Assembly (NCBI GenBank): GCA_964518765.1
Contig: CAZFJC010000001.1
Span: 11,595-75,594 of the forward strand
DNA from: an uncultured bacterium
GTDB taxonomy: Bacteria > Edwardsbacteria > AC1 > EtOH8
Length of the DNA stretch: 64,000 bases
Reading direction: 5' to 3'
The notes below the pieces were generated by a model. The model was not told the origin of the DNA, ran no database searches, and saw only the letters and a list, made by a program, of their open reading frames with translations. The position numbers were made by a program, and so were the translations under genes. Position 1 is the first letter of the stretch. Every line of letters begins with the position of its first letter. This document shows positions 1 to 64,000 of this stretch, piece by piece.

Positions 1-423
1 GGCATCGCCGAGGAGGAGACCAAGAAGGGCCTGGATGTGGGCCATGACGAGTTCTCCTTCTCCAACGACGCCGGATGGGACCAGACCCTGGCCGGCAAGG
101 CCACCCGCAAGGCGGTGAACAAGGTGGTGGAGCTGGTCACCAAGTCCATGGACAAGCTCCCCTGGTGCGGCAAGGTTCTGAAAGCCGGCGCAGGCAGCAT
201 CATGATCAAGCCAGGGGCCGACGGGGGCGTCAAGGTGGGAGACGTTTTCGTGGTTTACTCCCAGGGGGAGGAGATCATAGACCCCGACACCGGGATATCG
301 CTGGGAAGCGAGGAGAAGAAGGCGGGTAGCATCGAGGTGGTGGAGGTCAAGGACAAGTACGCCACCGCCAAGCTGGTGACCGGCTCCGGGCTGAAGGCGG
401 GGGACCTGGTGAGGGAGAAGTAG
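1..423 (+). CDS. Hypothetical protein, 3' partial (the reading frame is open from nt 1). Its C-terminal roughly 75-aa domain is homologous to the C-terminus of the 1392..2726 protein.
   Basis: The frame is open from position 1 to the TAG at 421-423. The motif pattern G-x-VKVGD-x-V ... DPDTG-x-L ... VVxVKDKYA ... KLxxG...LKAGDLV is shared with residues about 350-444 of the CsgG-like TPR lipoprotein. Confidence 0.5.
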   Translation, partial: GIAEEETKKGLDVGHDEFSFSNDAGWDQTLAGKATRKAVNKVVELVTKSMDKLPWCGKVLKAGAGSIMIKPGADGGVKVGDVFVVYSQGEEIIDPDTGISLGSEEKKAGSIEVVEVKDKYATAKLVTGSGLKAGDLVREK

Positions 424-475
424 CCCCGGCGCCGCGGTGGATCAGACACTACTAATGCATAGTGGAGCACAAGAC

Positions 476-1249
476 ATGAAAACACGCCATATCCGGGCCA
501 ACCCGGCGGTCTGGTGGGCCCTGGCCCTGGCGGCGGCCGCCCTGCTGTTCGGCTCGGCCCAGCTTTGGGCCAAGGCCTCCTCCATCGCCAAGATCACCTT
601 CTACACCGGCGATGTCAGGACCCAGCCGCCCAAAAAGGACGACTGGAAGAAGGCCATTTACCAGCAGCCGCTGACCAATGGAGAGAAGGTGAAGACCGAG
701 GACCAGTCCCGGGCCGAGATCGGCTTCTCCGACGGCAGCATCATCCGTATCGACGGCAATTCCTCGTTGGACATCGTCGACACCAAGAAGGATAAGTCTG
801 GCCAGCAGGTGAAGGCCAAGGTATGGAGCGGCAAGGTCTGGGCCAACGTCAACAAGATGAGCAAGAAGTCGAAGTTCGAGCTGGAGTCCCCCACCGCCGT
901 GGCCGCGGTGCGGGGCACCGTCTACCGGATGGCGGTGATGCCGGACCGCACCACCAAGATCGCGGTCTACTCCGGGGCGGTGGCGGTCAAGCCCCACCCC
1001 GACTTCTTTATGGAGCAGAAGGCCAAGGCCGGAGGCCGTCCCGGGGAGATCGAGGGCCCGACCCAGATCGCCGGGCCGACCGAGGTCACCCTGGAGCAGT
1101 GGATCCAGATCGTCAAGATCCACCAGGAGATCACCATCAACCCCGACGGCACCTACGGCATCGTCCAGTTCAACCCGCAGTTGGACGCCCAGGACGACTG
1201 GGTGAGGTGGAACCAGGAGCGCGACCGGGCGCTGGGCAGGATCAAGTAG
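476..1249 (+). CDS. FecR-domain protein with an N-terminal signal-anchor.
   Basis: GGAG sits 8 nt upstream of the ATG at 476; alternative GTG at 437 or ATG at 455. The hydrophobic N-terminus is WWALALAAAALLFGSA. A FecR-like core is present (RAEIGFSDGSIIRIDGNSSLDI ... VWANV ... FELESPTAVAAVRGTVYRM). Confidence 0.6.
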   Translation: MKTRHIRANPAVWWALALAAAALLFGSAQLWAKASSIAKITFYTGDVRTQPPKKDDWKKAIYQQPLTNGEKVKTEDQSRAEIGFSDGSIIRIDGNSSLDIVDTKKDKSGQQVKAKVWSGKVWANVNKMSKKSKFELESPTAVAAVRGTVYRMAVMPDRTTKIAVYSGAVAVKPHPDFFMEQKAKAGGRPGEIEGPTQIAGPTEVTLEQWIQIVKIHQEITINPDGTYGIVQFNPQLDAQDDWVRWNQERDRALGRIK

Positions 1250-1391
1250 GGCGTCCGTCTTTCTCTGATCGTGAAGCTTCGAGGTCTAGGGTAGCGTCCA
1301 TGGAGCCGCCCCGCCTGTTGGGGCGGCTCCATGCAGGTGCCGCGGCATAAAAGCCGGGGCCAACATCAACCAGAAGGATTTTTCGCAGATC

Positions 1392-2726
1392 ATGAACGTC
1401 AAGAGAATCGGATTGATGGCGTCGCTGGCCGTTTTCACGGCCGTTTCCTGCGGCCCGGTGTTCGTGTCTATCAAGCGCCTGGAGCGGGCCCGGCTGCAGA
1501 TCCCGCCGGTAAGCCGGGTGGCGGTGGTGGACTTCGACGATGCCACCGGACAGGGCCGGGGGGCGGCGGTCGGCAGCCGGCTGGTGGCCGAGCTGGCTTC
1601 CCAGGGCTACTATCAGGTGCTGGAGCGGGCCAAGATCCAGTCGGTGATGAAGGAGCACGCCTTCAACCTGACCGGGGCGGTGGACCCGGCCACCGCCAAG
1701 GAGCTGGGCGGGCTTCTGGGGGTGGACGCCATCATCACCGGCGAGGTGCTGTCCTACGACGTCCAGACCACCAAGCGCACCGTCAAGGTGGAGAAGAAGG
1801 AGGGCACCGGGCAGTACGAGGAGGTGGAGAAGACCAACCCCTTCACCAAGAAGAAGTACAAGGTGAAGGAGGAGATCATGAAGACGGTGCTGGTGGACGA
1901 GGACCGCTTCGACAAGAGCGGCACGGTCTCGGTCAACTACCGGATGATAGACATCGCCTCCGGCCAGGTGGTGGTCACCAAGACCCACACCAAAAGCTAT
2001 CAGAAGGAGCTGAAGAAGAACACGGTGGGCGACGACGAGGTGCTGGCCGAGCTATTGACCGGCGTCACCTCCGGCTTCGTCGGCGACATCAGCCCCCATT
2101 ACGTCACCGTCTCCAAAAGGCTGCTGTCGTCCAAGTCCGACCCCAAAAACCTGGGGCAGGCCTACGCCAAGCAGGGGGAATGGCAGCGGGCGGTGGAGAT
2201 CTGGGAGCGCTCGGCCGCCCAGGCTCCCAACGATCCGGCCCTGTGGCACAACATCGGGGTGGGCCAGGAGGCTATGGGGCGCATCGAGCAAGCCGAGCAG
2301 GCCTACAACAAGGCCCTGCAGATCGATCCGGGCAATAAAACCTTCATCGAGAACGTGGCCCAGATCAGGAACGCCTTCCGGGGAGGCCTGCCCACCGGCC
2401 AGGGGGGTTCCCAGGCTCTGGCGGCCGAGCCTTCCGGCCAGCCATTGGAGCTGGACCCCAGGATAATCAAGTTGGAGGCGACCGGCGAGGTCTATATTAA
2501 CATCGGCAACAAGAGCGGGGTCAAGGTCGGGGACCGGTATATGGCCGTAGGGGAAAGGGAGATCAGAAACCCGGACACCGGAGAACTCCTGGACACCGAT
2601 GTCTACGACAAGGCCGAGCTGGTGGTGGCCAAGGTCATGGAGAACATCTCGGCCTGTCGGGTGGTGAAGCTCTTCCCCGGCCAGAAACTGGCGATCAAGG
2701 ACAAGGTGAAGCCGGTCAAAAAATAG
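1392..2726 (+). CDS. CsgG/LpoB-fold lipoprotein with TPR repeats and a C-terminal beta-rich domain.
   Basis: Lipobox (FTAVSC-G). CsgG-family pattern RVAVVDFDDATGQG...YYQVLERAKIQSVMKEH...GAVD...LGGLLGVDAIITGEV. TPR region (LGQAYAKQGEWQRAVEIWERSAAQAPNDPALWHNIGVGQEAMGRIEQAEQAYNKALQIDP). The C-terminal domain is shared with ORF 1..423. Confidence 0.6.
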   Translation: MNVKRIGLMASLAVFTAVSCGPVFVSIKRLERARLQIPPVSRVAVVDFDDATGQGRGAAVGSRLVAELASQGYYQVLERAKIQSVMKEHAFNLTGAVDPATAKELGGLLGVDAIITGEVLSYDVQTTKRTVKVEKKEGTGQYEEVEKTNPFTKKKYKVKEEIMKTVLVDEDRFDKSGTVSVNYRMIDIASGQVVVTKTHTKSYQKELKKNTVGDDEVLAELLTGVTSGFVGDISPHYVTVSKRLLSSKSDPKNLGQAYAKQGEWQRAVEIWERSAAQAPNDPALWHNIGVGQEAMGRIEQAEQAYNKALQIDPGNKTFIENVAQIRNAFRGGLPTGQGGSQALAAEPSGQPLELDPRIIKLEATGEVYINIGNKSGVKVGDRYMAVGEREIRNPDTGELLDTDVYDKAELVVAKVMENISACRVVKLFPGQKLAIKDKVKPVKK

Positions 2727-2749
2727 AAATAACATCTGCAGTCTGGGAA

Positions 2750-2775
2750 GGGGAGAGAGGCTCTCCCCTTTTCTT
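2750..2775 (+). terminator. Putative rho-independent terminator (GGGGAGAG-agg-CTCTCCCC + TTTTCTT) directly abutting the next start codon.
   Basis: Perfect 8-bp GC-rich stem with a 3-nt loop, followed by a T-tract. The ATG of the next CDS starts at 2777. Confidence 0.4.
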
Positions 2776-2776
2776 C

Positions 2777-4060
2777 ATGAAGATAGAATCGGTTATCAGG
2801 GGATCGTCCGCCGACAGGGCCGGCCTGAGGCCGGGGGACCGCATCCTGTCTATCAACGGCCACCCGGTAAAGGACGAGATAGATCTGCGCTTCCATACCT
2901 CGGACGAGCTGCTTGATTTTATCGTCGAGAGGTCGGGGAGGGTGCGAAGCTTTCGTGCCTTACGCAGGCCGGGGCGGCCGTTGGGGATGGTGCCCGAGGC
3001 CTGGCGGGTCCGACGCTGCGGCAACCGCTGCCTTTTTTGCTTCGTGGACCAGATGCCCAAGGGGTTCAGGCCATCGCTCTACGTCAAGGACGAGGACTAT
3101 CGGCTTTCCTTCCTTCACGGGAACTACCTGACCCTGACCGGCTTCTCCGGCGCCGACCGCGCGCGGGTGATCGCACAGAGGCTCAGCCCGCTCTACGTCT
3201 CTGTCCACGCCTCGGATGAAAAGGTGAGGGGGAGGCTTCTGGGGGCCGGGCGCCCGGTGCCGATCATGCCGCTGTTGAGCGATCTGGTCAGGCACGGGAT
3301 CGAGCTGCATACTCAAATCGTCCTCTGTCCGGGGATCAACGACGGCAAGGTTCTGGATAAAACCATCTGTGACCTGGTCGCCCTGCACCCTGGCGTGGCC
3401 AGCATCGCGGTGGTCCCGGTCGGGCTGACCAGCCACCGTCTCGGACTGCCTAGGCTCGATCCTGTCAGCGGGAGATTGGCCAGGCAAATCATTGTTAAAT
3501 ATAAACCAATCCAGAAGAAGTTAAGGGAGAAGTTCAACAGAACGATACTTTATTTTTCGGATGAATTCTACCTCCTAGCCAGCCTTGACATACCTAATTC
3601 CATTTGGTATGATGATTACCCACAGATCGAGAACGGTGTCGGCATGAGCAGGCTTTTTATTGACAGTATCGAAGAAAGTTCTTTAAATTTGCCTTCCAAG
3701 CTTGCAAGCCCCAAAAAAATAGCCTTGGTGACCGGGATGCTGGCTAAACCTCTACTTGAACCTCTCGTTAAAAAATTCTTGGGTATAAAAAAATTAGAGG
3801 TACGCTTGATTGCCGTGGAAAACCGGCTTTTTGGTTCCAGCATCACGGTCAGCGGCCTGTTGTCCGGCAGGGACATTCTGAACGTCTTGTCCCGGGAGTC
3901 CGGATTAGACCTGGTGGCGTTGCCTGAGAATGTGGCCAACGCCGAGGGCATATTTATAGAGGGGATGACCGTTAGAAGATTCAGAACGATGGTGGCGCCA
4001 ACCAGGGTTGTTTTCGGCCTAGAAGGTCTGGTTAAAAGGATCGCTTCATGGGCCGGATAA
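2777..4060 (+). CDS. PDZ plus DUF512 domain protein (radical-SAM-like CxxxCxFC motif).
   Basis: N-terminal PDZ (IRGSSADRAGLRPGDRILSINGHPV); CGNRCLFCFVDQ motif; DUF512-like remainder. The 3' part (about 3480-3850) is markedly AT-richer than the rest of the gene. Confidence 0.65.
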   Translation: MKIESVIRGSSADRAGLRPGDRILSINGHPVKDEIDLRFHTSDELLDFIVERSGRVRSFRALRRPGRPLGMVPEAWRVRRCGNRCLFCFVDQMPKGFRPSLYVKDEDYRLSFLHGNYLTLTGFSGADRARVIAQRLSPLYVSVHASDEKVRGRLLGAGRPVPIMPLLSDLVRHGIELHTQIVLCPGINDGKVLDKTICDLVALHPGVASIAVVPVGLTSHRLGLPRLDPVSGRLARQIIVKYKPIQKKLREKFNRTILYFSDEFYLLASLDIPNSIWYDDYPQIENGVGMSRLFIDSIEESSLNLPSKLASPKKIALVTGMLAKPLLEPLVKKFLGIKKLEVRLIAVENRLFGSSITVSGLLSGRDILNVLSRESGLDLVALPENVANAEGIFIEGMTVRRFRTMVAPTRVVFGLEGLVKRIASWAG

Positions 4061-4932
4061 GGTTGAAGCTGGCCTCGATGATGAAGCCGGTCGATTGGAT
4101 GGTTGGGGCATACCAGCTGCTGGTGGCCGCGGTGGCCCTGGTCTTCAGGGACAATTTCGACAACTGGGCCATGGTCTTCGTTCGCCATCTGCTGGCGCTG
4201 GCGGTGGTGGTCACCATCAGGGGGCTGGCCCTCAAATACCCCAGGAAATGGCTGGTGGTGGTCTCCGACTGGTACCTGGGGCTGTCGCTGCCGCTGGCCT
4301 ACACCTGGGCCGGGGATTTCGTCCACGCCATCTTTCCCTGGAAGATTGACCGGACGCTCCACGCCATCGACCTCTGGCTGTTAGGGGTCGACCCCACCGA
4401 CTTCCTCCAAGGTTTCGCCCGGCCGTGGCTCACCGACCTGATGCAGCTGTCGTACTGTTCTTTTTTCCTGCTGATCTTCTCCGGTTACCTGATCATCTAC
4501 CTCAAGGGGAACAGGCGGCATTACCAGAACTTCGAGATGGTGGTCCTCTCTGGGCTCTACGGCACCTACCTTTGGTTCATGCTGCTGCCGGCCCACAGCC
4601 CGCGCTTCATCACCTGCCCCGAGCTCATGCTTCAGGGGGGCAGGATCACCGACATCATTAACCACTTCCTGGCGGACAACGCCTATGCCGGCGGCGCCTT
4701 CCCCTCGGGGCACGGGGCGGTCTCGGTGTCCATCTGCGTCTTCATCTGGCGCTACGCCCGGCGCTGGGCACCGCTGTTCATTCTGCTGACGGCCATGCTG
4801 CTGGTGTCCACGGTCTACGGAGGATACCATTACGTCATCGACCTGCTGGCCGGCCTGGCCCACGGAGCCCTGGCCAGCCTGATGGCTGTCCTTTGGAACC
4901 GGGAATGGCGTCGTCGGGGATTGCTGTCCTGA
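4048..4932 (+). CDS. PAP2-family membrane phosphatase.
   Basis: Multiple TM helices; PAP2 signature FPSGHGAVS ... YGGYHYVIDLLAG. It overlaps the upstream gene by 13 nt; alternative ATG at 4078. Confidence 0.65.
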   Translation: MGRIRLKLASMMKPVDWMVGAYQLLVAAVALVFRDNFDNWAMVFVRHLLALAVVVTIRGLALKYPRKWLVVVSDWYLGLSLPLAYTWAGDFVHAIFPWKIDRTLHAIDLWLLGVDPTDFLQGFARPWLTDLMQLSYCSFFLLIFSGYLIIYLKGNRRHYQNFEMVVLSGLYGTYLWFMLLPAHSPRFITCPELMLQGGRITDIINHFLADNAYAGGAFPSGHGAVSVSICVFIWRYARRWAPLFILLTAMLLVSTVYGGYHYVIDLLAGLAHGALASLMAVLWNREWRRRGLLS

Positions 4933-4970
4933 TAACCCGGCATCGATAACCGCCTTGAGCTTAGTGGCCG

Positions 4971-5735
4971 ATGTTCATAGTAAAAAAAATTCTATCGCCT
5001 TTGTTGATGCCACTTCCCCTGGCCTTCATTCTGCTGGCGGCCGGATTGATTATGCGATCGAGCAAGCGCCGGCAGAGGCCGGGGACCGTGCTTTTCATGG
5101 CCGGCATCGGCATCATTCTCGTCACCTCGTACGGATTCACCGGACGGCCTCTACTGGAGAGGTTGGAGTATCGGTATATCCCCAGGCCCGAGGCTGGTGA
5201 CCTGGCCGGGGTGAAGTGGGTGGTGGTGCTGGGCGGTGGGGTTTGGGACGATGGACGGCTGTCCAGCACCGCCAGGCTCACCGAGAGCTCGGTCTGCCGG
5301 CTGGCCGAGGGCATCCGGCTGTGGCGCCAGATCCCGGGCTCGAAGCTGCTGTTGTCCGGCGGCCGGGTCTTCACCCCGGTCCCCGAGGCGCAGGCCATGG
5401 CCGAGCTGGCCAGGGAGCTGGGGGTGCCGGATTCATCCCTGGCCCTGGAGACGGAATCCAGGGACACCGGAGAGCAGGCCCGGCTGGTGGCCGGGATGGT
5501 GGGCGATCAGCGGATGGTGCTGGTGACCTCGGCCGCCCACATGCCGCGCTCCATGGCCCTGTTCCGCAAGCAGGGGATCAGTCCGGTGCCGGCCCCGTCC
5601 AACTTCATGGTCAAGCGTGGGCAGAGCGGCGACCCGGGGAGGTTCTTTCCCAGCTCGGTGGGCATCGAGGTCTGGGAGACGATCATCCACGAGACGGCGG
5701 GGATGGCCTGGTCGAGGATCGTCGGGGGGATCTGA
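4971..5735 (+). CDS. DUF218 (ElyC/SanA/YdcF family) envelope protein.
   Basis: N-terminal TM region, then a DUF218-like core (VVVLGGGV ... LLSGG ... EAQAMAELARELGVP...SRDTGEQA). Confidence 0.6.
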   Translation: MFIVKKILSPLLMPLPLAFILLAAGLIMRSSKRRQRPGTVLFMAGIGIILVTSYGFTGRPLLERLEYRYIPRPEAGDLAGVKWVVVLGGGVWDDGRLSSTARLTESSVCRLAEGIRLWRQIPGSKLLLSGGRVFTPVPEAQAMAELARELGVPDSSLALETESRDTGEQARLVAGMVGDQRMVLVTSAAHMPRSMALFRKQGISPVPAPSNFMVKRGQSGDPGRFFPSSVGIEVWETIIHETAGMAWSRIVGGI

Positions 5736-5789
5736 GTTCTATATATCATATGTTTTATACTATATAATTATGGTTAAGGGTATATAAAG

Positions 5790-7172
5790 GTGAGCCTTCC
5801 GGTGGTGGCCATCATCGGCCGTCCCAACGTGGGGAAGTCCACCCTGTTCAACCGGGTGCTGCGAAGGCGGGCGGCCATAGTGGACGATAGGCCCGGCGTC
5901 ACCCGCGACCGCCACTACGCCCTGGCCGACTGGGCGGGGCGCAGCTTCTACCTGGTGGATACCGGCGGCCTGGTGCCCCACAGCCGGGACCGGATGGAGA
6001 AGGCCATCAGGCGGCAGGTCGAGGCCGCGTTGGCCGAGGCCGACCTGCTGTTGATGGTGGTGGACACCAAGGAGGGTCTGACCGACACCGACCGCCACAT
6101 CGCCCAGCTGGTGAGGAGGAGCGGCAAGCCGGCGGTGCTGGCCGCCAACAAGGTCGATTCGGCCAAGGACGAGCCCGGCATCTACGAGTTCTTCCAGCTG
6201 GGCCTGGGTGAGCCGTTGGCGGTGTCGGCCTCGTCGGGGCGGGGCTCCGGCGATCTGCTGGAGGCGGTGACCGCCAAGTTGCCGGCCTGCGACGCGGCCG
6301 AAGCCGGGCCGGCAGGGATCAGGGTGGCCCTGCTGGGCAAACCAAATGTGGGGAAATCGTCCCTGGTCAACGCCATCACCGGACAGGAGAGGGTGATCGT
6401 GGATGCGGAGCCGGGCACCACCCGGGACGCGGTGGACACCGCCTTCGAATGGCAGGGGAACAGCCTGGTGCTGGTGGACACCGCCGGCCTAAGGCGCAAG
6501 TCGCGGGCCGACGATCTAGAGTTCTACACCAGGCTTCGGACCGAGCGGACCATCGAGCAGAGCCAGGTAGGGGTTCTGGTGCTGGACGGCAGCCAGGGGC
6601 TGACGCACCTGGACCTGTCGTTGGCCGGGATGCTGGACGCCTCGGACCGGGCGGTGGTGCTGGCGGTTAACAAATGGGATCTTTCAAGCCAGGACAGGGC
6701 GAACTACGTCGGCTGGCTGAGGCGGGAGATGCCGTTTCTGGCCCACGCCGAGCCGGCTTTCACCTCGGCCCTCAAGGGCGAGGGCGTCCCGCACCTGCTG
6801 CAGGCGATAGTTTCGGCCTACGGGCAGTGGCGCAAGTGGCTAGAGCCTGAAATCCTGAAGGCGGCCTTCGAGGAAGCGGTGTCCAAGAACCAACCTCCGG
6901 CCCCGAAGGGCAAAGAGCTGCTGCTCTACTCCATACGACAGACGGGCGTCGAGCCTCCCTCCTTCGAGGTGCTGGCCAACCAGCCCCGGCTGGTGCCCGA
7001 GTCCTACCAGCGGTACCTGGCCGGCGGGCTCAGGAATAGGCTGGGCATCAGGGGAACCCCCATCAGGATTTCCTACGGTAAATCGGCCCCTCCCCAGGAC
7101 TGGCAGAAAAGGCGCTATGTGGCTTACGGCCAGAGGCCGAGGTACCGGGCAGGCAGCATGGAAACCGAATAG
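5790..7172 (+). CDS. der: Ribosome-biogenesis GTPase Der (EngA); GTG start.
   Basis: Two tandem GTPase domains (VAIIGRPNVGKSTLFN ... VALLGKPNVGKSSLVN) plus a KH-like C-terminus. An AT-rich promoter-like stretch at 5736-5789 precedes it. Confidence 0.9.
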   Translation: MSLPVVAIIGRPNVGKSTLFNRVLRRRAAIVDDRPGVTRDRHYALADWAGRSFYLVDTGGLVPHSRDRMEKAIRRQVEAALAEADLLLMVVDTKEGLTDTDRHIAQLVRRSGKPAVLAANKVDSAKDEPGIYEFFQLGLGEPLAVSASSGRGSGDLLEAVTAKLPACDAAEAGPAGIRVALLGKPNVGKSSLVNAITGQERVIVDAEPGTTRDAVDTAFEWQGNSLVLVDTAGLRRKSRADDLEFYTRLRTERTIEQSQVGVLVLDGSQGLTHLDLSLAGMLDASDRAVVLAVNKWDLSSQDRANYVGWLRREMPFLAHAEPAFTSALKGEGVPHLLQAIVSAYGQWRKWLEPEILKAAFEEAVSKNQPPAPKGKELLLYSIRQTGVEPPSFEVLANQPRLVPESYQRYLAGGLRNRLGIRGTPIRISYGKSAPPQDWQKRRYVAYGQRPRYRAGSMETE

Positions 7173-7186
7173 AGCCGAATCAAAAG

Positions 7187-7855
7187 ATGGACATTTTTCT
7201 CAGGTTCATTTTCGCCCTGGCTTCCTATCTTATCGGCGGAATGCCCTTCGGCTATTTGATAGGCAGGCTCGTCAGGGGAATAGATATCAGGGAGCACGGC
7301 AGCCGGAACGTCGGGGCCACCAACGTCTTCCGGGTGGTGGGCAAGGGGGCGGGGATCGCCGTCTACGCCCTGGACGCCCTCAAGGGGCTGGCCCCGGTCC
7401 TAGCGGCCAAGGCGCTGTGGCCGGCCGTCACAGCCGGAGGAGAGTGGTACTATATAATTATAGCATTGGCCGCCATCTTGGGCCACGTTTTCACGCCGTA
7501 CCTCAACTTCAAGGGAGGGAAGGGGGTGGCCACCGCCTCCGGCTCCATGCTGGCCCTGGCGCCGCTGCCGGTGCTGGCCTCGCTGCTGGTCTTCGCTGTG
7601 GTGCTGGCCCTGTTCGGATGGGTTTCCCTGGGCTCCCTAGCCGCTGCCTTCGCCTTTCCCATATCGGTGGCGGTGGAGCTGGCCCTGAAGAACCGGTACC
7701 CCTTCACCCCGGTGCTGGCGGCCGCCTGGTTCTTGACCATCCTGGTGCTCGTCACCCACCGGGCCAACATCGTCCGGCTGCTGCAGGGCAGGGAGCCGAG
7801 GCTCTTCCGCAAGAGGGGGCCGGAGGCCCAGGAAAATGACGGACAAAAGCAATAA
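7187..7855 (+). CDS. plsY: Glycerol-3-phosphate acyltransferase PlsY.
   Basis: LIGGMPFGYLIGR ... HGSRNVGATNVFR ... FKGGKGVAT; classic der-plsY-gpsA synteny. Confidence 0.9.
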   Translation: MDIFLRFIFALASYLIGGMPFGYLIGRLVRGIDIREHGSRNVGATNVFRVVGKGAGIAVYALDALKGLAPVLAAKALWPAVTAGGEWYYIIIALAAILGHVFTPYLNFKGGKGVATASGSMLALAPLPVLASLLVFAVVLALFGWVSLGSLAAAFAFPISVAVELALKNRYPFTPVLAAAWFLTILVLVTHRANIVRLLQGREPRLFRKRGPEAQENDGQKQ

Positions 7856-8846
7856 AGAAATAGCAATCCTAGGTGCCGGCAACTGGGGGACCACCCTGGC
7901 GGTGATGCTGGCGTCTCGGGGGCACCGCGTCCGGCTCTGGGAGTATCGTCCGGAGCTGGCCCGGGAGATCGAAAGCCGGAGGGAGAACGCCGCCTTCCTG
8001 CCCGGGGTAAAGCTGCCACCGCAGGCCAGGGCCACCTCCGAGCTGACGGAGGCGCTGGGCGGCGCCGACGCCTGTCTGGTGGCCCTGCCCTCGCAAACGG
8101 TGCGCCAGGTATGCGAAAAGGCTTCGGCCCACCTGGCTCCGGGCACCCTGGTCATCTCCTGCGTCAAGGGGCTGGAGCACCAGACCCTGCTGCGGATGTC
8201 GCAGGTGATCGGCGCCTGTCTTCCCGTGGAGCAACAGAAGCTGGCCGCCTTATCCGGGCCCAACATCGCTCCGGAGATTGCCCAGGGGATGCCGGCCACG
8301 GCGGTGGCGGCCGCTTCAGGTCCCGAGGCGGCCCGGGAGGCTCAGGCGCTGCTTCATTCCGACCGGTATCGGGTCTACACCAGCCTTGATCTGCCGGGCG
8401 TGGAGCTGGGTGGGGCGCTGAAGAACGTCATCGCTTTGGCCGCCGGGATGGTCGAGGGCCTGGGCCTGGGGGCCAATACCAAGGGGGCGCTCTTGACCCG
8501 TGGATTGGCCGAGATCATCCGGCTGGGCATCGCCATGGGCGCCAGGGCCGAGACCTTCGCCGGTCTATCCGGGCTGGGTGACATGGTCGCTACCTGCATG
8601 AGCGACCGTAGCCGCAATCGCCAGGTGGGACAGCAGGTGGGGAGGGGCAGGCCCCTGTCCGAGGTGCTGGAGGGGATGTCCATGGTGGCCGAGGGCGTGC
8701 CGACCACCAGGTCGGCCTGGGAGCTGGCCCGCAAGCATGGGGTCGACATGCCCATCACCCAAGCGGTGCACCAGATCCTTTTCGAGGGCAAGACACCGAG
8801 GACGGCCATCGGGGAGCTGATGGCTCGGGAGGCCAAGGCCGAGTGA
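7836..8846 (+). CDS. gpsA: NAD(P)H-dependent glycerol-3-phosphate dehydrogenase.
   Basis: IAILGAGNWGTTLA Rossmann motif; GGALKNVIALAAGM. GGAGG is 9 nt upstream. It overlaps plsY by 20 nt. Confidence 0.9.
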   Translation: MTDKSNKEIAILGAGNWGTTLAVMLASRGHRVRLWEYRPELAREIESRRENAAFLPGVKLPPQARATSELTEALGGADACLVALPSQTVRQVCEKASAHLAPGTLVISCVKGLEHQTLLRMSQVIGACLPVEQQKLAALSGPNIAPEIAQGMPATAVAAASGPEAAREAQALLHSDRYRVYTSLDLPGVELGGALKNVIALAAGMVEGLGLGANTKGALLTRGLAEIIRLGIAMGARAETFAGLSGLGDMVATCMSDRSRNRQVGQQVGRGRPLSEVLEGMSMVAEGVPTTRSAWELARKHGVDMPITQAVHQILFEGKTPRTAIGELMAREAKAE

Positions 8847-8890
8847 GCGGGGCGGGCTGGCGGCTGGACCGAGAGGAAGGGCTGTTGATA

Positions 8891-9583
8891 ATGCGTTTCC
8901 GCCTGCTGGAGGATAGGGGCATCGGCCACGGACTGGCGGTCCGCCAGCGGGGCGGCAATCTGGATGCCGAGCAGGTCTATCGGGCCTTCTCCGCCCGGGC
9001 GCCGACCGCGGTCACCGAACAAACCCATTCCACCAGGGCCGTATCGATAACCGCAGGAACCGGTCTATTCTACCCGGAGCGCATCCCAGCCGACGCCTTG
9101 ACGACCACCGAGCCCCGCCTGCGTCTCACCATCCATACCGCCGACTGCGTGCCGGTCTTCCTGGCCTCGGCCGACGGCCGAGCGGTAGGTTTGTTCCACT
9201 GCGGCTGGCGGGGGACCGCCGAGAAATTTCTGGAGAAGGCCGTCAGGATTTTCGAGACGGAGTACCGGGTGGGGACGGATATGTTGCTGGCTGTCATCGG
9301 GCCATGCATCGAGGCCGGCTGTTACCCGGTGGGGCCGGAGGTGGCCGAAAGGTTCGGACGGGACGTCAAACAACCGGCGCCAGATGGGAGATGGTTCCTG
9401 GATCTCAGGGCTGAAAACCTGCGACAGCTTTCAGCCGCGGGCCTTAGCAGGGAAAACATCCAGGTGACGTCATTGTGCACCAGGTGCCGCCAAGATCTGT
9501 TCCATTCCTACCGCCGGGAGGGGGCGGGGCTTGGGGGGAAGATGGTAGCATTTATTGAGGCTGGCCATGAAGAACAGCGCTGA
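8891..9583 (+). CDS. pgeF: Peptidoglycan editing factor PgeF (YfiH/polyphenol-oxidase family).
   Basis: TADCVPVFL ... LFHCGWRGT ... GPCIE motif set. GGAAGG is upstream of the ATG at 8891; an alternative GTG start at 8843 overlaps the gpsA stop. Confidence 0.75.
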   Translation: MRFRLLEDRGIGHGLAVRQRGGNLDAEQVYRAFSARAPTAVTEQTHSTRAVSITAGTGLFYPERIPADALTTTEPRLRLTIHTADCVPVFLASADGRAVGLFHCGWRGTAEKFLEKAVRIFETEYRVGTDMLLAVIGPCIEAGCYPVGPEVAERFGRDVKQPAPDGRWFLDLRAENLRQLSAAGLSRENIQVTSLCTRCRQDLFHSYRREGAGLGGKMVAFIEAGHEEQR

Positions 9584-9974
9584 TAACGGACGTAGGTCGG
9601 GCGATTCCGAGGTCCTGGCCAACCTGCCGACCAAGGTCTACTACAGCATCCGCGAGGTGGCCGAGATTCTAGAGATCAAGGCCTATATTCTGAGGTTTTG
9701 GGAAAGCGAGTTTCCCCAGCTGCATCCCCGAACCAGCAAGGGGGGGCGCCGCCAGTACCAGCTGGACGACATCAAGCTGTTGTTGCTGATCAAAAGGCTG
9801 CTTTACCGCGAGGGCTACACCATCGCCGGAGCCAGGGCCAGGCTCAAGGAGATCAAGCTGCACGAGCCCAACCAGCTGGACATCCCCTTCGATGAATGGC
9901 GCAAGAAGGTCCGGGTGAAGGGCATAGCCGCTGAGCTGAGGCAGGTGATCGACATCCTGGGCGGGGCTAAATAG
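9567..9974 (+). CDS. MerR-family HTH transcriptional regulator.
   Basis: YYSIREVAEILEIKAYILRFWESEFPQL helix-turn-helix. The TTG at 9555 reported in the track is a less likely start. Confidence 0.6.
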   Translation: MKNSADNGRRSGDSEVLANLPTKVYYSIREVAEILEIKAYILRFWESEFPQLHPRTSKGGRRQYQLDDIKLLLLIKRLLYREGYTIAGARARLKEIKLHEPNQLDIPFDEWRKKVRVKGIAAELRQVIDILGGAK

Positions 9975-9977
9975 GGG

Positions 9978-10006
9978 TTGCTTTTCGGGCCAAGGTGTCG
10001 TATAAT
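9978..10006 (+). promoter_or_regulatory. Sigma70-like promoter candidate (TTGCTT - 17 nt - TATAAT).
   Basis: -35 at 9978-9983 and -10 at 10001-10006 with an exact 17-nt spacer. It lies about 145 nt upstream of tRNA-Pro on the same strand. Confidence 0.3.
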
Positions 10007-10156
10007 TATTAAAATATGTCCGTGAGCTATCAACTTTTTTCACCACTTACTAGGGACGTCGCCCGGGACGGAATCAATCCGGTTTATTTCACTCGACTGG
10101 GGCCAGGGCAGCTCCAAATTAAGTAATTACCCTAAACCAGGTTCGATATATCAGGT

Positions 10157-10235
10157 CGGGGCGTAGCGCAGTCCGGTTTAGCGCACTTGACTGGGGGTCA
10201 AGGGGTCGGTGGTTCGAATCCACTCGCCCCGACCA
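10157..10235 (+). tRNA. tRNA-Pro (anticodon GGG), CCA encoded.
   Basis: Manual fold: acceptor CGGGGCG/CGCCCCG, D-arm GCGC/GCGC, anticodon stem CTTGA/TCAAG with loop CTGGGGG (anticodon GGG), T-arm GGTGG-TTCGAAT-CCACT, discriminator A, then CCA. Confidence 0.85.
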
Positions 10236-10271
10236 ATTACGAAAAGACACTTCATCGCCGGCAAAAGTCTC

Positions 10272-10305
10272 CAGTGGTCTCCACTGAGGATTTTGCTTTT
10301 TTTTT
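10272..10305 (+). terminator. Hairpin plus long T-tract downstream of the tRNA.
   Basis: CAGTGG-tct-CCACTG followed by aggaTTTTgcTTTTTTTTT. Confidence 0.4.
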
Positions 10306-10330
10306 AGCCGGCAAAACGCAGCCGAAAGGT

Positions 10331-12334
10331 ATGACCGTAAGCGGTCGGCGCATGGCCTTCACCGAGTCGGAATTCCTCTCCAAATCATTCGCTAAGCTCC
10401 GGGGCCTTCTGCTGGGCAAGCCCAAGGACGTAGAGGACCCGAAGATATTCCACAAGATATCGCTGGTGGCCCTGCTGGCCTGGATAGGCCTGGGGGCCGA
10501 CGGCCTCTCCTCCTCCTCCTACGGCCCTGAGGAGGCCTTCCGGGCCCTAGGTCAGCACACCTACCTGCTGGTGTTCATCGCCCTGGCGACCACAACGACC
10601 GTCCTTATTATATCTTACGCCTATTCCCGAATCATCGAGCATTTCCCCCACGGCGGCGGAGGATATATCGTGGCCACCCACACCCTGGGCCGGAGGGTGG
10701 GGGTGGTCTCGGGATGCGCTCTGCTGGTGGACTACGTGCTGACCATCACCGTCTCCATCGCCGCCTGCGGCGACGCCCTGTTCAGCTTCCTGCCGCTACA
10801 GTATCACGTCTACAAAATACCTTTCTGCGCCCTGCTGATCATCGTCCTCATCGTCCTCAACCTGCGTGGCATAAAAGAATCGGTAACATTCCTGGCGCCT
10901 ATATTCGCCACCTTCTTCGTCACCCACGTGCTAATGATCCTCTACGGGATCTTCAGCCATTCTGCCCAGTTCGTGCCGGTGGTCCAGGGTATCGGGGAGG
11001 GGCTGCGCACCGACCTGGCCGCCATCGGTATATGGGGGGTGTTGGCTATTTTCGTCCGGGCCTACTCCATGGGGGCCGGCACCTACACCGGCATCGAGGC
11101 GGTGGCTAACGGACTCCAGGTGATGAGGGAGCCCAAGGTCCAAACCGGCAAGCGCACCATGGCCCTGATGGCGGGATCGCTGGCCTTCACCGCCGGGGGG
11201 CTGTTGATCTGTTACCTGTTGCTCAAGGTGCAGCCCCAGACGGGCAGGACATTGAACGCCGTCCTGGCCGACGCCCTGTTCGGCAGCTGGCCGCTGGGAA
11301 ACGTTTTGGCGCTGGTGACCATCGTCTCCGAGGGCGCCCTGCTGTTCGTGGCCGCCCAGACCGGCTTCATAGACGGACCCCGGGTGATGGCCAATATGGC
11401 GGTGGACTCCTGGTTCCCCCATCGCTTCGCCTCGCTCTCGGAGCGGCTGACCATGAACAACGGGGTGCTGCTGATGGGCCTGGCATCGCTGGTGCTGCTC
11501 TTCTACACCGGTGGGCACATCACCACCCTGGTGGTCATGTACTCCATCAACGTCTTCCTGGACTTCTCCCTCTCCCAGGCCGGCATGGCCCGCTACTTTA
11601 TTAAGAACCGGGAGGTGGAGAAGGACTGGCGGAAGGAGGTGTCCATATTCAGCGTCGGTTTCGCCCTGTGCGCTACCATCCTGACCATCGCCGTGGTGGA
11701 GAAGTTCGCCCACGGCGGCTGGCTGACTCTGGTGATCACCACCGGCCTGATCGTGATCTGCTACCGCATCCGCAACCACTACGAGACGGTGCGCCGGGGG
11801 GCCCGCCAGCTGGATGAGATCCTGCTGGACATTCCGGTGTCCGAGAGGAAGAAGGTTCTTCCGGTCAACCCCAGTGAGATGACGGCCATCGTTCTGGTCA
11901 ACGGCTACAACGGTTTCGGGGTCCACACCCTGATGTCAATCATCAGGAACTTTCCCCGCCTTTACAAGAACTTCATCTTCGTCTCGGCGGCGGTGGTGGA
12001 CTCCGGCGCCTTTAAAGGCTCCAAGGAGATAGACTCCCTCAAGGCCTCGGTGGAGAAGTCGCTCCAGCTTTACGTGGACTTGGCACACGACTTCGGCTTG
12101 GCGGCCGATTACCGTTTCGACACCGGGACCGAAGCGGTAGAAACAGTCAGCGAGCTGTGCCTGTCGCTGGCTAGGGATTTCCCCAGGTGCACTGTCTTCA
12201 CCAGCCGGCTGATATTCTCCCGAGAGAGCGTGTTCCAGCGCTTCCTACACAATGAGACGCCGTTCGCCATCCAGCGGCGCTTGCAGTGGCAGGGGATCAC
12301 CACCGTGGTACTGCCCATCAGGACTCAGATATAG
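10331..12334 (+). CDS. APC-superfamily amino-acid/cation permease with a C-terminal cytoplasmic domain.
   Basis: About 12 hydrophobic segments and APC-like motifs. The ORF-track start at 10187 lies inside the tRNA; the ATG at 10331 has AAAGG 7 nt upstream. Confidence 0.65.
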   Translation: MTVSGRRMAFTESEFLSKSFAKLRGLLLGKPKDVEDPKIFHKISLVALLAWIGLGADGLSSSSYGPEEAFRALGQHTYLLVFIALATTTTVLIISYAYSRIIEHFPHGGGGYIVATHTLGRRVGVVSGCALLVDYVLTITVSIAACGDALFSFLPLQYHVYKIPFCALLIIVLIVLNLRGIKESVTFLAPIFATFFVTHVLMILYGIFSHSAQFVPVVQGIGEGLRTDLAAIGIWGVLAIFVRAYSMGAGTYTGIEAVANGLQVMREPKVQTGKRTMALMAGSLAFTAGGLLICYLLLKVQPQTGRTLNAVLADALFGSWPLGNVLALVTIVSEGALLFVAAQTGFIDGPRVMANMAVDSWFPHRFASLSERLTMNNGVLLMGLASLVLLFYTGGHITTLVVMYSINVFLDFSLSQAGMARYFIKNREVEKDWRKEVSIFSVGFALCATILTIAVVEKFAHGGWLTLVITTGLIVICYRIRNHYETVRRGARQLDEILLDIPVSERKKVLPVNPSEMTAIVLVNGYNGFGVHTLMSIIRNFPRLYKNFIFVSAAVVDSGAFKGSKEIDSLKASVEKSLQLYVDLAHDFGLAADYRFDTGTEAVETVSELCLSLARDFPRCTVFTSRLIFSRESVFQRFLHNETPFAIQRRLQWQGITTVVLPIRTQI

Positions 12335-12377
12335 GAATACGGGCCCGGCAAGCCGAGCCCTAGCAGGGAGGGGATAC

Positions 12378-13478
12378 ATGAACCGGATGTTGGAAAAACA
12401 GGCCGAGGTCGTCACCAGGTACTCGCTGGGCCTGAAAAGGGGGGACCGGGTTCTGATCCAGGGGGAGGTGGTCACCCTGCCGCTGGTGACCGCATGCTAC
12501 CGGCAGGCGGTTGTCCAGGGTGCCTACCCAACGGTAAAGCTTTTCAGCGACGAGATGAAGGAGCTCCTTCTGCGCCTGGGAAACGAGGACCAGATCAAGT
12601 ACACTCACGGTTTCGAGCTGGAGGCGGTCAAGAGCTTGGATGCGGTGTTGACCGTCTGGGGCGGCGCCAACACCCGGATGCTGTCCAGCGTCCCGGGGGA
12701 GCGGATGAAGTGGGCCTCGCAGGGAACGACCGAGTACCGGAAGATATTCTTCGAACGCATGGCCAAGGGCGAGCTGCGCTGGTGCGGCACCCAACATCCG
12801 ACCCAGAGCCATGCCCAAGAGGCCAGCATGTCCCTGGCCGAGTACCAGGATTTCGTCTACGGCTGCTGCCTGCTGGACGACCCGGAACCGGTGGCCAAGT
12901 GGCGGGAGGTGGAGCGGGAGCAGGGCCGGATCTGCGCCCTGCTGGACAGGGCCAAAAGGTTGCGCATCACCTCTAAGGACACCGACCTCACCATGTCGGT
13001 GGAGGGGCGCAAGTGGATCAATTGCTGCGGCCACGAGAATTTTCCGGACGGGGAGGTTTTCACCTGCCCGGTGGAGGACTCGGCCCAGGGACGGATCCGC
13101 TTCAGTTTCCCAGGCATCTACGGAGGACGGGAGATAGAGGACATCCAGCTGGAGTTCGATCGGGGCCGGGTGGTCAGGGCCGAGGCCGCCAAGGGCCGAG
13201 ACCTGCTGGAGCAGCTTCTGGAGACCGACCCCGGCGCCCGCCTGCTGGGCGAGGTGGCCGTCGGCACCAATTACAATATAACCCGGTTTACCCGGAACAT
13301 GCTGTTCGACGAGAAGATAGGCGGCACGGTGCACCTGGCCATCGGGCAGGCCTTCGCCGAGGCCGGCGGCAAAAATCAGTCATCTGTCCATTGGGATATG
13401 CTGTGCGACATGAAGCAGGGCGGCAGTATAGAGGCCGACGGCAAGGTGATCTACCGGGACGGAAGGTTCACCATCTGA
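12378..13478 (+). CDS. Aminopeptidase, M29 (AmpS/PepS)-like.
   Basis: GGGAGGGG RBS before the ATG at 12378. Length and motif pattern are consistent with thermophilic metalloaminopeptidase family M29 (by eye only). Confidence 0.55.
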   Translation: MNRMLEKQAEVVTRYSLGLKRGDRVLIQGEVVTLPLVTACYRQAVVQGAYPTVKLFSDEMKELLLRLGNEDQIKYTHGFELEAVKSLDAVLTVWGGANTRMLSSVPGERMKWASQGTTEYRKIFFERMAKGELRWCGTQHPTQSHAQEASMSLAEYQDFVYGCCLLDDPEPVAKWREVEREQGRICALLDRAKRLRITSKDTDLTMSVEGRKWINCCGHENFPDGEVFTCPVEDSAQGRIRFSFPGIYGGREIEDIQLEFDRGRVVRAEAAKGRDLLEQLLETDPGARLLGEVAVGTNYNITRFTRNMLFDEKIGGTVHLAIGQAFAEAGGKNQSSVHWDMLCDMKQGGSIEADGKVIYRDGRFTI

Positions 13479-13577
13479 CCGGCCCCGACCCTTGCGGGCA
13501 GGTGCGGCCTAACCAGGCTGCCCCTGCCTTTTACATATGGACAAAGGGGCCATAATCCTATATAATACAAGACAATA

Positions 13578-14258
13578 GTGGCAAAGGGCTCGGTGAGATT
13601 TTTTGTCATCATTCCGGCATATAATTCCGAGGCCAGCCTGGGCCGTCTGCTCAAGCGGGTGCTGGAATTCATTCCCAAAAGTGGTATAATTGTGGTGGAC
13701 GACGGCTCGGCCGATGCCACTGTCCGCCAATGCCTTGTCCTGGGAATAGAGCCCATGCGCCATTCCACCAACCTGGGGAAGGGACAGGCTCTGCGCACCG
13801 GTTTTGCCGAGGCCGTCAGGAGAGGAGCGGAGGCGGTCATCACCCTGGACGCCGACGGGCAGCATCGTCCCGAATACATCACCGAATTCGTTAAACAATT
13901 CGAAAAAACCGGAGGTCAAATATTAATAGGTTCGAGGAAGCACAAGTTCTCCGAGCTTCCGCCGGACCGCTACCTGAGCAACCGTCTGACCACAGTGGTT
14001 GTCTCCCTGCTGGCCGGAAGGAGGCTGGAGGACAGCCAGAGCGGGTACCGGCTGCTTTCGGCCGAGGCCATCAGGTACGTTCCTACCCGTGCCTGCCGCT
14101 ACCAGATGGAGTCGGAGTTCCTGATACGGGCGGGAAGAATGGGATACCGCATTGGCCATTTGCCGATCGTCAACGAAACGAGCACCACCAGCCACATCCG
14201 TCGGGGGAGGGACACGCTGAGGTTCCTGGCCATGGCCGTGCGGATGCTGTGGGTGTAA
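13578..14258 (+). CDS. Family-2 glycosyltransferase (polyprenyl-phosphate sugar transferase-like).
   Basis: FVIIPAYNSE ... VVDDGSADAT ... LDADGQH (DxD) ... QSGYRL. Start uncertain: GTG at 13578, or GTG at 13596 with an AAGGG RBS. Confidence 0.65.
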   Translation: MAKGSVRFFVIIPAYNSEASLGRLLKRVLEFIPKSGIIVVDDGSADATVRQCLVLGIEPMRHSTNLGKGQALRTGFAEAVRRGAEAVITLDADGQHRPEYITEFVKQFEKTGGQILIGSRKHKFSELPPDRYLSNRLTTVVVSLLAGRRLEDSQSGYRLLSAEAIRYVPTRACRYQMESEFLIRAGRMGYRIGHLPIVNETSTTSHIRRGRDTLRFLAMAVRMLWV

Positions 14259-14390
14259 TGTCTTTACTGTCACCCTGAGGAGTGTTCCCTGACCGACAAG
14301 TCGAATGGGTGACGCGGGACATCTGTCATCCTTCAGCCTGCCGGGCGGGGAGCAATCTCCGGATGACAACTATTAGTAATCGTCAGGCAC

Positions 14391-15149
14391 ATGGCTAAAA
14401 AACCCATCATCCTCATCACCAACGACGACGGCATCGATGCCCAGGGCATACAGGCGCTGCGCCGCGGCCTGGCCCGTCTGGCCGACACCAGGGTCTTCGC
14501 CCCCATGTCCCAGAAGAGCGGGGCCAGCCACTCCTTTTCCCTGCGCAAGCCTTTGGAGGTGATCTGGCGGGACCATACCACCGTGGCCGTAGACGGCACC
14601 CCCACCGACTGCGTGATGCTGGCGGTGCGGGGCCTGTTAAAAGAAAGGCCGGAACTGGTGGTCTCGGGCATCAACCACGGCCCAAACCTGGGGGACGACG
14701 TCACCTATTCGGGGACAGTGGCCGGGGCCATGGAGGGGACGCTGCTGGGCATACCTTCTATCGCCGTATCCTGCGCCTCCTGGAACGAGTGCCGGTTTGA
14801 GGCCGCGGTCCACTACGCGGTGCGGATAGCCAGGCAGGTGCTCAAAAGGGGACTGCCGCGCAACACCCTGCTCAACGTCAACGTACCCAGCGCCGGCCGG
14901 CGTTCGATAAAGGGGATCAGGTTCACCAAGCTGGGCAAGCGCATCTACCGGGACATGATCGTCGAGACCAAGCGGCCCGACGGACGCCAGTACTTTATGA
15001 TCGACGGAGCCGATCCTGACTGGGAGAGGGAGTCCAACACTGACTTCGAGGCCATCGAACAGGGAATGGTCTCTGTCACCCCCTTCCACTTGGACTGGAC
15101 CAACCACCGGGCTTTAGCCGCCCTGCGGAAGTGGGAGCGAGAGATCTGA
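14391..15149 (+). CDS. surE: 5'/3'-nucleotidase SurE.
   Basis: ILITNDDGIDAQGI ... GINHGPNLGDDVTYSGTVAGAMEG. Confidence 0.9.
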   Translation: MAKKPIILITNDDGIDAQGIQALRRGLARLADTRVFAPMSQKSGASHSFSLRKPLEVIWRDHTTVAVDGTPTDCVMLAVRGLLKERPELVVSGINHGPNLGDDVTYSGTVAGAMEGTLLGIPSIAVSCASWNECRFEAAVHYAVRIARQVLKRGLPRNTLLNVNVPSAGRRSIKGIRFTKLGKRIYRDMIVETKRPDGRQYFMIDGADPDWERESNTDFEAIEQGMVSVTPFHLDWTNHRALAALRKWEREI

Positions 15150-15215
15150 CCTCTTGGCGCATCGACCATGCCTTTTTTAGAACTGCCTTAACTGAAACCG
15201 GACGGTTTTCCGGCC

Positions 15216-15869
15216 ATGCATGACTTTCAGAACCAGCGTCGTCAAATGGTAGAGCAGCAGCTGATGCGGCGGGGTATAGCCGACCGCCGGGTGCTGGAGG
15301 CCTTTCTCAAGGTGCCGCGCCACCTGTTCGTCCAGGAGGCCATGCAGCACCGGGCCTATGACGACAACCCGCTGCCCATCGGACAGGGACAGACCATCTC
15401 CCAACCCCTGATGGTGGCCCTGATGACCCAGGCCCTGCGGCTGACCGGGGCCGAACGGGTGCTGGAGATAGGCACCGGCTCCGGCTACCAGGCGGCCATC
15501 CTGGCCGAGCTGGCCTCGCAAGTATTCACCGTGGAGCGCATCGAGGCCCTGGCCAGGAGAGCCAGGCAGGTGCTCGACAGTTTGCGCTATCACAACATTG
15601 CCATCAAGATCGGCGATGGCACCCTGGGCTGGGCCGAACACTCGCCATATGACCGGATCATCGTCACCGCCGGGGCGCCGCAGGTGCCCAAGGCCTATTG
15701 GGACCAACTGGCCGAGGGGGGCGTTATGGCCATTCCGGTGGGGGGCTCGTCTTTCCAATCCCTTCAGGTCATCGAGAAAAAGGAGGGCCGGGAGATAAAG
15801 AACGACTACGGGGGATGCGCCTTCGTCCCCCTATTGGGCAAATACGGGTGGAACAGGGATGGCCGATAG
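15216..15869 (+). CDS. pcm: Protein-L-isoaspartate O-methyltransferase.
   Basis: GQTISQP ... LEIGTGSGYQAA motifs; surE-pcm synteny. Confidence 0.9.
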   Translation: MHDFQNQRRQMVEQQLMRRGIADRRVLEAFLKVPRHLFVQEAMQHRAYDDNPLPIGQGQTISQPLMVALMTQALRLTGAERVLEIGTGSGYQAAILAELASQVFTVERIEALARRARQVLDSLRYHNIAIKIGDGTLGWAEHSPYDRIIVTAGAPQVPKAYWDQLAEGGVMAIPVGGSSFQSLQVIEKKEGREIKNDYGGCAFVPLLGKYGWNRDGR

Positions 15870-16332
15870 CACCGTACCGATCAGGATAGGGGTTATCGGT
15901 GGCTCCAGCTGCACCCCCAGGCAGGCGGAGATGGCCTTAAGGGTCGGCCAGCTGATTGCCCGGAGGGGCGGCATACTGGTCTGCGGCGGCATGGGCGGGG
16001 TGATGGAAGCCGCCTGCCGGGGTGCCCGGGAGAACGGCGGCGTCACCGTCGGCATCCTTCCCGGCGGTTCGGCATGCGAGGGAAATAAGCATCTCACCAT
16101 TCCGGTGGCCACCGGTATGGGATACGCCCGGAACGTCCTGGTGGTCATGTCGTCCCAGGCCATCATAGCAATCGGGGGCAAGTACGGGACGCTATCGGAA
16201 CTGGCCTATGCCGCACAATTCGGGGTGCCGGTCTTCGGCCTTTCCACCTGGAAGGTCAGGATGCCGGTCAAGCACGTCCGGACGCCGGCCGAGGCAGTGC
16301 GCCTGGCCTTTGAGGCCGCCAGGAATCGGTGA
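15859..16332 (+). CDS. TIGR00725/LOG-family Rossmann-fold protein.
   Basis: IGVIGGS ... LVCGGMGGVMEAACRGA ... PVATGMG. Confidence 0.55.
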   Translation: MADSTVPIRIGVIGGSSCTPRQAEMALRVGQLIARRGGILVCGGMGGVMEAACRGARENGGVTVGILPGGSACEGNKHLTIPVATGMGYARNVLVVMSSQAIIAIGGKYGTLSELAYAAQFGVPVFGLSTWKVRMPVKHVRTPAEAVRLAFEAARNR

Positions 16333-16608
16333 ATGATGGAGAGGCTTGAGGCCAGGGTTTTCGGGACGGTGCAGGGGGTGGGCTATCGCTACTTCGTCGT
16401 CCGCCACGCCCGCAGGTTGGGGCTGACGGGGTTCGTACGCAACCTGGCTGACGGCTCGGTCGAGGTGGAGGCCGAGGGTGAGGCTGCCGCTCTTAAGGAA
16501 CTTAAAACCCTGCTGGAGGCCGGCCCGTCCGGCGCCGAGGTAGAGAAGGTGGAGGCCAGATGGGGGGGATACGTTAAAAGGTACGAGACATTCGATCTGA
16601 AGTATTAA
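16333..16608 (+). CDS. acyP: Acylphosphatase.
   Basis: VFGTVQGVGYRYF ... GFVRNLADGSVEVEAEG. Confidence 0.8.
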   Translation: MMERLEARVFGTVQGVGYRYFVVRHARRLGLTGFVRNLADGSVEVEAEGEAAALKELKTLLEAGPSGAEVEKVEARWGGYVKRYETFDLKY

Positions 16609-16619
16609 AGGAGCGAACA

Positions 16620-17147
16620 ATGGCCATCGATCTCAGGAAATACATCAGGGAGGTTCCGGATTTCCCCAAGAAGGGCATCGGGTTTAAGGATGTCACCACT
16701 CTGCTGGCCCATGCCAAGGCCTTCAGGGCCGTCATCGAAAGAATGGCCCGGGAGGTACGGGGGCTCAGGTTTGATTCGGTGGCGGTCATCGAATCACGGG
16801 GATTCGCCTTCGGCACCGCCCTGGCCTACAAGCTGCGAAAGGGGGCCATCCTGATTCGCAAGCCCAACAAGCTGCCGGCGAAGAAGATCAGGCAGGGCTA
16901 CGCCCTGGAATACGGGCGGGACTCTCTGGAGATGCACCGGGACGCGGTCAAAAAGGGGCAGGGGGTGCTGGTGGTCGACGATCTGCTGGCCACCGGCGGC
17001 ACCGCCCTGGCGGCGGCCAAGCTGGTGGAGAGGCTGGGAGGCAGGGTGGCCGGACTGGCCTTCGTGGTCGAACTAGACTTCCTGGGCGGACGCAGGAAGC
17101 TGAAGGGATATCAGGTAAGATCGTTGGTGCACTACTTCTCGGAATGA
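16620..17147 (+). CDS. apt: Adenine phosphoribosyltransferase.
   Basis: FPKKGIGFKDVTTLL ... VLVVDDLLATGGT PRPP-binding motif. Confidence 0.9.
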   Translation: MAIDLRKYIREVPDFPKKGIGFKDVTTLLAHAKAFRAVIERMAREVRGLRFDSVAVIESRGFAFGTALAYKLRKGAILIRKPNKLPAKKIRQGYALEYGRDSLEMHRDAVKKGQGVLVVDDLLATGGTALAAAKLVERLGGRVAGLAFVVELDFLGGRRKLKGYQVRSLVHYFSE

Positions 17148-17548
17148 GACGGCATTTGGAACGCTTGCGCCTATGGTTGCTGGCGGCGGCCATCATGGCC
17201 CTGGCGACCGAGGGGGGCGGGGCCCAGGATCTGGCGGCCGACACCGCGGACGTTTTCTACCAGGAATACCTAAACCGGCTGGTGGAGGACCTGCGTCTCA
17301 GCCAGATCCAGGACCTGGCCAGGAACTGGGGGGTGGTGGTCGGAGGACGTCAGCTCCGCATGAACCGCAGCTTCTGGGAGCAACGCCTCAGCCTCAACCT
17401 GTCCCTGGGGCTGTCGCCGGGCAGCGATTTCCAGACGGCCGTGGTCGAGTACCAGCTGCTTCCCCATCTGATGATGAGGGGCGAGGTGGGGCGGCGGGCG
17501 GACCACAGCGAGGCCTGGATCGATTTCATCTTCCATACCGAATATTGA
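17144..17548 (+). CDS. Small secreted hypothetical protein (signal peptide), immediately upstream of the HExxH-PD40-Omp85 protein.
   Basis: N-terminal RLRLWLLAAAIMALA signal-like segment; no recognisable domain. It overlaps the apt stop (ATGA). Confidence 0.4.
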   Translation: MRRHLERLRLWLLAAAIMALATEGGGAQDLAADTADVFYQEYLNRLVEDLRLSQIQDLARNWGVVVGGRQLRMNRSFWEQRLSLNLSLGLSPGSDFQTAVVEYQLLPHLMMRGEVGRRADHSEAWIDFIFHTEY

Positions 17549-17572
17549 GAACAGGATGGGGGGCGGTTTCCC

Positions 17573-20449
17573 ATGAGATTATATGGTGTTTTGATCGCGG
17601 CAATTGTCCTGGCCACCATGGCACCGGGGCTTCGGGCCCAGGACGGATATTTCGGCAAGAACAAGGTGAACTACCGAAACTTCGAATGGCGGCAGCTGGA
17701 GACCGAGAATTTCGTCGTCTACTACTACCAGGGTGGCGACAGCCTGGCCCTGATCGCCGCCCGCTTGGCCGAGGAGGCCGGAGGCCGCCTCTCGAAAATG
17801 CTGGACCACCGCCTCACCGGACGCGTCCCCCTGGTGGTCTACTCCTCACACAATGACTTCGCCCAGACCAACATCACCACCGAGCTCATCGAGGAATCGG
17901 TGGGGGGGTTCACCACCGTTTTCAAGAACCGGGTGGTGGTGCCCTTCACCGGGTCCTATGCCGACCTGAAGCACGTTATCGCCCACGAGCTGACGCACGC
18001 CTTCATGTTCGACCTGTTCTTCGGCAAATCTCTGGAATCCGTCCTCTCCCGGCAAAGCCTAGCGTCGGTGCCGCTGTGGTTCGCCGAGGGCTTGGCCGAG
18101 TACTGTTCTCGGGGCTGGGACCCGGAGGCCGAGATGATCATCAAGGACCTGGCAGTCAACCAGCGGCTGATACCCATAGACCAGCTGGACAACTACGGTG
18201 GAAGCTACCTGGTCTACAAGGAGGGCCAGGCGGTAATGCGTTACATCGCCGAACGCTACGGTCCGCGCAAGATCCCGGAGATGCTGCACATGTTGCGCAC
18301 TACCCACAGCATCGATCGCACCTGCCGCTCCCTGTTCGGACAGGGCCTGGAGAGGCTTTCCGAGGAGTGGATGCGGAGCGTCCAGCGCCAGTACTGGCCC
18401 GCTTTGTCCCAGCACCAGGAGGTCCCCGAGTTTGCCAAGCAGCTGACCGAGCACCAGAAGAACGAATCCTACTTTAACCTCAGTCCGGTGCTTTCGCCTC
18501 AGGGGGACAAGATCGCCTACATCTCGGATCAGGGAGGGTATGCCGGTATCTATGTGGTTTCCAGCATAGACGGGCACCGCATCAGCCATCTGGTAAAGGG
18601 CGAAAGGACCTCGATGTTCGAGGCCATGCACCTGGCCTGGTTCCGTGGCGGACTCTCCTGGTCGCCGGACGGGAGCTGGCTGGCCTTCGCCGCCAAATCG
18701 GCGACCGGGGACAGGCTCTATATCGTGGACACCGAGCGGGGGCGGGTGGTTAAAGAGCATCGGTTCGACCTAGACGGTATCTACTTTCCCAGCTGGTCGC
18801 CCACGGATAACCGCATAGCCATCTGCGGGATAAAGGATGGCAAGGCCGACCTCTATCTGACCGGGGCCTTCGAGGGAGGTCTCTTGAGGTTGACCGACGA
18901 TTTCTACGACGACCGCCATCCCTGCTGGTCCCCAGACGGCAGCCGCCTCCTGTTTTCGTCCGACCGGCCGTCCGAAGCCGACAGCAGCCAAACAGGCGGG
19001 CTTTCCTTTGGCCGATACCGCCTTTTCGTTCTGGCGGCGCCCTCCGATTCAACCGGCCAGGCGCCTGATACCCCGGCCTGTGTCACCCCCGATGAATGGG
19101 GCGCCAGCGATCCTTCATGGTCCGCCTCTGGCATCTGCTATGTCTCCACCTTCAACGGGGTCCCCAACATCTTCTATCTCGACGCGCCGGGAGGAACGCC
19201 GTCGTTGATGACCAACGCTCTGACCGGATGCCTCCAGCCCCACTGGTCGCGCGACGGAAGTCGGCTGGCCTTCATCGGTTACCACCAGACTGGGTGGAAC
19301 GTGAGCCTGATGAGGAACCCGCTGGAGTCAAAACCGGTATTAAAACCGGCCGAGGAGGATGCCGGCGACACCACCTGGCACCGGCCCCGGAGGTTCACCG
19401 TGGTTTTGGGCGACAGCACCGCCGGCACCAGCCGCAAGGCCTCAACGCGCTTCTCCATCGACTGGGCTAGGGGGTCCATCGGCTATAGCTCCCTGATTGG
19501 GTTGGCTGGACAGGCCGAGATCATGGTCACTGATATGCTGGGCAACCATCTGTTCGCCTGGCAGTCGGACATGGTGATCAATCTGGAAAACTCCGACTAC
19601 CAACTTACTTATTTCTACCTGCCGCGGCGCCTTGACTACGGGCTAAGCTATTACCAGGGACACAACTACTACCTGGCCAACAACGACGACATCGTCATCG
19701 AGAAAGTTAACGGAGTCCAGGGAATCGTCTCCTATCCCTTCAACAAATACCAGCGGGCCGATCTGGTGACCAGTTGGAACCACTACCGCCAGAGCTATTA
19801 CTACTACTCGCGTCCCGACGCCAGCCTGGACATCATCGTTCCCACCCTGATGCTGGTACACGACGACGCTCTTTGGGGCCACACCGGTCCGGTGGTGGGT
19901 CGGCGGTGGCTGGCGGCCGGGGAAGCCAGCCGCAGGGTCTGGGGGAGCGATCTGGACTTCGTCACCGGCTATCTCGACCTGCGCAACTACTGGAGGCTCT
20001 CCCGGCGCGTCAGCTTGGCCTCCAGGCTGATGGGGGGAGCCTCGGTGGGTCCGGATCCCCAGCGATTCTATCTCGGCGGCAGCCAGACCCTTAGGGGCTA
20101 CGGCTACGAGTCTTTGTACGGCACCAGGATGGCTCTGGGAAACCTGGAGCTGAGGATACCCTTTATCGACCGGATGGAGATGGCTTTTCCGCCACTTCAC
20201 ATCTACGGCATTAGGGGGGCATTCTTCTATGACATGGGCGCAGCCTGGAGCGACGACCGCGGCTTTCAGGGGGCCGCCCGGCCCGAGGACGCCCTGCTCC
20301 GCCTTCATGATCTGAAGGCCTCGGTGGGAACCGGGGTGCGCATCGGACTCTATCCCTTCGTTATCAAGCTCGACCTGGCCTGGCCCACCGACCTCTCCAG
20401 GCTGGAACGGAAGCCGGTGGTCTCGTTCGCCCTGGGGAGCGAGTACTAG
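17573..20449 (+). CDS. Outer-membrane multidomain protein: signal peptide, gluzincin (HExxH...E) metallopeptidase-like domain, PD40/TolB-like beta-propeller repeats and an Omp85-type C-terminal beta-barrel.
   Basis: Signal peptide (LIAAIVLATMAPGLRA). HELTHAF followed about 25 aa later by WFAEGLAEY. Repeated WSPDG/SPDG blades. The C-terminus (FYLGGSQTLRGYGYESL ... GNLELRIPF ... ASVGTGVRIGLYPFVIKLDLAWP) resembles the Omp85/bacterial surface antigen barrel. It is paralogous to 57702..60533. Confidence 0.6.
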   Translation: MRLYGVLIAAIVLATMAPGLRAQDGYFGKNKVNYRNFEWRQLETENFVVYYYQGGDSLALIAARLAEEAGGRLSKMLDHRLTGRVPLVVYSSHNDFAQTNITTELIEESVGGFTTVFKNRVVVPFTGSYADLKHVIAHELTHAFMFDLFFGKSLESVLSRQSLASVPLWFAEGLAEYCSRGWDPEAEMIIKDLAVNQRLIPIDQLDNYGGSYLVYKEGQAVMRYIAERYGPRKIPEMLHMLRTTHSIDRTCRSLFGQGLERLSEEWMRSVQRQYWPALSQHQEVPEFAKQLTEHQKNESYFNLSPVLSPQGDKIAYISDQGGYAGIYVVSSIDGHRISHLVKGERTSMFEAMHLAWFRGGLSWSPDGSWLAFAAKSATGDRLYIVDTERGRVVKEHRFDLDGIYFPSWSPTDNRIAICGIKDGKADLYLTGAFEGGLLRLTDDFYDDRHPCWSPDGSRLLFSSDRPSEADSSQTGGLSFGRYRLFVLAAPSDSTGQAPDTPACVTPDEWGASDPSWSASGICYVSTFNGVPNIFYLDAPGGTPSLMTNALTGCLQPHWSRDGSRLAFIGYHQTGWNVSLMRNPLESKPVLKPAEEDAGDTTWHRPRRFTVVLGDSTAGTSRKASTRFSIDWARGSIGYSSLIGLAGQAEIMVTDMLGNHLFAWQSDMVINLENSDYQLTYFYLPRRLDYGLSYYQGHNYYLANNDDIVIEKVNGVQGIVSYPFNKYQRADLVTSWNHYRQSYYYYSRPDASLDIIVPTLMLVHDDALWGHTGPVVGRRWLAAGEASRRVWGSDLDFVTGYLDLRNYWRLSRRVSLASRLMGGASVGPDPQRFYLGGSQTLRGYGYESLYGTRMALGNLELRIPFIDRMEMAFPPLHIYGIRGAFFYDMGAAWSDDRGFQGAARPEDALLRLHDLKASVGTGVRIGLYPFVIKLDLAWPTDLSRLERKPVVSFALGSEY

Positions 20450-20494
20450 GGTGGAACGCCCAGGTTCAGGGACTTGAGGCCGGAGGGGCGAACT

Positions 20495-21064
20495 ATGTCC
20501 GCGGCCTTGCGCATCATCTCCGGACGCTACCGTGGCAGAAAGCTTTGCTGCCCCGAAGGGAAGGTGACCCGACCCACCAGCGCCGTGGTCCGGGGGGCGA
20601 TCTTCAACATGCTGGGCGGATTGGTAGATGGCGAGGAGGTGCTGGATCTTTACGCCGGGACCGGGGCCTTGGGGCTGGAGGCCCTCTCCCGGGGTGCGTC
20701 CCACGCGGTGTTGGTGGAGGGAGACCGGAGGGCGGCCGAGGCTCTGCGGAGGAACGTAGCAGCATTGGGGGTTGGGGAGCAGGCTGATATCGTGGCCATG
20801 GACTGCCTGTCCTATCTCCACTGCTGCCGCAGCCAGTTCGGGCTGGTGCTGGCCGACCCGCCCTATGACGAGGGGATGTCCGGAGTTCTGCTGGAGAAGC
20901 TGGACGGGAGCCGGATAATGAAAAATGGGGGCCTGGCGGTCATACAGACGCCGTCCTCCGGCGACCCGGACCCGGGCGGACATCGGCTGCGCCTCTGGAA
21001 GACCAGGGTCCACGGCCGAACCAGGATATCGTTATATAGGTTTGAGGACGGAGGAGAGCCATGA
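20495..21064 (+). CDS. rsmD: 16S rRNA (guanine966-N2)-methyltransferase RsmD.
   Basis: LDLYAGTGALGLEALSRGA ... DPPY. GGAGGGG RBS before the ATG at 20495; the track's 20474 start is a TTG. Confidence 0.8.
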   Translation: MSAALRIISGRYRGRKLCCPEGKVTRPTSAVVRGAIFNMLGGLVDGEEVLDLYAGTGALGLEALSRGASHAVLVEGDRRAAEALRRNVAALGVGEQADIVAMDCLSYLHCCRSQFGLVLADPPYDEGMSGVLLEKLDGSRIMKNGGLAVIQTPSSGDPDPGGHRLRLWKTRVHGRTRISLYRFEDGGEP

Positions 21065-21537
21065 GAGCGGCAGTCTATCCCGGGACCTTCGATCCGGTGA
21101 CCAACGGGCATCTGGATGTCATCCGAAGGGCGCTGGAGGTGTTCGATCGGCTGATTGTGGCGGTGGCCGTCAATCCCCGCAAGACCCCGCTGTTTTCCGT
21201 CGGGGAGAGGATAGGGTTGCTGCAGAGCGCCACCAGGGCCATGCGCGGCGTCGAGGTAGACGCCATCGACGGATTAGTGGTGGATTACGCCCTGAGGAAG
21301 AGGGCGCCGGTGGTGGTCCGGGGGTTGAGGGCGGTGTCCGACTTCGAATACGAACTGCAGATGGCCCTGATGAACCGCAACCTCAATCCCCGGGTGGACA
21401 CCATCTTTCTGATGCCCTCGCAGGACCACATCTATCTGAACTCAGGGTTGGTGAAGGAGATCGCTGGCATGGGGGGTAGCCTCAGGGGACTGGTGCCGCC
21501 GGCAGTGGCCAAGGCCCTCCGGAGGAAGATGGCTTGA
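21061..21537 (+). CDS. coaD: Phosphopantetheine adenylyltransferase.
   Basis: AVYPGTFDPVTNGHLD motif; ATGA overlap with rsmD. Confidence 0.9.
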   Translation: MRAAVYPGTFDPVTNGHLDVIRRALEVFDRLIVAVAVNPRKTPLFSVGERIGLLQSATRAMRGVEVDAIDGLVVDYALRKRAPVVVRGLRAVSDFEYELQMALMNRNLNPRVDTIFLMPSQDHIYLNSGLVKEIAGMGGSLRGLVPPAVAKALRRKMA

Positions 21538-22514
21538 ACAAGTTCGTCGACCGGGCCGAGATCGAGGTATTTTCCGGCCGCGGCGGCGACGGAGCTATCA
21601 GCTTCCGCCGCGAGAAGTACGTTCCCAAGGGCGGTCCCGACGGTGGCGATGGTGGCCGGGGGGGCTCGGTGGTGCTGGAGGTTGATCCCAACCTTTGGAC
21701 CCTGAGGGATTTTCAGTACCAAAGGAGGTTCCGGGCCGAGGACGGCAAGGATGGAATGGGCAAGAAAATGTATGGCGCCGACGGCCGGGACTGTCTGATT
21801 CGCGTGCCTCCGGGGACCCTGGTCTGCGAGGCCGATAGCGGCAGGCTCCTGGCCGACTTGGTCGAACCCGGCCAGCAGGCAGTGGCTGCGGCCGGGGGTC
21901 GGGGCGGCAAGGGCAACGCTCGGTTTGCCACCGCCACCATGCAGACCCCTCGGGTGGCGGAGAAAGGCGAGAGCGGCCAGAAACTGAAGCTCCGGCTTGA
22001 GTTGAAGCTGCTGGCCGACGCTGGTCTGGTGGGTTTCCCTAATGCCGGGAAATCGACCCTTCTCTCCCAGCTGACCGACGCCAGGCCAAAGGTGGCCGGA
22101 TACCCATTCACTACCCTGTCTCCCAACCTGGGTGTGGCTAAATCCGATGATTTCCGATCATACACTGTGGCCGACATGCCGGGGTTGATCGAAGGAGCGC
22201 ACCAGGGAAAGGGCTTGGGCCTTAACTTTCTCAGGCATATCGAACGCACCCGAATACTGATGTTCGTAATAGACGCCTCCGCCAGAGAGCCCTGGCGCGA
22301 TTACGATGTCCTGAGGCGGGAGATGGCCCATTTCAACCCCTCCCTGGCCAGAAAACCCTTCCTGGTTGTTTTCAACAAGATGGACATCGCCGAAGGCAAG
22401 CCGCCGGCCAGGAAAGGCCTGAAGGCTTTATATGTTTCCGCCCTCAAGGGCGACGGGGTTTCCCTTCTAAGGGAAAAAATGATTTCCTTGCTGGAACGCC
22501 ATGCCCGAGGGTGA
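21534..22514 (+). CDS. obg: GTPase Obg (TTG start).
   Basis: FVDRAEIEV ... GGDGGRGG glycine-rich N-domain; GFPNAGKST G-domain. Confidence 0.9.
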   Translation: MNKFVDRAEIEVFSGRGGDGAISFRREKYVPKGGPDGGDGGRGGSVVLEVDPNLWTLRDFQYQRRFRAEDGKDGMGKKMYGADGRDCLIRVPPGTLVCEADSGRLLADLVEPGQQAVAAAGGRGGKGNARFATATMQTPRVAEKGESGQKLKLRLELKLLADAGLVGFPNAGKSTLLSQLTDARPKVAGYPFTTLSPNLGVAKSDDFRSYTVADMPGLIEGAHQGKGLGLNFLRHIERTRILMFVIDASAREPWRDYDVLRREMAHFNPSLARKPFLVVFNKMDIAEGKPPARKGLKALYVSALKGDGVSLLREKMISLLERHARG

Positions 22515-23112
22515 TATCAACCAGGCGGTGGAGCTGTTCAAATCCCGTGATCCGCGGAAAAGACGCTGGGCGGTGGAGCTAGCCGCCGATCTGGGGACCC
22601 AGGAGGCAGCGGCCCTGTTGGTCAAGGCCCTTCAGGATCAAAGCTGGAGCCTGCGGGAGTATGCCATCGTCCAGTCGGCCAAACTAGGGAAACCCATGGT
22701 AGCCCCTCTGTGCCGCCTGCTGAGCTCAGGGGTATGGTTCTCACGGGCGGCGGCGGTCCAAGCCCTCAAGGCCATAGGGGATCCAACAGCCCTGGGGCCG
22801 CTGTGTCGGGTGGCTTTTGATACCAACCGCAGCGTCTCCCAGTCCGCCAGAGCAGCTGCCGGCGATATTCTGCTCGGCCTCGATGCCCAGAAGGTGCTGG
22901 CCGCCGCCGCCTTCATGGACAGGGAGCAACGGAAGGGCCTGGTAGAAATACTGAAAAATAGAGACCCCGATTTGGGACGATCGCTATCTAACCTGGAGAG
23001 CGAGGGCGTCGGGAGGGAGGGCGAGAACGATCCCGAGGTCCTGCAGAGGCTCCGTGCCGCCCTCAAGGCGGCGGCCAAGCAGGAGCCGAAAGACGAAGAT
23101 GAGGAGCCCTGA
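22501..23112 (+). CDS. HEAT-repeat (PBS-lyase-like) protein.
   Basis: Repeating helical LxxALxD...VRxxAxxALxxIGDP units; acidic, K/E-rich tail. Confidence 0.5.
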   Translation: MPEGDINQAVELFKSRDPRKRRWAVELAADLGTQEAAALLVKALQDQSWSLREYAIVQSAKLGKPMVAPLCRLLSSGVWFSRAAAVQALKAIGDPTALGPLCRVAFDTNRSVSQSARAAAGDILLGLDAQKVLAAAAFMDREQRKGLVEILKNRDPDLGRSLSNLESEGVGREGENDPEVLQRLRAALKAAAKQEPKDEDEEP

Positions 23113-24202
23113 GGAATCATTCTGGTGGCTGAGGCTGCTATCGGTGCCCGGCGTCGGCCCGGTGCGCTATCGGGCGCTGCTGTCACTTTTCGGAGGGCCG
23201 GAGCAGGTTTTCCAGACCCCAGCCAAAGAGCTTTGCCGGGCCGATCTGGTGGACGCCAAAACGGCCGGGGCCATCATCGGCCATCGTGATGAATCCTGGG
23301 CCCGGAACCAGGTGGAGGCCATGGCCAAAGCAGGCGCCAGCCTCCTGACCATTGACCAGCCAGATTATCCCGCCATGCTCAAGAAAACAGACGATGCTCC
23401 ACCGCTGCTTTTCGTCTGTGGAAAAGCGGACCTTAATGCCCAACCGGCGGTGGCCGTGGTCGGCTCGCGGCTGGCCACCCAGTATGGCAAGGCCACGGCC
23501 GAACTTTTGGGAAGGGAGCTCTCCTTGGCTGGGTTCCTGGTGGTCAGCGGCATGGCCCGCGGCATAGACAGCGCTGCTCACCGGGGGGCGTTGCAGGCCG
23601 GGGCCCCGACCGTAGCTGTGCTGGGGTGCGGGGTGGACGTGGTCTATCCGCCGGAGAACCGCAAGCTGCGAGACCGGATAGCCGAGTGCGGGGCGGTAAT
23701 CTCGGAGTACCCCATGGGCCAGGGCCCCATGGCCGGCCATTTTCCCAACCGCAACCGGATCATCACCGGGATGTCGTTGGGGGTGGTGGCGGTGGAGGCC
23801 CGGGCCGACAGCGGGGTTTTCTCCTCGGTGCGCTGGGCGGCCGATCAGGGGAGGGAGGTGTTCGCCGTGCCCGGCCCCATCAGCTCGGCGGCTAGCTCGG
23901 GCACCAACCGGCTCATCAAGCATGGGGCCAAATTGGTTCAAGGGGTGGGAGACATTATCGAGGAGCTGCAACCGCAGCTGGCCGGGATGGTCGGCGTTAA
24001 GAAGGCCGGCGGCTCGGTTTCCTTGGTCGGCAACGAGGGGCTGGTTTACGGCCAGCTCTCCGACCAGCCCTTACACGTCGACAGCCTGGCCCAAGGGTCC
24101 GGCCAAAGCGTGGCCGAGGTGTTGCGGACTCTGTTCGATCTGGAGATACGGGGGCTGGTTAAGCAGCTGCCGGGAAAGATGTATGTGAGGGTGCAAACAT
24201 GA
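23099..24202 (+). CDS. dprA: DNA-processing protein DprA (Smf).
   Basis: VVGSR ... GMARGIDSAAHRGAL ... VAVLGCGVD ... FPNRNRIITG. The ATG at 23099 overlaps the upstream stop. Confidence 0.85.
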   Translation: MRSPEESFWWLRLLSVPGVGPVRYRALLSLFGGPEQVFQTPAKELCRADLVDAKTAGAIIGHRDESWARNQVEAMAKAGASLLTIDQPDYPAMLKKTDDAPPLLFVCGKADLNAQPAVAVVGSRLATQYGKATAELLGRELSLAGFLVVSGMARGIDSAAHRGALQAGAPTVAVLGCGVDVVYPPENRKLRDRIAECGAVISEYPMGQGPMAGHFPNRNRIITGMSLGVVAVEARADSGVFSSVRWAADQGREVFAVPGPISSAASSGTNRLIKHGAKLVQGVGDIIEELQPQLAGMVGVKKAGGSVSLVGNEGLVYGQLSDQPLHVDSLAQGSGQSVAEVLRTLFDLEIRGLVKQLPGKMYVRVQT

Positions 24203-24388
24203 TGATCTGTTTACAGATTGCGGCGGCAATAGCATATGTTATCGTGATGCAGCCAGATGTTCAAGCGGGCATAAACAAGTATTCAAACAAACAATATCCT
24301 GATAGTTTGTACAGGGTAACTGAAAAGCAATATACACTTGACTCGATTTCAATAAAAATCATCCAAGTATAACCAAAAAAGGGAAAAT

Positions 24389-24424
24389 ATGCAACCGTAC
24401 CACATATTTGTCGCGCATGGATAA
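24389..24424 (+). CDS. 11-codon upstream ORF (MQPYHIFVAHG) translationally coupled to the low-GC gene.
   Basis: AAGGGA RBS 5 nt upstream; its stop TAA overlaps the downstream ATG as TAATG. Confidence 0.3.
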   Translation: MQPYHIFVAHG

Positions 24425-24969
24425 TGTTAGAGAAAAAAGGCAGGAATATACACACGAAATATTTCGATGATATAGATGCTGTCGGTTATAAATATGGGAT
24501 ATTCGTGCCAAGGGAACAACCCATAAATAATCATTTTCTTATCGTTAAAATCGGCGATTATGACGGACGCCTATTTATTATTGATAAGCGTGGCAATATT
24601 GATGATTTTCCTGGCGGACGGTTCTTTATTACCGATGACAAAAGATATTTGGTCACAGAACATAGTTCCGATTCAGATGACACCCTCACTGTTATAAAGT
24701 TATCTGATGGTGCGAAATATTTTTTAGTTGAGCTGCAACGATGTATCTGGCAATGGTACCGAAATGACGGTAAATATTTTTACACTTTGGCTTCATCTAA
24801 AGACGCCACAAAACGATGGCATGAGATATCTGACACAGTGTGTCTGCTAGATTTTAAAAACCGATGTTTATACCAAAGCCCTTCCTTATTGGCTAATGAT
24901 AAAAATAGTGTAAAAGTGCAATATTACTTTGATTTCAATGATTTAAAAGATTGTGAGTGTGAAAGGTAA
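24424..24969 (+). CDS. Orphan hypothetical protein (181 aa) encoded in a low-GC island (about 35% GC against about 62% in the flanks).
   Basis: Complete ORF with AT-rich codon usage. No signal peptide and no recognisable motif; Cys pair at the C-terminus (DCECER). Confidence 0.5.
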   Translation: MLEKKGRNIHTKYFDDIDAVGYKYGIFVPREQPINNHFLIVKIGDYDGRLFIIDKRGNIDDFPGGRFFITDDKRYLVTEHSSDSDDTLTVIKLSDGAKYFLVELQRCIWQWYRNDGKYFYTLASSKDATKRWHEISDTVCLLDFKNRCLYQSPSLLANDKNSVKVQYYFDFNDLKDCECER

Positions 24970-24971
24970 AA

Positions 24972-26084
24972 ATGGCCAAGGTCTCAATAATCAATTGTAA
25001 GACATACGAACCTGCGGAAGTAATAGCGGCAGTCAACCAAAGCATAAATATACTTGGCGGCATGTCCGCCTTCATCCGGCCCGGGCAGAAAGCGCTTCTC
25101 AAGCCCAACCTGCTCTCCGCCAAGAAACCCGAGGAGGCCATCACCACCCATCCGGCGGTCCTGGAGGCGGCCATCGTCCTGGTCAAGGAGGCAGGGGGCG
25201 TGCCGGTGGTGGGCGATAGCCCGGGCGGCAAGATATCGGACCTTCGGACCTACTGGGAGGCCACCGGCACCGCCGAGGCCTGCCGCCGGCAAGGGGCGGA
25301 GCTGGTCAGCTTCGAGAAATCTGGCGTTTACGAGAAAAGGATCGGCAACCGGAAGTATTACATCGCACGGCCGGTGCTGGACGCAGACGTTATCATCAAC
25401 ATCCCCAAGCTCAAGACCCACAGCCTGACGGTGCTCACCTGCACCGTCAAGAACATGTTCGGCGTCGTGCCCGGCATCCGCAAGTCCATGCACCACCGGG
25501 AGGCTCCCAAGCCGCGCGAGTTCTCCGGCCTGGTGGTCGATATCTTTTCGCTGGCCAGGCCCCACCTGAACATAGTCGACGCCATAGTCGGCATGGACGG
25601 GCCCGGGCCCTCGGCCGGCGATCCCAAGCAGCTGGGCTTCATCATGGCCGGGGCCGATGGGGTGGCGGTGGATGCCGCCGCCTCCCATCTGCTGGATTTG
25701 GATCCCTTTAAGGTCCCTACCACCCAGATCGCGCACCGGAGGGATCTGGGCGAAGGCGACATAAAAAGGATCGAATTGCTGGGCGAGGTGCCGCAGGTCA
25801 GAAAGGACTTCCGCTGGCCACCCTCGTGGATGTACCACCTGGTGCCGGGCGCGCTGGCCAAGGCCGGAGCCAGGCTCTTTTGGATAAGGCCGGAGATCGA
25901 TAGGCAGAAATGCGTCAACTGCGGGGCCTGCGTGGAGAGCTGTCCGGTAAGCGCTCTATCGCCTGCCGTAGGGGCGCCGGTCTTCAACTACCGGCTGTGC
26001 ATCAACTGTCTCTGCTGCCAGGAGATCTGCCCGGCCCACGCCATATCCCAGCGCAAGAGCCTGCTGGCCAGGCTGCTGAGATGA
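24972..26084 (+). CDS. DUF362-family protein with a C-terminal 2x[4Fe-4S] ferredoxin domain.
   Basis: C-terminal CVNCGACVESCP ... CINCLCCQEICP. Confidence 0.65.
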   Translation: MAKVSIINCKTYEPAEVIAAVNQSINILGGMSAFIRPGQKALLKPNLLSAKKPEEAITTHPAVLEAAIVLVKEAGGVPVVGDSPGGKISDLRTYWEATGTAEACRRQGAELVSFEKSGVYEKRIGNRKYYIARPVLDADVIINIPKLKTHSLTVLTCTVKNMFGVVPGIRKSMHHREAPKPREFSGLVVDIFSLARPHLNIVDAIVGMDGPGPSAGDPKQLGFIMAGADGVAVDAAASHLLDLDPFKVPTTQIAHRRDLGEGDIKRIELLGEVPQVRKDFRWPPSWMYHLVPGALAKAGARLFWIRPEIDRQKCVNCGACVESCPVSALSPAVGAPVFNYRLCINCLCCQEICPAHAISQRKSLLARLLR

Positions 26085-27001
26085 AGCAGCTGGGATACCT
26101 GCTCCAATACGGAGCGCTGAAGGCGGCCGGATGGCTGTTCCGGATGCTGCCGCTGCCGGCCTCCCTGGCCGTGGGGTCATGGTTGGGAGCATTGGTGCAC
26201 GCCATCGGCATCAGGCGCGGCGTAGCCCTGAACAATCTAAGGCGCGTCTTCCCCGACAGACCTGAGGCTTGGCGCCGGAATGTTGCGAGGGAACTCTACC
26301 GCAACCTGGGACGGAACCTGGCTGAGCTGCTACGGTTTCCGAGCATGTCACGGAGCGAGGTGCTGAACTCTGTGGAGTTCAGGGGCCTGGAGCATTTCGA
26401 CAACGCCCTCAGAGAGGGAAGGGGAGGTCTGCTGGTAACCGCCCACTTCGGGAACTGGGAGCTCTACGGAGCCGCCATAGCCTGCGCCGGGTATCCCATC
26501 AGCGTGGTGGTTTATCCACAACACAACCGCTGGTTAGACGACAGGCTGAACGGGCTGAGGCGCTCCAAGGGGGTGGAGGTGATATACAAGCGGGACGCGG
26601 CCCGGGACATCTTTCGGGCGCTGCGTCAGAACCGCTTCGTGGCGGTGCTCATCGACCAGGACGCCGGCTCCAATGGGGTCTTCTGCGACTTCCTGGGGCA
26701 TCCGGCTTCGACCGCCCGCGGCCCGGCCCTGCTGGCCTACAAGGCCGGCGCCCCGCTGATACCAGGGGCGATACTGAGGAAACCCGACAGAGGCCACCAG
26801 GGACTCATCCACGGGATCATCCGCCCGAACTGTGCCGCGTCGGTCGATAGCGAGGTGCGACGGATCACCGGGGAGTTGAATTCGATAATCTCGGGCTACG
26901 TCATGGAGCATCCGGACCACTGGTACTGGGTGCACCGAAGATGGAAGACCAGGCCGCCGGACAGCTGTCATCCCGAGAAGATATCGTGCCCGACAGGCTG
27001 A
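26081..27001 (+). CDS. Lipid A biosynthesis (LpxL/HtrB-family) lysophospholipid acyltransferase.
   Basis: TAHFGNWE (H-x4-E/D acyltransferase motif) plus the LpxL-like layout. ATGA overlap with the upstream gene. Confidence 0.65.
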   Translation: MKQLGYLLQYGALKAAGWLFRMLPLPASLAVGSWLGALVHAIGIRRGVALNNLRRVFPDRPEAWRRNVARELYRNLGRNLAELLRFPSMSRSEVLNSVEFRGLEHFDNALREGRGGLLVTAHFGNWELYGAAIACAGYPISVVVYPQHNRWLDDRLNGLRRSKGVEVIYKRDAARDIFRALRQNRFVAVLIDQDAGSNGVFCDFLGHPASTARGPALLAYKAGAPLIPGAILRKPDRGHQGLIHGIIRPNCAASVDSEVRRITGELNSIISGYVMEHPDHWYWVHRRWKTRPPDSCHPEKISCPTG

Positions 27002-27088
27002 GGTATGAACCTAAGGTCACCATTCAACCGGTGAGGCCGGATGCTTGGCTCAGGGTGACATTTCGATAACGAAACGAATAGCGATGAT

Positions 27089-28798
27089 ATGCGCAAAGTA
27101 GAGGACAAGATCAACCGGGCGCTGGGCAGGGAGCCGGTGGACCTGCTGTTGAAGAACGCCCAACTGGTCAACGTCATCTCGGGTGAGATATACAAAACGA
27201 ACCTGGCGGCGGTCGACGGGCGGATCGTAGGCTTCGGGGAATACGAGAGCCACCGGACGGTGGACTTAGAGGGATCCTACCTGGCCCCCAGCTTCATCGA
27301 CGGCCACATCCACATCGAGAGCTCGATGCTGACGGTGACCGAGTTCGCCCGGGCGGTGGTGCCGCTGGGGACCGGGGCGGTCATCGCCGACCCCCACGAG
27401 TTCGCCAACGTCCTGGGCATGGACGGCATCCGCTACGTGCTGGAGGAGCGCGAGGGACTGCCCCTGGACGTCTTTGTGATGCTGCCCTCGTGCGTGCCGG
27501 CCACCGACCTGGAGACCAGCGGCGCCCGGCTTTCGGCCTACGACCTCCACCTGCTGGTCAGCGAGCCGAGGGTGGTGGGGGTGGGAGAGATGATGAACTA
27601 CCCCGGGGTGCTTTTCGCCGACAAGGACATCCTCAATAAGCTCCACGTGGGCCGGGACAAGCAGATCGACGGCCACGCCCCGGGCCTGACCGGCAAGGCC
27701 CTCAACGCCTATGTTCTGGCCGGTCCGCGCTCCGACCACGAGTGCATCGGTCTGGAGGAGGCCAGGGAGAAGCTGAGGCTGGGGATGCACATCCACCTGC
27801 GCCAGGGATCGTCGGAGAAGAACATGGCCGCCCTGCTGCCGCTGATCAACCCGCAGAACTCCCGCAACTTCAGCTTCGTCACCGATGACCGGCACCCGGC
27901 CTCGCTCATCAGCGAGGGGCACATCGACAACAACGTCCGGATCGCCATCGCCGCCGGGGTGGACCCGGTGACCGCCATCCAGATCGCCACCATCAACACC
28001 GCCCGCTTCTACCGCCTTAAGAACGTGGGGGCCCTGCTGCCGCGCTACTGGGCGGATATGGTGGTCTTCGACGACCTGCACGACGTCAGGCCGCGGATGG
28101 TCTTCAAAAAGGGCGAGCTGGTGGCCCAGGACGGCAAGGCCCTGTTTCAGGCGCAGGACATCGACCATACCTACATCCGGGGCACCATGAACGTCCAGTG
28201 GCTTTATGAGTCCACCTTCGCCGTGCCGGCCAAAGGCGAGCGGATAAGGATCATGCAGATGGTTCCCGGCCAGATCGTCACCCGGCATATCAGCGATCAG
28301 GCCAAGGTGGTGGACGGCCTGGCTGTGTCCGACACCGAGCGGGATATCATCAAGTTTGCCGTCATCGAGCGGCATCGGGCGGCCAAGAACGTGGGGCTGG
28401 GTTTCGTCCGCGGCTTTGGCATCAAGCGAGGGGCACTCGCCTCCTCGGTGGCTCACGATAGCCACAACCTGGGGGTGCTGGGGGCCAACGACGCCGACAT
28501 GCTTAAGGCCGCCATCAGGGTGATCGAGATGGGCGGGGGGCAGGCGGTGGTGGCCGACGGCCAGGTGCTGGCCGAGCTGGCCCTGCCGGTGGCCGGCCTG
28601 GTGAGCGACCAGAACCTGGAACACGTATCGCAAAGGGTGAGGGAGCTGAACCAAGCGGCCAAAGACGTGGGCTGCATACTGCCGGACCCGTTCGCGGCCT
28701 TAAGCTTTCTACCTTTGGTGCCCATTCCCGAGCTCAGGCTGACCGATAAAGGTTTGGTTGATGCCAAGGAATTTAAGCTTATTGACTTATTTTATTAA
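27089..28798 (+). CDS. ade: Adenine deaminase.
   Basis: SFIDGHIHIESSML ... amidohydrolase metal-binding motifs; length about 570 aa. Confidence 0.8.
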   Translation: MRKVEDKINRALGREPVDLLLKNAQLVNVISGEIYKTNLAAVDGRIVGFGEYESHRTVDLEGSYLAPSFIDGHIHIESSMLTVTEFARAVVPLGTGAVIADPHEFANVLGMDGIRYVLEEREGLPLDVFVMLPSCVPATDLETSGARLSAYDLHLLVSEPRVVGVGEMMNYPGVLFADKDILNKLHVGRDKQIDGHAPGLTGKALNAYVLAGPRSDHECIGLEEAREKLRLGMHIHLRQGSSEKNMAALLPLINPQNSRNFSFVTDDRHPASLISEGHIDNNVRIAIAAGVDPVTAIQIATINTARFYRLKNVGALLPRYWADMVVFDDLHDVRPRMVFKKGELVAQDGKALFQAQDIDHTYIRGTMNVQWLYESTFAVPAKGERIRIMQMVPGQIVTRHISDQAKVVDGLAVSDTERDIIKFAVIERHRAAKNVGLGFVRGFGIKRGALASSVAHDSHNLGVLGANDADMLKAAIRVIEMGGGQAVVADGQVLAELALPVAGLVSDQNLEHVSQRVRELNQAAKDVGCILPDPFAALSFLPLVPIPELRLTDKGLVDAKEFKLIDLFY

Positions 28799-28861
28799 TT
28801 TCTTAATTATCAAAGTATTATAATATATCATAAAACCATTGCTTTAAATAAATTATAGCTA

Positions 28862-30385
28862 ATGAAAAGCATTAAAATAAGCTTTTACCTTAATGATCAT
28901 GCCGTAACCTATCAGATCGAGCCCGGACAGACGGCCCTGGACCTGATCAGGAACGGTTTGGGTCTCACCGGGACCAAGGAGGGGTGTTCCGAAGGCGATT
29001 GCGGAGCCTGCACCGTGGCCCTGGGAACCATGGAGAATGGGCGGCTGGCCTACCGGGCGGTTGCCTCCTGCATTCTGCCGGCAGCCAAGCTGCATGGCCG
29101 ACATGTCATAACCATCGAGGGATTGGCCCGAGGTGATAAACTGCACCCCATCCAGCAGGCGGTGCTGGAGGAGCACGCCACCCAGTGCGGGTTCTGCACG
29201 CCGGGGATCGTCATGTCTCTCTTCTGCCTCTTCGCCGGGAATACCAGACCAACGGTCGAGGAGCTGAACGCCTCGCTGGAGGGAAACCTCTGCCGGTGCA
29301 CTGGGTACGACTCCATCAGGAAGGCGGCGCTGCGAGTCTCCGATAATTTGGCAAATAAGCTTCTCTCATGCAGCAGGGATATACTGCCTACCTATATAAA
29401 AATGGTAGAAAGGGGGTTAAAGAAAGCAGGCGAGTGCCAAGCGAATGGGTCGGAGACGGCCGATAGGGCAGGGATTTCGGAGTACCATCAGCCTGAGACG
29501 CTACCCCAGCTGTTCGCCGTATTGAGGAAATTCAGGTCCTGCAATCAGTACCGGCTAATCTCCGGCGGCACCGATGTCATGGTAGATCGAAACATAAAGA
29601 AGATCTATCCGGAGCACTTGGTCGACATCTCCGGCATTCAGTCTCTAAGAGGCATTAAGGTGGCCGGCAAGGCCATGTCCATCGGCGCCAACGTCACCCT
29701 TTCGAAGCTGGTTGAGAGCCCGGTGGTCAGGCGTCGGCTTCCGGTCCTGGCCCAAACAGTCGCGCAGATGGCCTCGGCCCAGATACGCAATACCGCCACC
29801 CTGGCCGGCAATCTGGCCAACGCCTCGCCCATCGCCGACGGCAGCGTCCTGATGCTGGCCCTGGGGGCCAGGCTGAAACTGGTATCGCCCAGGGGCTCCC
29901 GGACCGTGTCCATCGACGATTTCTATAAATCCTACCGCCATACCTGCCTGGGGGAGCGCGAGATTATTGCTAGGATCGAGGTGCCCATGGACGGCTCATT
30001 GTGCAGCTTCATCAAGAGCGCCAAGCGCAGGTCGGTGGACATCTCCACGGTAAACTCGGCCGTCAAGCTGAAATTATCAAAGGGTCGGATAACTGAAACC
30101 CGCATCGCCCTGGGCGGCGTTGCCCCGACGCCGGTGTTGGCTCTGAAGGCCGCGGCCAGCCTGGCCGGCAAGGGGTTGACAGAGGAAACGATCGTCAGGA
30201 CCGCCGACATGGCCGCCTCCGAATGCACGCCCATCAGCGACGTCCGCGGCGGGGCGGATTACAGAAAGATGCTGGTGAGGAACCACGTGCTCAGGCATCT
30301 GAGAAGCATAGCGTTGAACCTAACCCCAAATCCCGCTGCCTCGAGGGAAGGGGAAGCCAGGGTTAGATCGGGGGAAAACAGATGA
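28862..30385 (+). CDS. Molybdenum hydroxylase small/medium subunit fusion: [2Fe-2S] ferredoxin domain plus FAD-binding (CoxM/XdhA-like) domain.
   Basis: CSEGDCGACTV ... QCGFCTPG ... CRCTGY iron-sulfur motifs, then GGTD FAD-binding and a CO-dehydrogenase-flavoprotein-like C-terminus. Confidence 0.8.
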   Translation: MKSIKISFYLNDHAVTYQIEPGQTALDLIRNGLGLTGTKEGCSEGDCGACTVALGTMENGRLAYRAVASCILPAAKLHGRHVITIEGLARGDKLHPIQQAVLEEHATQCGFCTPGIVMSLFCLFAGNTRPTVEELNASLEGNLCRCTGYDSIRKAALRVSDNLANKLLSCSRDILPTYIKMVERGLKKAGECQANGSETADRAGISEYHQPETLPQLFAVLRKFRSCNQYRLISGGTDVMVDRNIKKIYPEHLVDISGIQSLRGIKVAGKAMSIGANVTLSKLVESPVVRRRLPVLAQTVAQMASAQIRNTATLAGNLANASPIADGSVLMLALGARLKLVSPRGSRTVSIDDFYKSYRHTCLGEREIIARIEVPMDGSLCSFIKSAKRRSVDISTVNSAVKLKLSKGRITETRIALGGVAPTPVLALKAAASLAGKGLTEETIVRTADMAASECTPISDVRGGADYRKMLVRNHVLRHLRSIALNLTPNPAASREGEARVRSGENR

Positions 30386-32676
30386 AGCCGGAACCCTTCC
30401 ATATCGCCGGGCCCCTGCACGTCACCGGCCGGTCCCGCTTCGTGACGGACGAGCCCAGGCCCGAGGGGATGTGTTTCCTAAAAATATTTTCCAGCCCCCA
30501 TGCCCGGGCCAGGATACTGAGACTGGACACCTCGGAGGCCGAAAGGGCACCGGGCATCCTCGGCGTATTCACCCACCGGGACATCCCCGGCCATAACCAG
30601 ATAGGCCACGCCGCGCTCGATGAGCCGCTGTTCCCGGTCGAGGAGACGGCCTTCTTCGGGCAGCCGATGGCTATCGTCGCCGGCGAAACCGAGGAGGCGG
30701 CCGAGCGGGGGATAAATCTCATCAAGGCCGAGTTTCAGGAGCTGAAGCCGGTGCTGTCAGTCGAAAAGGCCTTAGCTAGAGGGCTTCTTTATGCGCCGGA
30801 GCGCCGCATTGAGGCCGGCGATGTGGAGAGGGGGTTTGCCGAGTCCGAGCACATTCTCGAGGGCAGAATGGAGACCGGGGCCCAGGAGCACGTCTACCTG
30901 GAGACCCAGGCCTGCCGGGCCGTCCCGGGCGAGGATGGCGAGGTCATCCTATACAGCGCCACCCAAAGTACGGCCGAGGTTCAGGAAGTGGCGGCCCGGA
31001 TTCTGGGGGTGGATCGGAAGGACGTGACGGTGGACGTGCGCCGGCTGGGAGGTGCCTTCGGAGGCAAGGAGCGGGCGGCTACCATCTGGGCTTGCCTGGC
31101 GGCGCTGGCCTGCTACAAGCTGAGGAGGCCGGTGGAGCTGTCGCTGTCGCGCCTGGAGGATATGTCTTGGACAGGCAAAAGGCACCCGTACGTCATCAAA
31201 TACCGGGCCGGTTTCGGCGGCGACGGTAGGATCAAAGCGCTTTCGATGGAACTGAACTCCAACGGCGGAGCCTACACCGACCTATCCATGGCCATTCTGG
31301 AGCGCTCCATGCTCCATGCCGACAACGCCTATTTCATCCCCAACGCCAGGATAATAGGCCGGGCCTGCCGGACCAACCTGCCCCCCAACACCGCCTTTCG
31401 GGGCTTTGGGGCGCCCCAGGGGATATTCGCCATCGAATACGTGATGGAAGGGATCGCCCGAAAGCTCGGTCTGGACCCGCTGGAGGTCCGCAAACGCAAC
31501 TCCTATGCCGAGGGGCAGCCTACGCCCTACGGCCAGCCGGTCCATGAAGCGGCGGTAACCGAGATGCTCGAGAGGTTGGAAAAGAAATCGAGGTATCAGG
31601 ACCTTCGGAAAAGCGTGGAGGAATTCAACCTGAACAACTCGGAGCTAAGGCGCGGCATCGGAGTGGTGCCGGTCAAGTTCGGCATCTCGTTCACCTCGGC
31701 CTTCCTTAACCAGGGCTCGGCCCTGGTCCTGGTCTACGGCGACGGAACAGTTTCGCTGTCCCACGGCGGCATCGAGATGGGCCAGGAGGTGAACACCAAG
31801 GTTGCCCAAGTGGTGTCCCGAGAGCTGGGGGTGGGGCTGGAAAGCATCAGGGTGGAGACTTCGAACACCAAGCGCACCGCCAACGCCTCACCTACCGCCG
31901 CCTCGACCGGGGCCGATATCAACGGCCACGCCGCTAGAGATGCGGCCAGTCAGATCAGGGAGCGGCTGGCGCCGGTGGCGGCCGAGATGCTGTCGAAAAA
32001 ATGGGGAACGAGTTTCCCTGCCAACGGGATAGTGTTCGAGGATGACAGAGTGTTCTCCAGGGATAACCCCGAGAAATCGATATCCTTCGGCGAGCTGGCC
32101 CACCAGGCTTACATGGACAGGATCGACCTCTGCGCCCACGGATTCTACGCCACCCCCGGGGTGTATTTCGACCGGGAGAGGGGGAAGGGGAATCCCTTTT
32201 ACTACTTCGTGTTCGGCAGTTGTCTGGTCGTGGCCGAGGTGGACGTGATGACTGGCGCCAGCCGTTTGGTCGAAGTCCACATAGTACACGAAACGGCCAA
32301 GAGCCTGAACCGGGCCATCGATCGGGGACAGATAGAGGGGGCCTTCATCCAGGGCTACGGCTGGTGCACCATGGAGGAGATCAGGTGGGACGACAAGGGG
32401 CGCTACCTAGCGGTGACGCCGTCCACCTACAAGATACCAACCATCCGCGACCTACCGGAGGTCTTCGATATCGAGATGGTGGAAACTAAAAGGAAGCACG
32501 CCAGCGTTTTTGGTTCCAAAGCCATTGGAGAGCCACCGCTCATCTACGGCGAGGCCGCCTGGTTCGCCGTCAAGGAAGCCATCGAGTCGCTTTCGGGGCA
32601 TAGGAAGGTGGCCGACCTGGCGCACCCAGCTACGCCCGAGGCGGTGCTGGCAGCTATCTGGAGAATGCGCTCTTGA
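30382..32676 (+). CDS. Xanthine dehydrogenase/aldehyde oxidase family molybdopterin-binding large subunit.
   Basis: The roughly 760-aa MoCo-binding subunit pattern: GGAFGGK, E-x-x-W catalytic-region motifs, and GEPPLIYGEAA near the C-terminus. Confidence 0.85.
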   Translation: MKPEPFHIAGPLHVTGRSRFVTDEPRPEGMCFLKIFSSPHARARILRLDTSEAERAPGILGVFTHRDIPGHNQIGHAALDEPLFPVEETAFFGQPMAIVAGETEEAAERGINLIKAEFQELKPVLSVEKALARGLLYAPERRIEAGDVERGFAESEHILEGRMETGAQEHVYLETQACRAVPGEDGEVILYSATQSTAEVQEVAARILGVDRKDVTVDVRRLGGAFGGKERAATIWACLAALACYKLRRPVELSLSRLEDMSWTGKRHPYVIKYRAGFGGDGRIKALSMELNSNGGAYTDLSMAILERSMLHADNAYFIPNARIIGRACRTNLPPNTAFRGFGAPQGIFAIEYVMEGIARKLGLDPLEVRKRNSYAEGQPTPYGQPVHEAAVTEMLERLEKKSRYQDLRKSVEEFNLNNSELRRGIGVVPVKFGISFTSAFLNQGSALVLVYGDGTVSLSHGGIEMGQEVNTKVAQVVSRELGVGLESIRVETSNTKRTANASPTAASTGADINGHAARDAASQIRERLAPVAAEMLSKKWGTSFPANGIVFEDDRVFSRDNPEKSISFGELAHQAYMDRIDLCAHGFYATPGVYFDRERGKGNPFYYFVFGSCLVVAEVDVMTGASRLVEVHIVHETAKSLNRAIDRGQIEGAFIQGYGWCTMEEIRWDDKGRYLAVTPSTYKIPTIRDLPEVFDIEMVETKRKHASVFGSKAIGEPPLIYGEAAWFAVKEAIESLSGHRKVADLAHPATPEAVLAAIWRMRS

Positions 32677-32696
32677 AGCAAATCTCCTGACGAAGA

Positions 32697-32722
32697 AGGG
32701 CCCGTTCGCGGGCCTTTTCCGT
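32697..32722 (+). terminator. Rho-independent terminator (GGGCCCG-ttcg-CGGGCC + TTTTCCGTTTT).
   Basis: GC stem with a tetraloop and T-tract, 20 nt after the stop of the molybdopterin subunit. Confidence 0.5.
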
Positions 32723-32813
32723 TTTACCCTTGATATTGATTTGGTGTTGTGATAAAATAAAAAACTATTAAATTACTGATTCAATTAAACTTACCGCAAC
32801 GGAAAGCCGCCGA

Positions 32814-35429
32814 ATGAACCAGTACGACTTTAAAACCATAGAGAAAAAGTGGCAGGCGACCTGGGACCGGGAGAAGACCTTCCGAGTGACGGAGGACACC
32901 TCTGTCCCCAGGGAGAAGCGGGCCTACTGCCTGGAGATGTTCCCCTACCCCTCGGGCAAGGGCCTGCACGTGGGGCACCTCAAGAACTACATCCCCGTCG
33001 ACGCCTACTGCCGCTTCCGCAGCATGCAGGGCTTCGCCGTCCTGCACCCCATGGGGTGGGACGCCTTTGGACAGCCGGCGGAGAACGAGGCCCTGGACAA
33101 GGGGCGCAATCCGCGGGAGATGGTGCCAGAGTATGCCGCCAGCTACAAGCGAACACTTAAGCTGGCCGGCTGCAGTTACGACTGGGATCGGGAGATAAAC
33201 TCCAGTCTGCCGGACTATTATAAATGGACCCAGTGGTTCTTCCTTCTCCTGTACAAAAAGGGCCTGGCCTATCGGGCGACCTCGCCTATCAACTGGTGCC
33301 CCTCTTGCAAGACCGGTCTGGCCAACGAGGAAGTCAAGGAGGGACGCTGCTGGCGTTGCGGCACCCTGGTAGAGAAGAAGCCCATGCCGCAGTGGTTCTT
33401 TAGGATCACGGCCTACGCCGACCGCCTGCTGGCCGACCTGGACAAGCTGGACTGGTCTGAGGGTATGAAGGAGATGCAGCGGGACTGGATAGGAAGAAGC
33501 GAAGGAGCAACGGTAAAATTCAAAATTCATAATTCAAATTCCCAAATAGAAGTATATACGACCAGGCCGGACACGCTCTTCGGGGCCACCTTCATGGTGT
33601 TGGCGCCCGAGCACCCATTGGTCGGGGAGATCACTTCCCCGGAGAGACGGGCGGAAGTCGAGGCCTACGTCAAAAAGGTCCAGGGCGAGAACGAGATAGA
33701 ACGCATGGCCGCCGACCGTAACAAGACGGGCGTGTTCACCGGGGCCCAAGCCGTCAATCCGGTCAACGGCCAGAGGATCCCGGTGTGGATAGCTGACTAT
33801 GTCCTCATGGGCTACGGGACCGGGGCCATCATGTCAGTGCCGGGCCATGACCAGCGGGATTTCGAGTTTGCCCAGAAGTATGGGCTGCCCATTATCCAGG
33901 TTGTAAGCAGGGATGGGACCAAATACGAGCTTTCTAGGGCCGAGCCGGACGAGGGTATAGCCGTCAACTCCGGCCAGTACGACGGCCTGACGACCTCTGA
34001 GTTCAAGAAGGCGGTCACCGAATGGCTGGAGGAGAAGGGGCTGGGAAAGCATGCGGTCAACTACCGGCTACGCGACTGGCTGATATCTCGCCAGCGGTAC
34101 TGGGGGGCTCCCATACCCGTGATCCATTGCGAAAAATGCGGGGAGGTCCCGGTTCCGGAAAAAGACCTGCCGGTGCTGCTGCCCGAAGTCAAGAACTACA
34201 GGCCCACCGGCACCGGCGAGTCGCCTCTGGCCGCCATACCGGAATTCGTCAGGGCCCCTTGCCCCAAGTGCGGCGGCCAGGCCCGGAGGGAGACAGACAC
34301 CATGGGCGGCTACGCCTGCTCCTCTTGGTATTTCTTCCGCTTTACCGACCCTCGAAACGAAAAGGAGTTTGCCTCAAGGAAGGCCATCGATTACTGGATG
34401 CCGGTGGACCTCTATGCTGGGGGCATCGAGCACGCCCGATCGCATTTGCTCTACGCCCGCTTCTGGACTAAGGTGCTCTACGACGAGGGGCTGGTGGGCT
34501 TCGAGGAGCCTTTTTTAAGGCTCAAGAACCAGGGATCGCTGCTGGCCTACACCCCTGGCCGCAGGCCGAAGTCCGAGGGCGATGGGACGGCCGACGAGGA
34601 CCGGATCGTGGACTGGATTGTGCTCAGGCCCGAGGAGCGGGAGGCCTATCCCAAGGACCAGGTGATCTGGCGCTGGGCCAGGATGTCCAAGTCCAAGGGC
34701 AACGTGGTGACGCCTGACGAGATCGCCGAGCGCTACGGGGCCGACTCCCTGCGCGTCTATGAGATGTTCGTGGCCCCTTACGAGGACGACGTTCAGTGGA
34801 CCGAGGAGGGCATCCACGGGTCGTTCCGCTTTGTGGTCCGGGTGTGGCGCTGGCTGCAGGCGGCCCTGCCGTTGTATAAGAATGACTGGAGGGCCGGTCT
34901 GCCCCAGAAGCCGACGGCAGACGAAAAGGCGGTTAGGCGCAAGCTGCACCAGACCATCCGCAAGGTGGGTTCGGACATCGCCGGCTTCCAGTTCAACACC
35001 GCCGTGGCCGCCCTGATGGAGCTGCTTAACTCGATATATGATTACGCCCCCATCAAAAACGAGGCTTTGGGCCAGGGGCTTAACCCGAACGTTGTCTCCG
35101 AGATCGCCCAGTCGCTAGTGTTGATGATGGCGCCGCTTACCCCCCATCTGGGCGAGGAGGTCTGGAGCCAGATGGGGAACAAGAGAACGGTTTACAGGGC
35201 GCCCTGGCCGGAATGCGACGAGAGGGCTGCGGCCGAAGACGAGATCACCATCGCCGTTCAGGTCAACGGCAAGCTGAGGGACACCATCTGCATGCCGGCC
35301 GGCTCTGGGGAGGAGGCCATCAAAAAAGCGGCCCTGGACAGATCCAAGGCGGCCGAACACATCAGGGGTAAGCAGGTCGTCAAAGTAGTAGTGGTGCCCG
35401 GCAAGCTGGTAAACATAGTGGTTAAGTAG
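32814..35429 (+). CDS. leuS: Leucyl-tRNA synthetase.
   Basis: HVGH (HIGH) motif and KMSKSKGN (KMSKS) motif; 871 aa. Confidence 0.95.
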   Translation: MNQYDFKTIEKKWQATWDREKTFRVTEDTSVPREKRAYCLEMFPYPSGKGLHVGHLKNYIPVDAYCRFRSMQGFAVLHPMGWDAFGQPAENEALDKGRNPREMVPEYAASYKRTLKLAGCSYDWDREINSSLPDYYKWTQWFFLLLYKKGLAYRATSPINWCPSCKTGLANEEVKEGRCWRCGTLVEKKPMPQWFFRITAYADRLLADLDKLDWSEGMKEMQRDWIGRSEGATVKFKIHNSNSQIEVYTTRPDTLFGATFMVLAPEHPLVGEITSPERRAEVEAYVKKVQGENEIERMAADRNKTGVFTGAQAVNPVNGQRIPVWIADYVLMGYGTGAIMSVPGHDQRDFEFAQKYGLPIIQVVSRDGTKYELSRAEPDEGIAVNSGQYDGLTTSEFKKAVTEWLEEKGLGKHAVNYRLRDWLISRQRYWGAPIPVIHCEKCGEVPVPEKDLPVLLPEVKNYRPTGTGESPLAAIPEFVRAPCPKCGGQARRETDTMGGYACSSWYFFRFTDPRNEKEFASRKAIDYWMPVDLYAGGIEHARSHLLYARFWTKVLYDEGLVGFEEPFLRLKNQGSLLAYTPGRRPKSEGDGTADEDRIVDWIVLRPEEREAYPKDQVIWRWARMSKSKGNVVTPDEIAERYGADSLRVYEMFVAPYEDDVQWTEEGIHGSFRFVVRVWRWLQAALPLYKNDWRAGLPQKPTADEKAVRRKLHQTIRKVGSDIAGFQFNTAVAALMELLNSIYDYAPIKNEALGQGLNPNVVSEIAQSLVLMMAPLTPHLGEEVWSQMGNKRTVYRAPWPECDERAAAEDEITIAVQVNGKLRDTICMPAGSGEEAIKKAALDRSKAAEHIRGKQVVKVVVVPGKLVNIVVK

Positions 35430-35439
35430 ATAAACCCAG

Positions 35440-37932
35440 ATGAACCCACGAAACTGTGTCTTCCTCACCGATGCCCAGCTCAAATCCGAGCTGGAGAAGT
35501 GCGAGTTCTGCGAGGAGAAGCCCTGCCAGGCTGCCTGCCCCTGCGGCTGTTCGCCGGCCGATTTCATCATGGCGGCCAGGGTGGGCGCCAAATCCGACAT
35601 CAAGCGGGCGGCGGCCCTGATCATGGGCGCCAATCCCCTGGGCGGGGTATGCGGGGCGGTCTGCCCGGACCGGCACTGCATGAAGGCCTGTGTCCGGGCC
35701 ACCTTCGACCATCCGGTCAATATACCGGCCGTCCAGGCCACCATCATCCAGAAGGCCAAAGAGCTGGGGGTGATGCCGGTCTTCAGGCCTGGAAAGACGA
35801 AAAGGCAGAAGGTAGCGGTGGTTGGGGCCGGACCGGCCGGGCTGGCCGCGGCTGGCCTATTGGCGCAGATGGGCTATCCGGTTCAAGTGTTCGAGGAATT
35901 TTCGGAGCCCGGCGGCGCCTGTTGCCTTATACCCGAATTCAGGCTCGACCCCGGGGTGCTGAAGACAGATCTTGAATGGCTGAGGGGGCTGGGAGACGTC
36001 AAGTTCAAGTACGGAGCCAGGGCCGAAAAGCCTGAAGGGCTTATGGCCAAAGGATTCGACGCGGTCATCGTCGCCGGCGGACTTACCAAGCCCATCAGGC
36101 TTAGCGTCAAGGGCGAGGACCTGGCGGTGCCGGCAAGGGAGTTCCTCCGCTACTACATGAGGCGGCGGGCCCGCGGCAAGAGGGTGGCAGTCATCGGCGG
36201 CGGGGCGGTGGCGGCCGACTGCGCCGAGACGGCCGTGGCCGACGGGGCATCACAGGTAGAGCTTTTCATGCTGGAGAAGCCCTCGGAGATGCCTTTGTCG
36301 AAAAAGGAGATGGAGAGCCTAATGGGCTCAGGCGTCCAGCTTAACGGTCGGATGCGTCTCAAACGGGTATTGGCGAAGGGCAAAAAAGTGGCCGGCATCC
36401 GCACCATCCGCGTTCGATTGCCAAGGGGCAAGAAGTTCCACCCCTCCCTGGTGGAGGATGTCAAGGGGACTAAAATGGACAGCGCCTTTGATATAGTGGT
36501 GATGGCTATCGGCTCGCGGCCGGGCATCGAAAAGTCCGACAGGGTGGGAGTGTTTTGGGCCGGGGACATGGTCAACGGTCCGACGACCGTGGTGGAGGCG
36601 GTAGCGGCCGGTAAAAATGCGGCCTTGGAGCTTGACACCTGGCTCTCCAAAGGGGAGACCCTAAAGGCCGAGAAGCCGACTAAAAGCGTCGTGGTTTTGC
36701 CGGGCCGGAAACTGCTTCCGGTCCCGCTGGAAACCGATTTCTTCGGCAGGGAGATCCTCTCGCCGTTCCTGCTCTCGGCCGCGCCGCCCACCGACGGCTA
36801 CGAACAGATGAAGAAGGCATACCAGGCAGGCTGGCCGGGCGGGGTGATGAAGACCGCCTTCGATAACGTTCCGGTGCACATCCCCGGCGAGTATATGTTC
36901 GCCTTTTCACGGGACACCTACGCTAACTGCGACAACGTCTCCGGACATTCGTTGGAGCGGGTCTGCAGCGAGATCGCCAGACTGGTCAAGGAGTTTCCCG
37001 ACCGGTTGACCATAGCCTCCACCGGCGGACCGGTCACCGGACGCGATGAGGAGGACAGGAAGGTTTGGCAGTCCAACACCAGGAAGCTGGAGAGCGCCGG
37101 GGCCATGGCTGTCGAATACTCGCTCTCATGCCCCCAGGGCGGCGACGGCACTAAGGGTGACATCGTTTCCCAGGATCCGGAGCTGACGGCCAAGATAATC
37201 GGCTGGGTGATGGAGGTCTCGCATCCTGGCATTCCCAAGCTGTTCAAGCTGACGTCGGCGGTGACCTCGATCTATCCCATCATAGGCGCCATCAGACAAG
37301 TGTTCGCCAAATATCCGGACAAGAAGTCGGGCGTCACCTTGGCCAACACCTTCCCGGCTATGGCCTTCCGTCGGGGCGCCAAGAAATCCTGGGAGGAGGG
37401 AATAGTTGTCGGCATGTCGGGGGCGGGGGTGGCGCCCATATCTAACCTGACGCTGGCCAACGTCTCCAATCTTGGGATTATCGTTTCCGGCAACGGCGGA
37501 CCCATGGACTATAAGGCCGCGGCCGACTTCCTGGCCCTGGGGGCGCGCACCGTGCAGTTCTGCACCATCGTCATGAAATACGGCTACGGGATAATAGACG
37601 AGCTGCACTCCGGCCTTTCTTTCATGATGGAATCGCGCGGTATAAAATCGGTCGAGAAGCTGATCGGCTATGCCCTGCCCGATCCGATCACCGCCTTCAT
37701 GGAACTGAGCCCGGAGAAAAAGATCTCGGACGTGGACCGCGACCTGTGCCAGCACTGCGGCAACTGCACCCGCTGCCCCTATCTGGCCATCACCCTGGAC
37801 GAGGAGAAAATCCCCAAGACCGACGCCTCCAAGTGCCTCGGCTGCTCGATCTGCGTCCAGAAGTGCTTCTCCGGGGCACTTTTCATGAGGGAGAGGACGA
37901 AGAAGGAGAAAGCATTGTTAAATGAGCGCTGA
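35440..37932 (+). CDS. Dihydropyrimidine-dehydrogenase-like tri-domain oxidoreductase (PreT-like FAD/NAD domain, PreA/DHOD-like TIM barrel, ferredoxin); YgfK-like.
   Basis: N-terminal Cys cluster (CEFCEEKPCQAACPCGC); VAVVGAGPAGLAAA dinucleotide fold; second Rossmann (VAVIGGGAVA); C-terminal CQHCGNCTRCPY ... CLGCSICVQKC. Confidence 0.7.
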   Translation: MNPRNCVFLTDAQLKSELEKCEFCEEKPCQAACPCGCSPADFIMAARVGAKSDIKRAAALIMGANPLGGVCGAVCPDRHCMKACVRATFDHPVNIPAVQATIIQKAKELGVMPVFRPGKTKRQKVAVVGAGPAGLAAAGLLAQMGYPVQVFEEFSEPGGACCLIPEFRLDPGVLKTDLEWLRGLGDVKFKYGARAEKPEGLMAKGFDAVIVAGGLTKPIRLSVKGEDLAVPAREFLRYYMRRRARGKRVAVIGGGAVAADCAETAVADGASQVELFMLEKPSEMPLSKKEMESLMGSGVQLNGRMRLKRVLAKGKKVAGIRTIRVRLPRGKKFHPSLVEDVKGTKMDSAFDIVVMAIGSRPGIEKSDRVGVFWAGDMVNGPTTVVEAVAAGKNAALELDTWLSKGETLKAEKPTKSVVVLPGRKLLPVPLETDFFGREILSPFLLSAAPPTDGYEQMKKAYQAGWPGGVMKTAFDNVPVHIPGEYMFAFSRDTYANCDNVSGHSLERVCSEIARLVKEFPDRLTIASTGGPVTGRDEEDRKVWQSNTRKLESAGAMAVEYSLSCPQGGDGTKGDIVSQDPELTAKIIGWVMEVSHPGIPKLFKLTSAVTSIYPIIGAIRQVFAKYPDKKSGVTLANTFPAMAFRRGAKKSWEEGIVVGMSGAGVAPISNLTLANVSNLGIIVSGNGGPMDYKAAADFLALGARTVQFCTIVMKYGYGIIDELHSGLSFMMESRGIKSVEKLIGYALPDPITAFMELSPEKKISDVDRDLCQHCGNCTRCPYLAITLDEEKIPKTDASKCLGCSICVQKCFSGALFMRERTKKEKALLNER

Positions 37933-37984
37933 ACTTCCCACAACGATGAACATGGTCCCCCGCCTCATGGCGTCTCGGTGAGAG

Positions 37985-39322
37985 ATGAAAAAAGCCGAAA
38001 CGCTGCTCATCAAGAACGGCATCGTCGTTACGCTGGGTGACGGCAACAAGGTGCTGCACGGCCACGCGGTTTTGTGCGAAGGCAAGCATATCAAAAAGAT
38101 CGCCCCGCAGAAGGCGTTCCGCGGCAGTTACCACAAGGTGATAGACGCCGCGGGCCAGGTCGTCCTCCCCGGATTCATCAACGTCCACATGCACTTCTAC
38201 AGCACCATGGTGCGGGGCCTCGGCAAGGCTTCGCCTTCGGCCAATTTTCAGGAGGTGCTGGAGAACCTGTGGTGGCGGCTCGACAAGAAGCTGACGCTGG
38301 ACGACTGTTATTATTCGGCGCTGCTGCCGCTGATAGATGCCGTCAAACACGGGACCACCACGCTGATCGACCACCATGCCTCGCCCTTCGCCGTCACCGG
38401 CTCGCTGGACGTCATCGCCAAGGCTGTGAAGCAGGTTGGACTCAGGGCTTCGCTCTGCTACGAATTATCCGACCGCGATGGTGAGAAGATCGCCCACGAG
38501 GGCATTGAGGAGAACGTGGCCTTCATCAAGCGCTGTCAGCGGGAGGACGACGATCGGTTGCGGGCGCTGTTCGGACTGCATGCCTCATTTACGCTCACCG
38601 ACAGGACGCTGGAGCAGGCCGCGGTGGCGGGGCGGGCGCTGGACGCCGGTTTTCACTTGCACGCCGCCGAGGCGAAAAGCGACCAGGAATACAGCGTCGA
38701 GCACTTTGGCAAGAGAGTGGTGGAGAGGTTCCACGAGTACGGTGTCCTGGGGAAGAAGACCATCGCCGCCCACTGCGTCCACGTCAACGACAGGGAGATG
38801 GAACTGTTGGCCGAGACCGGGACGGCCGTGGCCCACAATCCCCAGTCTAACATGAACAACGCCGTCGGTGTGGCGGATATCATCAAAATGGCTCGAAAAG
38901 GCGTTCTGGTCGGCCTGGGCACTGACGCCATGACCGTCAACATGCTGGAGGAGATGCGGGCGGCCCTCTGGTCTCAGCACCTATCTCATCGCAACCCATC
39001 GTGCGGCTTTATGGAGGCCATGGCTACCCTTGCCTCCAACAACGCCAGGATCGCCAACCGATATTGGGAAGGCAAGTTGGGGGTGTTGAAAGAGAACAAC
39101 TATGCGGATATAGTGCTTATCGACTATCATCCTCCGACGCCGTTCGATGAGAGTACCTTCCTTGGCCACCTGTGTTTCGGGCTTTCCCAATCGGCGGTGG
39201 ACACCACCATCGCTTCTGGCCGGGTGCTGATGGAGAAAAAAAGGCTGAGGCTGGACATCGACGAGGCCGAGGTGGCCGCTAAGTCGCGGGAGCTTTCGCA
39301 GAAACTGTGGTCGAGGTTCTAA
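37985..39322 (+). CDS. SsnA-like amidohydrolase (chlorohydrolase/aminohydrolase family).
   Basis: FINVHMHF metal-binding HxH; about 445 aa, typical of SsnA/guanine-deaminase-like amidohydrolases. Confidence 0.65.
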   Translation: MKKAETLLIKNGIVVTLGDGNKVLHGHAVLCEGKHIKKIAPQKAFRGSYHKVIDAAGQVVLPGFINVHMHFYSTMVRGLGKASPSANFQEVLENLWWRLDKKLTLDDCYYSALLPLIDAVKHGTTTLIDHHASPFAVTGSLDVIAKAVKQVGLRASLCYELSDRDGEKIAHEGIEENVAFIKRCQREDDDRLRALFGLHASFTLTDRTLEQAAVAGRALDAGFHLHAAEAKSDQEYSVEHFGKRVVERFHEYGVLGKKTIAAHCVHVNDREMELLAETGTAVAHNPQSNMNNAVGVADIIKMARKGVLVGLGTDAMTVNMLEEMRAALWSQHLSHRNPSCGFMEAMATLASNNARIANRYWEGKLGVLKENNYADIVLIDYHPPTPFDESTFLGHLCFGLSQSAVDTTIASGRVLMEKKRLRLDIDEAEVAAKSRELSQKLWSRF

Positions 39323-39337
39323 CTAAAGGTAATTAAC

Positions 39338-40555
39338 ATGAGCAGCCTCTATCGGCAGATTATCGATAAATCGAAGGAGTACGAAGCCGCCGTTGTCGAT
39401 TTCCTGATGGACATGGTGCGCATACCGTCCCCGTCCCGCCAGGAGCGAGAGGTGGTCCAGCGGATAAAGCGGGAGATGGAAAAGGCAGGTTTCCCCGAGG
39501 TGAGGATCGATGGGCTGGGAAACGTTATCGGCAGGATCGGTTCCGGTCCCCGCGTCATCGCATTCGACGCCCACATCGATACGGTGGGCCCCGGCGACCT
39601 CGGTGCGTGGAAGGGGGGCGGGCCTTTCGAACCCAGGATCGAAGATGGGAAGGTATACGGGAGAGGCACGGTTGACCAGGAGGGGGGCATGGCCTCGATG
39701 GTATATGCCGGGAAGATCATGATGGACCTAAAGCTCAATGACCAGTTCACCGTTCTCTTCACCGGAACGGTAATGGAGGAGGACTGCGACGGGCTGTGCT
39801 GGCAGTACCTTATCAACGAGGAGCAGATCAAACCCGAGTTGGTGATCATTACCGAGCCCACCAACATGAATATTTACCGCGGCCACCGAGGCCGGATGGA
39901 GATCAGGGTAAGCTTCTTCGGCCGCTCCTGCCACGGATCGGCCCCGGAGCGAGGCGACAACGCCATCTACAAGGCCTCGCGCTGCGCCCTGGAGGTCGAA
40001 AAGCTTAACGAACGCCTGAGATCCGATGCCTTTCTGGGCAAGGGTACGGTAACCGTGACCCAGGCGACCTCTAGCTCGCCCTCGCTCTGCGCTGTGGCCG
40101 ACGGCGCCAGCCTGCATCTGGATCGCCGGCTGACCAAGGGCGAGACCGGGGAATCTGCCGTAGCCGAGGTGGTGGACGCCGCCAAAAGGGCCGGGCTCAA
40201 GGATGGGGACTTCAAGGTCGAGGTCCTGCGATATGCCGAAAAGTCCTATACCGGCTTAGTATATCCCGCCGAAAAATACTATCCCACCTGGTCCATGCCC
40301 GAGGACTCGCCTTTTCTGAAACAGGCGGTGGAGGCCTACCGGGGCATTTTCCACAAGGAGCCGCTGGTCGACAAGTGGACCTTCTCCACCAATGGGGTGA
40401 CCACAGCCGGGATGAAGGGTATACCGACGCTGGGGTTGGGCCCGGGCAACGAGGTCCACGCCCACGCCCCTAACGAGCACTGCCCGGTGGAGCACCTGTC
40501 CGGCGCGGCCGCCTTCTACGCGGCGCTGGTGGGGCGGCTGAATGGAAAGGTCTAA
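39338..40555 (+). CDS. YgeY-like M20-family peptidase/deacylase.
   Basis: M20 dimetallo-hydrolase pattern (AFDAHIDTV ... GRGTVDQEGG ... TEPT ... GHRG). Confidence 0.7.
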   Translation: MSSLYRQIIDKSKEYEAAVVDFLMDMVRIPSPSRQEREVVQRIKREMEKAGFPEVRIDGLGNVIGRIGSGPRVIAFDAHIDTVGPGDLGAWKGGGPFEPRIEDGKVYGRGTVDQEGGMASMVYAGKIMMDLKLNDQFTVLFTGTVMEEDCDGLCWQYLINEEQIKPELVIITEPTNMNIYRGHRGRMEIRVSFFGRSCHGSAPERGDNAIYKASRCALEVEKLNERLRSDAFLGKGTVTVTQATSSSPSLCAVADGASLHLDRRLTKGETGESAVAEVVDAAKRAGLKDGDFKVEVLRYAEKSYTGLVYPAEKYYPTWSMPEDSPFLKQAVEAYRGIFHKEPLVDKWTFSTNGVTTAGMKGIPTLGLGPGNEVHAHAPNEHCPVEHLSGAAAFYAALVGRLNGKV

Positions 40556-40560
40556 GTAGG

Positions 40561-41775
40561 GTGTCGGCATTCTTCTATCGATGCACCAGCTGCGGCCGCA
40601 CTTACGGCCGTACAGAAATACGCTATCTCTGCACGGAATGCGGCAAGAAGTACCGACCGGGACAGCCGTTGTCCGGCGTGCTGGAGGCGGTGTTCGACTA
40701 CAAGGCGATCGCCAGGAGATTCGACAGGAGACGGCCGGACTGGTCGCTGTTCGCGGCCGTCGAGCCGGCATATTACCCCAAATATCCTGTGGGCAAGACG
40801 CCGTTCTTCAAGGCGGAACGGCTGGGTCAGGCGCTCGGCCTCTCCGACCTCTGGATCAAGAACGATGGGCTCAACCCCAGCGGATCGCTCAAGGACCGGG
40901 CCTCTTTCCTGGTGGTGGCCGAGGCCAACCGGCTTGGGGAGAATCGCCTCGTCGCCGCCTCCACCGGCAACGCGGCCAGCGCCCTGTCCGCAGTCTGCGC
41001 CGCCGACGGCAAGCAGGCGGTGATCTTCGTTCCCAGGAACGCTCCCCGGGCCAAGCTGGTGCAGATAATCCTCTATGGGGCCCGGATCATACTGGTCGAC
41101 GGCACTTACGATGACGCCTTCCGCCTATCGCTCGAATATACCAGAAAAAGGGGCGGATTGAACCGCAATACCGCCTATCATCCGCTGACCATCGAGGGCA
41201 AGAAAACCGTGGCCTTGGAGATCTTCGAGCAAAGCGGGTTTAAGGCGCCGGACGTTGTGGTGGTGCCGGTGGGCGACGGGGTGATCATCTCCGGCGTATA
41301 CAAGGGATTTTGGGACCTGAAGCAGGCCGGTTTGATCCGCAAACTACCCGAGCTTGTCGGCGTCCAGGCGGAATCATCTGATGCCATACATAACTATATA
41401 GTAACCGGAAGGTATCGGAACGCCCTAAAACCTTCCACCATAGCCGATTCGATCTCGGTCTCCACCCCCAGCAACGCCCACCTGGCCAGAAGGGCGGTTC
41501 TGGATAGCCAGGGTTTTTCGCTGACCGTAAGCGATCAGGAGATCCACCGGGCGCAGTCGCTGCTGGCGGGAACCGCTGGCGTATTCGCCGAGCCGGCGTC
41601 TTCGGCTGCGGCCGCCGGCCTAGCCAAGGCCGCCAAGCTAGGCAAGATCAAGCGCCAGCAGCAGGTGGTGCTGCTGGTAACCGGACACGGGTTGAAGGAT
41701 ATCGAGCCGCCGTTGTCGAAAATCAGGCTGCCGAAGCCGGTGCCGCCAAGGCTGGATGCCATAACAGCGCTATGA
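40561..41775 (+). CDS. Threonine-synthase-like fold-type-II PLP enzyme with an N-terminal zinc-ribbon (GTG start).
   Basis: CTSCG ... CTECG zinc-ribbon; PLP-lysine motif GSLKDRAS; glycine loop region. Confidence 0.55.
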   Translation: MSAFFYRCTSCGRTYGRTEIRYLCTECGKKYRPGQPLSGVLEAVFDYKAIARRFDRRRPDWSLFAAVEPAYYPKYPVGKTPFFKAERLGQALGLSDLWIKNDGLNPSGSLKDRASFLVVAEANRLGENRLVAASTGNAASALSAVCAADGKQAVIFVPRNAPRAKLVQIILYGARIILVDGTYDDAFRLSLEYTRKRGGLNRNTAYHPLTIEGKKTVALEIFEQSGFKAPDVVVVPVGDGVIISGVYKGFWDLKQAGLIRKLPELVGVQAESSDAIHNYIVTGRYRNALKPSTIADSISVSTPSNAHLARRAVLDSQGFSLTVSDQEIHRAQSLLAGTAGVFAEPASSAAAAGLAKAAKLGKIKRQQQVVLLVTGHGLKDIEPPLSKIRLPKPVPPRLDAITAL

Positions 41776-43103
41776 GACGGACCCTGGTAAGAAATGGCAC
41801 CGTATATCTTGAGGACGGCCCGGAGACAGTCGACCTTCTTATCGAAAACGGGCGAATAGCCGACATCGGCAAGTTCGATCATCCGATCGCCGACTGCCTA
41901 ACCATTGATGCTAGAGGGCTCCACGTCCTTCCCGGGCTGATAGACATCCACACCCATTTGGATGACTCAATAGGCGGCTATAGGCTGGCGGACAGCTGGC
42001 CCAGCGGCTCGGAGATCGCCATAAGAAGCGGGATCACTACCCTCTGCTCATTCATTACTCAGCGTCACGGTAGACCGCTGTCCGAGGCGGTGGAGGAGTC
42101 TCTGGGAAAGGTGGGCGGAAGGTCAAGCTGCGATTATTCTTTCCACCTGACCCCGGTCAGCTTCGAAGCCTCGGATTGGGTTTATATCGAAAAACTGCTG
42201 GCCGACGGGTTCCGGACGTTCAAATTCTACACCACCTACCGTCGGGAAGGGATCCTCACCGATTACCCCACGCTGAAAAGGCTGATGGCCAGGATAAAGG
42301 ACATGGGGGCTAAGGTGCTGGTGCATTGCGAGGACGACGAGATCCTAAACCGGAGCCTGTCGGCCGTGGCCGACAGGACGGCGGCCTTTGGGCATGCTCT
42401 TTCACGCCCTATGCAGGCGGAGGCAGAGGGGATCGAACGCGTGTTGGAAATAGCAGGCCAGACCAGGTGCCCGACGCATATTGTGCATGTTTCCTCCGCT
42501 TCGGGAGCCGGGATAATTGGCAGGCATAAGCAGGACCTGCCGGTGACATGCGAGACCTGCCCGCAATACCTTTTCCTGGACGAGGAGAAGCTCAAGGGAG
42601 AAAACGGACACCGTTTCATATGTTCTCCACCGCTGAGATCGATAAAGGACAAAGAGGAGTTGCGGCAGCTGGCGGCGGCCGGAGCCTTCGACCTTTACGC
42701 CAGCGACCACTGCGCCTTCAGCAAGGTGGACAAGGACCAGAACCGAGGCGACTTTTCTAAAGTCCCCAACGGCCTGCCGGGGATAGGAACCTTGGCGCCG
42801 TTGCTGTATGAACTACATGGTGATTTCGGCATAATAGCCCAGCGGCTGGCAGCCAACCCCGCCAGAGTTGCCGACCTTTACCCGCGCAAAGGGGCGATCC
42901 GTAAGGGATCCGACGCTGACCTGGCCATTTTTACGTCCAATGGCCCAGAGACGCCGGTGAGGTCAAGCCTAGCGGAAGTTTACGAACCCTATGACGGGAA
43001 GTCGACCCGGATTTTGGCGAAGCATGTCCTGCTGCGAGGGCGCCTGGTCGCCGAGGACGGAGCGGTGTTGGAGGAATCAAATCATTTTGGGACGAGAGCA
43101 TGA
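41772..43103 (+). CDS. Cyclic amidohydrolase (D-hydantoinase/dihydropyrimidinase-like, HyuA-like).
   Basis: IDIHTHL metal-binding HxH; FKFY carboxylated-lysine context; about 440 aa. Confidence 0.7.
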   Translation: MRRTLVRNGTVYLEDGPETVDLLIENGRIADIGKFDHPIADCLTIDARGLHVLPGLIDIHTHLDDSIGGYRLADSWPSGSEIAIRSGITTLCSFITQRHGRPLSEAVEESLGKVGGRSSCDYSFHLTPVSFEASDWVYIEKLLADGFRTFKFYTTYRREGILTDYPTLKRLMARIKDMGAKVLVHCEDDEILNRSLSAVADRTAAFGHALSRPMQAEAEGIERVLEIAGQTRCPTHIVHVSSASGAGIIGRHKQDLPVTCETCPQYLFLDEEKLKGENGHRFICSPPLRSIKDKEELRQLAAAGAFDLYASDHCAFSKVDKDQNRGDFSKVPNGLPGIGTLAPLLYELHGDFGIIAQRLAANPARVADLYPRKGAIRKGSDADLAIFTSNGPETPVRSSLAEVYEPYDGKSTRILAKHVLLRGRLVAEDGAVLEESNHFGTRA

Positions 43104-45373
43104 AAGAGAGTTCCAAAGCATGGCGCAACGACGCCTACGCCAAAGTGACGGGAAGGGCGAAGTATACCGGCGACCTAAAGTTTCAGGGTATGCTCCATGC
43201 CGCCCCGGTTTACACCGATTTTATCCACGCCAGGATCAGACGCCTGGACGCTTCCTCGGCCTTGAAATGCGCCGGGGTGGTGCGGGTAATAACGGCCGGG
43301 GACGCTCCGGGATCGGCGGTCTTCGGGCAGATCATCCGGGATTACAGGATCCTGGCCGACGACAAGATACGCTTCCACGGCGACGTGGTGGCGGTGGTGG
43401 TGGCCGAAACCAGGGAGGAGGCGGTCGAGGCCACCAGGCGGGTAGTGGTAGAGGCGGAGGAGCTGCCGGCGGTCCTGGATCCGGAGGAGGCCATGAAGGC
43501 CGGGGTGGTTTTGGTCCACGAATCCCACGGCTCAAATATCATCAGCCATCACAAGATTAGGCGGGGGGACGCCGAGGCGGCGCTGAAAAAGTGCGACCAT
43601 GTCATCGAACATGAGTTCCGCACCCAGCTGGTGGAGCACGCCTATATAGAGCCGGAGGCGGCGGTGGCCGTCCCGAGGCCGGACGGCGTGATGGAGATCT
43701 TCGCCAGCACCCAGCACCCTTTCTCCACCAGGCGCTTTGTGGCCGCCTTCCTGGAAGTTCCCCTGGCTGACGTCGAGGTGAGAACCGTTCCCATAGGCGG
43801 CGGCTTCGGGGGGAAGGACGACACCGCCTCGGTGGTCGCCGCCCGGGCGGCCCTGGCGGCCAGGCTGACCGGACGGCCGGTCAAGATGTCCTACGACCGT
43901 GAGTGGTCGATGCGGGAGAGCTACAAGCGCCATCCCTACCGGATAAGATATCGAATGGGCTTTTCCAAACAGGGGAAAATAGAGGCCTGCCAAGTCCGTG
44001 TGTTGGCCGACGCCGGCGCCTACTGCTCGGTGACCCCCTGGGTAACCTGGAGGTCCACCGTCCAGTGCTGCGGGCCCTACGAAGTGGCCCACGTCCATTG
44101 CGATGTCTACGGGGTCTATACCAACAATGTGGTCACCGGAGCCATGCGCGGATTCGGCTCGCCTCAAATAAACTTTGCCGTGGAGCAGTTGGTGGAGATA
44201 GCGGCTGAGAGGTGCGGCCTTTCGGCCACCGAGTTCCGTAAGCGGAACATGCTGCGGCAAGGGTCGGTAACCATCACCGGGCAGAAGCTCGACGGGCACA
44301 AGGTCAGCCTGGAGCAGGCCCTAGACACCACCCTGGAGTCAGCCGATTTCTACAACAAGTACCGGCGCTGTTCCTTCGGTAAGAGAGACGGCGAAGAGCT
44401 TTACGGCATCGGGTACGCCATGAGCTACCGCGGCGTCAGCCTGGGGGCCGAGGGGGTGGACTTCAACTCGGCGGTGATCAACGTCCAGTTCGACGGCTCC
44501 ATCCTGCTAGAGGCGGCCGTCCACGAGAACGGCCAAGGCTCCGAAAGCGCCATGATCCTGATCTGTGCCGAGGAGCTAGGGGTGGATAGGGCAAGGATAC
44601 GCTACCGGATGCCGTCTACCTCGAACATCCCCGACGGGGGGACCACGGTGGCTTCGCGAGGCACGATCATGGGTGGCGGGGCGGTGGCCAACGCCGCCCG
44701 CGCCCTCAAGACCAAGCTGGCCGGACTGCTGGCGGACAGCCTGGAATGCGCTGAGGGCGAAGTCCGCTTCCGGGATGATATGATCTGGGGACAGGACGCC
44801 AAGCACAAGCTTTCCTGGCCGGAGGCCATGCAGAAGCTGCTGATGATGCAGGAGTGCCCCATCTCCTTCGGCTCCTTTAAGGCGCCGCCGGTGACCTGGG
44901 ACGAGCACACCGGCCAGGGAAACGCCTACTTCACCTGGGTCTACGGATGCCAAGCGGTGGAGCTTACCGTCAATAAGCGGACGGGTAGGGTGAAGCTTAT
45001 TAGCATGATAGCTTCACACGATGTGGGCCGGGCGGTGAACCGGGACATGGTGCTGGGCCAGTTCTACGGAGGCATGGCCATGGGGGCGGGATACGCCTTG
45101 TTCGAGCAGGTCGAAAACGAGCGAGGCCGCATAGAAAATGTTAATTTTGACAGATACCGCATCCCCCGCTCCAGCGACCTGCCCGAGATGAAGGCGGAGA
45201 TCATCGAGAACCCCGACCCGATATCCCCTTTCGGGGCCAAGAGCATAGGCGAGCCGACCAATGAGCTGATGGCGCCGGCCATCGCCAACGCGCTATACAA
45301 CGCCACCGGCCGCCGGCATTTCGAACTACCCATAAAGCTGAAACCGGAGATGCAAGGCGATCGGCAATGGTAA
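43100..45373 (+). CDS. Second molybdopterin-binding molybdenum hydroxylase large subunit (XdhD-like).
   Basis: XDH/AOX-family a/b hammerhead and MoCo-binding domains (GGGFGGK ... GEPT); 757 aa. Confidence 0.8.
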   Translation: MKESSKAWRNDAYAKVTGRAKYTGDLKFQGMLHAAPVYTDFIHARIRRLDASSALKCAGVVRVITAGDAPGSAVFGQIIRDYRILADDKIRFHGDVVAVVVAETREEAVEATRRVVVEAEELPAVLDPEEAMKAGVVLVHESHGSNIISHHKIRRGDAEAALKKCDHVIEHEFRTQLVEHAYIEPEAAVAVPRPDGVMEIFASTQHPFSTRRFVAAFLEVPLADVEVRTVPIGGGFGGKDDTASVVAARAALAARLTGRPVKMSYDREWSMRESYKRHPYRIRYRMGFSKQGKIEACQVRVLADAGAYCSVTPWVTWRSTVQCCGPYEVAHVHCDVYGVYTNNVVTGAMRGFGSPQINFAVEQLVEIAAERCGLSATEFRKRNMLRQGSVTITGQKLDGHKVSLEQALDTTLESADFYNKYRRCSFGKRDGEELYGIGYAMSYRGVSLGAEGVDFNSAVINVQFDGSILLEAAVHENGQGSESAMILICAEELGVDRARIRYRMPSTSNIPDGGTTVASRGTIMGGGAVANAARALKTKLAGLLADSLECAEGEVRFRDDMIWGQDAKHKLSWPEAMQKLLMMQECPISFGSFKAPPVTWDEHTGQGNAYFTWVYGCQAVELTVNKRTGRVKLISMIASHDVGRAVNRDMVLGQFYGGMAMGAGYALFEQVENERGRIENVNFDRYRIPRSSDLPEMKAEIIENPDPISPFGAKSIGEPTNELMAPAIANALYNATGRRHFELPIKLKPEMQGDRQW

Positions 45374-45828
45374 CCTACGTGAACGGCCGAAGGCACCAGT
45401 TGAACGAACGTGACCTGGGAAAGAGCCTTCTTGTTTATCTACGGGAAGACCTGAACCTGACCGGGACCAAGAACGGCTGCGGCATCGGGGTCTGCGGGGC
45501 CTGCACCGTTCTACTGAACAGCCGGCCGGTGCGCTCCTGCCGCTTGAAGGTAGCCGAAATTGTCGACAGCAACGTCTTGACCATAGAGGGCCTATCTCGG
45601 GAGGATGGCACGCTCCACCCCCTTCAACAAGCCTTCCTCGATGCCGGCGCCGTCCAGTGCGGTTTCTGTACCCCGGGCATGGTGCTGACCGCCCACGCCT
45701 TTCTCATACGGAACCCGAGCCCCAGCCGAGACCAGATCCGGCGTGCTATATCCGGGAACCTCTGCCGGTGCACTGGTTACCAGCAGATCATAGACGCCAT
45801 CGAGGCGGCGGCCCCTCATTATCGTTAA
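45367..45828 (+). CDS. [2Fe-2S]-binding small subunit of the molybdenum hydroxylase.
   Basis: CGIGVCGACTV ... QCGFCTPG ... CRCTGY. Confidence 0.85.
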   Translation: MVTYVNGRRHQLNERDLGKSLLVYLREDLNLTGTKNGCGIGVCGACTVLLNSRPVRSCRLKVAEIVDSNVLTIEGLSREDGTLHPLQQAFLDAGAVQCGFCTPGMVLTAHAFLIRNPSPSRDQIRRAISGNLCRCTGYQQIIDAIEAAAPHYR

Positions 45829-45851
45829 GAAGAGTGTTAGACCAAGCTTCT

Positions 45852-47945
45852 ATGGAAAAGTCCTCGATATCTATCTTCGCTCTTGCGCTGCTGGCCGCTG
45901 GCGTATGCGCCCAGCCAATACCGCCAACCGCCAGTACGATCGAATGGACCGACAGCATCCACGGTTACCTCAGGAGGGACGAATACCACTGGCTGAAAAA
46001 CAGGGAGGACCCGGAGGTTCTGGCCTATCTCCGGGCGGAGAACGTCTATGCCGATACCATGCTTTCGCAATCAAGGAAGCTTCGGGAAAGGCTGTATCGG
46101 GAGATGAGAAAAGGGGTCCGCGACGAGGACCTTTCCGTGCCGGTCAAGGTCGACAGCTTCTACTACTACGACCGAACGCTGAAGGGTAAGGAATACAGCC
46201 TCTACTGCCGCAAGAAGGGAAGCCTTAAGGCCCGGGAGGAGGTCCTGCTGGATGAGAACAAATTGGCGGAGGGCAGAAAATACTTTTCCATCGATGGGAC
46301 TAAAATCAGCCCCGACCATAGAATTTTAGCGTATCTGGCCGATACCAGCGGCGCCTTCCTCTACACCATATATTTCAAAGACCTGTCCGAAGGTAGACTA
46401 GTTGATTCTATCTCCTCATCCCTGGGAATGGCGTGGGCTTCGGACAGCCGGACCGTCTTCTACGAGGCATGCGATTCGACCCAAAGAGCGGACCGCATTC
46501 TCCGACACCGTTTGGGAGAACCGGCCGACAGCGACCGGGTGGTCTACCATGAAAAAGATCCGGAGTTCACCTCCAGCATCTACCGGTCCCAGTCCCGCAA
46601 ATACCTTATCATTCATTCCTACAGCAAGACGACCACCGAAGCCTGGCTCTGTCCGGCCGACCGCCCCGATTCGGGCTTTACCTTGTTCCAACCAAGGAAT
46701 CCCGGCATCGAATACTATCTGGAGCACCGCGGCGATTCGCTGTACGTCTTTACCAACGATAGTGCCGAAAACTATCGTCTCCTCTCCGCGCCGATCAGCG
46801 GTTGGCAGCATGTGCCTTGGAACCAGGTCATTCCCGGACGCCGGGACGTTCTCTTGGAGGATGTCCGGCTATACCGCGATTACCTGGTGGTGATGGAACG
46901 GGAGCGCGGCCTCCAGAAATTGCGGGTCATCTCACGGGACGGAACGATCGACAGGTACCTTACATTTCCGGAGCCGACCTACTCAGTCTACCCCTGGCGG
47001 AGCTACGAATTTGATGCCACCCTTTTACGCTATACCTACAACTCCATGGTCACCCCACCGGCGGTATACGACTACGACATGAGATCTGGCTCCTACCTGC
47101 TGAAGAAGCGATACTCGGTGCCAGGCTACAAACCGGAAAGATATGTATCCGAGCGCATCTATGCGCCAGCGCCAGACGGCGAGATGATCCCCGTCTCCCT
47201 GGTCTACCGCCGCGATCTCAGAAAGCCCGGCGGAAATCCCTGTATGCTGAGAAGCTATGGGGCATACGGAACGAGCAGCAATCCCAATTTCAGCTCCACC
47301 GGCATCAGCCTGCTGGACCGGGGCTTCATCCTGGCCATAGCCCATGTGCGGGGTGGCCAGGAGTTGGGCCGCCGATGGTACGTCGACGGCAAGCTGCTGA
47401 AGAAGCTGAACACCTTCACCGACTTCATCGCCTGCGCCGAGCACCTAGTGGCCAAGGGGTACACCTCGCCTTCGCTCCTGGCCATCGGTGGCGGCAGCGC
47501 CGGGGGGCTGCTCATCGGGGCGGTAGTCAACATGAGACCGGACCTGTTCCGGGCCGCGGTCCTCGACGTTCCGTTCCTGGACATGATCAACACTATGCTG
47601 GACCCGACCATCCCGTTGACCACCATCGAGTACCAGGAATGGGGAGACCCAAGGATTAAGCAGTATTACGAGTACATGGCCTCCTATGCACCCTACGAGA
47701 ACATCAGGGCCCAGGATTACCCGGCCATGCTGGTGACCGGAGGGTTGAACGACGCCAACGTTCCCTATTGGGAGCCGGCCAAGTGGGTGGCCAGGCTGAG
47801 AAGGATGAAGACCGATTCCAATCCGTTGCTCCTGAAGATCGATATGTCCAGCGGGCACGGCGGGGCCTCGGGGCGATTCGCCTACCTTAGGGACACGGCT
47901 TTCGAGTTCGCTTTTTTGCTGGACATAATGGGGATTAAAAAATAG
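45852..47945 (+). CDS. S9A prolyl-oligopeptidase-family peptidase (oligopeptidase B-like) with a signal peptide.
   Basis: Signal peptide (IFALALLAAGVCA). N-terminal beta-propeller region and C-terminal catalytic domain with GGSAGGLL nucleophile elbow. The track start at 45657 is an upstream artefactual extension. Confidence 0.75.
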   Translation: MEKSSISIFALALLAAGVCAQPIPPTASTIEWTDSIHGYLRRDEYHWLKNREDPEVLAYLRAENVYADTMLSQSRKLRERLYREMRKGVRDEDLSVPVKVDSFYYYDRTLKGKEYSLYCRKKGSLKAREEVLLDENKLAEGRKYFSIDGTKISPDHRILAYLADTSGAFLYTIYFKDLSEGRLVDSISSSLGMAWASDSRTVFYEACDSTQRADRILRHRLGEPADSDRVVYHEKDPEFTSSIYRSQSRKYLIIHSYSKTTTEAWLCPADRPDSGFTLFQPRNPGIEYYLEHRGDSLYVFTNDSAENYRLLSAPISGWQHVPWNQVIPGRRDVLLEDVRLYRDYLVVMERERGLQKLRVISRDGTIDRYLTFPEPTYSVYPWRSYEFDATLLRYTYNSMVTPPAVYDYDMRSGSYLLKKRYSVPGYKPERYVSERIYAPAPDGEMIPVSLVYRRDLRKPGGNPCMLRSYGAYGTSSNPNFSSTGISLLDRGFILAIAHVRGGQELGRRWYVDGKLLKKLNTFTDFIACAEHLVAKGYTSPSLLAIGGGSAGGLLIGAVVNMRPDLFRAAVLDVPFLDMINTMLDPTIPLTTIEYQEWGDPRIKQYYEYMASYAPYENIRAQDYPAMLVTGGLNDANVPYWEPAKWVARLRRMKTDSNPLLLKIDMSSGHGGASGRFAYLRDTAFEFAFLLDIMGIKK

Positions 47946-47955
47946 GAGAAAACCA

Positions 47956-48714
47956 ATGGATCCCAAAATACGTCAACGGCTTTATTTTTTTGTTGGCGGT
48001 CTGGTCACTTTGTTGTTTCTAGGATCTTCCGCTTCAGCCGCCTTTTTTATCGATCTGGAGGCTGGCGCTGTTTTTAACGGTTATAATGATGTACGCATCC
48101 CGGGTAAGGGAGGCACCCGGATCTCGCTCTCCCGGGAGCTGAACTCGGAAGCAGTCCCCTACGGACGGGCGAGAATAGGTCGAAGCCTTGGCAAACGCCA
48201 CAACCTGAGCCTTCTGGTGGCCCCGCTTCGCATCGAGGCTTCAGGCATCGCGGCCAAAGACATCGTCTATCTGGGGGAGACCTTTACCTCAGGCAGCGCG
48301 CTGACCTCCTCATACCGCTTCGACTCCTACCGTCTTACCTATCGTTGGGATGGGCTCCATAGGAGAAAATTGGAGGCCGGGATCGGATTCACCGCCAAGA
48401 TTCGCCACGCCTCCATAAGCTTGTCAGACACGGACAGATGCGTCGAAAAAAAGAACACCGGCTTCGTGCCCATCGTCAATTTCCGTGTGGCCTGGCGGCC
48501 GTCGGAGCGGCTGACGGCGCTTTTGGAGGGCGACGCCCTGGCCGCGCCGCAGGGCCGGGCCGAGGACGTTTTCGTCGGCGCCGCCTGGAGGCTGGGCAAA
48601 CGTGTCTCGCTCAAAGCCGGATACCGGTTGCTGGAGGGCGGGACCGACAATGACGAGGTCTATACCTTCAGTCTTTTCCATTACGCCGCCATGGGGGCTA
48701 TGATCGACCTATGA
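47956..48714 (+). CDS. Hypothetical outer-membrane/secreted beta-rich protein.
   Basis: Signal peptide (LLFLGSSASAAF); alternating hydrophobic pattern; aromatic-rich C-terminus. Confidence 0.4.
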   Translation: MDPKIRQRLYFFVGGLVTLLFLGSSASAAFFIDLEAGAVFNGYNDVRIPGKGGTRISLSRELNSEAVPYGRARIGRSLGKRHNLSLLVAPLRIEASGIAAKDIVYLGETFTSGSALTSSYRFDSYRLTYRWDGLHRRKLEAGIGFTAKIRHASISLSDTDRCVEKKNTGFVPIVNFRVAWRPSERLTALLEGDALAAPQGRAEDVFVGAAWRLGKRVSLKAGYRLLEGGTDNDEVYTFSLFHYAAMGAMIDL

Positions 48715-49292
48715 CCACTGTCAAGGAGCTTGTCTACAGGAACCGCAGCTTCCGGCGTTTCCGGCAGGAGAGCAGTATTTCGCTGGAGAGCTTGAAGGCC
48801 CTGGTCGACCTGGGAAGGATGTCGGCTTGCAGCGCCAACAGGCAGCCCCTGAAGTATGTGATTTCAACATCTCCGGAAGCGAACTCCTCGATCTTCCCGC
48901 ACCTGAGGTGGGCCAAAAAACTGCCCAACTGGCCGGGGCCGGCTGAGGGGGAGAGGCCGGCAGCCTACATCGTAATCGTTGGGGATAGAGAGGTCAGCCA
49001 AAGTTTCGGACAGGACTACGGCATAGCCGCCCAGAGCATCATGCTGGGGGCGGCCGAGGCAGGCCTGGGGGGCTGCATGATAGCCAACATCGACCGTAAG
49101 GGGCTTCGGGAGTCCCTCAAGCTCGGAATCCGTTACGATATCCTATTGGTTCTGGCCTTGGGCGTGCCAGCGGAGACCGTCGTGGTTGACGAGCTCGAGC
49201 CGGGCGACGATCCGAATTATTGGCGCGACGCTCAGCAGGTGCATCATGTGCCTAAGCGCCGGTTGGACGATATCATCATCGCGCACTACTAG
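48711..49292 (+). CDS. Nitroreductase-family protein.
   Basis: RRSFRRF N-terminal motif and a nitroreductase-like fold signature. Confidence 0.65.
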   Translation: MTTVKELVYRNRSFRRFRQESSISLESLKALVDLGRMSACSANRQPLKYVISTSPEANSSIFPHLRWAKKLPNWPGPAEGERPAAYIVIVGDREVSQSFGQDYGIAAQSIMLGAAEAGLGGCMIANIDRKGLRESLKLGIRYDILLVLALGVPAETVVVDELEPGDDPNYWRDAQQVHHVPKRRLDDIIIAHY

Positions 49293-49301
49293 CGTCGTGG
49301 C

Positions 49302-50437
49302 ATGAAGTGGTCCCCGGATAGTGTTCGCTTCGACCGCAATGAGCTCTCCGGCGCCTTCGGCGATATCGGAACCGATCTGCCGCTGCTGGTGGGCATGGTT
49401 GCCGCCTGCGGCTGGACTCGGCCAGCACGCTGGTGATGTTCGGCCTTATGCAGGTCTTCACTGGCCTATGTTACGGTTTGCCGATGCCGGTTCAGCCCCT
49501 GAAGGCCATGGCGGCCCTGATGATCGCCCGGAAACTTCCGGCGGCCACCCTATACGGGGCCGGGCTATCCATCGGAACCTTGATGCTCCTGCTGACGCTG
49601 ACCGGCACTTTGGAATGGCTGGCCCGGGTCATACCAAAGTCAGTGGTGAGGGGGATTCAGTTCGGGCTGGGACTTTCCCTGGCCAAGATAGCGGCCAGCA
49701 ACTACGTTTTAGCGGAGTCGTGGCCGGGTTACCTCCTGGCGGCGGCGAGCTTTGCCATCGTCGCCGTATTTATGGGGAACCGACGTTTGCCGCCGGCACT
49801 GCTGGTGATCCTTTTAGGGGTTTTATATGCCCTGGTTTTCAGAATGGACCCAGCCGCCCTGGGCCAAGGCATCGGCGTGTCACTGCCTCGGATAAACTTG
49901 ATAAGGTGGCCCGACATCATGACCGGATTCTTGGCCCTGGCGCTACCGCAGATACCCCTGTCCATAGCCAATTCAGTGGTGGCCACTAATCAGACTCTGG
50001 GAGATCTTTTCCCCGATAGGAAGGTTGGCATCAGAAGGATAGGCCTCAGCTATTCGCTGATGAACCTGGTTAACGCCTGGCTGTCCGGGGTGCCCACCTG
50101 CCACGGTACCGGCGGTCTGGCCGGGCACTAAGCTTTCGGGGCGCGCACCGGAGGATCGGTGGTTATTTGCGGGTCCATGTACCTGGCCCTGGGTCTCTTT
50201 TTTCCCAGATCATTTGGCGAGGCCGTCAAGGCTTTCCCCATGCCAGTACTCGGGGTCATCCTTTTATTCGAATCACTGGCGCTAATGATGTTCGTGCGCG
50301 ATATCGCCGCCGACAGCCGGGGGCTGTTCATCGCCTTGCTGGTAGCGCTGTCGTACCTGGCCCTGCCGAACGGTTACGTGATCGGAATTATTCTGGGAAG
50401 CGCGCTGCACTATCTGCCTTTGATCTTTAAACACTGA
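49302..50437 (+). pseudogene. MOT-family (PF16983-like) molybdate/oxoanion transporter gene disrupted by a -1 frameshift near 49412 and an in-frame TAA at 50129-50131.
   Basis: N-terminus FDRNELSGAFGDIGTDLPLLVGM (frame 0) continues as LDSASTLVMFGLMQVF ... PMPVQPLKAMAA only in another frame. Later GTGGLAGH-TAA-AFGARTGGSVV reads through the family's conserved GGLAG-x-Y-x-FGARTGG block if TAA replaces Tyr. Confidence 0.55.
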
Positions 50438-50452
50438 TTCGAGGGAATCCTT

Positions 50453-51649
50453 ATGAGCCTGACGAAGGTAGACCGGATCCTGGTTTCCCTAAAGAGGCTT
50501 AAGGCCAACATGAAGGGTCGGGACTTCCTGCTGACGTGGGAGCAAAGCATCGATGAGATCAAGGCCGTGGCCCTGGTGGCCGAAGCGATGCAGGATCTGC
50601 ACCGGCAGGGGCGGAGCCTGAGGATTTTCGACTCCGGCCTGGCCATCTCCATCTTCCGGGACAAGTCAACCCGTACCCGTTTCTCCTTCGCCTCGGCCGC
50701 CAATCTGTTAGGGCTGTCGGTGGCCGACCTGGACGAGGAGAAGTCGCAGATCGCTCACGGAGAGACGGTGCGGGAGACGGCCAACATGATCTCGTTTCTC
50801 ACCGAGACCATCGGCATCCGTGATGACATGTTCCTGGGCGAGGGCAACAGGTACATGAGAGAGGTGGGGGAGGCGGTGACCGAGGGCCATGAAAACGGGG
50901 TGCTGCACCAGCGGCCCAATATCATCAATCTTCAGTGCGACATCGACCACCCCACCCAGAGCATGGCCGATTTGCTGATGCTCCAGGACCACTTCGGCGG
51001 CTTCGAAAAAATGAGGGGGAGGAAGATCGCCATGACCTGGGCTTACTCCCCCAGCTACGGCAAGCCGCTCTCGGTGCCCCAGGGCATCATCGGCCTGATG
51101 ACCCGGTTCGGCATGGAGGTGGTGCTGGCGCATCCCCCAGGCTACGGTCTGTTGCCGGATGTTCTTGAAGTGGCCAGGAGAAACGCTGCCGCCTGCCGAG
51201 GCCAGTTTCAAGTGGTCGACTCCATGGAGGAAGCCTTCAAGGACGCCGACGTGGTATATCCCAAGTCCTGGGCGCCATACAAGGTAATGGAGCGCCGCAC
51301 CGAGCTGCTGAAGAGCAACGACCGCCCGGGGCTGGCCGAATTGGAGAAGGAGTGTCTGGCCAACAACGCCAAATACACCCTTTGGGAGTGCGACGCCCGT
51401 AAGATGGCGCTGACACGCGGCGGAAAGGCCCTCTACATGCACTGCCTGCCGGCCGACATCAGTGGGGTCTCATGTAAGCAGGGAGAGGTCTCGGCCGAGG
51501 TGTTCGATAAATACCGGCTGCTGACGTACCGCCAGGCCGGATTTAAACCATTCGTCATCGCGGCCATGATATTTATAGCCAAGTTCGACAATCCGGCAAA
51601 GGCCCTGGCAAGGATAGTGAAATCAAAAAGACAGAGGTTGAAAGCTTGA
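50453..51649 (+). CDS. ygeW: YgeW-type knotted carbamoyltransferase.
   Basis: STRTRFSF carbamoyl-phosphate-binding motif and HCLP motif; about 400 aa, typical of YgeW. Confidence 0.8.
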   Translation: MSLTKVDRILVSLKRLKANMKGRDFLLTWEQSIDEIKAVALVAEAMQDLHRQGRSLRIFDSGLAISIFRDKSTRTRFSFASAANLLGLSVADLDEEKSQIAHGETVRETANMISFLTETIGIRDDMFLGEGNRYMREVGEAVTEGHENGVLHQRPNIINLQCDIDHPTQSMADLLMLQDHFGGFEKMRGRKIAMTWAYSPSYGKPLSVPQGIIGLMTRFGMEVVLAHPPGYGLLPDVLEVARRNAAACRGQFQVVDSMEEAFKDADVVYPKSWAPYKVMERRTELLKSNDRPGLAELEKECLANNAKYTLWECDARKMALTRGGKALYMHCLPADISGVSCKQGEVSAEVFDKYRLLTYRQAGFKPFVIAAMIFIAKFDNPAKALARIVKSKRQRLKA

Positions 51650-52011
51650 CCTGTTACATGCTGCAGATAGATCGCTCAGCAAAAGAATAAATTGACTATC
51701 ATATTAATTCAGAAAAACGGAAAACCCACCCTGGCCGGCGGTGTTCGGTCAATCCGATGCACGCCGGCAAAGGGGTCCGGGGGCGCCGAGCGACTGGGGG
51801 AGGGGCCGAAAGCGGAAGCGAAGGCTATTCCCAGCCCAAACCTTGCACCAACTGATGATGATTAATGCCGTAAAACCTGATTATTGTATTGAGCCCTGCG
51901 CCCCCGGCCTGAGCCTGCCGAAGTGTGCCTCTTCGGCCTTTTGAGGGCAGTCAGAAACGGCAGATAGCTTTACCCGAAAAGGCAGGATGGTCTAGAAAAA
52001 AAGGAGCATAG
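51650..52011 (+). promoter_or_regulatory. About 360-nt structured leader upstream of the PLP-enzyme gene, including a nested hairpin (51735-51767) and a terminator-like hairpin GCCGAAG-n7-CTTCGGC + cTTTT (51925-51950).
   Basis: This is the longest non-coding gap in the window. It is GC-rich and structured in the middle, with an AT-rich promoter-like 5' end and AAAGGAG RBS before the ATG at 52012. Confidence 0.3.
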
Positions 52012-53469
52012 ATGTCCCGCATCATTAAGACCATGAACCATGAAGTGATAAAGCGCACCGCCCGACGTTGCCGGGAACGCAACATCATCATTCCTACCTT
52101 CGCCCAAATGAGGGACCCGACGCTGATACCCAACGCCATCAGGACGAAGCTGAAGGGGGTAGGGCTGTGGGATGTCAATCCTCTCAACCTCTTCCGCATC
52201 ACCTGGAAGAACGACGTCGGCACCGGACTGTTCGGCGGCGTAAACTATTTGGAGGTGCCCCGAGAGCTGACCGGAATCCGGGCTCGAGTGATCGGCTTGG
52301 TGGGCAAGTACTTCCCCACCGGAGCGCACAAGGTGGGCGCGGCCTTTGGCTGCCTGGTGCCCAGGCTGGTGAGTGGCGAGTTCGACCCCACCGTTCACAA
52401 GGCGGTGTGGCCGTCCACTGGAAATTACTGCCGCGGCGGGGCGTTCGACTGCGCCCTGTTGAACTGCACGGCCGTGGCCATCCTGCCTGAGGAGATGTCT
52501 CAGGAGAGGTTCGACTGGCTTCGCCAAATAGGCGCCGAGGTCATCGCCACCCCGGGCTGCGAATCCAACGTCAAGGAGATCTACGACAAGTGCCACGAGC
52601 TGCGGACCGATCCGCGCCACGTGATCTTCAACCAGTTCGACGAATTCGGCAATCCCATCTGGCACTACCATGTCACCGGACCAGCCATCCAGGAGGTGTT
52701 CGAGGGGATGAAGGACGATAAGCTGCGGGCCGCGGCCTACATCTCTGCCACGGGATCGGCCGGGACCATCGCTGCCGGCGACTACCTGAGAAAGCTGCAT
52801 CCGCATATTAGGGTGGTAGCCACCGAGGCCCTACAGTGCCCCACCCTTTTCCTCAACGGATTCGGCGGCCACCGTATCGAAGGGATCGGCGATAAGCACG
52901 TGCCCTGGGTGCACAACGTTCGCAACACCGACGCCGTGGCCGCCATCGACGACGAGGACTGCATGAGGGTTCTCAGGCTCTTCAATGAGCCGGCGGGACG
53001 TGAATATATCAGGTCTTTGGGGATATCCGAGGACGCCGCCACAAAAGTGCCGCTGCTGGGGATCTCGTCGATATGCAACCTGCTGTCCGCCATCAAGGCC
53101 GCTAGGTACTACGAGCTAAACGAGCGGGATGTGATCTTCACCGTATTTACCGATTCCATGGAGCTGTACCAGTCGCGGATACAAGAGCAGAAGGAGATAA
53201 AGGGCGACTACGATAGGATGCAGGCGGCCCGCGACTATGAGGGGGCAATAGCCCACCTGCGCGACGACTGGTTCCGCGAGCTTAACTACCGGGAGCGGAA
53301 ACAGATCCACAACCTTAAATATTACACCTGGGTGGAGCAGCAGGGCAAGACCTACGAGGAGATATTGGCGCAATGGGATCCCGAATACTGGAGGCAGATA
53401 TTCGAGGACGAGGTGGGATATTTCGATCGGTTGATCAAGGAATTCAACACCCAGGTGGGCCTCGAGTAA
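52012..53469 (+). CDS. PLP-dependent fold-type-II enzyme (YgeX/diaminopropionate-ammonia-lyase-like or cysteine-synthase-like) with a long C-terminal extension.
   Basis: FPTGAHKVGAAFG lysine context and a glycine-rich loop (SATGSAGT). Confidence 0.55.
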   Translation: MSRIIKTMNHEVIKRTARRCRERNIIIPTFAQMRDPTLIPNAIRTKLKGVGLWDVNPLNLFRITWKNDVGTGLFGGVNYLEVPRELTGIRARVIGLVGKYFPTGAHKVGAAFGCLVPRLVSGEFDPTVHKAVWPSTGNYCRGGAFDCALLNCTAVAILPEEMSQERFDWLRQIGAEVIATPGCESNVKEIYDKCHELRTDPRHVIFNQFDEFGNPIWHYHVTGPAIQEVFEGMKDDKLRAAAYISATGSAGTIAAGDYLRKLHPHIRVVATEALQCPTLFLNGFGGHRIEGIGDKHVPWVHNVRNTDAVAAIDDEDCMRVLRLFNEPAGREYIRSLGISEDAATKVPLLGISSICNLLSAIKAARYYELNERDVIFTVFTDSMELYQSRIQEQKEIKGDYDRMQAARDYEGAIAHLRDDWFRELNYRERKQIHNLKYYTWVEQQGKTYEEILAQWDPEYWRQIFEDEVGYFDRLIKEFNTQVGLE

Positions 53470-53514
53470 AACTAGCTGCCTTCCTTGCCTCAAGGCGGTG
53501 GATAGGATAAAGTC

Positions 53515-54123
53515 ATGGCGAAGAAACTCGCGGCCGTCATCCTGGCAGCGGGAAAGGGGAGAAGGATAGGGCATCCCAAGTTATTCCTGGAGCTGGGCGG
53601 GGTGCCCTTCTGGAGACTGATATCTGGAAGGCTGAGGAAAGCCGGTATAAGGGATATGGTGGTGGTCGTCAGAAGGTCTCAAAAGGGCTCGGTTGATAAA
53701 GATAAAGAAAGGCTGGTGAGGGTAGCAGTCAACAGGAATCCGTCCTGGGGCATGTTCTCGTCAATCCAATGCGGCCTGCGGGCGATGAAAGGGTTTGACG
53801 GGTATCTTCTATGCCCGGTTGACCATCCCGGCGTCAAGGTGCGGACCTATGAGAAACTCCACCAGGGTTTTCAAAAAAATCCAGAGGCCGTGGCCAGGCC
53901 GATTTTCCAGGGGAAAAGGGGTCACCCCATCGTCATTCCGAAAAATTTGGCCGACCGCCTGCTTAACAGCAATCCCAGCAACAGATTGGACTATTTGATC
54001 CAGAGAATGGGATGGCCACTGATCGATATTAAGGTAAAAGATAAATATATAATATTCAACATCAATACATATAAAGAGTTAGAAATTGCAGGAAAACATC
54101 TTAGATCTATTATATGCCGCTAA
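53515..54123 (+). CDS. mocA: Molybdenum cofactor cytidylyltransferase (MocA/MobA-like NTP transferase).
   Basis: AVILAAGKGRRIG nucleotide-binding motif; about 200 aa. Confidence 0.7.
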   Translation: MAKKLAAVILAAGKGRRIGHPKLFLELGGVPFWRLISGRLRKAGIRDMVVVVRRSQKGSVDKDKERLVRVAVNRNPSWGMFSSIQCGLRAMKGFDGYLLCPVDHPGVKVRTYEKLHQGFQKNPEAVARPIFQGKRGHPIVIPKNLADRLLNSNPSNRLDYLIQRMGWPLIDIKVKDKYIIFNINTYKELEIAGKHLRSIICR

Positions 54124-54892
54124 AAGGGATAACAGGAAGCTTTGGTTGGTGACCGTGATTTCCACCCAGGGCTCGACCCCGGGAAAGCCAGGGATGAAAA
54201 TGGTGGTATATCCGGACGGAACCACGGCCGGGACCATAGGCGGCGGCCAGGTGGAGAGGGAGGTCATCGCCGAGGTGATGGAAAAACGTTATCCGGTACT
54301 GACGAAACGCCAATATCAGATGGGCGGGGACTTCGGAGAAAAAGGCGGCATGGCCTGTGGCGGAGCCCAGGAGTTGATCATCGAGCCGTTGGGGACGGCC
54401 ACCCCCCTCTACATCATAGGGGCCGGGCATTGCGCCGTGGAGCTCTCGGCCCTGGCCGGCCGTTGCGGTTTTGCGGTGACGGTGATCGACGATCGTCCGG
54501 AGTGGGCCAACAGGGAAAAACATCCGCAGGCCCATACTTCCATCTGCCAGGGATACTCGGACCTGGAAAAGCACATTGCATTCTCGGAAGATGCTTTCAT
54601 TGTCATCATGACCCACCAGCATCTTCATGACGAGGAAGCGCTCAGGTACTGCATCCGCAGGAAGTGGCGCTATCTGGGCATGATCGGCAGCCGACGCAAG
54701 GTCGGACTTCTCTTCGACAAGCTGGCCGCGGAGGGAGTGGAACCCTCTGTTCTGGGCCGTGTCCGCGCTCCCATAGGTTTGGACATCGGATCGGAGACGC
54801 CGGCCGAGATAGCGGTTAGCATCGCCGCTCAGCTGATCGAGGTGAGAAACGGCAGAAAGGGATATGCGGCGGCCAGGTCTGAGGCGTCTTGA
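54086..54892 (+). CDS. xdhC: XdhC/CoxI-family molybdenum hydroxylase accessory protein (TTG start, overlaps mocA).
   Basis: N-terminal XdhC domain (WLVTVISTQGSTPGKPGMKMVV) and Rossmann-like C-terminal domain (LYIIGAGHCAVELSALA). Confidence 0.7.
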   Translation: MQENILDLLYAAKRDNRKLWLVTVISTQGSTPGKPGMKMVVYPDGTTAGTIGGGQVEREVIAEVMEKRYPVLTKRQYQMGGDFGEKGGMACGGAQELIIEPLGTATPLYIIGAGHCAVELSALAGRCGFAVTVIDDRPEWANREKHPQAHTSICQGYSDLEKHIAFSEDAFIVIMTHQHLHDEEALRYCIRRKWRYLGMIGSRRKVGLLFDKLAAEGVEPSVLGRVRAPIGLDIGSETPAEIAVSIAAQLIEVRNGRKGYAAARSEAS

Positions 54893-55081
54893 AAAAGCTC
54901 ATTCTCGACAATCGATGAAAATGGTCATTGCCGGCGTTTGCTACCAGAAAGCTCCAGGTCCCTGCCGTCGGGCCGAGCCAACCGGGGTTTATCGGTGGGC
55001 TGGGGAGGGGCTGACAGCGCTGAAGGCGCGGCCGGCCCGGTATGATTCGATATCATCTCGAGGCCGATAGGTTTAGCTGGC

Positions 55082-56791
55082 ATGACTATTATTGAACTTC
55101 CCCAAGAGGTTGTAGACAAGATCGCCGCCGGCGAAGTGGTGGAAAGGCCCTCCTCCGTGGTCAAGGAGCTGGTGGAGAACAGCCTGGACGCAGGTGCCAC
55201 GCTCATCGAGGTGGAGGTGCGGAATGGCGGCCTGGACCTTATCCGAGTTTCCGATGACGGCCGGGGCATGCCCCGTGAGGACCTCAGGCTGTCGGTAAAG
55301 CCCCATGCCACCAGCAAGATAAAAAGCTACGAGGATATACTGGAGGCGCACAGCTACGGCTTCAGAGGCGAAGCCTTGCCCAGCATCGCCTCGGTATCCA
55401 GACTGCGCATTACTTCTCGGGCCGCCGGTTATGAAACTGGATGGGAATTGGTCTGTGGTGCCGGCGAGGGACCAAAGGAAAGGGAGGCCGCGGCCGCCAC
55501 CGGCACTTCGGTCGAAGCGGAAGCTCTCTTCGCCAACGTCCCGGCCAGAAGGAAATTCCTGCGTTCGCCCATGACCGAAGGCCGGCGTTGCCTGGAGGAG
55601 GTATTCCATCAGGCCCTAGCCAATCCCGGGGTTGCCTTCCGCTTCATAAACGAGGGCCGGACGACATTGGAGCTGCCTACGGCCGAGCAAGCGGAACGTT
55701 GGCGCCAAGCTTTGGGCAGCGAACTTTTCTTTTCCCTGGTTCCTCTGGAGTCGCGCTCCGGCGACCTGGCGCTGGCCGGGTTGGCCTCCAAGTCCGGAAA
55801 CCTATGGCCTAGGCGCCGGGAGCAGCATTTATACGTCAACGGCCGCCGGGTGGTGCACCGGCTGGTGACCTCAGCCGTCTACCAGGCATATGGCCCAGCC
55901 TTGGAGGGGCGGCACCCGGCCTTCCTGCTCTTTTTAACCATGCCGACGCGGTTAGTGGATGTAAACGTTCATCCGGCTAAGCGAGAAGTGCGATTCCGCG
56001 ATGACGAATTGGTCTTCCGTTTCGTCCGATCGTCGCTGGAGAGAACCTTGTTCGGAAAGAACGAAGGACCTGGGGTAGGCGCTTCGCCCTTCCCCAGGCT
56101 GACGGATGGCCAGCTTCCCGACAACAAGGCCCGGCCTCTGGGGGCGGTGGCCGAAAAACAAACGGTCTTTGACCTAAACGAGGCCGGCTCCCGGCGCCCC
56201 GATCCCAAGATAAATCTGGCTGCATCACCGCCGGTCGCCCAATGCTGGCAGCTTCACAGCCGCTACATCCTGGCCCCTATAAAAAACGGGATGATCCTGG
56301 TAGACCAGCATGCCGCTCACGAGCGCATCCTCTACGAGGAGCTGATGGGCAGGTCGGGAGGGGTCAGTCCCCAGCAGTTGATGTTCCCGGCCACGGTGGA
56401 GCTGACGGCGGCCGAGATGATGGTATTCACCGAACACCAAGAGATCTTTGCCACCCTGGGCTTCGAGCTTAAGAAATTCGGGGGACGAACCATCGTCATC
56501 GAGGGTCTGCCATCAGCCACCGCCGAGGCCGACGCCGAAACCGTGGTGCGAGGCATACTGGGTGACTTGGGCGACAATCGGCAGGCGGTCTCCGACCCAC
56601 GGGAGAGGGTGGCCCGTTCCTTCGCCTGTCATGCGGCCGTCAAAGCCGGCCAACCGCTTTCCCAGGAGGAGATGAACCGGCTGATAGACAGGTTGTTTGC
56701 CACCTCCAGCCCCTACCTCGATCCGCACGGGCGGCCGGCGGTTATCAAACTAACGCTCGAGGATCTGGAGAGGAGGTTCGGCCGGGTATGA
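55082..56791 (+). CDS. mutL: DNA mismatch repair protein MutL.
   Basis: IAAGEVVERPSSVVKELVENSLDAGAT GHKL ATPase motifs. Confidence 0.9.
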   Translation: MTIIELPQEVVDKIAAGEVVERPSSVVKELVENSLDAGATLIEVEVRNGGLDLIRVSDDGRGMPREDLRLSVKPHATSKIKSYEDILEAHSYGFRGEALPSIASVSRLRITSRAAGYETGWELVCGAGEGPKEREAAAATGTSVEAEALFANVPARRKFLRSPMTEGRRCLEEVFHQALANPGVAFRFINEGRTTLELPTAEQAERWRQALGSELFFSLVPLESRSGDLALAGLASKSGNLWPRRREQHLYVNGRRVVHRLVTSAVYQAYGPALEGRHPAFLLFLTMPTRLVDVNVHPAKREVRFRDDELVFRFVRSSLERTLFGKNEGPGVGASPFPRLTDGQLPDNKARPLGAVAEKQTVFDLNEAGSRRPDPKINLAASPPVAQCWQLHSRYILAPIKNGMILVDQHAAHERILYEELMGRSGGVSPQQLMFPATVELTAAEMMVFTEHQEIFATLGFELKKFGGRTIVIEGLPSATAEADAETVVRGILGDLGDNRQAVSDPRERVARSFACHAAVKAGQPLSQEEMNRLIDRLFATSSPYLDPHGRPAVIKLTLEDLERRFGRV

Positions 56792-57711
56792 GCAAGAGGC
56801 CGTCGGTCTTGGTGCTGGCCGGCCCAACGGCGGTGGGGAAAACAGCCCTGGCCTTAGAGCTTTGCCGAAAAATGGGGGCGGATATCATCTCGGCCGATTC
56901 ACGGCAGATATATCGGCATCTCGACATCGGGACCGCCAAGCCCACAGCTGAGGAGCAACGTCAGGCCAGGCATCATCTGATAGACATCCTGGAACCGGGC
57001 CAAAGCTACAGCGCCGGCAGATACGCCCAAGACGCTAGGGCAGCCATGTCCCGTCTGGATACTGAGGGAAGACGGTTTATCGTCACCGGGGGATCCGGCC
57101 TTTACATCCGGGCACTGATCGAAGGATTCTCCGAGATCCCTCCGGTGGATCCCGATATCAGCCAAAGGTTGCGCCTAGAGGCTGATGGGAACGGCAGCGA
57201 ACCTCTATACCGAAGGCTGATGAAGGAGGATGAGACCACCGCCCGACGTCTAAAGCCAGCCGATAAATCCAGGATCGTCCGGGCCTTGGAGGTGCTGGAG
57301 GCCACCGGCCGTCCCATCAGCTATTGGCAGGGATTGCCCCGGGCCGGGGACGGAAGACGCTACCACCTGGTGATCCTCAGCCGGGAGCGCCGCCAGCTGT
57401 ATCGGATGATCGATGACAGGGCAGAGAGGATGATAGCCGACGGCCTTTTAGACGAAGTACGACGTCTGGAGGAACAGGGCTTCCGGCCGGCGATGGAGAG
57501 CATCAAGGCCGTGGGGTATCGGGAGGCCCTGCGGCATCTGGACGGGGAAATCAACCTACCGGCCATGGCCGAGGCCATAAAACGAAACAGCCGCCGCTTC
57601 GCCAAACGCCAGTTGACCTGGTTCCGGGGAATGGCCGACGCCGAGTGGCTTGAGCTCACGGGGACGAAGGCGGCTCTAGCGCATCTGCTGCCACTCTGTC
57701 AGTGGGACTAA
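56788..57711 (+). CDS. miaA: tRNA dimethylallyltransferase.
   Basis: LAGPTAVGKT P-loop; mutL-miaA synteny with ATGA overlap. Confidence 0.9.
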   Translation: MSKRPSVLVLAGPTAVGKTALALELCRKMGADIISADSRQIYRHLDIGTAKPTAEEQRQARHHLIDILEPGQSYSAGRYAQDARAAMSRLDTEGRRFIVTGGSGLYIRALIEGFSEIPPVDPDISQRLRLEADGNGSEPLYRRLMKEDETTARRLKPADKSRIVRALEVLEATGRPISYWQGLPRAGDGRRYHLVILSRERRQLYRMIDDRAERMIADGLLDEVRRLEEQGFRPAMESIKAVGYREALRHLDGEINLPAMAEAIKRNSRRFAKRQLTWFRGMADAEWLELTGTKAALAHLLPLCQWD

Positions 57712-60533
57712 GATCGTGCCGAACATGGACCGCCGTCTGGGCCATCTTTGGAATGGCCGCGGCCGGGTCATTTTTCTCTGGGCCGGCTCTGGGGCAAAAC
57801 CTTTCTCCCGTCCCCTATGGCTGGAGCTGGAGCTTCCTGGAGACCGAGAACTTCAAAGTCATATATCACCGTGGAACGGAGCCGCTGGCCCGACGCGCGG
57901 CTGCCATGGCCGAGCTGGTACACCAGAGGCTAACGAAGACCATGGGCTGGCACCCCAAGCACAGGACCCGATTAGTGATCCTGGACAACACCGACCAAGC
58001 CAATGCCCTGTCCCTAGCCTTTCCCCGGAACACCATCCTCGTCTACCCGGCTCCGCCGTCCGGGGGGCCGGGCAACTACCTGGATTGGCTTTACGAGCTG
58101 CTGCTTCACGAGTACGCTCACATCCTCCACCTCGACCATGTCTCCGGGCTGATGGCCTACCTCAGGTCGGTATTCGGCCGGGTGATAATTCCCAACGCCC
58201 TCCAGCCGATGAGCCAGCTGGAGGGCATGGCTGTTTACGCCGAAAGCCGTTTCTCCTCCATGGGACGGAACAACAGTGCCCTGACCGAAGGCATCCTGAG
58301 GACGGTAGCGGCCGAAGGAGACTGGCCGAGCCTCGATCGAGCCGCAACCTTCAATTCCCGATGGCCCTGGGATGCCCCGTACCTCTTTGGCGGAAAGTTC
58401 ACCCAGTATTTGGCGGATTCCTTCGGCGAGGCCCCATTGGAGAGATATAGCCAAATCCATGGAGGACAACTGATCCCCTTCATGCAGAACCGGCCGGCCC
58501 AAAAAGCTTTCGGAAGCTCCCTCGATCAACTATGGGGCCAGTGGCGTAACCGGTCTCTGAAGTCTTACAAACGGCAATGCGATTCCCTTTCGGCCCCAGC
58601 GGCGGCAAGGCAGGAGAGGATAACCAACGACGGATTTTGGAAATCAGGCCTGGCCGTCTCTGGAGGGACGCGCCAGATAGCCTATTTTGCCAACGACGGC
58701 CGGAGCCATCCAGGGATCTGGCTGATGGAGACATCTGGCGACAAATCTTATTTAGCACACCGATGCTGGATAGATGGAGCCTTATCTTTTAGTTCCGATG
58801 GACGCTCTATATACTTTGGGCGGTTGGATTATGTCAACGACCGGGGGGAGCTTTCTTGCGACCTCTATCGTTTTGATATCGAACAGGACCGGGCAGTAAG
58901 ATTGACGCATGGTTGGCGGGCCAGGGACCCGGCCCCCTCGCCCGACGGGCGATGCCTTTACTTCACCACCACCAGACTGGGGCAGGGCGCTCTCTGCCGC
59001 CTTAAGCTGGACGGAATGGCGGTGGATACCCTGGTGGGCTTCGGCGACTCCTCGGCCATCAGTTGTCCGTCGGTTTCCCCGGACGGCCGGCTGCTGGCCT
59101 TCTCCGCCTGGACGGGAGAGGGGTACCAGGATATATACCTCTATGATTTGGAGAACGGTGCCTGCCGGCCCCTATTCACGGACCGGGCTCAGGAAATCCA
59201 GCCGCGCTGGTCGTCGGACGGGAGGGGCTTGTACTTCAGCTCGGACAGAAGCGGAGTCTGGAATATCTACCGATGGGAGAGGAAGACCGCCAGGATTTAT
59301 AAGACCACCGATCAGATCGGCGGGGCTTTCTGGCCGGCCCCCTCAGGCGACGCCTTGTGGTCGGTCGTCCTGACCGGACGGGGATACGAAATAGCAGAGG
59401 CCAGCCTCGACTCCGGGGTCGCATGCGAGGGGGAATACAGCGATGGTTACTATTATACCGGTCCCCTGGCGGAATTTGACGGCCCAAGCCGGCCGTATCA
59501 TTTCTGGAATAGCCTTCTGCCGGTGGCTTGGCTGCCCTACGGCTTCAGCGACAGAGACGGGGGGCACCTGGGGGCGGCGATTGTGGGGGCCGACGACCTG
59601 ATGCGCCATTACTACCTAGCGGCGATAGCCCCGGGAAAAAGCTTTGGTCGCTGGTATTACGACGGCCTTTATTCCTGCGGCTCACTGCCCGTCGGATTAG
59701 AGTTCAGGGCCAGCGATTATGTGCTGGCCAGAGAGGCGGACGGCAGCTATCTTCATTACCAAAGGGTAAGGGAGGCGTCCCTGGACGCATCAAAGACCTT
59801 CGGTGGATTATACAGAAGATTGAGCTTGGGGATGGGATTGAGCCGGAGGATATATTCCGAGGAATATGAAACGCCCGCCGCATCAGGCAATCATTGGCAG
59901 GGGTGCTTGGTCAGAGCCTCGACCTCCGCTTCATACAACAGCACCCAGCGCTATATTAAATCAATCGGCCCGGAGGACGGCCTGACGGCGTCTTTGTCCA
60001 CCTATTGGTACCGAAAGCTGTTCGGGAGCGACGTGGATCAAACCTGGGTGCAGGCCGGGTTGGCTCAATACCTGAGGCTGCCCTTAGCCAATCATGTTCT
60101 GATGGGATCAGTGATGGCCGGGGGCGGAACCGCCAAAGGGTCTTTCGTCGACGAATTCTGTGATGGATTCCGGGTGCGTGGACAGGATGAGGGGCCTAAC
60201 GGCCGGCGAAAGATAAAAGGCACCATCGAGGCCAGGTTTCCGATCGGCCGGGTGGAAAGGGGTCTAGGCACCTGGCCCCTATTTCTGCATGTCGTCCATG
60301 GCGCCCTTTTCGCCGAGGCCAACTGGGGCGGTGGTAACATGGCGCGGTTGGGATGGAGGCAGATGGGACGCTGTCTGGGGGGCGAGGTCCGGGCCGATGG
60401 GACGATATTCTACGCCGTCGACATGCAGCTCGGCCTCGGCTTGGCCAGGACCTTGGGGGAGGGGGGCGAAATGGTTCCCTATCTATCGCTGTCAACGCCA
60501 TTGGCTATGTTCCATGGATTGGCGCCGCGTTAA
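57702..60533 (+). CDS. Paralogue of 17573..20449: signal peptide, gluzincin HExxH...E domain, PD40-like propeller and Omp85-type C-terminal barrel (GTG start).
   Basis: LLLHEYAHILHLDH ... QLEGMAVYAES. Repeated SPDG/SSDG blades. The C-terminus (GFRVRGQ ... GTIEARFPI ... GALFAEANW ... FYAVDMQLGLGLAR) is barrel-like. Confidence 0.6.
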   Translation: MGLRSCRTWTAVWAIFGMAAAGSFFSGPALGQNLSPVPYGWSWSFLETENFKVIYHRGTEPLARRAAAMAELVHQRLTKTMGWHPKHRTRLVILDNTDQANALSLAFPRNTILVYPAPPSGGPGNYLDWLYELLLHEYAHILHLDHVSGLMAYLRSVFGRVIIPNALQPMSQLEGMAVYAESRFSSMGRNNSALTEGILRTVAAEGDWPSLDRAATFNSRWPWDAPYLFGGKFTQYLADSFGEAPLERYSQIHGGQLIPFMQNRPAQKAFGSSLDQLWGQWRNRSLKSYKRQCDSLSAPAAARQERITNDGFWKSGLAVSGGTRQIAYFANDGRSHPGIWLMETSGDKSYLAHRCWIDGALSFSSDGRSIYFGRLDYVNDRGELSCDLYRFDIEQDRAVRLTHGWRARDPAPSPDGRCLYFTTTRLGQGALCRLKLDGMAVDTLVGFGDSSAISCPSVSPDGRLLAFSAWTGEGYQDIYLYDLENGACRPLFTDRAQEIQPRWSSDGRGLYFSSDRSGVWNIYRWERKTARIYKTTDQIGGAFWPAPSGDALWSVVLTGRGYEIAEASLDSGVACEGEYSDGYYYTGPLAEFDGPSRPYHFWNSLLPVAWLPYGFSDRDGGHLGAAIVGADDLMRHYYLAAIAPGKSFGRWYYDGLYSCGSLPVGLEFRASDYVLAREADGSYLHYQRVREASLDASKTFGGLYRRLSLGMGLSRRIYSEEYETPAASGNHWQGCLVRASTSASYNSTQRYIKSIGPEDGLTASLSTYWYRKLFGSDVDQTWVQAGLAQYLRLPLANHVLMGSVMAGGGTAKGSFVDEFCDGFRVRGQDEGPNGRRKIKGTIEARFPIGRVERGLGTWPLFLHVVHGALFAEANWGGGNMARLGWRQMGRCLGGEVRADGTIFYAVDMQLGLGLARTLGEGGEMVPYLSLSTPLAMFHGLAPR

Positions 60534-62295
60534 GCCCATCCTGTTGGCCGCCCTTCAGGCGGCAGCTTTCAGCAGCCTGGCTCCAGCCCTGGGGTTCGAG
60601 GGAAACGTTCATTACGGCTCATGGCGACTGAGGCGGGAGTTGGGAGTCGATAAAAAATTCGTGTCGAAGCCTGAGAGCCTGGCGGCGGGGATGGAGAGGC
60701 TGACCGCCTTCTACCGCCGAAACGGCTTTATCGACGCCAGGATCGAGTTCTTCAGGGGCGGACATGGCCAAGACGCCGAGAGCCTTAAGATACTGATAAC
60801 CGAAGGTCCGCGCTATACCGTGGGCAGCTTGTCCTTCAAAGGGAACGACAGCCTTGGGCCTACCCTGCTGGCCAAGGGGCTGTCCAACCAAACGGGCAGG
60901 CCCTATAACCCGGACGCCGTCGGGTCCGACGAGTTCAAGCTGCTGATGGCCTACGCCGATCGCGGCTACGTCTTCGCCGGCGCTGAGGCCCAGGTGGAGC
61001 TGATGCCGGACACCACCGCAGCTCTGACCTTCTCCATCAGCGAAGGGAGGCGGGTTAGGGTGGGAGCAGTTTCGGTGAGGGGAAACTCCTTCTCCGCCGG
61101 GGAGGCGCTCATCCGAAGGGTGGGGATCAGGGCTGGAGATTTTTTCAGCCGAAGGGCCATGCTTGACGGAGAGCTGGCCCTGGCGGGCACCGGCCTGTTT
61201 AGTGAGTCAAGGGTCCAGCCCGGGGCGGTCAGCCACGACAGCACGACCATCGAGGTGGAAATAACGGTGGCGGAAAGGCCCCGGAGGCGGTTAGAGACTG
61301 GTTTGGGATACGGCAGCGGCGACGCCTTCAGGGTGATGGCCCGCTGGCTCAACCGCAACGTCGACGGCTGGGGACAGCGACTGGAGATAAGCGGTTTGGC
61401 AGCCGTCCAGCTTTGGCGGGACATCAGGCTGGTCCGGGGGCGGGCCCAGGTGTCATATCAAGAACCATGGCTTTTCCGCCGTGACCTGCCGGCCAAGGCC
61501 GCCGTCTACTATGACGACCACCGCCCTCCCTATACTGACTACCGTTTACAGACGGTAGGTATAGACCTGGACATATACCAGCGGCTGGGGCTTGACAACT
61601 ACCTTGACTGGCGGGCCAGCCAGCAGTGGCTGAGGCTATCGCCCAACTGGCGCGACCCGGAGATCCCGTCGGACACTATCAGGTACCATGGGCGTCGAAG
61701 CGTCTCCACCGGGTGGTTTCTGAACCGCCTGGACGATCCATTGTCCCCTCGAAATGGATATACAGCCCAATTGGCGCTTGAGTACACCGGGGGCTTTTTC
61801 GGAGGCGTCAGCACCTATCAAAGGATCAATGTAAATCTGACAGGATACGCCACCCTGGCCAAGCCCCGCACCACACTGGCCTTCAGGGCCAGGGGAGGTA
61901 TCATCGGAGACTGGGAGAAAAGGCACCTGGTGCCGTACTACGAAAGATATTTTCTGGGCGGGCCGACCACCCTGAGAGGGTATTCCAGCGGCAAGGCCGG
62001 CAGGCTTTCGGTGACAGGGGAGCCGCTGGGCGGCAAGAAGATGATGCTGGCCAATGTCGAGCTAAGGCCGACCATATACCGCCGGTGGGCGGCTAGCTTG
62101 TTCCTGGATGTGGGCATCCTGTCCGATAGTCCGTTGAGGAAAATGTCGTTGAGCGAGGCCTACACCAGCCCGGGGCTGGGGCTCAGGTACGTGCTTCCCA
62201 TGGGGACGGGAAGGCTGGACATAGCCTCGACGGGCACGAGTATGGAACAGATAAAAGAATGGAAGGTTATATTGGCTTGGGGTGAGATCTTTTAA
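60514..62295 (+). CDS. Omp85/BamA-family outer-membrane protein with POTRA-like N-terminal region.
   Basis: Signal peptide (ILLAALQAAAFSSLA); POTRA-like repeats; C-terminal barrel with TLRGYSS ... ANVELRP ... terminal GEIF (C-terminal aromatic). The start overlaps the upstream gene by 20 nt. Confidence 0.7.
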   Translation: MDWRRVKPILLAALQAAAFSSLAPALGFEGNVHYGSWRLRRELGVDKKFVSKPESLAAGMERLTAFYRRNGFIDARIEFFRGGHGQDAESLKILITEGPRYTVGSLSFKGNDSLGPTLLAKGLSNQTGRPYNPDAVGSDEFKLLMAYADRGYVFAGAEAQVELMPDTTAALTFSISEGRRVRVGAVSVRGNSFSAGEALIRRVGIRAGDFFSRRAMLDGELALAGTGLFSESRVQPGAVSHDSTTIEVEITVAERPRRRLETGLGYGSGDAFRVMARWLNRNVDGWGQRLEISGLAAVQLWRDIRLVRGRAQVSYQEPWLFRRDLPAKAAVYYDDHRPPYTDYRLQTVGIDLDIYQRLGLDNYLDWRASQQWLRLSPNWRDPEIPSDTIRYHGRRSVSTGWFLNRLDDPLSPRNGYTAQLALEYTGGFFGGVSTYQRINVNLTGYATLAKPRTTLAFRARGGIIGDWEKRHLVPYYERYFLGGPTTLRGYSSGKAGRLSVTGEPLGGKKMMLANVELRPTIYRRWAASLFLDVGILSDSPLRKMSLSEAYTSPGLGLRYVLPMGTGRLDIASTGTSMEQIKEWKVILAWGEIF

Positions 62296-62460
62296 AGACA
62301 CACTATTCGTTTTTTGCAGGTGTATGGAAAAAAATGCACCTATTTTTATTTATTCACAACATACCAAAGGAATGTATGTTGTAATGCAAGAAGTTAGAAT
62401 TCATTATTTTGGCATAGAATATGCTTAGTGTATTTTTAAACTTATATAAAGGATTAGATT

Positions 62461-64000
62461 ATGAAAAAATTGTTTTACATCCTATTGTTTTCTTTGATGG
62501 CGGGTGTTGCTTTGGGACAGACAATATTGGATAGCTATACAGATGGTAACTTCACGGCGAATCCAACGTGGTCAGGCGATGCATCAAACTGGACAATAGT
62601 AACCTCAAGCGATGTCGCGGCGGGTGCGTCAAATTCCAATACGCTTCGCCTTTCGGCACCAAAAGTTATTCAATACGATTATCTCTCAACACAGATAGCC
62701 AATTGGGGCAGCAGTCAAGAATGGGGGTTCTTTCTTGGGAGAAGGGCGCAAGCTTATACGGCAGCGAATAAGGTATTTATCTGGCTTTATGCAAACGATG
62801 CCAACTTAGAATCTTCAACAGTAGACGGTTATCAAATCGTGATAGGTGATGATTCGGGCAACGATGAAATACTCGTTCAGAGCGTCACAAATGGCGTTGG
62901 CACAACTTTCTTAACTTCGGCGAATTCGATACCGAATGGTCTTACGGATATTGGAATACTGATTAGAGTGACTCGTAGTTCAAGCGGTTTGTGGGAGCTA
63001 TTTACTTCAACTTTGCCAACCGTAAACGGCACCGGGGCCATAGCTTCAATGATACCAAACGCTTCAAATGCTTCAATAAGTCAAGGAACGGCGACAAATA
63101 CGACATATACTCCATCAGCCAATGGTTTTTTTGGGATTGTTGCATATCATAGCACCGGTGACAATGCGATAGCGACCGTAGAATTAGATCAAGTCTATTT
63201 CACCATCCCTGGAACCCCATCAATTAATCTGACCCCTTCATCCATGGATTATGATACCCTTTTGTTAAATGACACGCTGGAATCAAGCTATGTTGTCTCC
63301 GGCGACAACCTGACCGCCGGGATCACGGTCACCGCGCCGTCCTCCGAGTTCAAGGTCTCACTGACCAGCGGCTCGGGGTATTCCAACTCTGTGACCATCC
63401 CCCTGCAAGGGGATTCAGTCCCACCAACCAATGTTTACGCCATCATGGTCCCGACCAGCGAAGGCACAAAGTCCGGCAACATTACCAATGCCAGCGCCGG
63501 TGCCGCCACCCAGAACGTGGCCGTCAGCGGCTACGGGACAAAGATACACCTGCTAAGCAACCTTGCCAGCTTTGGCGGGGTGGAGGTAGGACAGACGTCG
63601 GCAGAGCAGTACTATCGTTTGGCTGCCTCAGGGTTAGGGCCAGAAAGCAATCTTTCGGTGACTGCTCCCTTGCAATATCTTGTATCCCTGACTTCAGGAT
63701 CCGGATATTCGTCGAGTTGCAACATAAGGGCCGATGAGAATGGAAGGATTTTAGAAGATACAGTTTTCGTGCGTTTCTCTCCCTCCAGCACCGGCACCAA
63801 GTTCGACAGCATCAGCCATGTAAGTTCGGGCGCCATCACACGGTACCAGAGGGTGTACGGCCGGGGCGTGGACAGCGAGCCGACCGTCCAGGCCAGCAAC
63901 ATTAACTTCAGCAATATAAACACCTACGACATGAGGGTCAGCTGGAACCGCGGCAACGGGGCCGGATGCGTGGTGGTGGCCCGATGCGAGAACCCGGTGG
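62461..64000 (+). CDS. Secreted surface protein, 3' partial (runs off the window). It is absent from the ORF track because it has no stop in the window.
   Basis: Manual translation: MKKLFYILLFSLMAGVALGQ signal peptide, then a Ser/Thr/Asn-rich beta-type sequence ending in a ...DMRVSWNRGNGAGCVVVARCE FN3-like motif. AAAGGA RBS; the 5' part is AT-rich. Confidence 0.55.
   Translation, partial: MKKLFYILLFSLMAGVALGQTILDSYTDGNFTANPTWSGDASNWTIVTSSDVAAGASNSNTLRLSAPKVIQYDYLSTQIANWGSSQEWGFFLGRRAQAYTAANKVFIWLYANDANLESSTVDGYQIVIGDDSGNDEILVQSVTNGVGTTFLTSANSIPNGLTDIGILIRVTRSSSGLWELFTSTLPTVNGTGAIASMIPNASNASISQGTATNTTYTPSANGFFGIVAYHSTGDNAIATVELDQVYFTIPGTPSINLTPSSMDYDTLLLNDTLESSYVVSGDNLTAGITVTAPSSEFKVSLTSGSGYSNSVTIPLQGDSVPPTNVYAIMVPTSEGTKSGNITNASAGAATQNVAVSGYGTKIHLLSNLASFGGVEVGQTSAEQYYRLAASGLGPESNLSVTAPLQYLVSLTSGSGYSSSCNIRADENGRILEDTVFVRFSPSSTGTKFDSISHVSSGAITRYQRVYGRGVDSEPTVQASNINFSNINTYDMRVSWNRGNGAGCVVVARCENPV

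What the first reader, a model, noticed from the sequence alone, without database searches (positions are those of the whole stretch)
17144..20449. Giant outer-membrane protein fusing a gluzincin metalloprotease, a TolB-like propeller and an Omp85 barrel (first copy)
A single 958-aa secreted protein carries an HExxH motif plus a downstream Glu (HELTHAF ... WFAEGLAEY) and multiple WSPDG-type propeller blades. Its C-terminus has the hallmark segments of the Omp85/bacterial-surface-antigen barrel (xLRGY, GNLELRIPF, GTGVRIGLYPF...LDLAWP). That would place a zinc protease and a peptide-binding propeller on a 16-strand barrel in the outer membrane. I do not recognise this architecture as a described family. 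A small signal-peptide protein (17144..17548) is encoded immediately upstream and translationally coupled.
Basis: partly seen in the sequence, partly recalled or inferred. Interest (0 to 1): 0.7.

Follow-up and report, generated by a model that had tools for sequence, protein, structure and literature searches.

The report
Protease-propeller Omp85 barrel plus mini-TamB
The gene is real and joins a zinc protease, a TolB-like propeller and a BamA-type membrane barrel, but this architecture was catalogued in 2014 and is widespread; the less expected part is the small upstream gene, which resembles the barrel-docking tail of TamB.

Summary
ORF 17573..20449 encodes a 958-aa exported protein. It has a Peptidase_MA_2 gluzincin domain (HELTH plus Glu172, invariant in 50 homologues), a six-bladed TolB-like PD40 propeller and a POTRA-less 16-strand Omp85 barrel. 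The AF2 model has pLDDT 82.7, and the best structural matches are TolB, TamA and BamA.

The claim that the architecture is undescribed does not hold. It is the "WD40-like" Omp85 subfamily of Heinz & Lithgow (2014), whose Table S3 already lists aminopeptidase/collagenase-type hits. More than 2,145 homologues turned up, across TA06, Zixibacteria, Ignavibacteria, Marinimicrobia, Calditrichota, Bacteroidota, Eisenbacteria and other phyla. No function has been tested.

The most likely function (inferred) is a periplasm-facing, outer-membrane-anchored protease for envelope or outer-membrane-protein quality control. Its neighbours recur as tamB, rseP/bamA and mlaE.

The small ORF (17144..17548) is not overlapping-coupled to the big gene: there is a 24-nt gap. 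It belongs to a small family of 78-174-aa proteins, most with a recognisable signal peptide, whose C-termini resemble the TamB/DUF490 tail. One member passes Pfam's cut-off. In three lineages these genes lie next to an Omp85 gene. It is a candidate stand-alone Omp85-docking partner, and I found no description of this.

The parts
17144..17548 (+). Small ORF, 134 aa: signal-peptide-like N-terminus (residues 1-27), a predicted amphipathic helix (about 35-61), then beta-strand-prone segments ending in ...WIDFIFHTEY. It is a candidate stand-alone TamB(DUF490)-tail-like Omp85-docking protein.
   Evidence: ORF. The family comprises 45 clusters of 84-138 aa in the TA06/Edwardsbacteria clade. Sixteen columns are invariant in 42 sequences. 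The gene is syntenic upstream of the orthologue in L001, L090, L091 and L093. [quoted passage not shown]
17279..17545 (+). Region of the small protein (residues 46-134) that aligns to the last roughly 87 positions of Pfam TamB (PF04357 positions 295-381 of 381).
   Evidence: One search gives E 0.0085 and 15.8 bits, below the 22.4-bit cut-off. Family member P0167 scores 25.0 bits, above the cut-off. hhalign against 10 TamB C-termini gives P 2.1e-4 over 88 columns; a reversed control gives P 0.47.
17549..17572 (+). 24-nt spacer between the two ORFs, with a purine-rich AGGATGGGGGG stretch.
   Evidence: Sequence read.
17573..20449 (+). Large ORF, 958 aa plus stop: a peptidase-propeller-Omp85 outer-membrane protein.
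17573..17638 (+). Signal peptide (residues 1-22, MRLYGVLIAAIVLATMAPGLRA|QD).
   Evidence: Sequence. The model shows a helix at 2-15 followed by a low-confidence stretch. The cleavage site is inferred.
17687..18463 (+). Mainly helical gluzincin domain (residues 39-297; Pfam Peptidase_MA_2 covers 72-270).
   Evidence: There are weak matches to M9 collagenases that align HExxH, WxEGxAEY and YxxG.
17984..17998 (+). HELTH zinc-binding/catalytic motif (H138, E139, H142).
   Evidence: Invariant in 50 of 50 sequences.
18086..18088 (+). Glu172 in WFAEGLAEY, the presumed third zinc ligand, 29 residues after H142.
   Evidence: Invariant in 50 of 50 sequences. The spacing is 29 in 107 of the 116 homologues (full-length and partial) that matched the looser spacing pattern.
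18464..19318 (+). Six-bladed TolB-like PD40 beta-propeller (residues 298-582).
19319..19450 (+). Poorly conserved linker (residues 583-626). No POTRA domain is present.
   Evidence: Mean column identity is 0.18, against 0.45-0.53 for the domains. There is no POTRA hit.
19451..20446 (+). 16-strand Omp85-type beta-barrel (residues 627-958), ending in ...ALGSEY.
20093..20101 (+). Loop-6 R841-G842-Y843 motif.
   Evidence: R in 48 of 50, G in 49 of 50, Y/F in 47 of 50.
20225..20239 (+). F885-x-D887-x-G889 motif on a late barrel strand.
   Evidence: F, D and G are each invariant in 50 of 50 sequences.

Best explanation
SHOWN. 17573..20449 encodes a Sec-type exported outer-membrane protein of the 'WD40(-peptidase)-Omp85' subfamily. 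It has a collagenase-like (Peptidase_MA_2) gluzincin domain with an intact HExxH...E site, a six-bladed TolB-like propeller, a variable linker, and a POTRA-less 16-strand Omp85 barrel carrying the loop-6 RGY and FxDxG motifs. The family is conserved over its full length across many FCB-group phyla.

INFERRED. As in every Omp85 protein of known structure, the segment N-terminal to barrel strand 1 lies in the periplasm. The barrel would therefore anchor the protease-propeller module under the outer membrane. The propeller would hold or filter unfolded polypeptide, as in tricorn, DPP-IV or prolyl-oligopeptidase-type enzymes, and the zinc site would cut it. The likely job is housekeeping envelope-protein or outer-membrane-protein quality control, analogous in logic to BepA working at BAM. 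This fits the recurrent neighbourhood with tamB, rseP/bamA and mlaE.

INFERRED. The small ORF 17144..17548 encodes an exported protein that corresponds to the last membrane-embedded strands (plus a preceding amphipathic helix) of TamB's DUF490. Cryo-EM shows that this part of TamB docks by pairing its C-terminal beta-signal strand with strand 1 of an Omp85 barrel. The small protein probably docks in the same way onto the barrel encoded next to it, forming a hybrid barrel that regulates or stabilises an open state.
For: Domain calls exceed the Pfam cut-offs. H138, E139, H142, E172 and Y215 are invariant, as is an invariant loop E108/G111-G112-F113-T114. The AF2 model has pLDDT 82.7 and pTM 0.80, with 16 barrel strands. 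Structural matches are BamA, TamA and TolB.

Conservation runs at about 40% identity across phyla over the full length, and the gene sits in a housekeeping cluster (surE-pcm-acyP-apt-X-rsmD-coaD-obg-dprA). Both suggest a core function rather than a niche function.

Context: TamA-TamB-X-UvrD in Latescibacteria and related loci, and TamB within 6 kb upstream in 10 of 80 loci. X lies directly after rseP, the usual bamA slot, in Eisenbacteria. mlaE lies directly downstream in 5 loci. The window's own paralogue overlaps the bamA start.

Small ORF: it is conserved with the orthologue across the clade. TamB C-terminal hits were found in 9 of 11 members tested, one of them above Pfam's cut-off. hhalign gives P 2.1e-4 against a control of 0.47. 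Distant members lie directly after POTRA+Omp85 genes in two further lineages. DUF490 has been described as an Omp85-docking domain that forms a stable hybrid barrel (PMC13119328).
Against: No experiment exists for any member of the family. Topology was not tested, because the model coordinates could not be inspected for membrane side. Gene neighbourhoods are heterogeneous: aroA, RNase R, radA and tgt are as common as envelope genes. The tamB linkage is concentrated in a few related lineages, so the loci are not independent. The peptidase subfamily is unresolved: M9 and M61 hits fall below their cut-offs, and the PDB profile search reaches only E 0.17. For the small ORF, the window protein itself is below the Pfam TamB cut-off. 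An exhaustive profile search found no TamB-length protein at E<=1e-3. The AF2 monomer model is poor, with pLDDT 50. No complex was modelled. Most phyla carrying the large gene lack the small one, so it cannot be essential to the family's core function.
Confidence: 0.5

Rival explanations
1. The protein is an assembly factor rather than a degradative protease. It would be a BamA-BamB-like fusion, as Heinz & Lithgow suggested, that inserts or scaffolds outer-membrane proteins, with the peptidase-like domain acting mainly as a binding or chaperone module.
For: The barrel keeps the Omp85 motifs used by insertases. The gene occupies the bamA slot after rseP in Eisenbacteria, and its paralogue is coupled to bamA in the window.
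Against: There is no POTRA domain. The zinc triad, plus a Tyr, is invariant over phylum-level divergence, which is hard to explain without catalysis. Genomes carrying this protein also carry a canonical BamA.
Confidence: 0.15
2. The protease is surface-exposed. The barrel would export its own N-terminal passenger, as proposed for type Vd/PlpD, for extracellular protein degradation and peptide harvesting.
For: There is a precedent in passenger-Omp85 fusions (PlpD), discussed in PMC4104836. The catalytic domain is collagenase-like. The organism has peptide and amino-acid catabolism genes nearby, including M29 aminopeptidase, amino-acid permease and prolyl oligopeptidase.
Against: PlpD-type proteins keep a POTRA between passenger and barrel; this protein has none. 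A folded six-bladed propeller is an unlikely passenger. The TolB-like propeller is a periplasmic module. Strong full-length conservation and housekeeping context are atypical of nutrient-scavenging exoenzymes. FCB bacteria normally export such enzymes by T9SS, and no T9SS C-terminal domain is present.
Confidence: 0.12
3. The protein is a Tol-Pal-like envelope tether or cell-wall enzyme. The propeller would bind a Pal/OmpA-type partner or peptidoglycan, and the peptidase would trim stem peptides or lipoprotein links.
For: The propeller is closest to TolB. TolB binds Pal through its propeller (established knowledge).
Against: The TolB N-terminal domain is absent, and the TolB equivalog score of 99 bits is far below the 343-bit cut-off. 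No pal, ompA or tolQRA genes recur next to the gene.
Confidence: 0.06
4. The small ORF is only a clade-specific exported protein with a generic beta-signal-like C-terminus. Under this view it has no homology to TamB and no physical link to the barrel.
For: The window protein scores below Pfam's TamB cut-off. No long TamB was recovered in the exhaustive search. hhalign probability is only 22-46%. Other TA06 lineages have an unrelated hydrophobic small gene at the same position.
Against: TamB is the only Pfam family hit, always at the profile's C-terminal end, in 9 of 11 members tested, with one above the cut-off. Every one of the three lineages examined places the gene directly against an Omp85 gene.
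Confidence: 0.3

Closest known systems
WD40-Omp85 ('WD40-like') subfamily of the Omp85 superfamily (Heinz & Lithgow 2014, PMC4104836)
   Same: PD40/WD40-like propeller fused N-terminally to a POTRA-less Omp85 barrel. TolB is the best structural match for the propeller. An aminopeptidase or collagenase-like region lies at the N-terminus (their Table S3). The subfamily occurs in Calditrichota, Cloacimonadota, Chlorobi-group organisms and Bacteroidota.
   Different: Nothing architectural differs. The window protein comes from an uncultured TA06/Edwardsbacteria-like lineage that was not sampled in 2014. The published description emphasises the propeller ('BamA-BamB-like fusion') and does not discuss conservation of the zinc site, the gene context or the small partner.
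TamA-TamB translocation and assembly module
   Same: An Omp85 barrel is encoded next to a protein whose C-terminus looks like the DUF490 tail, ending in a beta-signal-like strand with a terminal aromatic residue. In other phyla the full-length tamB gene lies directly upstream of the orthologue.
   Different: The barrel protein has no POTRA domains and carries a protease and a propeller instead. The partner is 134 aa with a cleavable-looking signal peptide. It has no inner-membrane anchor, chorein domain or periplasm-spanning beta-taco, so it cannot bridge membranes or carry lipid.
BepA (M48 zinc protease acting at the BAM complex)
   Same: The proposed logic is the same: a periplasmic HExxH metalloprotease positioned at an Omp85 machine for quality control of outer-membrane proteins.
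   Different: The peptidase family and fold differ, and the accessory domain is a propeller rather than TPR. Here the protease is covalently fused to its own barrel. There is no sequence relationship. This comparison rests on my own knowledge of BepA and was not tested here.
Tricorn, DPP-IV and prolyl-oligopeptidase type propeller-gated peptidases
   Same: A PD40-type propeller is combined with a peptidase in one polypeptide. Precomputed Pfam hits to Tricorn_N and Tricorn_2nd, and a DPPIV_N hit, fall on the propeller.
   Different: Those enzymes are serine peptidases and are soluble. Here the catalytic domain is a gluzincin placed N-terminal to the propeller, and the protein is barrel-anchored.
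PlpD / type Vd patatin-Omp85 fusions and the 'Metallo' (PF00149) Omp85 subfamily
   Same: An enzyme domain is fused N-terminally to an Omp85 barrel.
   Different: PlpD has a patatin lipase plus POTRA. The 'Metallo' subfamily carries a calcineurin-like phosphoesterase domain, not an HExxH peptidase.

Membership tests
Omp85 superfamily (PF01103) | Pfam Omp85 score above the gathering cut-off | tested here: met
   59.7 bits against 24.
Omp85 superfamily (PF01103) | C-terminal 16-stranded beta-barrel | tested here: met
Omp85 superfamily (PF01103) | Loop-6 (V/I/L)RG(F/Y) motif and the (F/G)xDxG motif on a late strand (motif definitions from my own knowledge of BamA/TamA/FhaC structures) | tested here: met
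   L840-R841-G842-Y843 is at least 90% conserved. F885, D887 and G889 are invariant in 50 sequences.
BamA / TamA / TamL | N-terminal POTRA domains; NCBIfam equivalog score | tested here: not met
   There is no POTRA hit. BamA scores 48.6 against 297, TamA 34.4 against 625, and TamL 28 against 400.
WD40-Omp85 subfamily (Heinz & Lithgow 2014) | PD40/WD40-like propeller N-terminal to a POTRA-less Omp85 barrel, with TolB as closest propeller structure | tested here: met
   compared with the domain profiles in their Table S2.
WD40-Omp85 subfamily (Heinz & Lithgow 2014) | Aminopeptidase or collagenase-like region ahead of the propeller (their Table S3) | tested here: met
   Peptidase_MA_2 at 46.5 bits, with weak M9 and M61 hits. 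Their Phyre2 hits 1z5h, 4kxd, 4fgm and 4ar1 are shown.
WD40-Omp85 subfamily (Heinz & Lithgow 2014) | Direct sequence clustering with the listed members (for example H1XQ58, B0VIY2, D0MEQ5) | not tested
   UniProt sequences were not retrievable with these tools. The support is indirect only: full-length homologues occur in Caldithrix, Calditrichales and Cloacimonas lineages.
Gluzincin metallopeptidases (clan MA(E)) / Peptidase_MA_2 | HExxH plus a downstream Glu ligand, conserved across the family; Pfam PF13485 above cut-off | tested here: met
Gluzincin metallopeptidases (clan MA(E)) / Peptidase_MA_2 | Zinc binding and peptidase activity | not testable with these tools
   Needs biochemistry.
M9 collagenase / M1 aminopeptidase / M61 | Family HMM above cut-off | tested here: not met
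   Peptidase_M9 scores 16.0 against 26 and Peptidase_M61 15.6 against 22. There is no Peptidase_M1 hit at E<=1. The best PDB profile hit is Vibrio collagenase 7wss at E 0.17.
TolB | Full-length TolB (N-terminal TolA-binding domain plus propeller) at equivalog score | tested here: not met
   TIGR02800 scores 99.4 bits against 343, and the best-scoring stretch falls in the propeller part of the model.
TamB / DUF490 (small ORF) | PF04357 above the gathering cut-off | tested here: inconclusive
   The window protein scores 15.8 bits against 22.4. Family member P0167 scores 25.0 bits. Seven other members give E 6e-4 to 8.5e-3, always at profile positions about 295-381 of 381.
TamB / DUF490 (small ORF) | Inner-membrane anchor, chorein-like N-terminus and long beta-taco (1,250 aa or more) | tested here: not met
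   The protein is 134 aa and the family spans 78-174 aa. Only length classes of 1,250 aa or more are reported for DUF490 proteins (PMC13119328). Sequences under 200 aa were excluded from the 2015 TamB survey (PMC4494059).
TamB / DUF490 (small ORF) | C-terminal beta-signal-like strand ending in an aromatic residue, and a gene adjacent to an Omp85 partner | tested here: met
   The terminal ...EY is invariant. Adjacency to Omp85 genes is seen in three lineages.
Type Vd secretion (PlpD) | Patatin passenger plus POTRA plus barrel | tested here: not met
   There is no patatin or POTRA hit.

The most novel reading that the evidence does not exclude
Stand-alone 'mini-TamB' proteins form a previously unnoticed class of Omp85 partners. 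They consist of a signal peptide, an amphipathic helix and the last few DUF490 strands, with no lipid bridge. They would insert their beta-signal strand at strand 1 of a neighbouring Omp85 barrel to make a permanent hybrid barrel. In this window the partner is the protease-propeller Omp85, so the pair would be a self-contained outer-membrane proteolytic machine whose lateral gate is held open or regulated by the small subunit. In other lineages the same module would pair with TamA/BamA-like barrels.
Probability: 0.3. Interest if true: 0.7.

Novelty: new member of a known kind. Interest (0 to 1): 0.45.

Why it matters
The large protein belongs to one of the Omp85 subfamilies that has been named but never studied. 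It is nonetheless conserved across a large part of the FCB group, often in two copies per genome. Showing that its zinc site is invariant, and that it keeps company with tamB, rseP/bamA and mlaE, gives a concrete and testable idea: a barrel-anchored periplasmic quality-control protease in phyla where outer-membrane biogenesis is poorly known. The small upstream gene suggests that the DUF490 tail can exist as an independent protein next to different Omp85 barrels. Cryo-EM recently showed that tail to be an Omp85-docking element. Earlier surveys discarded sequences under 200 aa, so this class would have been missed.

Tried and rejected
- The AFDB (afdb50) fold search, intended to link the model to named UniProt entries, was unavailable.
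- AF2 of the small protein alone gave pLDDT 50 and was not used for fold search. A two-chain prediction was not possible with the tools.
- The exact 958-aa sequence is not on record in the contig index. The source was traced through the small protein instead.
- phmmer and jackhmmer with the small protein against the ORFs of 89 fetched loci found it only in the closest relatives. The exhaustive library search found no TamB-length relative.
- The small gene upstream of the orthologue in TA06 DG_24 and E3J62 proved to be an unrelated hydrophobic protein.
- The metagenome scan for distant small-protein relatives returned a single locus. A first attempt failed for lack of a conserved stretch.
- Promoter and terminator scans around the locus were at background level.
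- Full-text searches for PD40 + Omp85 and for Peptidase_MA_2 found no functional study.
- A chimeric or mis-assembled ORF was considered and rejected, because full-length homologues are abundant.

Full report
**1. Observation**

The window carries a 958-aa ORF at 17573..20449 (+) and a 134-aa ORF at 17144..17548 (+).

Pfam places three families above their curated cut-offs on the large protein:
- Peptidase_MA_2, residues 72-270, 46.5 bits.
- PD40, four stretches, 75.5 bits.
- Omp85, residues 782-955, 59.7 bits.

NCBIfam gives only partial, sub-threshold matches to TolB (best-scoring stretch in the propeller part of the model), BamA, TamA, TamL and flagellinolysin. The protein is therefore none of these.

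The small ORF starts with ATG overlapping the stop of the upstream apt gene (ATGA). It ends 24 nt before the large ORF, with a purine-rich spacer between them. The two are operonic but not overlapping-coupled.

**2. Is the protease domain likely to be active?**

I aligned 50 homologues at 40-82% identity to the window protein. H138, E139, H142, W169, E172 and G173 are invariant. So are Y215 and a loop upstream of the HExxH motif, E108/G111-G112-F113-T114.

All 118 full-length homologues inspected keep HExxH and the EG-motif Glu. The strict motif pattern matched 114 of them. In a looser pattern run over all 120 listed homologues, the spacing is 29 residues in 107 of the 116 that matched.

The nearest solved sequences are Vibrio-type M9 collagenases. 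They align HExxH, WxEGxAEY and a YxxG segment, but only at E 0.17. The M9 and M61 Pfam hits are also below their cut-offs.

The domain is therefore a gluzincin of the Peptidase_MA_2 type with collagenase-like features. Its subfamily is unresolved.

**3. Is there a barrel?**

AlphaFold2 with the 50-sequence alignment gives mean pLDDT 82.7 and pTM 0.80. The model shows:
- a helical N-domain, residues 39-297;
- 23 strands at 301-581, arranged as a six-bladed propeller;
- a linker;
- 16 long strands at 627-954.

The loop-6 RGY motif and the FxDxG motif are conserved, and the protein ends in an aromatic residue. No POTRA domain is detected. The second refutation criterion (no barrel) is also not met. 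The barrel is about 330 aa, not about 250 aa.

**4. Is the architecture new?**

No. Heinz & Lithgow 2014 (PMC4104836) divide the Omp85 superfamily into ten bacterial subfamilies, one of which is 'WD40-Omp85 / WD40-like'.
- Their Table S2 lists PF07676 + PF01103 profiles for it.
- Their text notes TolB as the closest propeller structure and likens the proteins to a BamA-BamB fusion.
- Their Table S3 lists, for members from Caldithrix, Rhodothermus, Cloacimonas, Chloroherpeton, Sorangium and others, a 'best aminopeptidase hit' (1z5h, 4kxd, 4fgm, 3qnf) or collagenase (4ar1).

A 2024 paper summarises the subfamily as having 'divergent WD40 and peptidase domains' (PMC11358297). A 2024 TAM review still treats these families as uncharacterised (PMC11014939). 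I found no functional study.

I could not retrieve the 2014 UniProt entries to cluster them directly with the window protein. That single membership feature is untested.

**5. Distribution**

The word-indexed search returned more than 2,145 hits. The top 120 are nearly all full-length, at 36-90% identity. Where a source name is given, it reads 'PD40 domain-containing protein', 'BamA/TamA family outer membrane protein' or 'Tol biopolymer transport system component'. The named organisms are TA06, Edwardsbacteria, Zixibacteria, Latescibacteria, Eisenbacteria and Cloacimonas.

These come from Zixibacteria, Ignavibacteria, WOR-3, Marinimicrobia, Stahlbacteria, Calditrichota, KSB1, Bacteroidota, Chlorobiota/Kapaibacteria, Eisenbacteria, Fibrobacterota and a few bins labelled Spirochaetes.

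The window's own lineage is uncultured. The closest named relatives are TA06 at 62% identity.

Conservation by region, as mean identity to the window protein per column, is N-domain 0.53, propeller 0.45, barrel 0.45 and linker 0.18.

**6. Gene context**

In the window and its relatives the gene sits in a co-directional housekeeping run: surE-pcm-LDcluster4-acyP-apt-small-X-rsmD-coaD-obg-HEAT-dprA.

Elsewhere the neighbours vary, but envelope genes recur:
- TamA-TamB-X-UvrD in Latescibacteria and in loci L013, L074, L077 and L085.
- TamB-RNase R-X in Ignavibacteria-type loci. Together these put TamB within 6 kb upstream in 10 of the 80 scanned loci, plus the separately fetched Latescibacteria locus L007.
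- X directly after rseP, the classical bamA position, in four Eisenbacteria loci.
- mlaE directly downstream in 5 loci and lptF/G in 1.

aroA (8 loci), radA (8) and tgt (4) are equally common, and related loci are not independent. The context is therefore suggestive of outer-membrane homeostasis, not proof.

The window's second copy (57702..60533) is a full-length distant paralogue (hhalign probability 99.7%, 789 columns). It keeps HEYAH and LEGMAVYAE. Its stop overlaps the GTG that opens the signal peptide of a canonical BamA.

**7. The small ORF**

The small ORF is conserved upstream of the orthologue throughout the clade whose large proteins are at least about 57% identical. It defines a family of 45 clusters of 84-138 aa, with 16 invariant columns.

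Evidence that it resembles the TamB tail:
- Its only Pfam hit is the extreme C-terminal end of TamB (PF04357 positions 295-381 of 381). The score is below the cut-off for the window protein (15.8 bits against 22.4). All four close members tested give the same hit (best E 6e-4).
- An exhaustive profile search of 1.84 billion representatives found only 12 proteins at E<=1e-3. Eleven of them are 78-174 aa and matched to their very C-terminus. None has TamB length.
- Of seven more distant members tested, five hit the same TamB region as their only Pfam family and two hit nothing. One of the five, P0167, scores 25.0 bits, above the curated cut-off.
- A profile-profile comparison of the broadened family with ten TamB C-termini gives P 2.1e-4 over 88 columns, ending flush at the terminal EY. 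A reversed control gives P 0.47.

Evidence from gene position: the distant members lie directly against Omp85 genes.
- In a Calditrichaceae genome the small gene starts inside the 3' end of a 527-aa POTRA+Omp85 gene.
- In a second lineage it follows a POTRA+Omp85 gene, with a SurA-like PPIase further upstream.

Published background:
- Cryo-EM and in vivo cross-linking (PMC13119328) show that the DUF490 C-terminal beta-signal strand pairs with TamA strand 1, and that six TamB strands complete a stable hybrid barrel. The authors call DUF490 an Omp85-docking domain and report only length classes of 1,250 aa or more.
- The 2015 TamB survey removed sequences under 200 aa (PMC4494059).

My reading, at about 55-60% confidence, is that the small ORF encodes a stand-alone docking tail that binds the barrel encoded next to it.

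Caveats:
- The monomer AF2 model is poor, and no complex could be modelled.
- Most phyla carrying the large gene lack the small one.
- Other TA06 lineages carry an unrelated hydrophobic small gene at that position.

**8. Mechanism**

Shown: the domain composition, the conserved catalytic and barrel motifs, the predicted fold, the distribution and the context.

Inferred: the topology. The N-terminal region should be periplasmic because strand 1 of every Omp85 barrel of known structure begins in the periplasm, a 16-strand barrel places both termini on the same side, and TolB-like propellers are periplasmic modules.

Also inferred: the role. The protein would be a barrel-anchored, propeller-gated zinc protease for envelope or outer-membrane-protein quality control, comparable in logic to BepA at BAM.

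Rival explanations are a non-proteolytic assembly factor, a surface-exposed PlpD-like protease, and a Tol-Pal-like tether. Each is weighed in the rival-explanations section.

**9. Verdict**

The protein is a new member of a subfamily that was named in 2014 but has never been characterised. The part that appears undescribed is the TamB-tail-like mini-protein encoded beside it.

Noticed in passing
window 57702..60533 (+) and 60529..62295 (+): The second copy (943 aa) is a full-length distant paralogue (hhalign probability 99.7%, E 1.7e-25, 789 columns). It keeps HEYAH and LEGMAVYAE but lacks the invariant EESVGGFT loop, and its C-terminal region is not detected by the Omp85 HMM. Its TGA stop overlaps a GTG that opens the signal peptide (VKPILLAALQAAAFSSLAPALG) of a canonical BamA (POTRA x3 + Omp85), so it appears translationally coupled to bamA. 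The listed BamA ORF start at 60289 is probably too far upstream.
   Followed up: partly
L094 4001..4405; L095 796..1239; L096 about 3900..4336: Distant relatives of the small ORF (P0168, P0171 type; 134-147 aa) lie immediately after POTRA+Omp85 genes, overlapping their 3' ends in L094 and L095. This is the position normally held by tamB. A SurA-like PPIase lies upstream in L096.
   Followed up: partly
L003/L004/L005 5570..6004 and L092 4585..5001: In other TA06 lineages (DG_24, E3J62) the orthologue is preceded, with overlapping stop and start, by a different small hydrophobic protein of 126-144 aa. It has no Pfam hit and is unrelated to the TamB-tail-like family.
   Followed up: no
L009, L069, L071, L075 (Eisenbacteria): The orthologue sits directly after rseP in the uppS-cdsA-dxr-rseP run, the slot usually occupied by bamA. 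Other Eisenbacteria loci (L077, L085) have a copy after tamB instead, which suggests two paralogues per genome with different partners.
   Followed up: partly
window residues 23-40 and 98-115 of the 958-aa protein (17639..17692; 17864..17917): Two segments are extremely conserved (FGKNKVxYxxFxW right after the signal peptide; QTN...EExVGGFTxxFKNR), yet they have the lowest model confidence (pLDDT below 50). They may be flexible substrate- or partner-binding elements. The second lies about 25-30 residues upstream of HExxH, a position reminiscent of the GxMEN strand of M1 aminopeptidases (a comparison from my own knowledge).
   Followed up: no
window 27089..32676 and 43100..47945: Purine-catabolism genes (adenine deaminase; two sets of xanthine-dehydrogenase-type subunits) and a prolyl oligopeptidase lie here. 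Almost every gene in the 64-kb window is on the + strand.
   Followed up: no
window 10157..10235: The single tRNA-Pro(GGG) overlaps the listed start (TTG at 10187) of the 715-aa amino-acid permease ORF, so the real start of that gene is probably further downstream.
   Followed up: no
window 62300..64000 and 24001..26000: These stretches have lower G+C (0.49 and 0.52, against about 0.61 for the window). The first is ORF-poor after bamA and has no Rfam match at gathering threshold. No skp-like or mini-TamB ORF follows bamA there.
   Followed up: partly

Follow-up and report, generated by a model that had tools for sequence, protein, structure and literature searches.

A tract of markedly low GC content lies between dprA and a DUF362 gene in the 64-kb stretch of bacterial DNA analysed here (the window). 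At a probability of roughly 0.78, we read it as a single-gene accessory cassette whose one gene has been broken by a premature stop codon, the supposed 181-aa orphan being the tail of that gene, in a slot where cargo is exchanged by recombination. Our verdict is an ordinary, recently inactivated accessory gene that was mis-annotated as a 181-aa open reading frame (ORF) with a spurious upstream ORF (uORF). The gene model is corrected accordingly, the deposited 181-aa 'hypothetical protein' representing the end of a gene some 256 codons long, and a false candidate for leader-peptide control is removed. The features are listed in Table 1.

Table 1. Features of the dprA–DUF362 region, in window coordinates.
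Feature	Position	Strand	Evidence or remark
dprA	23054..24202	+	Pfam DNA_processg_A, E 1.6e-74
Full low-GC tract (cassette and replaced 5' end of DUF362)	24191..25046		30-nt GC scan; left breakpoint against L094; identity to L093
N-terminal part (57 codons) of the ancestral ~256-codon gene	24199..24369	+	Same frame as the 181-codon ORF; homologue alignments
Premature TAA, codon 58, in place of a conserved Lys/Arg	24370..24372	+	Family column; L009 codon AAA
Other 198 codons and natural stop of the same gene	24373..24969	+	Family alignments; profile match
'uORF' MQPYHIFVAHG, 11 codons, out of frame, judged spurious	24390..24425	+	Overlies the conserved coding frame
Annotated 181-aa ORF (P0001), C-terminal fragment	24424..24969	+	Starts at the first in-frame Met past the stop
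DUF362 and 4Fe-4S gene	24972..26084	+	Pfam DUF362, E 2.4e-55; first ~75 nt low in GC and divergent from all relatives

A compositionally foreign tract between dprA and the DUF362 gene

The GC content of positions 24203–24971 is 0.36, against 0.60 for the whole window, 0.65 for dprA and 0.63 for the DUF362 gene. GC at third codon positions (GC3) is 0.33, against 0.79 in dprA and 0.82 in the DUF362 gene, about 0.80. Among all 770-bp segments of the 64 kb, this one is the GC minimum (z = -5.5). The sharp GC drop described in the original prediction was thus borne out by calculation, and the tract is compositionally foreign in both measures. The proposed extent of about 770 bp captured a real low-GC stretch but drew it too narrowly: low GC begins at about 24191, in the final codons of dprA, and reaches about 75 nt inside the DUF362 gene, to about 25046. 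Nucleotides 1–75 of the DUF362 gene (24972–25046) have a GC content of 0.43, and the gene has 0.69 further on.

An in-frame stop codon interrupts a conserved frame of about 256 codons

One ORF had been recognised in the tract. The 181-codon ORF does exist, but a 57-codon ORF (24199–24372) is also present in the same frame, and the TAA that ends it is the sole stop between the two. The ATG of the 57-codon ORF overlaps the dprA stop codon (ATGATG), downstream of a GAGGG inside the final dprA codons. The part of the frame that follows the TAA contains a CRAW motif (24409–24420), GDYDG, a WY motif and a C-terminal Cys. A merged 256-aa query, in which the two ORFs were joined over the stop, matched three metagenomic proteins of 243, 255 and 281 aa (P0002–P0004) with E values of 1e-38 to 3e-33 and 82–98% query coverage. 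These alignments run uninterrupted over both the stop and the 'uORF' region, and they include C-R-A-W-I at 24409–24423, 5' of the annotated ATG. When the merged protein was used in BLASTP, 121 of the 152 alignments extended over the stop.

At the column of the stop, family members carry Lys (39/58) or Arg (11/58), 50 of 58 together. The closest homologue, encoded in the related genome L009, reads AAA there, so a single-base change (AAA to TAA) accounts for the lesion. Only the window has the Met with which the 181-aa ORF begins; the family column otherwise holds E, N, T, S, K or D, and L009 has CGA (Arg). Annotation of a 181-aa ORF follows from the way in which a gene caller restarts at the next Met downstream of a stop, and the deposited annotation indeed carries this same product (P0001), which matches profile positions 74–254 only (E = 5.8e-88). 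The uninterrupted frame of about 240–280 codons expected of a family member is broken at codon 58 in the window copy.

No lesion besides the TAA was seen in the ~256-codon frame, and the 57 codons before the stop are conserved at least as well as the remainder: by eye, some 13 of 25 aligned residues are identical to L009, with 42% identity overall. For both reasons the nonsense change appears to be recent, unless it is an error or a variant, and the gene is best taken as a fresh pseudogene or strain variant. Similarly to nonsense pseudogenes mis-annotated as shorter ORFs, it combines a single in-frame stop with homology on both sides and a caller restart at the next Met; it differs from them in showing no further decay, which would suit a very young pseudogene, a variant allele or an error alike. 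An alternative is that the gene is intact (~256 aa) and that the TAA comes from faulty sequencing or assembly, or from a minority allele that became fixed in the consensus of what is a metagenome-assembled genome (MAG). A lone lesion one base from a conserved AAA codon, preceded by 57 well-conserved codons, would suit such an account. However, substitution errors are uncommon in consensus assemblies and the deposited annotation has the same 181-aa product, and we hold an intact gene to be quite unlikely.

By alignment, the 181-aa product is without the signal peptide, the CRAW Cys, strands 1–2 and part of strand 3. Translation may restart at 24424, past the TAA, but any 181-aa product would be cytoplasmic and, being short of three strands and one conserved Cys, probably non-functional.

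The 11-codon uORF overlies conserved codons

The original prediction placed the 181-aa ORF under termination-reinitiation control by an 11-codon leader peptide. The elements on which this was based are all present, namely the MQPYHIFVAHG ORF, an AAGGGA 4 nt ahead of its ATG and a TAATG overlap at 24421–24426, and they would be compatible with a functional 181-aa singleton translated by reinitiation on recently acquired DNA. Real gene pairs of this operon do use stop/start overlaps; in L004 and L097, for example, a TAATG joins the SIR2-like gene to DUF362. In the window, however, sense codons of the longer frame account for both the Shine–Dalgarno-like site and the overlap: AAGGGA is a Lys-Gly codon pair in a variable loop, and TAATG is part of Ile-Met. 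The 'uORF' covers codons YATVPHICRAWI of the conserved frame, including CRAW, the Cys of which is found in 54 of 60 sequences; its location is therefore not a non-coding leader but a region conserved as protein in another frame. Neither the uORF nor the start Met is conserved in the family, and L009 has no counterpart of the 11-codon ORF, no TAATG and Arg at the 'start' position. The 181-aa product would also be missing the signal peptide, a Cys that is nearly invariant and roughly three strands, and all 119 full-length relatives (119/119) are 230–300 aa long.

Because another frame is conserved here, and because the closest homologue has no uORF, TAATG or Met, the leader-peptide reading is unsupported, and we judge the 11-codon peptide to be a spurious out-of-frame ORF over conserved codons. 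Homology across the stop appears largely to refute reinitiation of a functional singleton, which we regard as very improbable. The locus shares with translational coupling (TAATG, ATGA) and leader-peptide uORFs the motif at 24421–24426, and genuine overlaps join operon neighbours; it differs in that the upstream 'ORF' sits within a conserved coding frame and is itself not conserved. Without the conservation and the non-coding location that define such systems, the locus does not qualify as a leader-peptide-controlled gene.

A family of putative secreted proteins with a predicted all-β fold

The gene had been described as an orphan, and it is not one, since a profile search against 1.84 billion cluster representatives returned 344 clusters at 50% identity with E <= 1e-3 (104 with E <= 1e-30), nearly all of the matches being 230–300 aa long. 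The window copy matches the family profile significantly over its full length and is 46% identical to P0019; the closest homologue, in L009, is 42–46% identical. No closer homologue than that of L009 and no donor lineage were found in the searches made, and a scan of viral contigs with the patterns used found no relative of the family. Conserved Cys residues are present in the CRAW motif (54/60) and near the C terminus (53/60), and the window frame has both. A signal-like hydrophobic N terminus, scored by a hydrophobicity heuristic only, was recognised in 106 of 119 full-length members; the corresponding stretch of the 57-codon part in the window is hydrophobic at 11 of 12 residues, and the 181-aa ORF is without it.

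AlphaFold2 prediction for P0019, the closest homologue, from a 60-sequence alignment gave an all-β model of 18 strands with a pLDDT of 94.4 and a pTM of 0.90. Foldseek comparison with PDB and BFVD yielded only low-TM matches to propeller blades (probability ~1.0, E ~1e-4, TM-score 0.3–0.4, rmsd >7 Å). Scans of the window protein and 60 relatives with Pfam, NCBIfam and PADLOC gave nothing above noise, and the best E value in a PDB sequence-profile search was 0.1. The toxin/immunity-like or defence-related cargo suggested in the original prediction was not supported, as no PADLOC, NCBIfam or Pfam family was matched, and the gene is not a recognisable defence gene.

The product family comprises unannotated proteins of about 240–280 aa with a signal-like N terminus, two conserved Cys and a predicted all-β architecture of propeller-like blades. 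Our working inference is a putative binding protein that acts outside the cytoplasm and contains one disulfide; an immunity-type role in the periplasm is no more than conceivable. The family resembles β-propellers (TolB, WD40 and PD40-type) in its all-β fold with repeated four-stranded blade-like units, but about 230 residues are too few for a closed 6–8-bladed propeller, and no Pfam repeat was matched. An unannotated secreted family of at least 344 clusters is thereby defined, with a confident all-β prediction and no close solved relative.

Slot contents in related genomes and the age of the cassette

The DUF362 protein retrieves MAGs resembling UBP2/'Candidatus Edwardsbacteria', in which the order rsmD-coaD-obg-HEAT-dprA-[slot]-DUF362-lpxL-like-adenine deaminase is conserved. 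From DprA and DUF362 identities we distinguished clade A (the window, L004, L007, L093, L094, L095 and L097; DprA 75–87% identical) and clade B (L008 and L009; DprA 75% identical), with DprA identities of 54–59% between the two. Within clade A, the slot is empty in L095 and L096, where the dprA stop abuts the DUF362 start (GTGAATG); it holds DUF4126 in L007, L093 and L094, DUF4126 plus a SIR2_2-like gene of GC 0.27 in L097, a SIR2-like gene alone (GC 0.29) in L004, and the interrupted member of the secreted β-protein family (GC 0.36) in the window. Within clade B, L008 carries DUF4126 and a divergent GC-rich (0.70) family member, and L009 carries an intact member of GC 0.39 (GC3 0.39) between flanks of 0.63–0.68 (GC3 0.84). 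In the more distant L018, L019, L021, L022 and L024, dprA lies directly beside DUF362. The low-GC tract occupies the exact point at which dprA stop and DUF362 start meet in the 'empty' relatives, and the gene is missing at this locus from all the closest relatives (L093, L094, L007, L095/L096, L097 and L004). The syntenic comparison proposed with the original prediction therefore identifies the cassette as an insertion relative to its nearest relatives. Linkage to DUF362 is not a general property of the family, whose genes have unrelated neighbours in L001, L003 and L010–L012.

Foreign composition and insertion relative to the nearest relatives agree with the recent foreign acquisition that had been proposed. 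That proposal nevertheless needs qualifying, because L009 has this gene in the same slot, at a similarly low GC content of 0.39, exactly the kind of related genome that the original prediction had named as speaking against it. A recently arrived island is expected to have no orthologue at the site in distant relatives, and members of the family occupy the slot in both L009 and L008. Across the entire family, the window and L009 copies are reciprocal best matches (225 bits against <=160), and they share the same right junction, ...D-C-E-C-E-R, TAA, two bases and ATGGC; the L008 copy also matches these two best, narrowly.

These findings raise the alternative that an AT-rich gene was resident at the dprA–DUF362 junction before the clades split, its low GC being actively maintained and the gene repeatedly lost. 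The shared slot and near-identical right junction of L009, whose DprA and DUF362 are 56% and 62% identical to those of the window, would fit such an ancient vertical resident, as would the reciprocal best matches and the affinity of the GC-rich L008 slot copy. The 42% identity of the window and L009 copies would be in line with evolution faster than that of the flanks, which is plausible for a fast-evolving secreted protein. On the other hand, the window is nested among relatives without the gene (L093, L094, L007, L095, L097 and L004), so ancient residence requires several independent losses. L008 and L009 are close (DprA 75%), yet their copies are only 30% identical and differ in GC (0.70 against 0.39). 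A GC3 of 0.33–0.39 would be expected to have equilibrated at synonymous-saturated divergence unless selection holds it, and, by a rough regression-based estimate, third positions are little richer in GC than first and second positions. We consider ancient residence rather unlikely. The favoured origin is an AT-rich accessory pool of the lineage, from which the cassette would have moved by homologous recombination via the conserved flanks. Its AT-richness would then come from belonging to that pool and not from a single import out of an unrelated source. Accessory genes are generally lower in GC than core genes (PMC5303225). A possible cause would be AT-biased mutation that goes uncountered in genes often missing from recombination partners. 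The locus offers a small case study of why accessory genes remain AT-rich inside GC-rich genomes.

Mosaic boundaries point to homologous exchange

In comparison with L094, L093 and L095, homology of the dprA 3' end stops after GTGAGGGT. Window DprA has two extra, window-specific codons, CAA ACA (Gln-Thr), followed by a new TGA that shares bases with the cassette ATG, all part of the inserted tract. Across the right boundary, nucleotide identity between the window and L093 in DUF362 is 0.47 over nt 1–75 and 0.91 over nt 151–300; the control pair L093–L094 has 0.68. The first 30 residues of the window DUF362 protein are 13/30 identical, by eye, to L009 and likewise to its own clade, and so favour neither grouping. 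The sister genomes L097 and L093, with and without the SIR2 gene, display the same mosaic: their DUF362 genes are 0.84–0.92 identical over nt 151–1110, 0.63 over nt 76–150 and 0.43 over nt 1–75, and L097 is 0.83–0.84 identical over nt 1–150 to L004, the other SIR2 carrier. As the 5' part of L097 DUF362 matches L004 and the rest matches L093, cargo and DUF362 5' end appear to move as a block, with a crossover inside DUF362. From this mosaic identity we infer exchange by homologous recombination, in which slot contents would be swapped among related genomes through one crossover within the DUF362 5' end and another junction at the dprA stop. Recombination tracts at the slot would thus extend into the neighbouring core gene.

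A sharp change of composition within a MAG contig might alternatively stem from a chimeric assembly, in which an AT-rich piece of another organism was mis-joined into the contig. Both junctions are, however, in frame, as DprA is extended by two codons plus a stop overlapping the following ATG and DUF362 continues in its frame, and L009, an independent assembly of a different organism, has the same architecture; a chimera is extremely improbable.

The tract, read as an exchanged cassette, bears no signs of autonomous mobility. No att-like or target-site direct repeats were found at its edges in a repeat search, no recombinase or integrase ORF is present, and Rfam and tRNA scans gave nothing in or near the island, the only tRNA lying 14 kb away. 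The tract is therefore not a classical mobile island. A sigma-70-like promoter scan of 23800–25300 found no site, which fits expression via operon read-through. The cassette would accordingly be transcribed from upstream and translated from the GAGGG in the final dprA codons, a likely ribosome-binding site 7 nt upstream of the cassette ATG; the same element precedes whichever gene succeeds dprA in relatives. A role of the AT-rich tract as the DUF362 promoter was rejected, as no sigma-70-like site was found and L007, L008 and L093 are without any AT-rich tract.

The locus resembles hotspots and islets flanked by core genes in its fixed position between two conserved genes, with alternative unrelated contents in relatives, in AT-rich cargo unaccompanied by integrase, tRNA or border repeats, and in a recombination tract, deduced here from mosaic identity, whose end lies within a neighbouring core gene. 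The classic example of a persistently low-GC hotspot is provided by the O-antigen loci, which also lie between conserved flanks. The present slot differs in holding one gene with 0–2 nt spacers within an operon, and its cargo uses a ribosome-binding site embedded in the upstream gene. What is documented is a compact, operon-embedded slot of a little-studied candidate lineage, in which single AT-rich genes with no relation to each other are interchanged.

A stronger version of this reading would make the junction of dprA stop and DUF362 start a dedicated single-gene cassette slot in UBP2/Edwardsbacteria-like bacteria. AT-rich cargo (secreted β-protein or SIR2-like) would be repeatedly swapped there together with the first 75–150 nt of DUF362 and expressed from the dprA-embedded ribosome-binding site, its very low GC long kept in genomes of 60–68% GC. 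Such specialisation is in our view unlikely; if true, the slot would be an integron-less cassette exchange site beside dprA, a transformation gene, and would carry a secreted protein family of new structure. As an ordinary accessory locus it keeps a modest residual interest, for an unannotated, confidently folded secreted family and for a compact slot with persistently AT-rich cargo. The SIR2-like cargo of L004 and L097, unrelated to the window family, gives weak PADLOC SIR2 matches (7.8e-6), which hints that the slot can hold defence-type genes.

Alternative occupants of the dprA-DUF362 junction

In five relatives, with both clades A and B represented, dprA is followed by a DUF4126 membrane-protein gene with a between-clade identity of 68.6%. 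This gene seems to be the earlier resident of the slot between dprA and DUF362, from which it is absent in the window and in the homologous loci L004, L009 and L095. The Shine-Dalgarno-like GAGGG of dprA precedes the start of the next gene whichever that gene is: DUF362 in L095, DUF4126 in L094 and, in the window, the cassette gene, an AT-rich member of a family of unannotated secreted all-beta proteins.

The slot in two clade-A relatives (L004 and L097) contains a SIR2_2-like gene, which matched Pfam SIR2_2 at 2.3e-5 and gave a weak PADLOC SIR2 match. Its stop codon overlaps the DUF362 ATG (TAATG), and the first ~150 nt of DUF362 have been replaced jointly with it; in this DUF362 5' end, L097 scores 0.84 to L004 versus only 0.43 to its sister L093.

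Coordinates of slot genes, the dprA 3' element and the RNA gene
Feature	Locus and positions	Properties
SIR2_2-like gene	L004:4970-6001; L097:2970-4001	343 aa; GC 0.27-0.29
DUF4126 membrane-protein gene	L007:5397-5996; L008:4685-5272; L093:1253-1846; L094:3397-3996; L097:2257-2922	GC-rich; directly 3' of dprA
Family member of UBA2255	L008:5286-5999	GC-rich (0.70)
Shine-Dalgarno-like GAGGG	window 24183-24201; equivalent dprA 3' ends in L093-L097	last dprA codons (GTGAGGG...)
tRNA-Pro (GGG)	window 10157-10235	Rfam/ARAGORN

Other family members

Neither the CRAW motif nor the C-terminal Cys is present in the UBA2255 family member. Although L008 and L009 are closely related, their family copies share only 30% identity; the L008 protein is either strongly diverged or a separate allele lineage. 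Mobile-element genes lie near some family members elsewhere. L002:1500-1598 encodes a fragment that by eye resembles a tyrosine-recombinase C-terminus (…HHDLKTTQVYLG…), and L012:3436-4083 has a weak IS200-type Y1_Tnp match together with a DUF6602 gene.

Other low-GC stretches

No RNA gene besides the tRNA-Pro was detected across the window by Rfam or ARAGORN. The second lowest-GC stretch in the window, 62300-64000 (0.40 for 62241-63010), comprises an AT-rich intergenic region followed by an ORF of at least 513 codons that runs from 62461 past the window end. Its signal peptide is clear (MKKLFYILLFSLMAGVALGQ), its sequence is rich in Ser/Thr/Asn, and it is predicted to be another secreted-protein gene of low GC. 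Within the 427-aa gene at 2777-4060, GC is about 0.63 in the N-terminal half and falls to 0.46 at 3500-4000 within the C-terminal half, a contrast that may reflect an intragenic mosaic. GC is also about 0.40 at 28600-29000, spanning the last codons of adenine deaminase (27089-28798), the spacer and the first codons of a xanthine-dehydrogenase-like gene (28862-30385). In L009, a lone GNAT acetyltransferase gene (4691-5116; GC 0.43, GC3 0.45) flanked by neighbours of GC 0.61-0.67 is a second single-gene AT-rich islet in that relative.

Follow-up and report, generated by a model that had tools for sequence, protein, structure and literature searches.

Gene content of the locus

The window analysed here (the whole stretch of DNA, 64 kb, from an uncultured bacterium) carries a cluster of catabolic genes between positions 27089 and 54892, all on the + strand. 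Its core comprises adenine deaminase, XdhAB, a reductase, SsnA, YgeY, a PLP enzyme, HyuA and a second Mo subunit with its 2Fe-2S subunit, followed in the 3' part by YgeW, a second PLP enzyme, MocA and XdhC, and this grouping is far above chance. Every gene named by the initial annotation was found and is co-directional, but its gene list left out five interrupting genes (leuS, a disrupted MOT1 gene, and genes for an oligopeptidase B-like protein, a hypothetical protein and a nitroreductase), and the cluster is not one unbroken operon. Since these unrelated genes interrupt it, co-transcription is putative; scans for promoters and terminators gave background level only.

Family membership was judged by NCBIfam equivalog cut-offs. 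When the members were annotated with HMMs, as had been proposed, adenine deaminase, the XdhB Mo subunit, SsnA, YgeY and YgeW cleared these cut-offs, but HyuA, XdhA, the second Mo subunit (Mo2) and MocA stayed below them. The features are as follows.

27089..28798, +, adenine deaminase, a putative feeder (TIGR01178, 595 bits vs cut-off 472.5)
28862..30385, +, XdhA-type small subunit of a canonical xanthine dehydrogenase, 2Fe-2S + FAD (TIGR02963, 407 bits, below cut-off 467)
30382..32676, +, XdhB-type molybdopterin subunit of the same enzyme (TIGR02965, 866 bits vs cut-off 849.5)
32814..35429, +, leuS, leucine-tRNA ligase, between xdhB and the reductase gene (TIGR00396, 1049 bits)
35440..37932, +, single-chain DPD-type (PreT+PreA-like) Fe-S flavoprotein (one-stretch alignment to pig DPD residues 75-856)
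37985..39322, +, SsnA amidohydrolase (NF005540, 552 bits vs 444; TIGR03314, 524 vs 455.5)
39338..40555, +, YgeY M20 hydrolase (NF009555, 539 bits vs 321)
40561..41775, +, threonine-synthase-like (ThrC-like) PLP enzyme with an N-terminal CxxC...CxxC zinc ribbon (best PDB matches class-I threonine synthases, E ~1e-55)
41772..43103, +, HyuA-like cyclic amidohydrolase (TIGR02033, 317 bits, below cut-off 393)
43100..45373, +, Mo2, molybdopterin subunit of a second XDH-family enzyme (best NCBIfam model XdhA_XDHase, 488 vs 780 bits)
45367..45828, +, FeS2, 2x[2Fe-2S] subunit of the second hydroxylase (Fer2 + Fer2_2 domains)
45852..49292, +, lineage-specific insert of three genes between FeS2 and the MOT1 gene
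45852-47945, +, insert gene 1, oligopeptidase B-like S9 peptidase
47956-48714, +, insert gene 2, hypothetical protein, 252 aa
48711-49292, +, insert gene 3, nitroreductase
49302..50437, +, disrupted MOT1-family molybdate-transporter gene (repaired 378-aa product: PF16983 twice, 180 bits)
50453..51649, +, YgeW knotted carbamoyltransferase (NF005538, 659 bits vs 453)
52012..53469, +, CysK/CBS-like PLP enzyme of beta-substituted-alanine-synthase fold, 485 aa (CysK model, 101 vs 351 bits)
53515..54123, +, MocA-like Mo-cofactor cytidylyltransferase (PF12804; TIGR03310, 104 bits, below cut-off 186; DVU_1551-family, 127 bits)
54086..54892, +, XdhC-family Mo-cofactor insertion chaperone, 268 aa (PF02625 + PF13478)

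The XdhA-type subunit has domains that match E. coli XdhC (40% identity) and XdhB (31%), and the active site of the XdhB-type Mo subunit (Q/E/R/F/F/T/E at bovine positions 767/802/880/914/1009/1010/1261) is that of bovine XDH. The XdhC-family protein has half the length of E. coli YqeB and 33% identity to its N-terminal half; in other loci its gene is a separate one alongside yqeC and yqeB. The interrupting leuS is a housekeeping gene outside the pathway, and its arrangement recurs on an independent Logan contig (L001). The insert is likewise outside the pathway and lineage-specific: the peptidase and hypothetical genes lie 3' of FeS2 in the closest relative only (UBP2_UBA4780, L004, 66-69% identity), while FeS2 and ygeW are 31-430 nt apart in 16 other loci. 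The MOT1 gene is probably either a pseudogene or an assembly error: its reading frame shifts once near 49415-49436 and is broken again by an in-frame TAA at 50129-50131.

Conservation of the operon in relatives

The order reductase-ssnA-ygeY-PLP-hyuA-Mo-FeS-ygeW-PLP-(mocA) recurs, with medians of 16-54 nt between genes, in ~20 long MAG loci, among them MAGs of Ignavibacteria, Acidobacteriota, Bacteroidota, Cloacimonadota, KSB1 and Verrucomicrobiota, and both order and short gaps are kept across at least 8 phyla. This conserved operon is observed directly, as are the family identities and the active-site signatures. In 52 loci the reductase gene adjoins ssnA, at a median distance of 28 nt, the Mo2-FeS2 pair is kept in 23 (median gap 31 nt), the position of the HyuA-like gene is conserved, and MocA lies directly 3' of the CysK-like gene in six (gaps 11-20 nt). 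In an SsnA-seeded locus set, Mo2/FeS2 belong to the operon core in 22 loci and xdhAB in just 10, with Mo2 present even where xdhAB is missing. The distance from xdhB to the reductase gene is 8-178 nt in seven relatives, and adenine deaminase adjoins the cluster in a few relatives only.

Members outside the E. coli families

Four members fall outside the E. coli families, namely the reductase, the second Mo enzyme and the ThrC-like and CysK-like PLP enzymes, and the positions of YgfK, XdhD and YgeX are taken by different families. The reductase had been described as DPD/YgfK-like; the DPD half of that label holds, but YgfK is rejected (162 vs 835 bits). Like pig DPD (PDB 1GT8) and E. coli PreT-PreA, it has N-terminal Fe-S, FAD, NADPH, FMN barrel and C-terminal 2x[4Fe-4S] modules in the same order. 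It retains the catalytic Cys (C671) and the pyrimidine-binding Asn/Thr residues of DPD (N609, K709, N736 and T737 are all kept), while N668 is replaced by Ser and the chain is shorter (830 aa vs 1025 aa); the motif YSLSCPQG is invariant across 51 orthologs. Unlike DPD, the window-type reductase is always found with SsnA in a purine operon, which suggests 2,8-dioxopurine rather than uracil as its substrate. We regard it as a candidate NAD(P)H:2,8-dioxopurine reductase in the role of YgfK/UacX.

Mo2 reached no NCBIfam cut-off. It had been called XdhD-like, but both XdhD (TIGR03313, 203 vs 1102 bits) and Se_dep_XDH (TIGR03311, 417 vs 830 bits) are rejected. That this hydroxylase has no adjacent FAD subunit, as the initial annotation noted, was borne out by tblastn with E. 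coli queries. Compared with bovine XDH, Mo2 retains Gln767, Arg880, Phe914 and Glu1261 but differs at 802 (Asp), 1009 (Leu/Ile) and 1010 (Gly), which gives the signature Q/D/R/F/(L or I)/G/E shared by 24 orthologs. By sequence, Mo2 appears to form a distinct XDH-family clade with an invariant active-site signature, apart from XdhD and from the clostridial enzyme. We infer that it may be a urate 6-dehydroxylase (urate to 2,8-dioxopurine), its regiochemistry being suggested by gene context.

The ThrC-like enzyme shares the fold-type II PLP core of class-I threonine synthases (PDB 2ZSJ, 6CGQ, 2D1F, 1UIM; ~190 bits), clears the TIGR00260 cut-off (186 vs 167 bits) and has a lysine motif, SGSLKDR, that resembles TGSFKDR. 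On the other hand, it carries an extra N-terminal zinc ribbon and lacks the Asn-Ser...Arg motif that true threonine synthases conserve: VNSVNPxRxEGQKT is replaced by NRNTAYHPLTIEGKKT and PVGNAGN by PVGDGVI (GDGVI for GNAGN), both clade-wide changes present in all 35 aligned sequences but one, a weak 27%-identity match. The lost residues are phosphate-binding ones in the ThrC structure of T. thermophilus. Its gene sits in a catabolic operon, between ygeY and hyuA in 22-28 loci, and never with YgeX: 61 loci have the ThrC-like enzyme and 7 have YgeX, but no locus has both, so that the two are mutually exclusive, and YgeX is absent from the window. By analogy with the E. coli and Clostridium biochemistry, the ThrC-like enzyme may substitute for YgeX (2,3-diaminopropionate to pyruvate + NH3).

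The enzyme at 52012-53469 had been labelled YgeX-like, an assignment that we reject: there is no diaminopropionate ammonia-lyase match and only weak CysK matches. Its AF2 model (pLDDT 85.5) indicates a CysK/CBS-type fold, with CysK, beta-cyanoalanine synthase and CBS cores as Foldseek top matches (target-normalised TM ~0.8), and K107 (PTGAHK), STGN135-138 and GSAGT248-252 are invariant. The gene lies directly 3' of window-type ygeW in 13/13 loci with enough downstream sequence, and pathway genes are found at 17/24 CysK-like loci in an independently seeded sample. Because it co-occurs with either the ThrC-like enzyme or YgeX, it is not simply a YgeX replacement; it is a constant YgeW partner without a described role.

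Proposed pathway and alternatives

The 2,8-dioxopurine (reductive uric-acid) pathway was solved in 2025 in gut bacteria including E. coli and Clostridium, and the published scheme gives the same families the same steps (10.1101/2025.04.24.650524; 10.1101/2025.05.19.654654). We propose, with a probability of roughly 0.78, that the gene set specifies a route of this type, anaerobic and leading from purines to pyruvate. SsnA, YgeY and YgeW match at equivalog level, with 55% (YgeY) and 64% (YgeW) identity to E. coli, and the earlier view of an E. coli ygeW-ygfM-type purine catabolic neighbourhood is upheld. Against this, Mo2 resembles E. coli XdhD (27% identity) no more than it does XdhA (30%). 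For the window lineage the assignment draws on gene families and context, and the substrates of Mo2, the reductase and the ThrC-like enzyme are those suggested by E. coli/Clostridium biochemistry and gene neighbourhood.

Adenine would be fed in as hypoxanthine by adenine deaminase, and canonical XdhAB would oxidize hypoxanthine to xanthine and urate. The FAD-less Mo/2Fe-2S enzyme would then reductively remove the 6-oxo group of urate, giving 2,8-dioxopurine, whose pyrimidine ring would be reduced with NAD(P)H by the DPD-type flavoprotein. SsnA is predicted to open the reduced purine ring, giving ureidomethyl-hydantoin, and HyuA the hydantoin ring, so that these two openings would yield 2,3-diureidopropionate. 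YgeW would phosphorolyse one ureido group to carbamoyl phosphate, YgeY would hydrolyse off the other, and a PLP enzyme would convert 2,3-diaminopropionate to pyruvate and NH3, with MocA and XdhC presumably serving Mo cofactor maturation. Counted from hypoxanthine, two 2-electron oxidations would balance two 2-electron reductions and make the route redox-neutral on paper, a possible reason for the fusion of xdhAB to the operon in some lineages.

We also considered a reductive uracil/thymine pathway, made up of the reductase, the M20 hydrolase and a hydantoinase-like amidohydrolase, that merely lies beside xanthine dehydrogenase genes. M20-family beta-alanine synthases exist, the reductase has the full DPD architecture with its catalytic and uracil-binding residues, and dihydropyrimidinase is the best model for the amidohydrolase. 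However, the PreA and dihydropyrimidinase cut-offs are missed, the M20 enzyme clears the YgeY cut-off, YgeW is present, a dedicated XDH-family enzyme lies inside the same operon and the reductase keeps its SsnA neighbour throughout the 52 loci, making this reading highly improbable. The selenium-dependent label given to the locus is unsupported, and we think it unlikely that both Mo enzymes, or the second, carry a labile selenium ligand supplied by SelD, YqeB and YqeC from genes in another part of the genome. The window is only 64 kb of that genome, SelD is reported to be needed by both XDH and the urate-reducing enzyme of C. sporogenes, YqeBC and SelD are described in every gut strain with the cluster, and YgfK/YgeX-type relatives in Thermoanaerobaculia and Holophagales have yqeC-yqeB beside the Mo enzyme. 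Yet tblastn with E. coli queries found no selD, yqeB, yqeC or carbamate kinase in the window, as first noted, and yqeB/yqeC occur at 0/22 loci with window-type Mo2 (fetched flank up to 10 kb) vs 4/10 with the other Mo enzyme type. Moreover, the Se_dep_XDH and Se_sel_red_Mo models score far under cut-off, and the first hydroxylase is an ordinary XdhAB of TIGR02965 type with an XdhC chaperone. R. capsulatus-type XDH has a sulfido ligand, which is put in by XdhC.

Two PLP enzymes are encoded here, whereas the published pathway needs one, and the terminal steps may therefore differ. The CysK-like enzyme would act on or beside a YgeW-related intermediate with a free alpha-amino group (albizziin or diaminopropionate). 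A tentative extension of the 2,8-dioxopurine route is a branched end, in which the CysK-like enzyme takes the YgeW product albizziin, by beta-elimination or beta-replacement with urea released or cysteine formed, and the ThrC-like enzyme takes diaminopropionate. The invariant place after ygeW, the fold, in which the PLP lysine and both the Asn and the Gly loops are intact, and the pairing with either ThrC-like or YgeX all fit such a branch, and the literature leaves the order and stereochemistry of ureido cleavage open. Nevertheless, the E. coli pathway is reported to work in vitro without a CysK-like enzyme, YgeY is still conserved in the operon, 7/24 well-flanked CysK-like members lie in housekeeping surroundings, away from any pathway gene, and the CysK-like substrate is putative.

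Comparison with known clusters

The initial annotation had also invoked clostridial purine fermentation, but the classical Rabinowitz pathway has a different gene set (PMC12990295), and the match is to the 2025 pathway. Of the Haft & Self (2008) selenium-dependent hydroxylase neighbourhood (TIGR03309-03316, TIGR03526, TIGR03528), SsnA TIGR03314, YgeY TIGR03526 and YgeW TIGR03316 pass here, whereas YgfK TIGR03315, XdhD TIGR03313, Se_dep_XDH TIGR03311, YgfM TIGR03312 and MocA TIGR03310 fail, and YqeB, YqeC, YgeX and SelD are not in the window.

One of the nearest known systems is the E. coli ygeW-xdhD cluster (XdhD-YgfM, YgfK, SsnA, HyuA, YgeW, YqeA, YgeY, YgeX; Li et al. 2025, Liu et al. 2025), with SsnA at 32%, HyuA at 34%, YgeY at 55% and YgeW at 64% identity. 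Both have an XDH-family Mo enzyme, an SsnA-adjacent reductase, MocA and an XdhC-family protein, and would share the logic urate to C3 amino acid to pyruvate. The window differs in its DPD-type reductase (830 aa vs 1032 aa for E. coli YgfK), in a Mo enzyme split into Mo and FeS subunits without YgfM, and in the active site (Q-D-R-F-L-G-E vs Q-Q-N-Y-I-P-E). It has two extra PLP enzymes and a canonical R. capsulatus-type XdhAB instead of the E. coli XdhABC type. YgeX, YqeA, YqeB, YqeC, the YgeV regulator and the UacT/XanQ permease are missing, and no carbamate kinase, urate/purine permease or regulator was found in the 64-kb window.

The clostridial 2,8-dioxopurine clusters (C. sporogenes XdhAC/DOPDH and YgfK/DOPOR; C. 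difficile XdhD, UacX and UacY) likewise have a FAD-less urate-reducing Mo enzyme, and C. difficile UacX is also a PydA/DPD homolog (PF01180). By published description, the clostridial Fe-S and Mo domains lie in one selenium-dependent XdhAC protein, whereas in the window the Mo gene is followed by a separate FeS gene and no selenium marker is seen; UacX lacks the FAD/NADPH module that the window enzyme has fused, as in mammalian DPD. Altogether, the cluster is a variant, widespread in the environment, of a known pathway, with several enzymes swapped for unrelated or undescribed ones.

Gene content of the cluster

ORF listing together with NCBIfam and Pfam scans of the window placed a purine-catabolic gene set at 27089-54892, entirely on the + strand, and every gene that the initial annotation had named there as co-directional is present. 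Its list passed over leuS and the peptidase, hypothetical, nitroreductase and MOT1 genes.

Genes of the cluster (coordinates, strand, product), with model scores against cut-offs
27089-28798, +, adenine deaminase (TIGR01178, 595 against 472.5 bits)
28862-30385, +, XdhA-type 2Fe-2S/FAD subunit (small-subunit model, 407 against 467, under the cut-off)
30382-32676, +, XdhB-type Mo subunit (TIGR02965, 866 against 849.5 bits)
32814-35429, +, leuS (interrupts the cluster)
35440-37932, +, 830-aa Fe-S flavoprotein (the reductase)
37985-39322, +, SsnA (NF005540, 552 against 444; TIGR03314, 524 against 455.5 bits)
39338-40555, +, YgeY M20 hydrolase (539 against 321 bits)
40561-41775, +, ThrC-like PLP enzyme
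41772-43103, +, hydantoinase-like amidohydrolase (HyuA)
43100-45373, +, Mo2, second Mo subunit
45367-45828, +, FeS2, 2Fe-2S subunit of the Mo2 enzyme
45852-47945, +, oligopeptidase B-like peptidase (interrupts the cluster)
47956-48714, +, hypothetical gene, 252 aa (no Pfam or NCBIfam match)
48711-49292, +, nitroreductase (interrupts the cluster)
49302-50437, +, MOT1-family molybdate-transporter gene, broken (interrupts the cluster)
50453-51649, +, YgeW carbamoyltransferase (659 against 453 bits)
52012-53469, +, CysK-like PLP enzyme, 485 aa
53515-54123, +, MocA-like protein
54086-54892, +, XdhC-like protein, 268 aa

SsnA, YgeY, YgeW, adenine deaminase and XdhB passed their family models, while XdhA, HyuA and Mo2 fell below the cut-offs. 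HyuA reached 317 of the 393 bits required by TIGR02033, and its operon position is conserved. When E. coli proteins were used as tblastn queries, identities were 64% for YgeW, 55% for YgeY, 32% for SsnA and 34% for HyuA.

Outside the cluster, the window holds housekeeping genes (der, plsY, gpsA, surE, pcm, apt, obg, dprA, mutL, miaA, and lipid A acyltransferase and bamA-like genes), which supports a diderm host. Cumulative GC skew increases monotonically along 1-64000 and all credible genes there are on the + strand, a pattern that points to a long run of genes sharing one orientation on the leading strand. TolB/PD40 beta-propeller repeats occur in two very large ORFs, 17573-20449 (958 aa) and 57702-60533 (943 aa); the former also matches Omp85/BamA C-terminal models, an unusual pairing, and a separate POTRA plus Omp85 protein lies at 60289-62295. 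Rfam models run over the full 64 kb at the gathering threshold gave a single match, a tRNA at 10157-10232, and no riboswitch of the purine, Moco or any other class. The 715-aa ORF at 10187-12334, which has no family match, starts inside this tRNA, and its true start must therefore lie further downstream.

Conservation of the operon in relatives

The window's SsnA was found exactly, with the same neighbours, on two independent Logan contigs. An SsnA-seeded scan with one genome per species yielded 80 loci, against which all window proteins and E. coli reference proteins were run by tblastn. The nearest SsnA/YgeY relatives belong to a Candidatus Edwardsiibacteriota MAG and a UBP2 MAG (83-85% identity); the next SsnA matches are from Elusimicrobia (72-75%), and more distant loci come from Ignavibacteria, Cloacimonadota, Acidobacteriota/Holophagae, Verrucomicrobiota, KSB1 and Bacteroidota. 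We found that a compact order recurs, [xdhA-xdhB]-reductase-ssnA-ygeY-PLP(ThrC-like)-hyuA-Mo2-FeS2-ygeW-PLP(CysK-like)-(mocA), with median intergenic gaps of 16-54 nt. The window keeps this order and adds two inserts, leuS and a block of peptidase, hypothetical, nitroreductase and MOT1 genes. All-versus-all clustering of unassigned ORFs from the 80 SsnA-seeded loci revealed no other widespread conserved neighbour, the largest cluster covering 4 loci. Megablast of the second-hydroxylase genes against plasmids gave no match. Between 25 and 56 kb, predicted sigma-70 promoters and intrinsic terminators did not rise above the level in shuffled sequence and therefore do not define the operon boundaries.

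The inserts and flanks have features of their own. The essential gene leuS, co-directional between xdhB and the reductase gene, is arranged in the same way on the independent Logan contig L001; a sigma-70-like site lies upstream of it at 32730-32758 (10/12 matches plus an extended TG), and the xdhB-reductase spacing in 7 relatives is 8-178 nt. The peptidase and 252-aa hypothetical genes follow the FeS subunit in the window (45852-48714) and in the UBP2 relative L004 (8484-11280) at 66-69% identity; common only to these two, they form a lineage-specific insertion into the operon. The MOT1 gene, lying within a Mo-enzyme cluster, is interrupted twice, by a 1-nt frameshift near 49415-49436 and by an in-frame TAA at 50129-50131, and its repaired product (378 aa) matches PF16983 twice at 180 bits. 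The disruption reflects either a pseudogene or an error in the assembly; selenocysteine or other recoding at the in-frame stop was rejected, given a TAA codon there and the additional frameshift. Directly upstream of the cluster, a gene at 24972-26084 in a low-GC patch (0.52 versus about 0.61) encodes a DUF362 protein that ends in a 2x[4Fe-4S] ferredoxin domain, and a DUF362 gene stood beside the operon in none of the 80 related loci.

Four Thermoanaerobaculia/Holophagales MAGs (L071, L077, L079 and L082) hold a different, fuller variant of the cluster, ordered ygfK-uacT-(hyuA)-ygeW-CysK-like-ssnA-yqeA-ygeX-FeS-Mo-xdhC-yqeC-yqeB. Selenium-marker genes and the CysK-like gene therefore occur alongside true YgfK and YgeX.

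Pathway identity and proposed route

What the E. coli ygeW-xdhD cluster and its clostridial counterpart do was solved in 2025 (10.1101/2025.04.24.650524; 10.1101/2025.05.19.654654). In the published scheme, an XDH homolog (XdhD-YgfM or XdhAC) reduces urate to 2,8-dioxopurine; YgfK dearomatises the ring, a role taken in C. difficile by the PydA-like UacX; SsnA opens the ring to a ureidomethyl-hydantoin, which HyuA converts to 2,3-diureidopropionate; the ureido groups are removed by YgeW, yielding carbamoyl phosphate from which YqeA makes ATP, and by YgeY; and YgeX converts 2,3-diaminopropionate to pyruvate (10.1101/2025.04.24.650524; 10.1101/2025.05.19.654654). Because the window's YgeW, YgeY, SsnA and HyuA match the E. 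coli proteins, its identification as a probable reductive uric-acid/2,8-dioxopurine-type catabolic locus is well supported, and the earlier placement in the E. coli ygeW-type purine catabolic class was right; the matches also speak against an origin of these hydrolases in non-purine pathways.

Family identities, synteny and motifs are observed directly, while substrates are carried over from the published homologous system, by analogy with which the window's enzymes would take urate through 2,8-dioxopurine to pyruvate. Adenine deaminase would convert adenine to hypoxanthine, and XdhAB would oxidize hypoxanthine to xanthine and urate. Mo2/FeS2 would then reduce urate to 2,8-dioxopurine, and the DPD-type reductase would reduce the ring with NAD(P)H. 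SsnA would form the ureidomethyl-hydantoin, HyuA 2,3-diureidopropionate, and YgeW with YgeY 2,3-diaminopropionate. The ThrC-like enzyme would release pyruvate and ammonia, and the CysK-like enzyme would act on a neighbouring intermediate with a free alpha-amine. From hypoxanthine, two oxidations would be balanced on paper by two reductions. ATP gain would need a carbamate kinase, and tblastn with YqeA found no match in the 64-kb window, as the initial annotation had noted. YqeA was present in 9/80 related loci, and a copy may lie elsewhere in the genome, by analogy with C. sporogenes, whose carbamate kinase sits away from the cluster (10.1101/2025.04.24.650524; 10.1101/2025.05.19.654654).

The reductase and the two Mo enzymes

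Of the earlier label DPD/YgfK-like for the reductase, the YgfK part does not hold, as the protein reaches 162 of the 835 bits required by the YgfK model. Its residues 17-751 align to residues 75-856 of pig dihydropyrimidine dehydrogenase (DPD), with Asn609, Cys671, Lys709, Asn736 and Thr737 kept and Ser at 668. The PF01180 FMN domain is present, the segment YSLSCPQG is invariant in 51 orthologs, and the gene adjoins ssnA in 52 loci. By sequence, the reductase is a fused PreT+PreA/DPD-type enzyme.

Mo2 reached no equivalog cut-off (XdhA_XDHase, 488/780; Se_dep_XDH, TIGR03311, 417/830; XdhD-type, TIGR03313, 203/1102), and among PDB sequences it matches 4-hydroxybenzoyl-CoA reductase (280 bits) and bovine xanthine oxidase (277 bits) best. 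We mapped Mo-enzyme residues to bovine numbering with a HMMER alignment and a 48-sequence MAFFT alignment.

Residues at bovine positions 767/802/880/914/1009/1010/1261
Window XdhB and orthologs: Q/E/R/F/F/T/E (identical to bovine XDH)
Mo2 clade, 24 orthologs: Q/D/R/F/L/G/E (Ile at 1009 in one ortholog)
Mo enzymes of YgfK-type loci: Q/E/R/F/I/G/E
E. coli XdhD: Q/Q/N/Y/I/P/E

Mo2, which falls far short of the XdhD model and has an active-site signature of its own, does not merit the label XdhD-like that it had been given; it keeps the purine-type Arg880 and Glu1261 in what appears to be a reshaped pocket. Mo2 is also the Mo enzyme retained in operons without xdhAB, and because it stays when xdhAB is absent, we infer that it is the putative urate reductase that forms 2,8-dioxopurine. 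The reverse assignment, with XdhAB reducing urate and Mo2 acting as xanthine dehydrogenase, was rejected: XdhB has the bovine active site and passes TIGR02965, as in canonical XdhAB of the R. capsulatus type (TIGR02963 plus TIGR02965), and the constancy of Mo2 in operons lacking xdhAB also counters it. Mo2/FeS2 has no FAD subunit, and one Verrucomicrobia locus has an FAD subunit gene between the Mo and FeS genes.

The initial annotation had labelled the neighbourhood selenium-dependent, while noting no selD, yqeB or yqeC in the window; tblastn bore out their absence from the 64 kb. YqeB as query found only the 268-aa XdhC-like protein, which matches its N-terminal half at 33% identity, and YqeC gave no match. 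In other loci, an ortholog of this XdhC-family protein occurs as a separate gene beside yqeC and yqeB. Within the fetched flanks, yqeB/yqeC occurred in 0/22 loci with window-type Mo2 versus 4/10 with the other Mo type. Selenium dependence therefore cannot be claimed on the window and its relatives, although it would be a less likely alternative if the markers lie elsewhere in the genome.

Two PLP enzymes at the proposed end of the pathway

The PLP gene after ygeW had been named YgeX-like, a name we withdraw: no NCBIfam DAP ammonia-lyase match was found in the window, and E. coli YgeX matches only short segments (29-39% identity) of its two PLP genes. The ThrC-like enzyme, encoded between ygeY and hyuA, is closest to class-I threonine synthases (E about 1e-55), passes TIGR00260 (186 against 167) and has an N-terminal CxxC...CxxC zinc ribbon. 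In 35 aligned sequences, with the exception of one weak match at 27% identity, the threonine synthase motif VNSVNPxRxEGQKT is replaced by NRNTAYHPLTIEGKKT, in the form NRNTA[YF][HN]P[LF]TIEGKKT, and PVGNAGN (the GNAGN loop) by PVGDGVI. In the T. thermophilus structure, Asn154, Ser155 and Arg160 of this motif presumably bind the substrate phosphate. Lacking the Asn-Ser...Arg motif and the GNAGN loop, the enzyme is probably not a threonine synthase. Across 160 loci, it was present in 61 and YgeX in 7, never both, and we infer that it replaces YgeX.

The CysK-like enzyme is annotated by sources as "cysteine synthase" or "PLP-dependent enzyme" and is 71-87% identical across phyla. It scores 101 against 351 bits with the CysK model, its PLP lysine lies in PTGAHKVG rather than SVKDR, and its STGN and GSAGT loops are invariant. 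An AlphaFold model (pLDDT 85.5) matches the cores of CysK, beta-cyanoalanine synthase and CBS with a target-normalised TM of about 0.8, and its N- and C-terminal helical extensions found no structural match; judged by the model, only the fold would be shared with cysteine synthases CysK/CysM. The gene follows window-type ygeW in 13/13 loci with enough downstream sequence. In a metagenome scan seeded with it, pathway genes were present in 17 of the 24 loci flanked by 5 kb or more on each side, YgfK-type contexts included; the other 7 had no pathway gene nearby, and one of them examined with Pfam (L105) lies among housekeeping genes. Its position after ygeW is that of ygeX in E. coli, and it could on that ground be the YgeX replacement. 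As the only explanation this was discarded, since 7 loci have the gene together with true YgeX; it accompanies either the ThrC-like enzyme or YgeX. In the window, 362 non-coding nt separate it from ygeW (51650-52011) versus a median of 29 nt in relatives; the gap has no notable ORF or Rfam match, and an internal promoter could lie near 51692-51708, where the sequence resembles TTGACT...TATTAAT.

Discussion

It was not until 2025 that the anaerobic urate pathway was solved, with E. coli and gut Bacillota, and the literature leaves questions on which ureido group is cleaved first, on stereochemistry, on what donates electrons to the Mo enzyme and on the need for selenium (10.1101/2025.04.24.650524; 10.1101/2025.05.19.654654). 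Neither the ThrC-like nor the CysK-like enzyme is mentioned in these papers, one of which took PF00291 as the YgeX marker (10.1101/2025.04.24.650524 or 10.1101/2025.05.19.654654). Used as a proxy in neighbourhood surveys, this family merges three different enzymes. The window and about 100 related environmental loci show that the pathway, away from the gut, is commonly assembled from other components, including a Mo clade without accompanying yqeB/yqeC and PLP enzymes annotated "threonine synthase" and "cysteine synthase". They offer concrete candidates for a selenium-independent urate reductase and expose a systematic annotation error for the two PLP enzymes, which, with the Mo-enzyme clade, merit biochemical testing.

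A broader reading, to which we tentatively give a probability of about 0.3, is that uncultivated environmental anaerobes run a distinct version of reductive urate catabolism. It would combine a new, possibly selenium-independent Mo clade (Q-D-R-F-L-G-E) for urate 6-dehydroxylation, fused DPD-type ring reduction and two hitherto undescribed PLP enzymes at the end: a neofunctionalised threonine-synthase homolog replacing YgeX, and the highly conserved 485-aa CysK-like partner of YgeW, with a step absent from the E. coli/Clostridium scheme. That step may be, for example, beta-elimination or beta-replacement of albizziin, or the handling of D/L stereochemistry. The lineages concerned may include Edwardsiibacteriota/UBP2, Elusimicrobiota, Ignavibacteria, Cloacimonadota, Acidobacteriota, Verrucomicrobiota and others.

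Compared with the E. coli locus, the operon shares the SsnA, YgeY and YgeW families, but four of its members (the reductase, Mo2, and the ThrC-like and CysK-like enzymes) belong to other families. The reductase resembles C. difficile UacX in kind, as UacX is described (DPD/PydA-type), but differs in carrying its own FAD/NADPH module. Altogether, this is a real, well-conserved catabolic locus and not a new kind of system.
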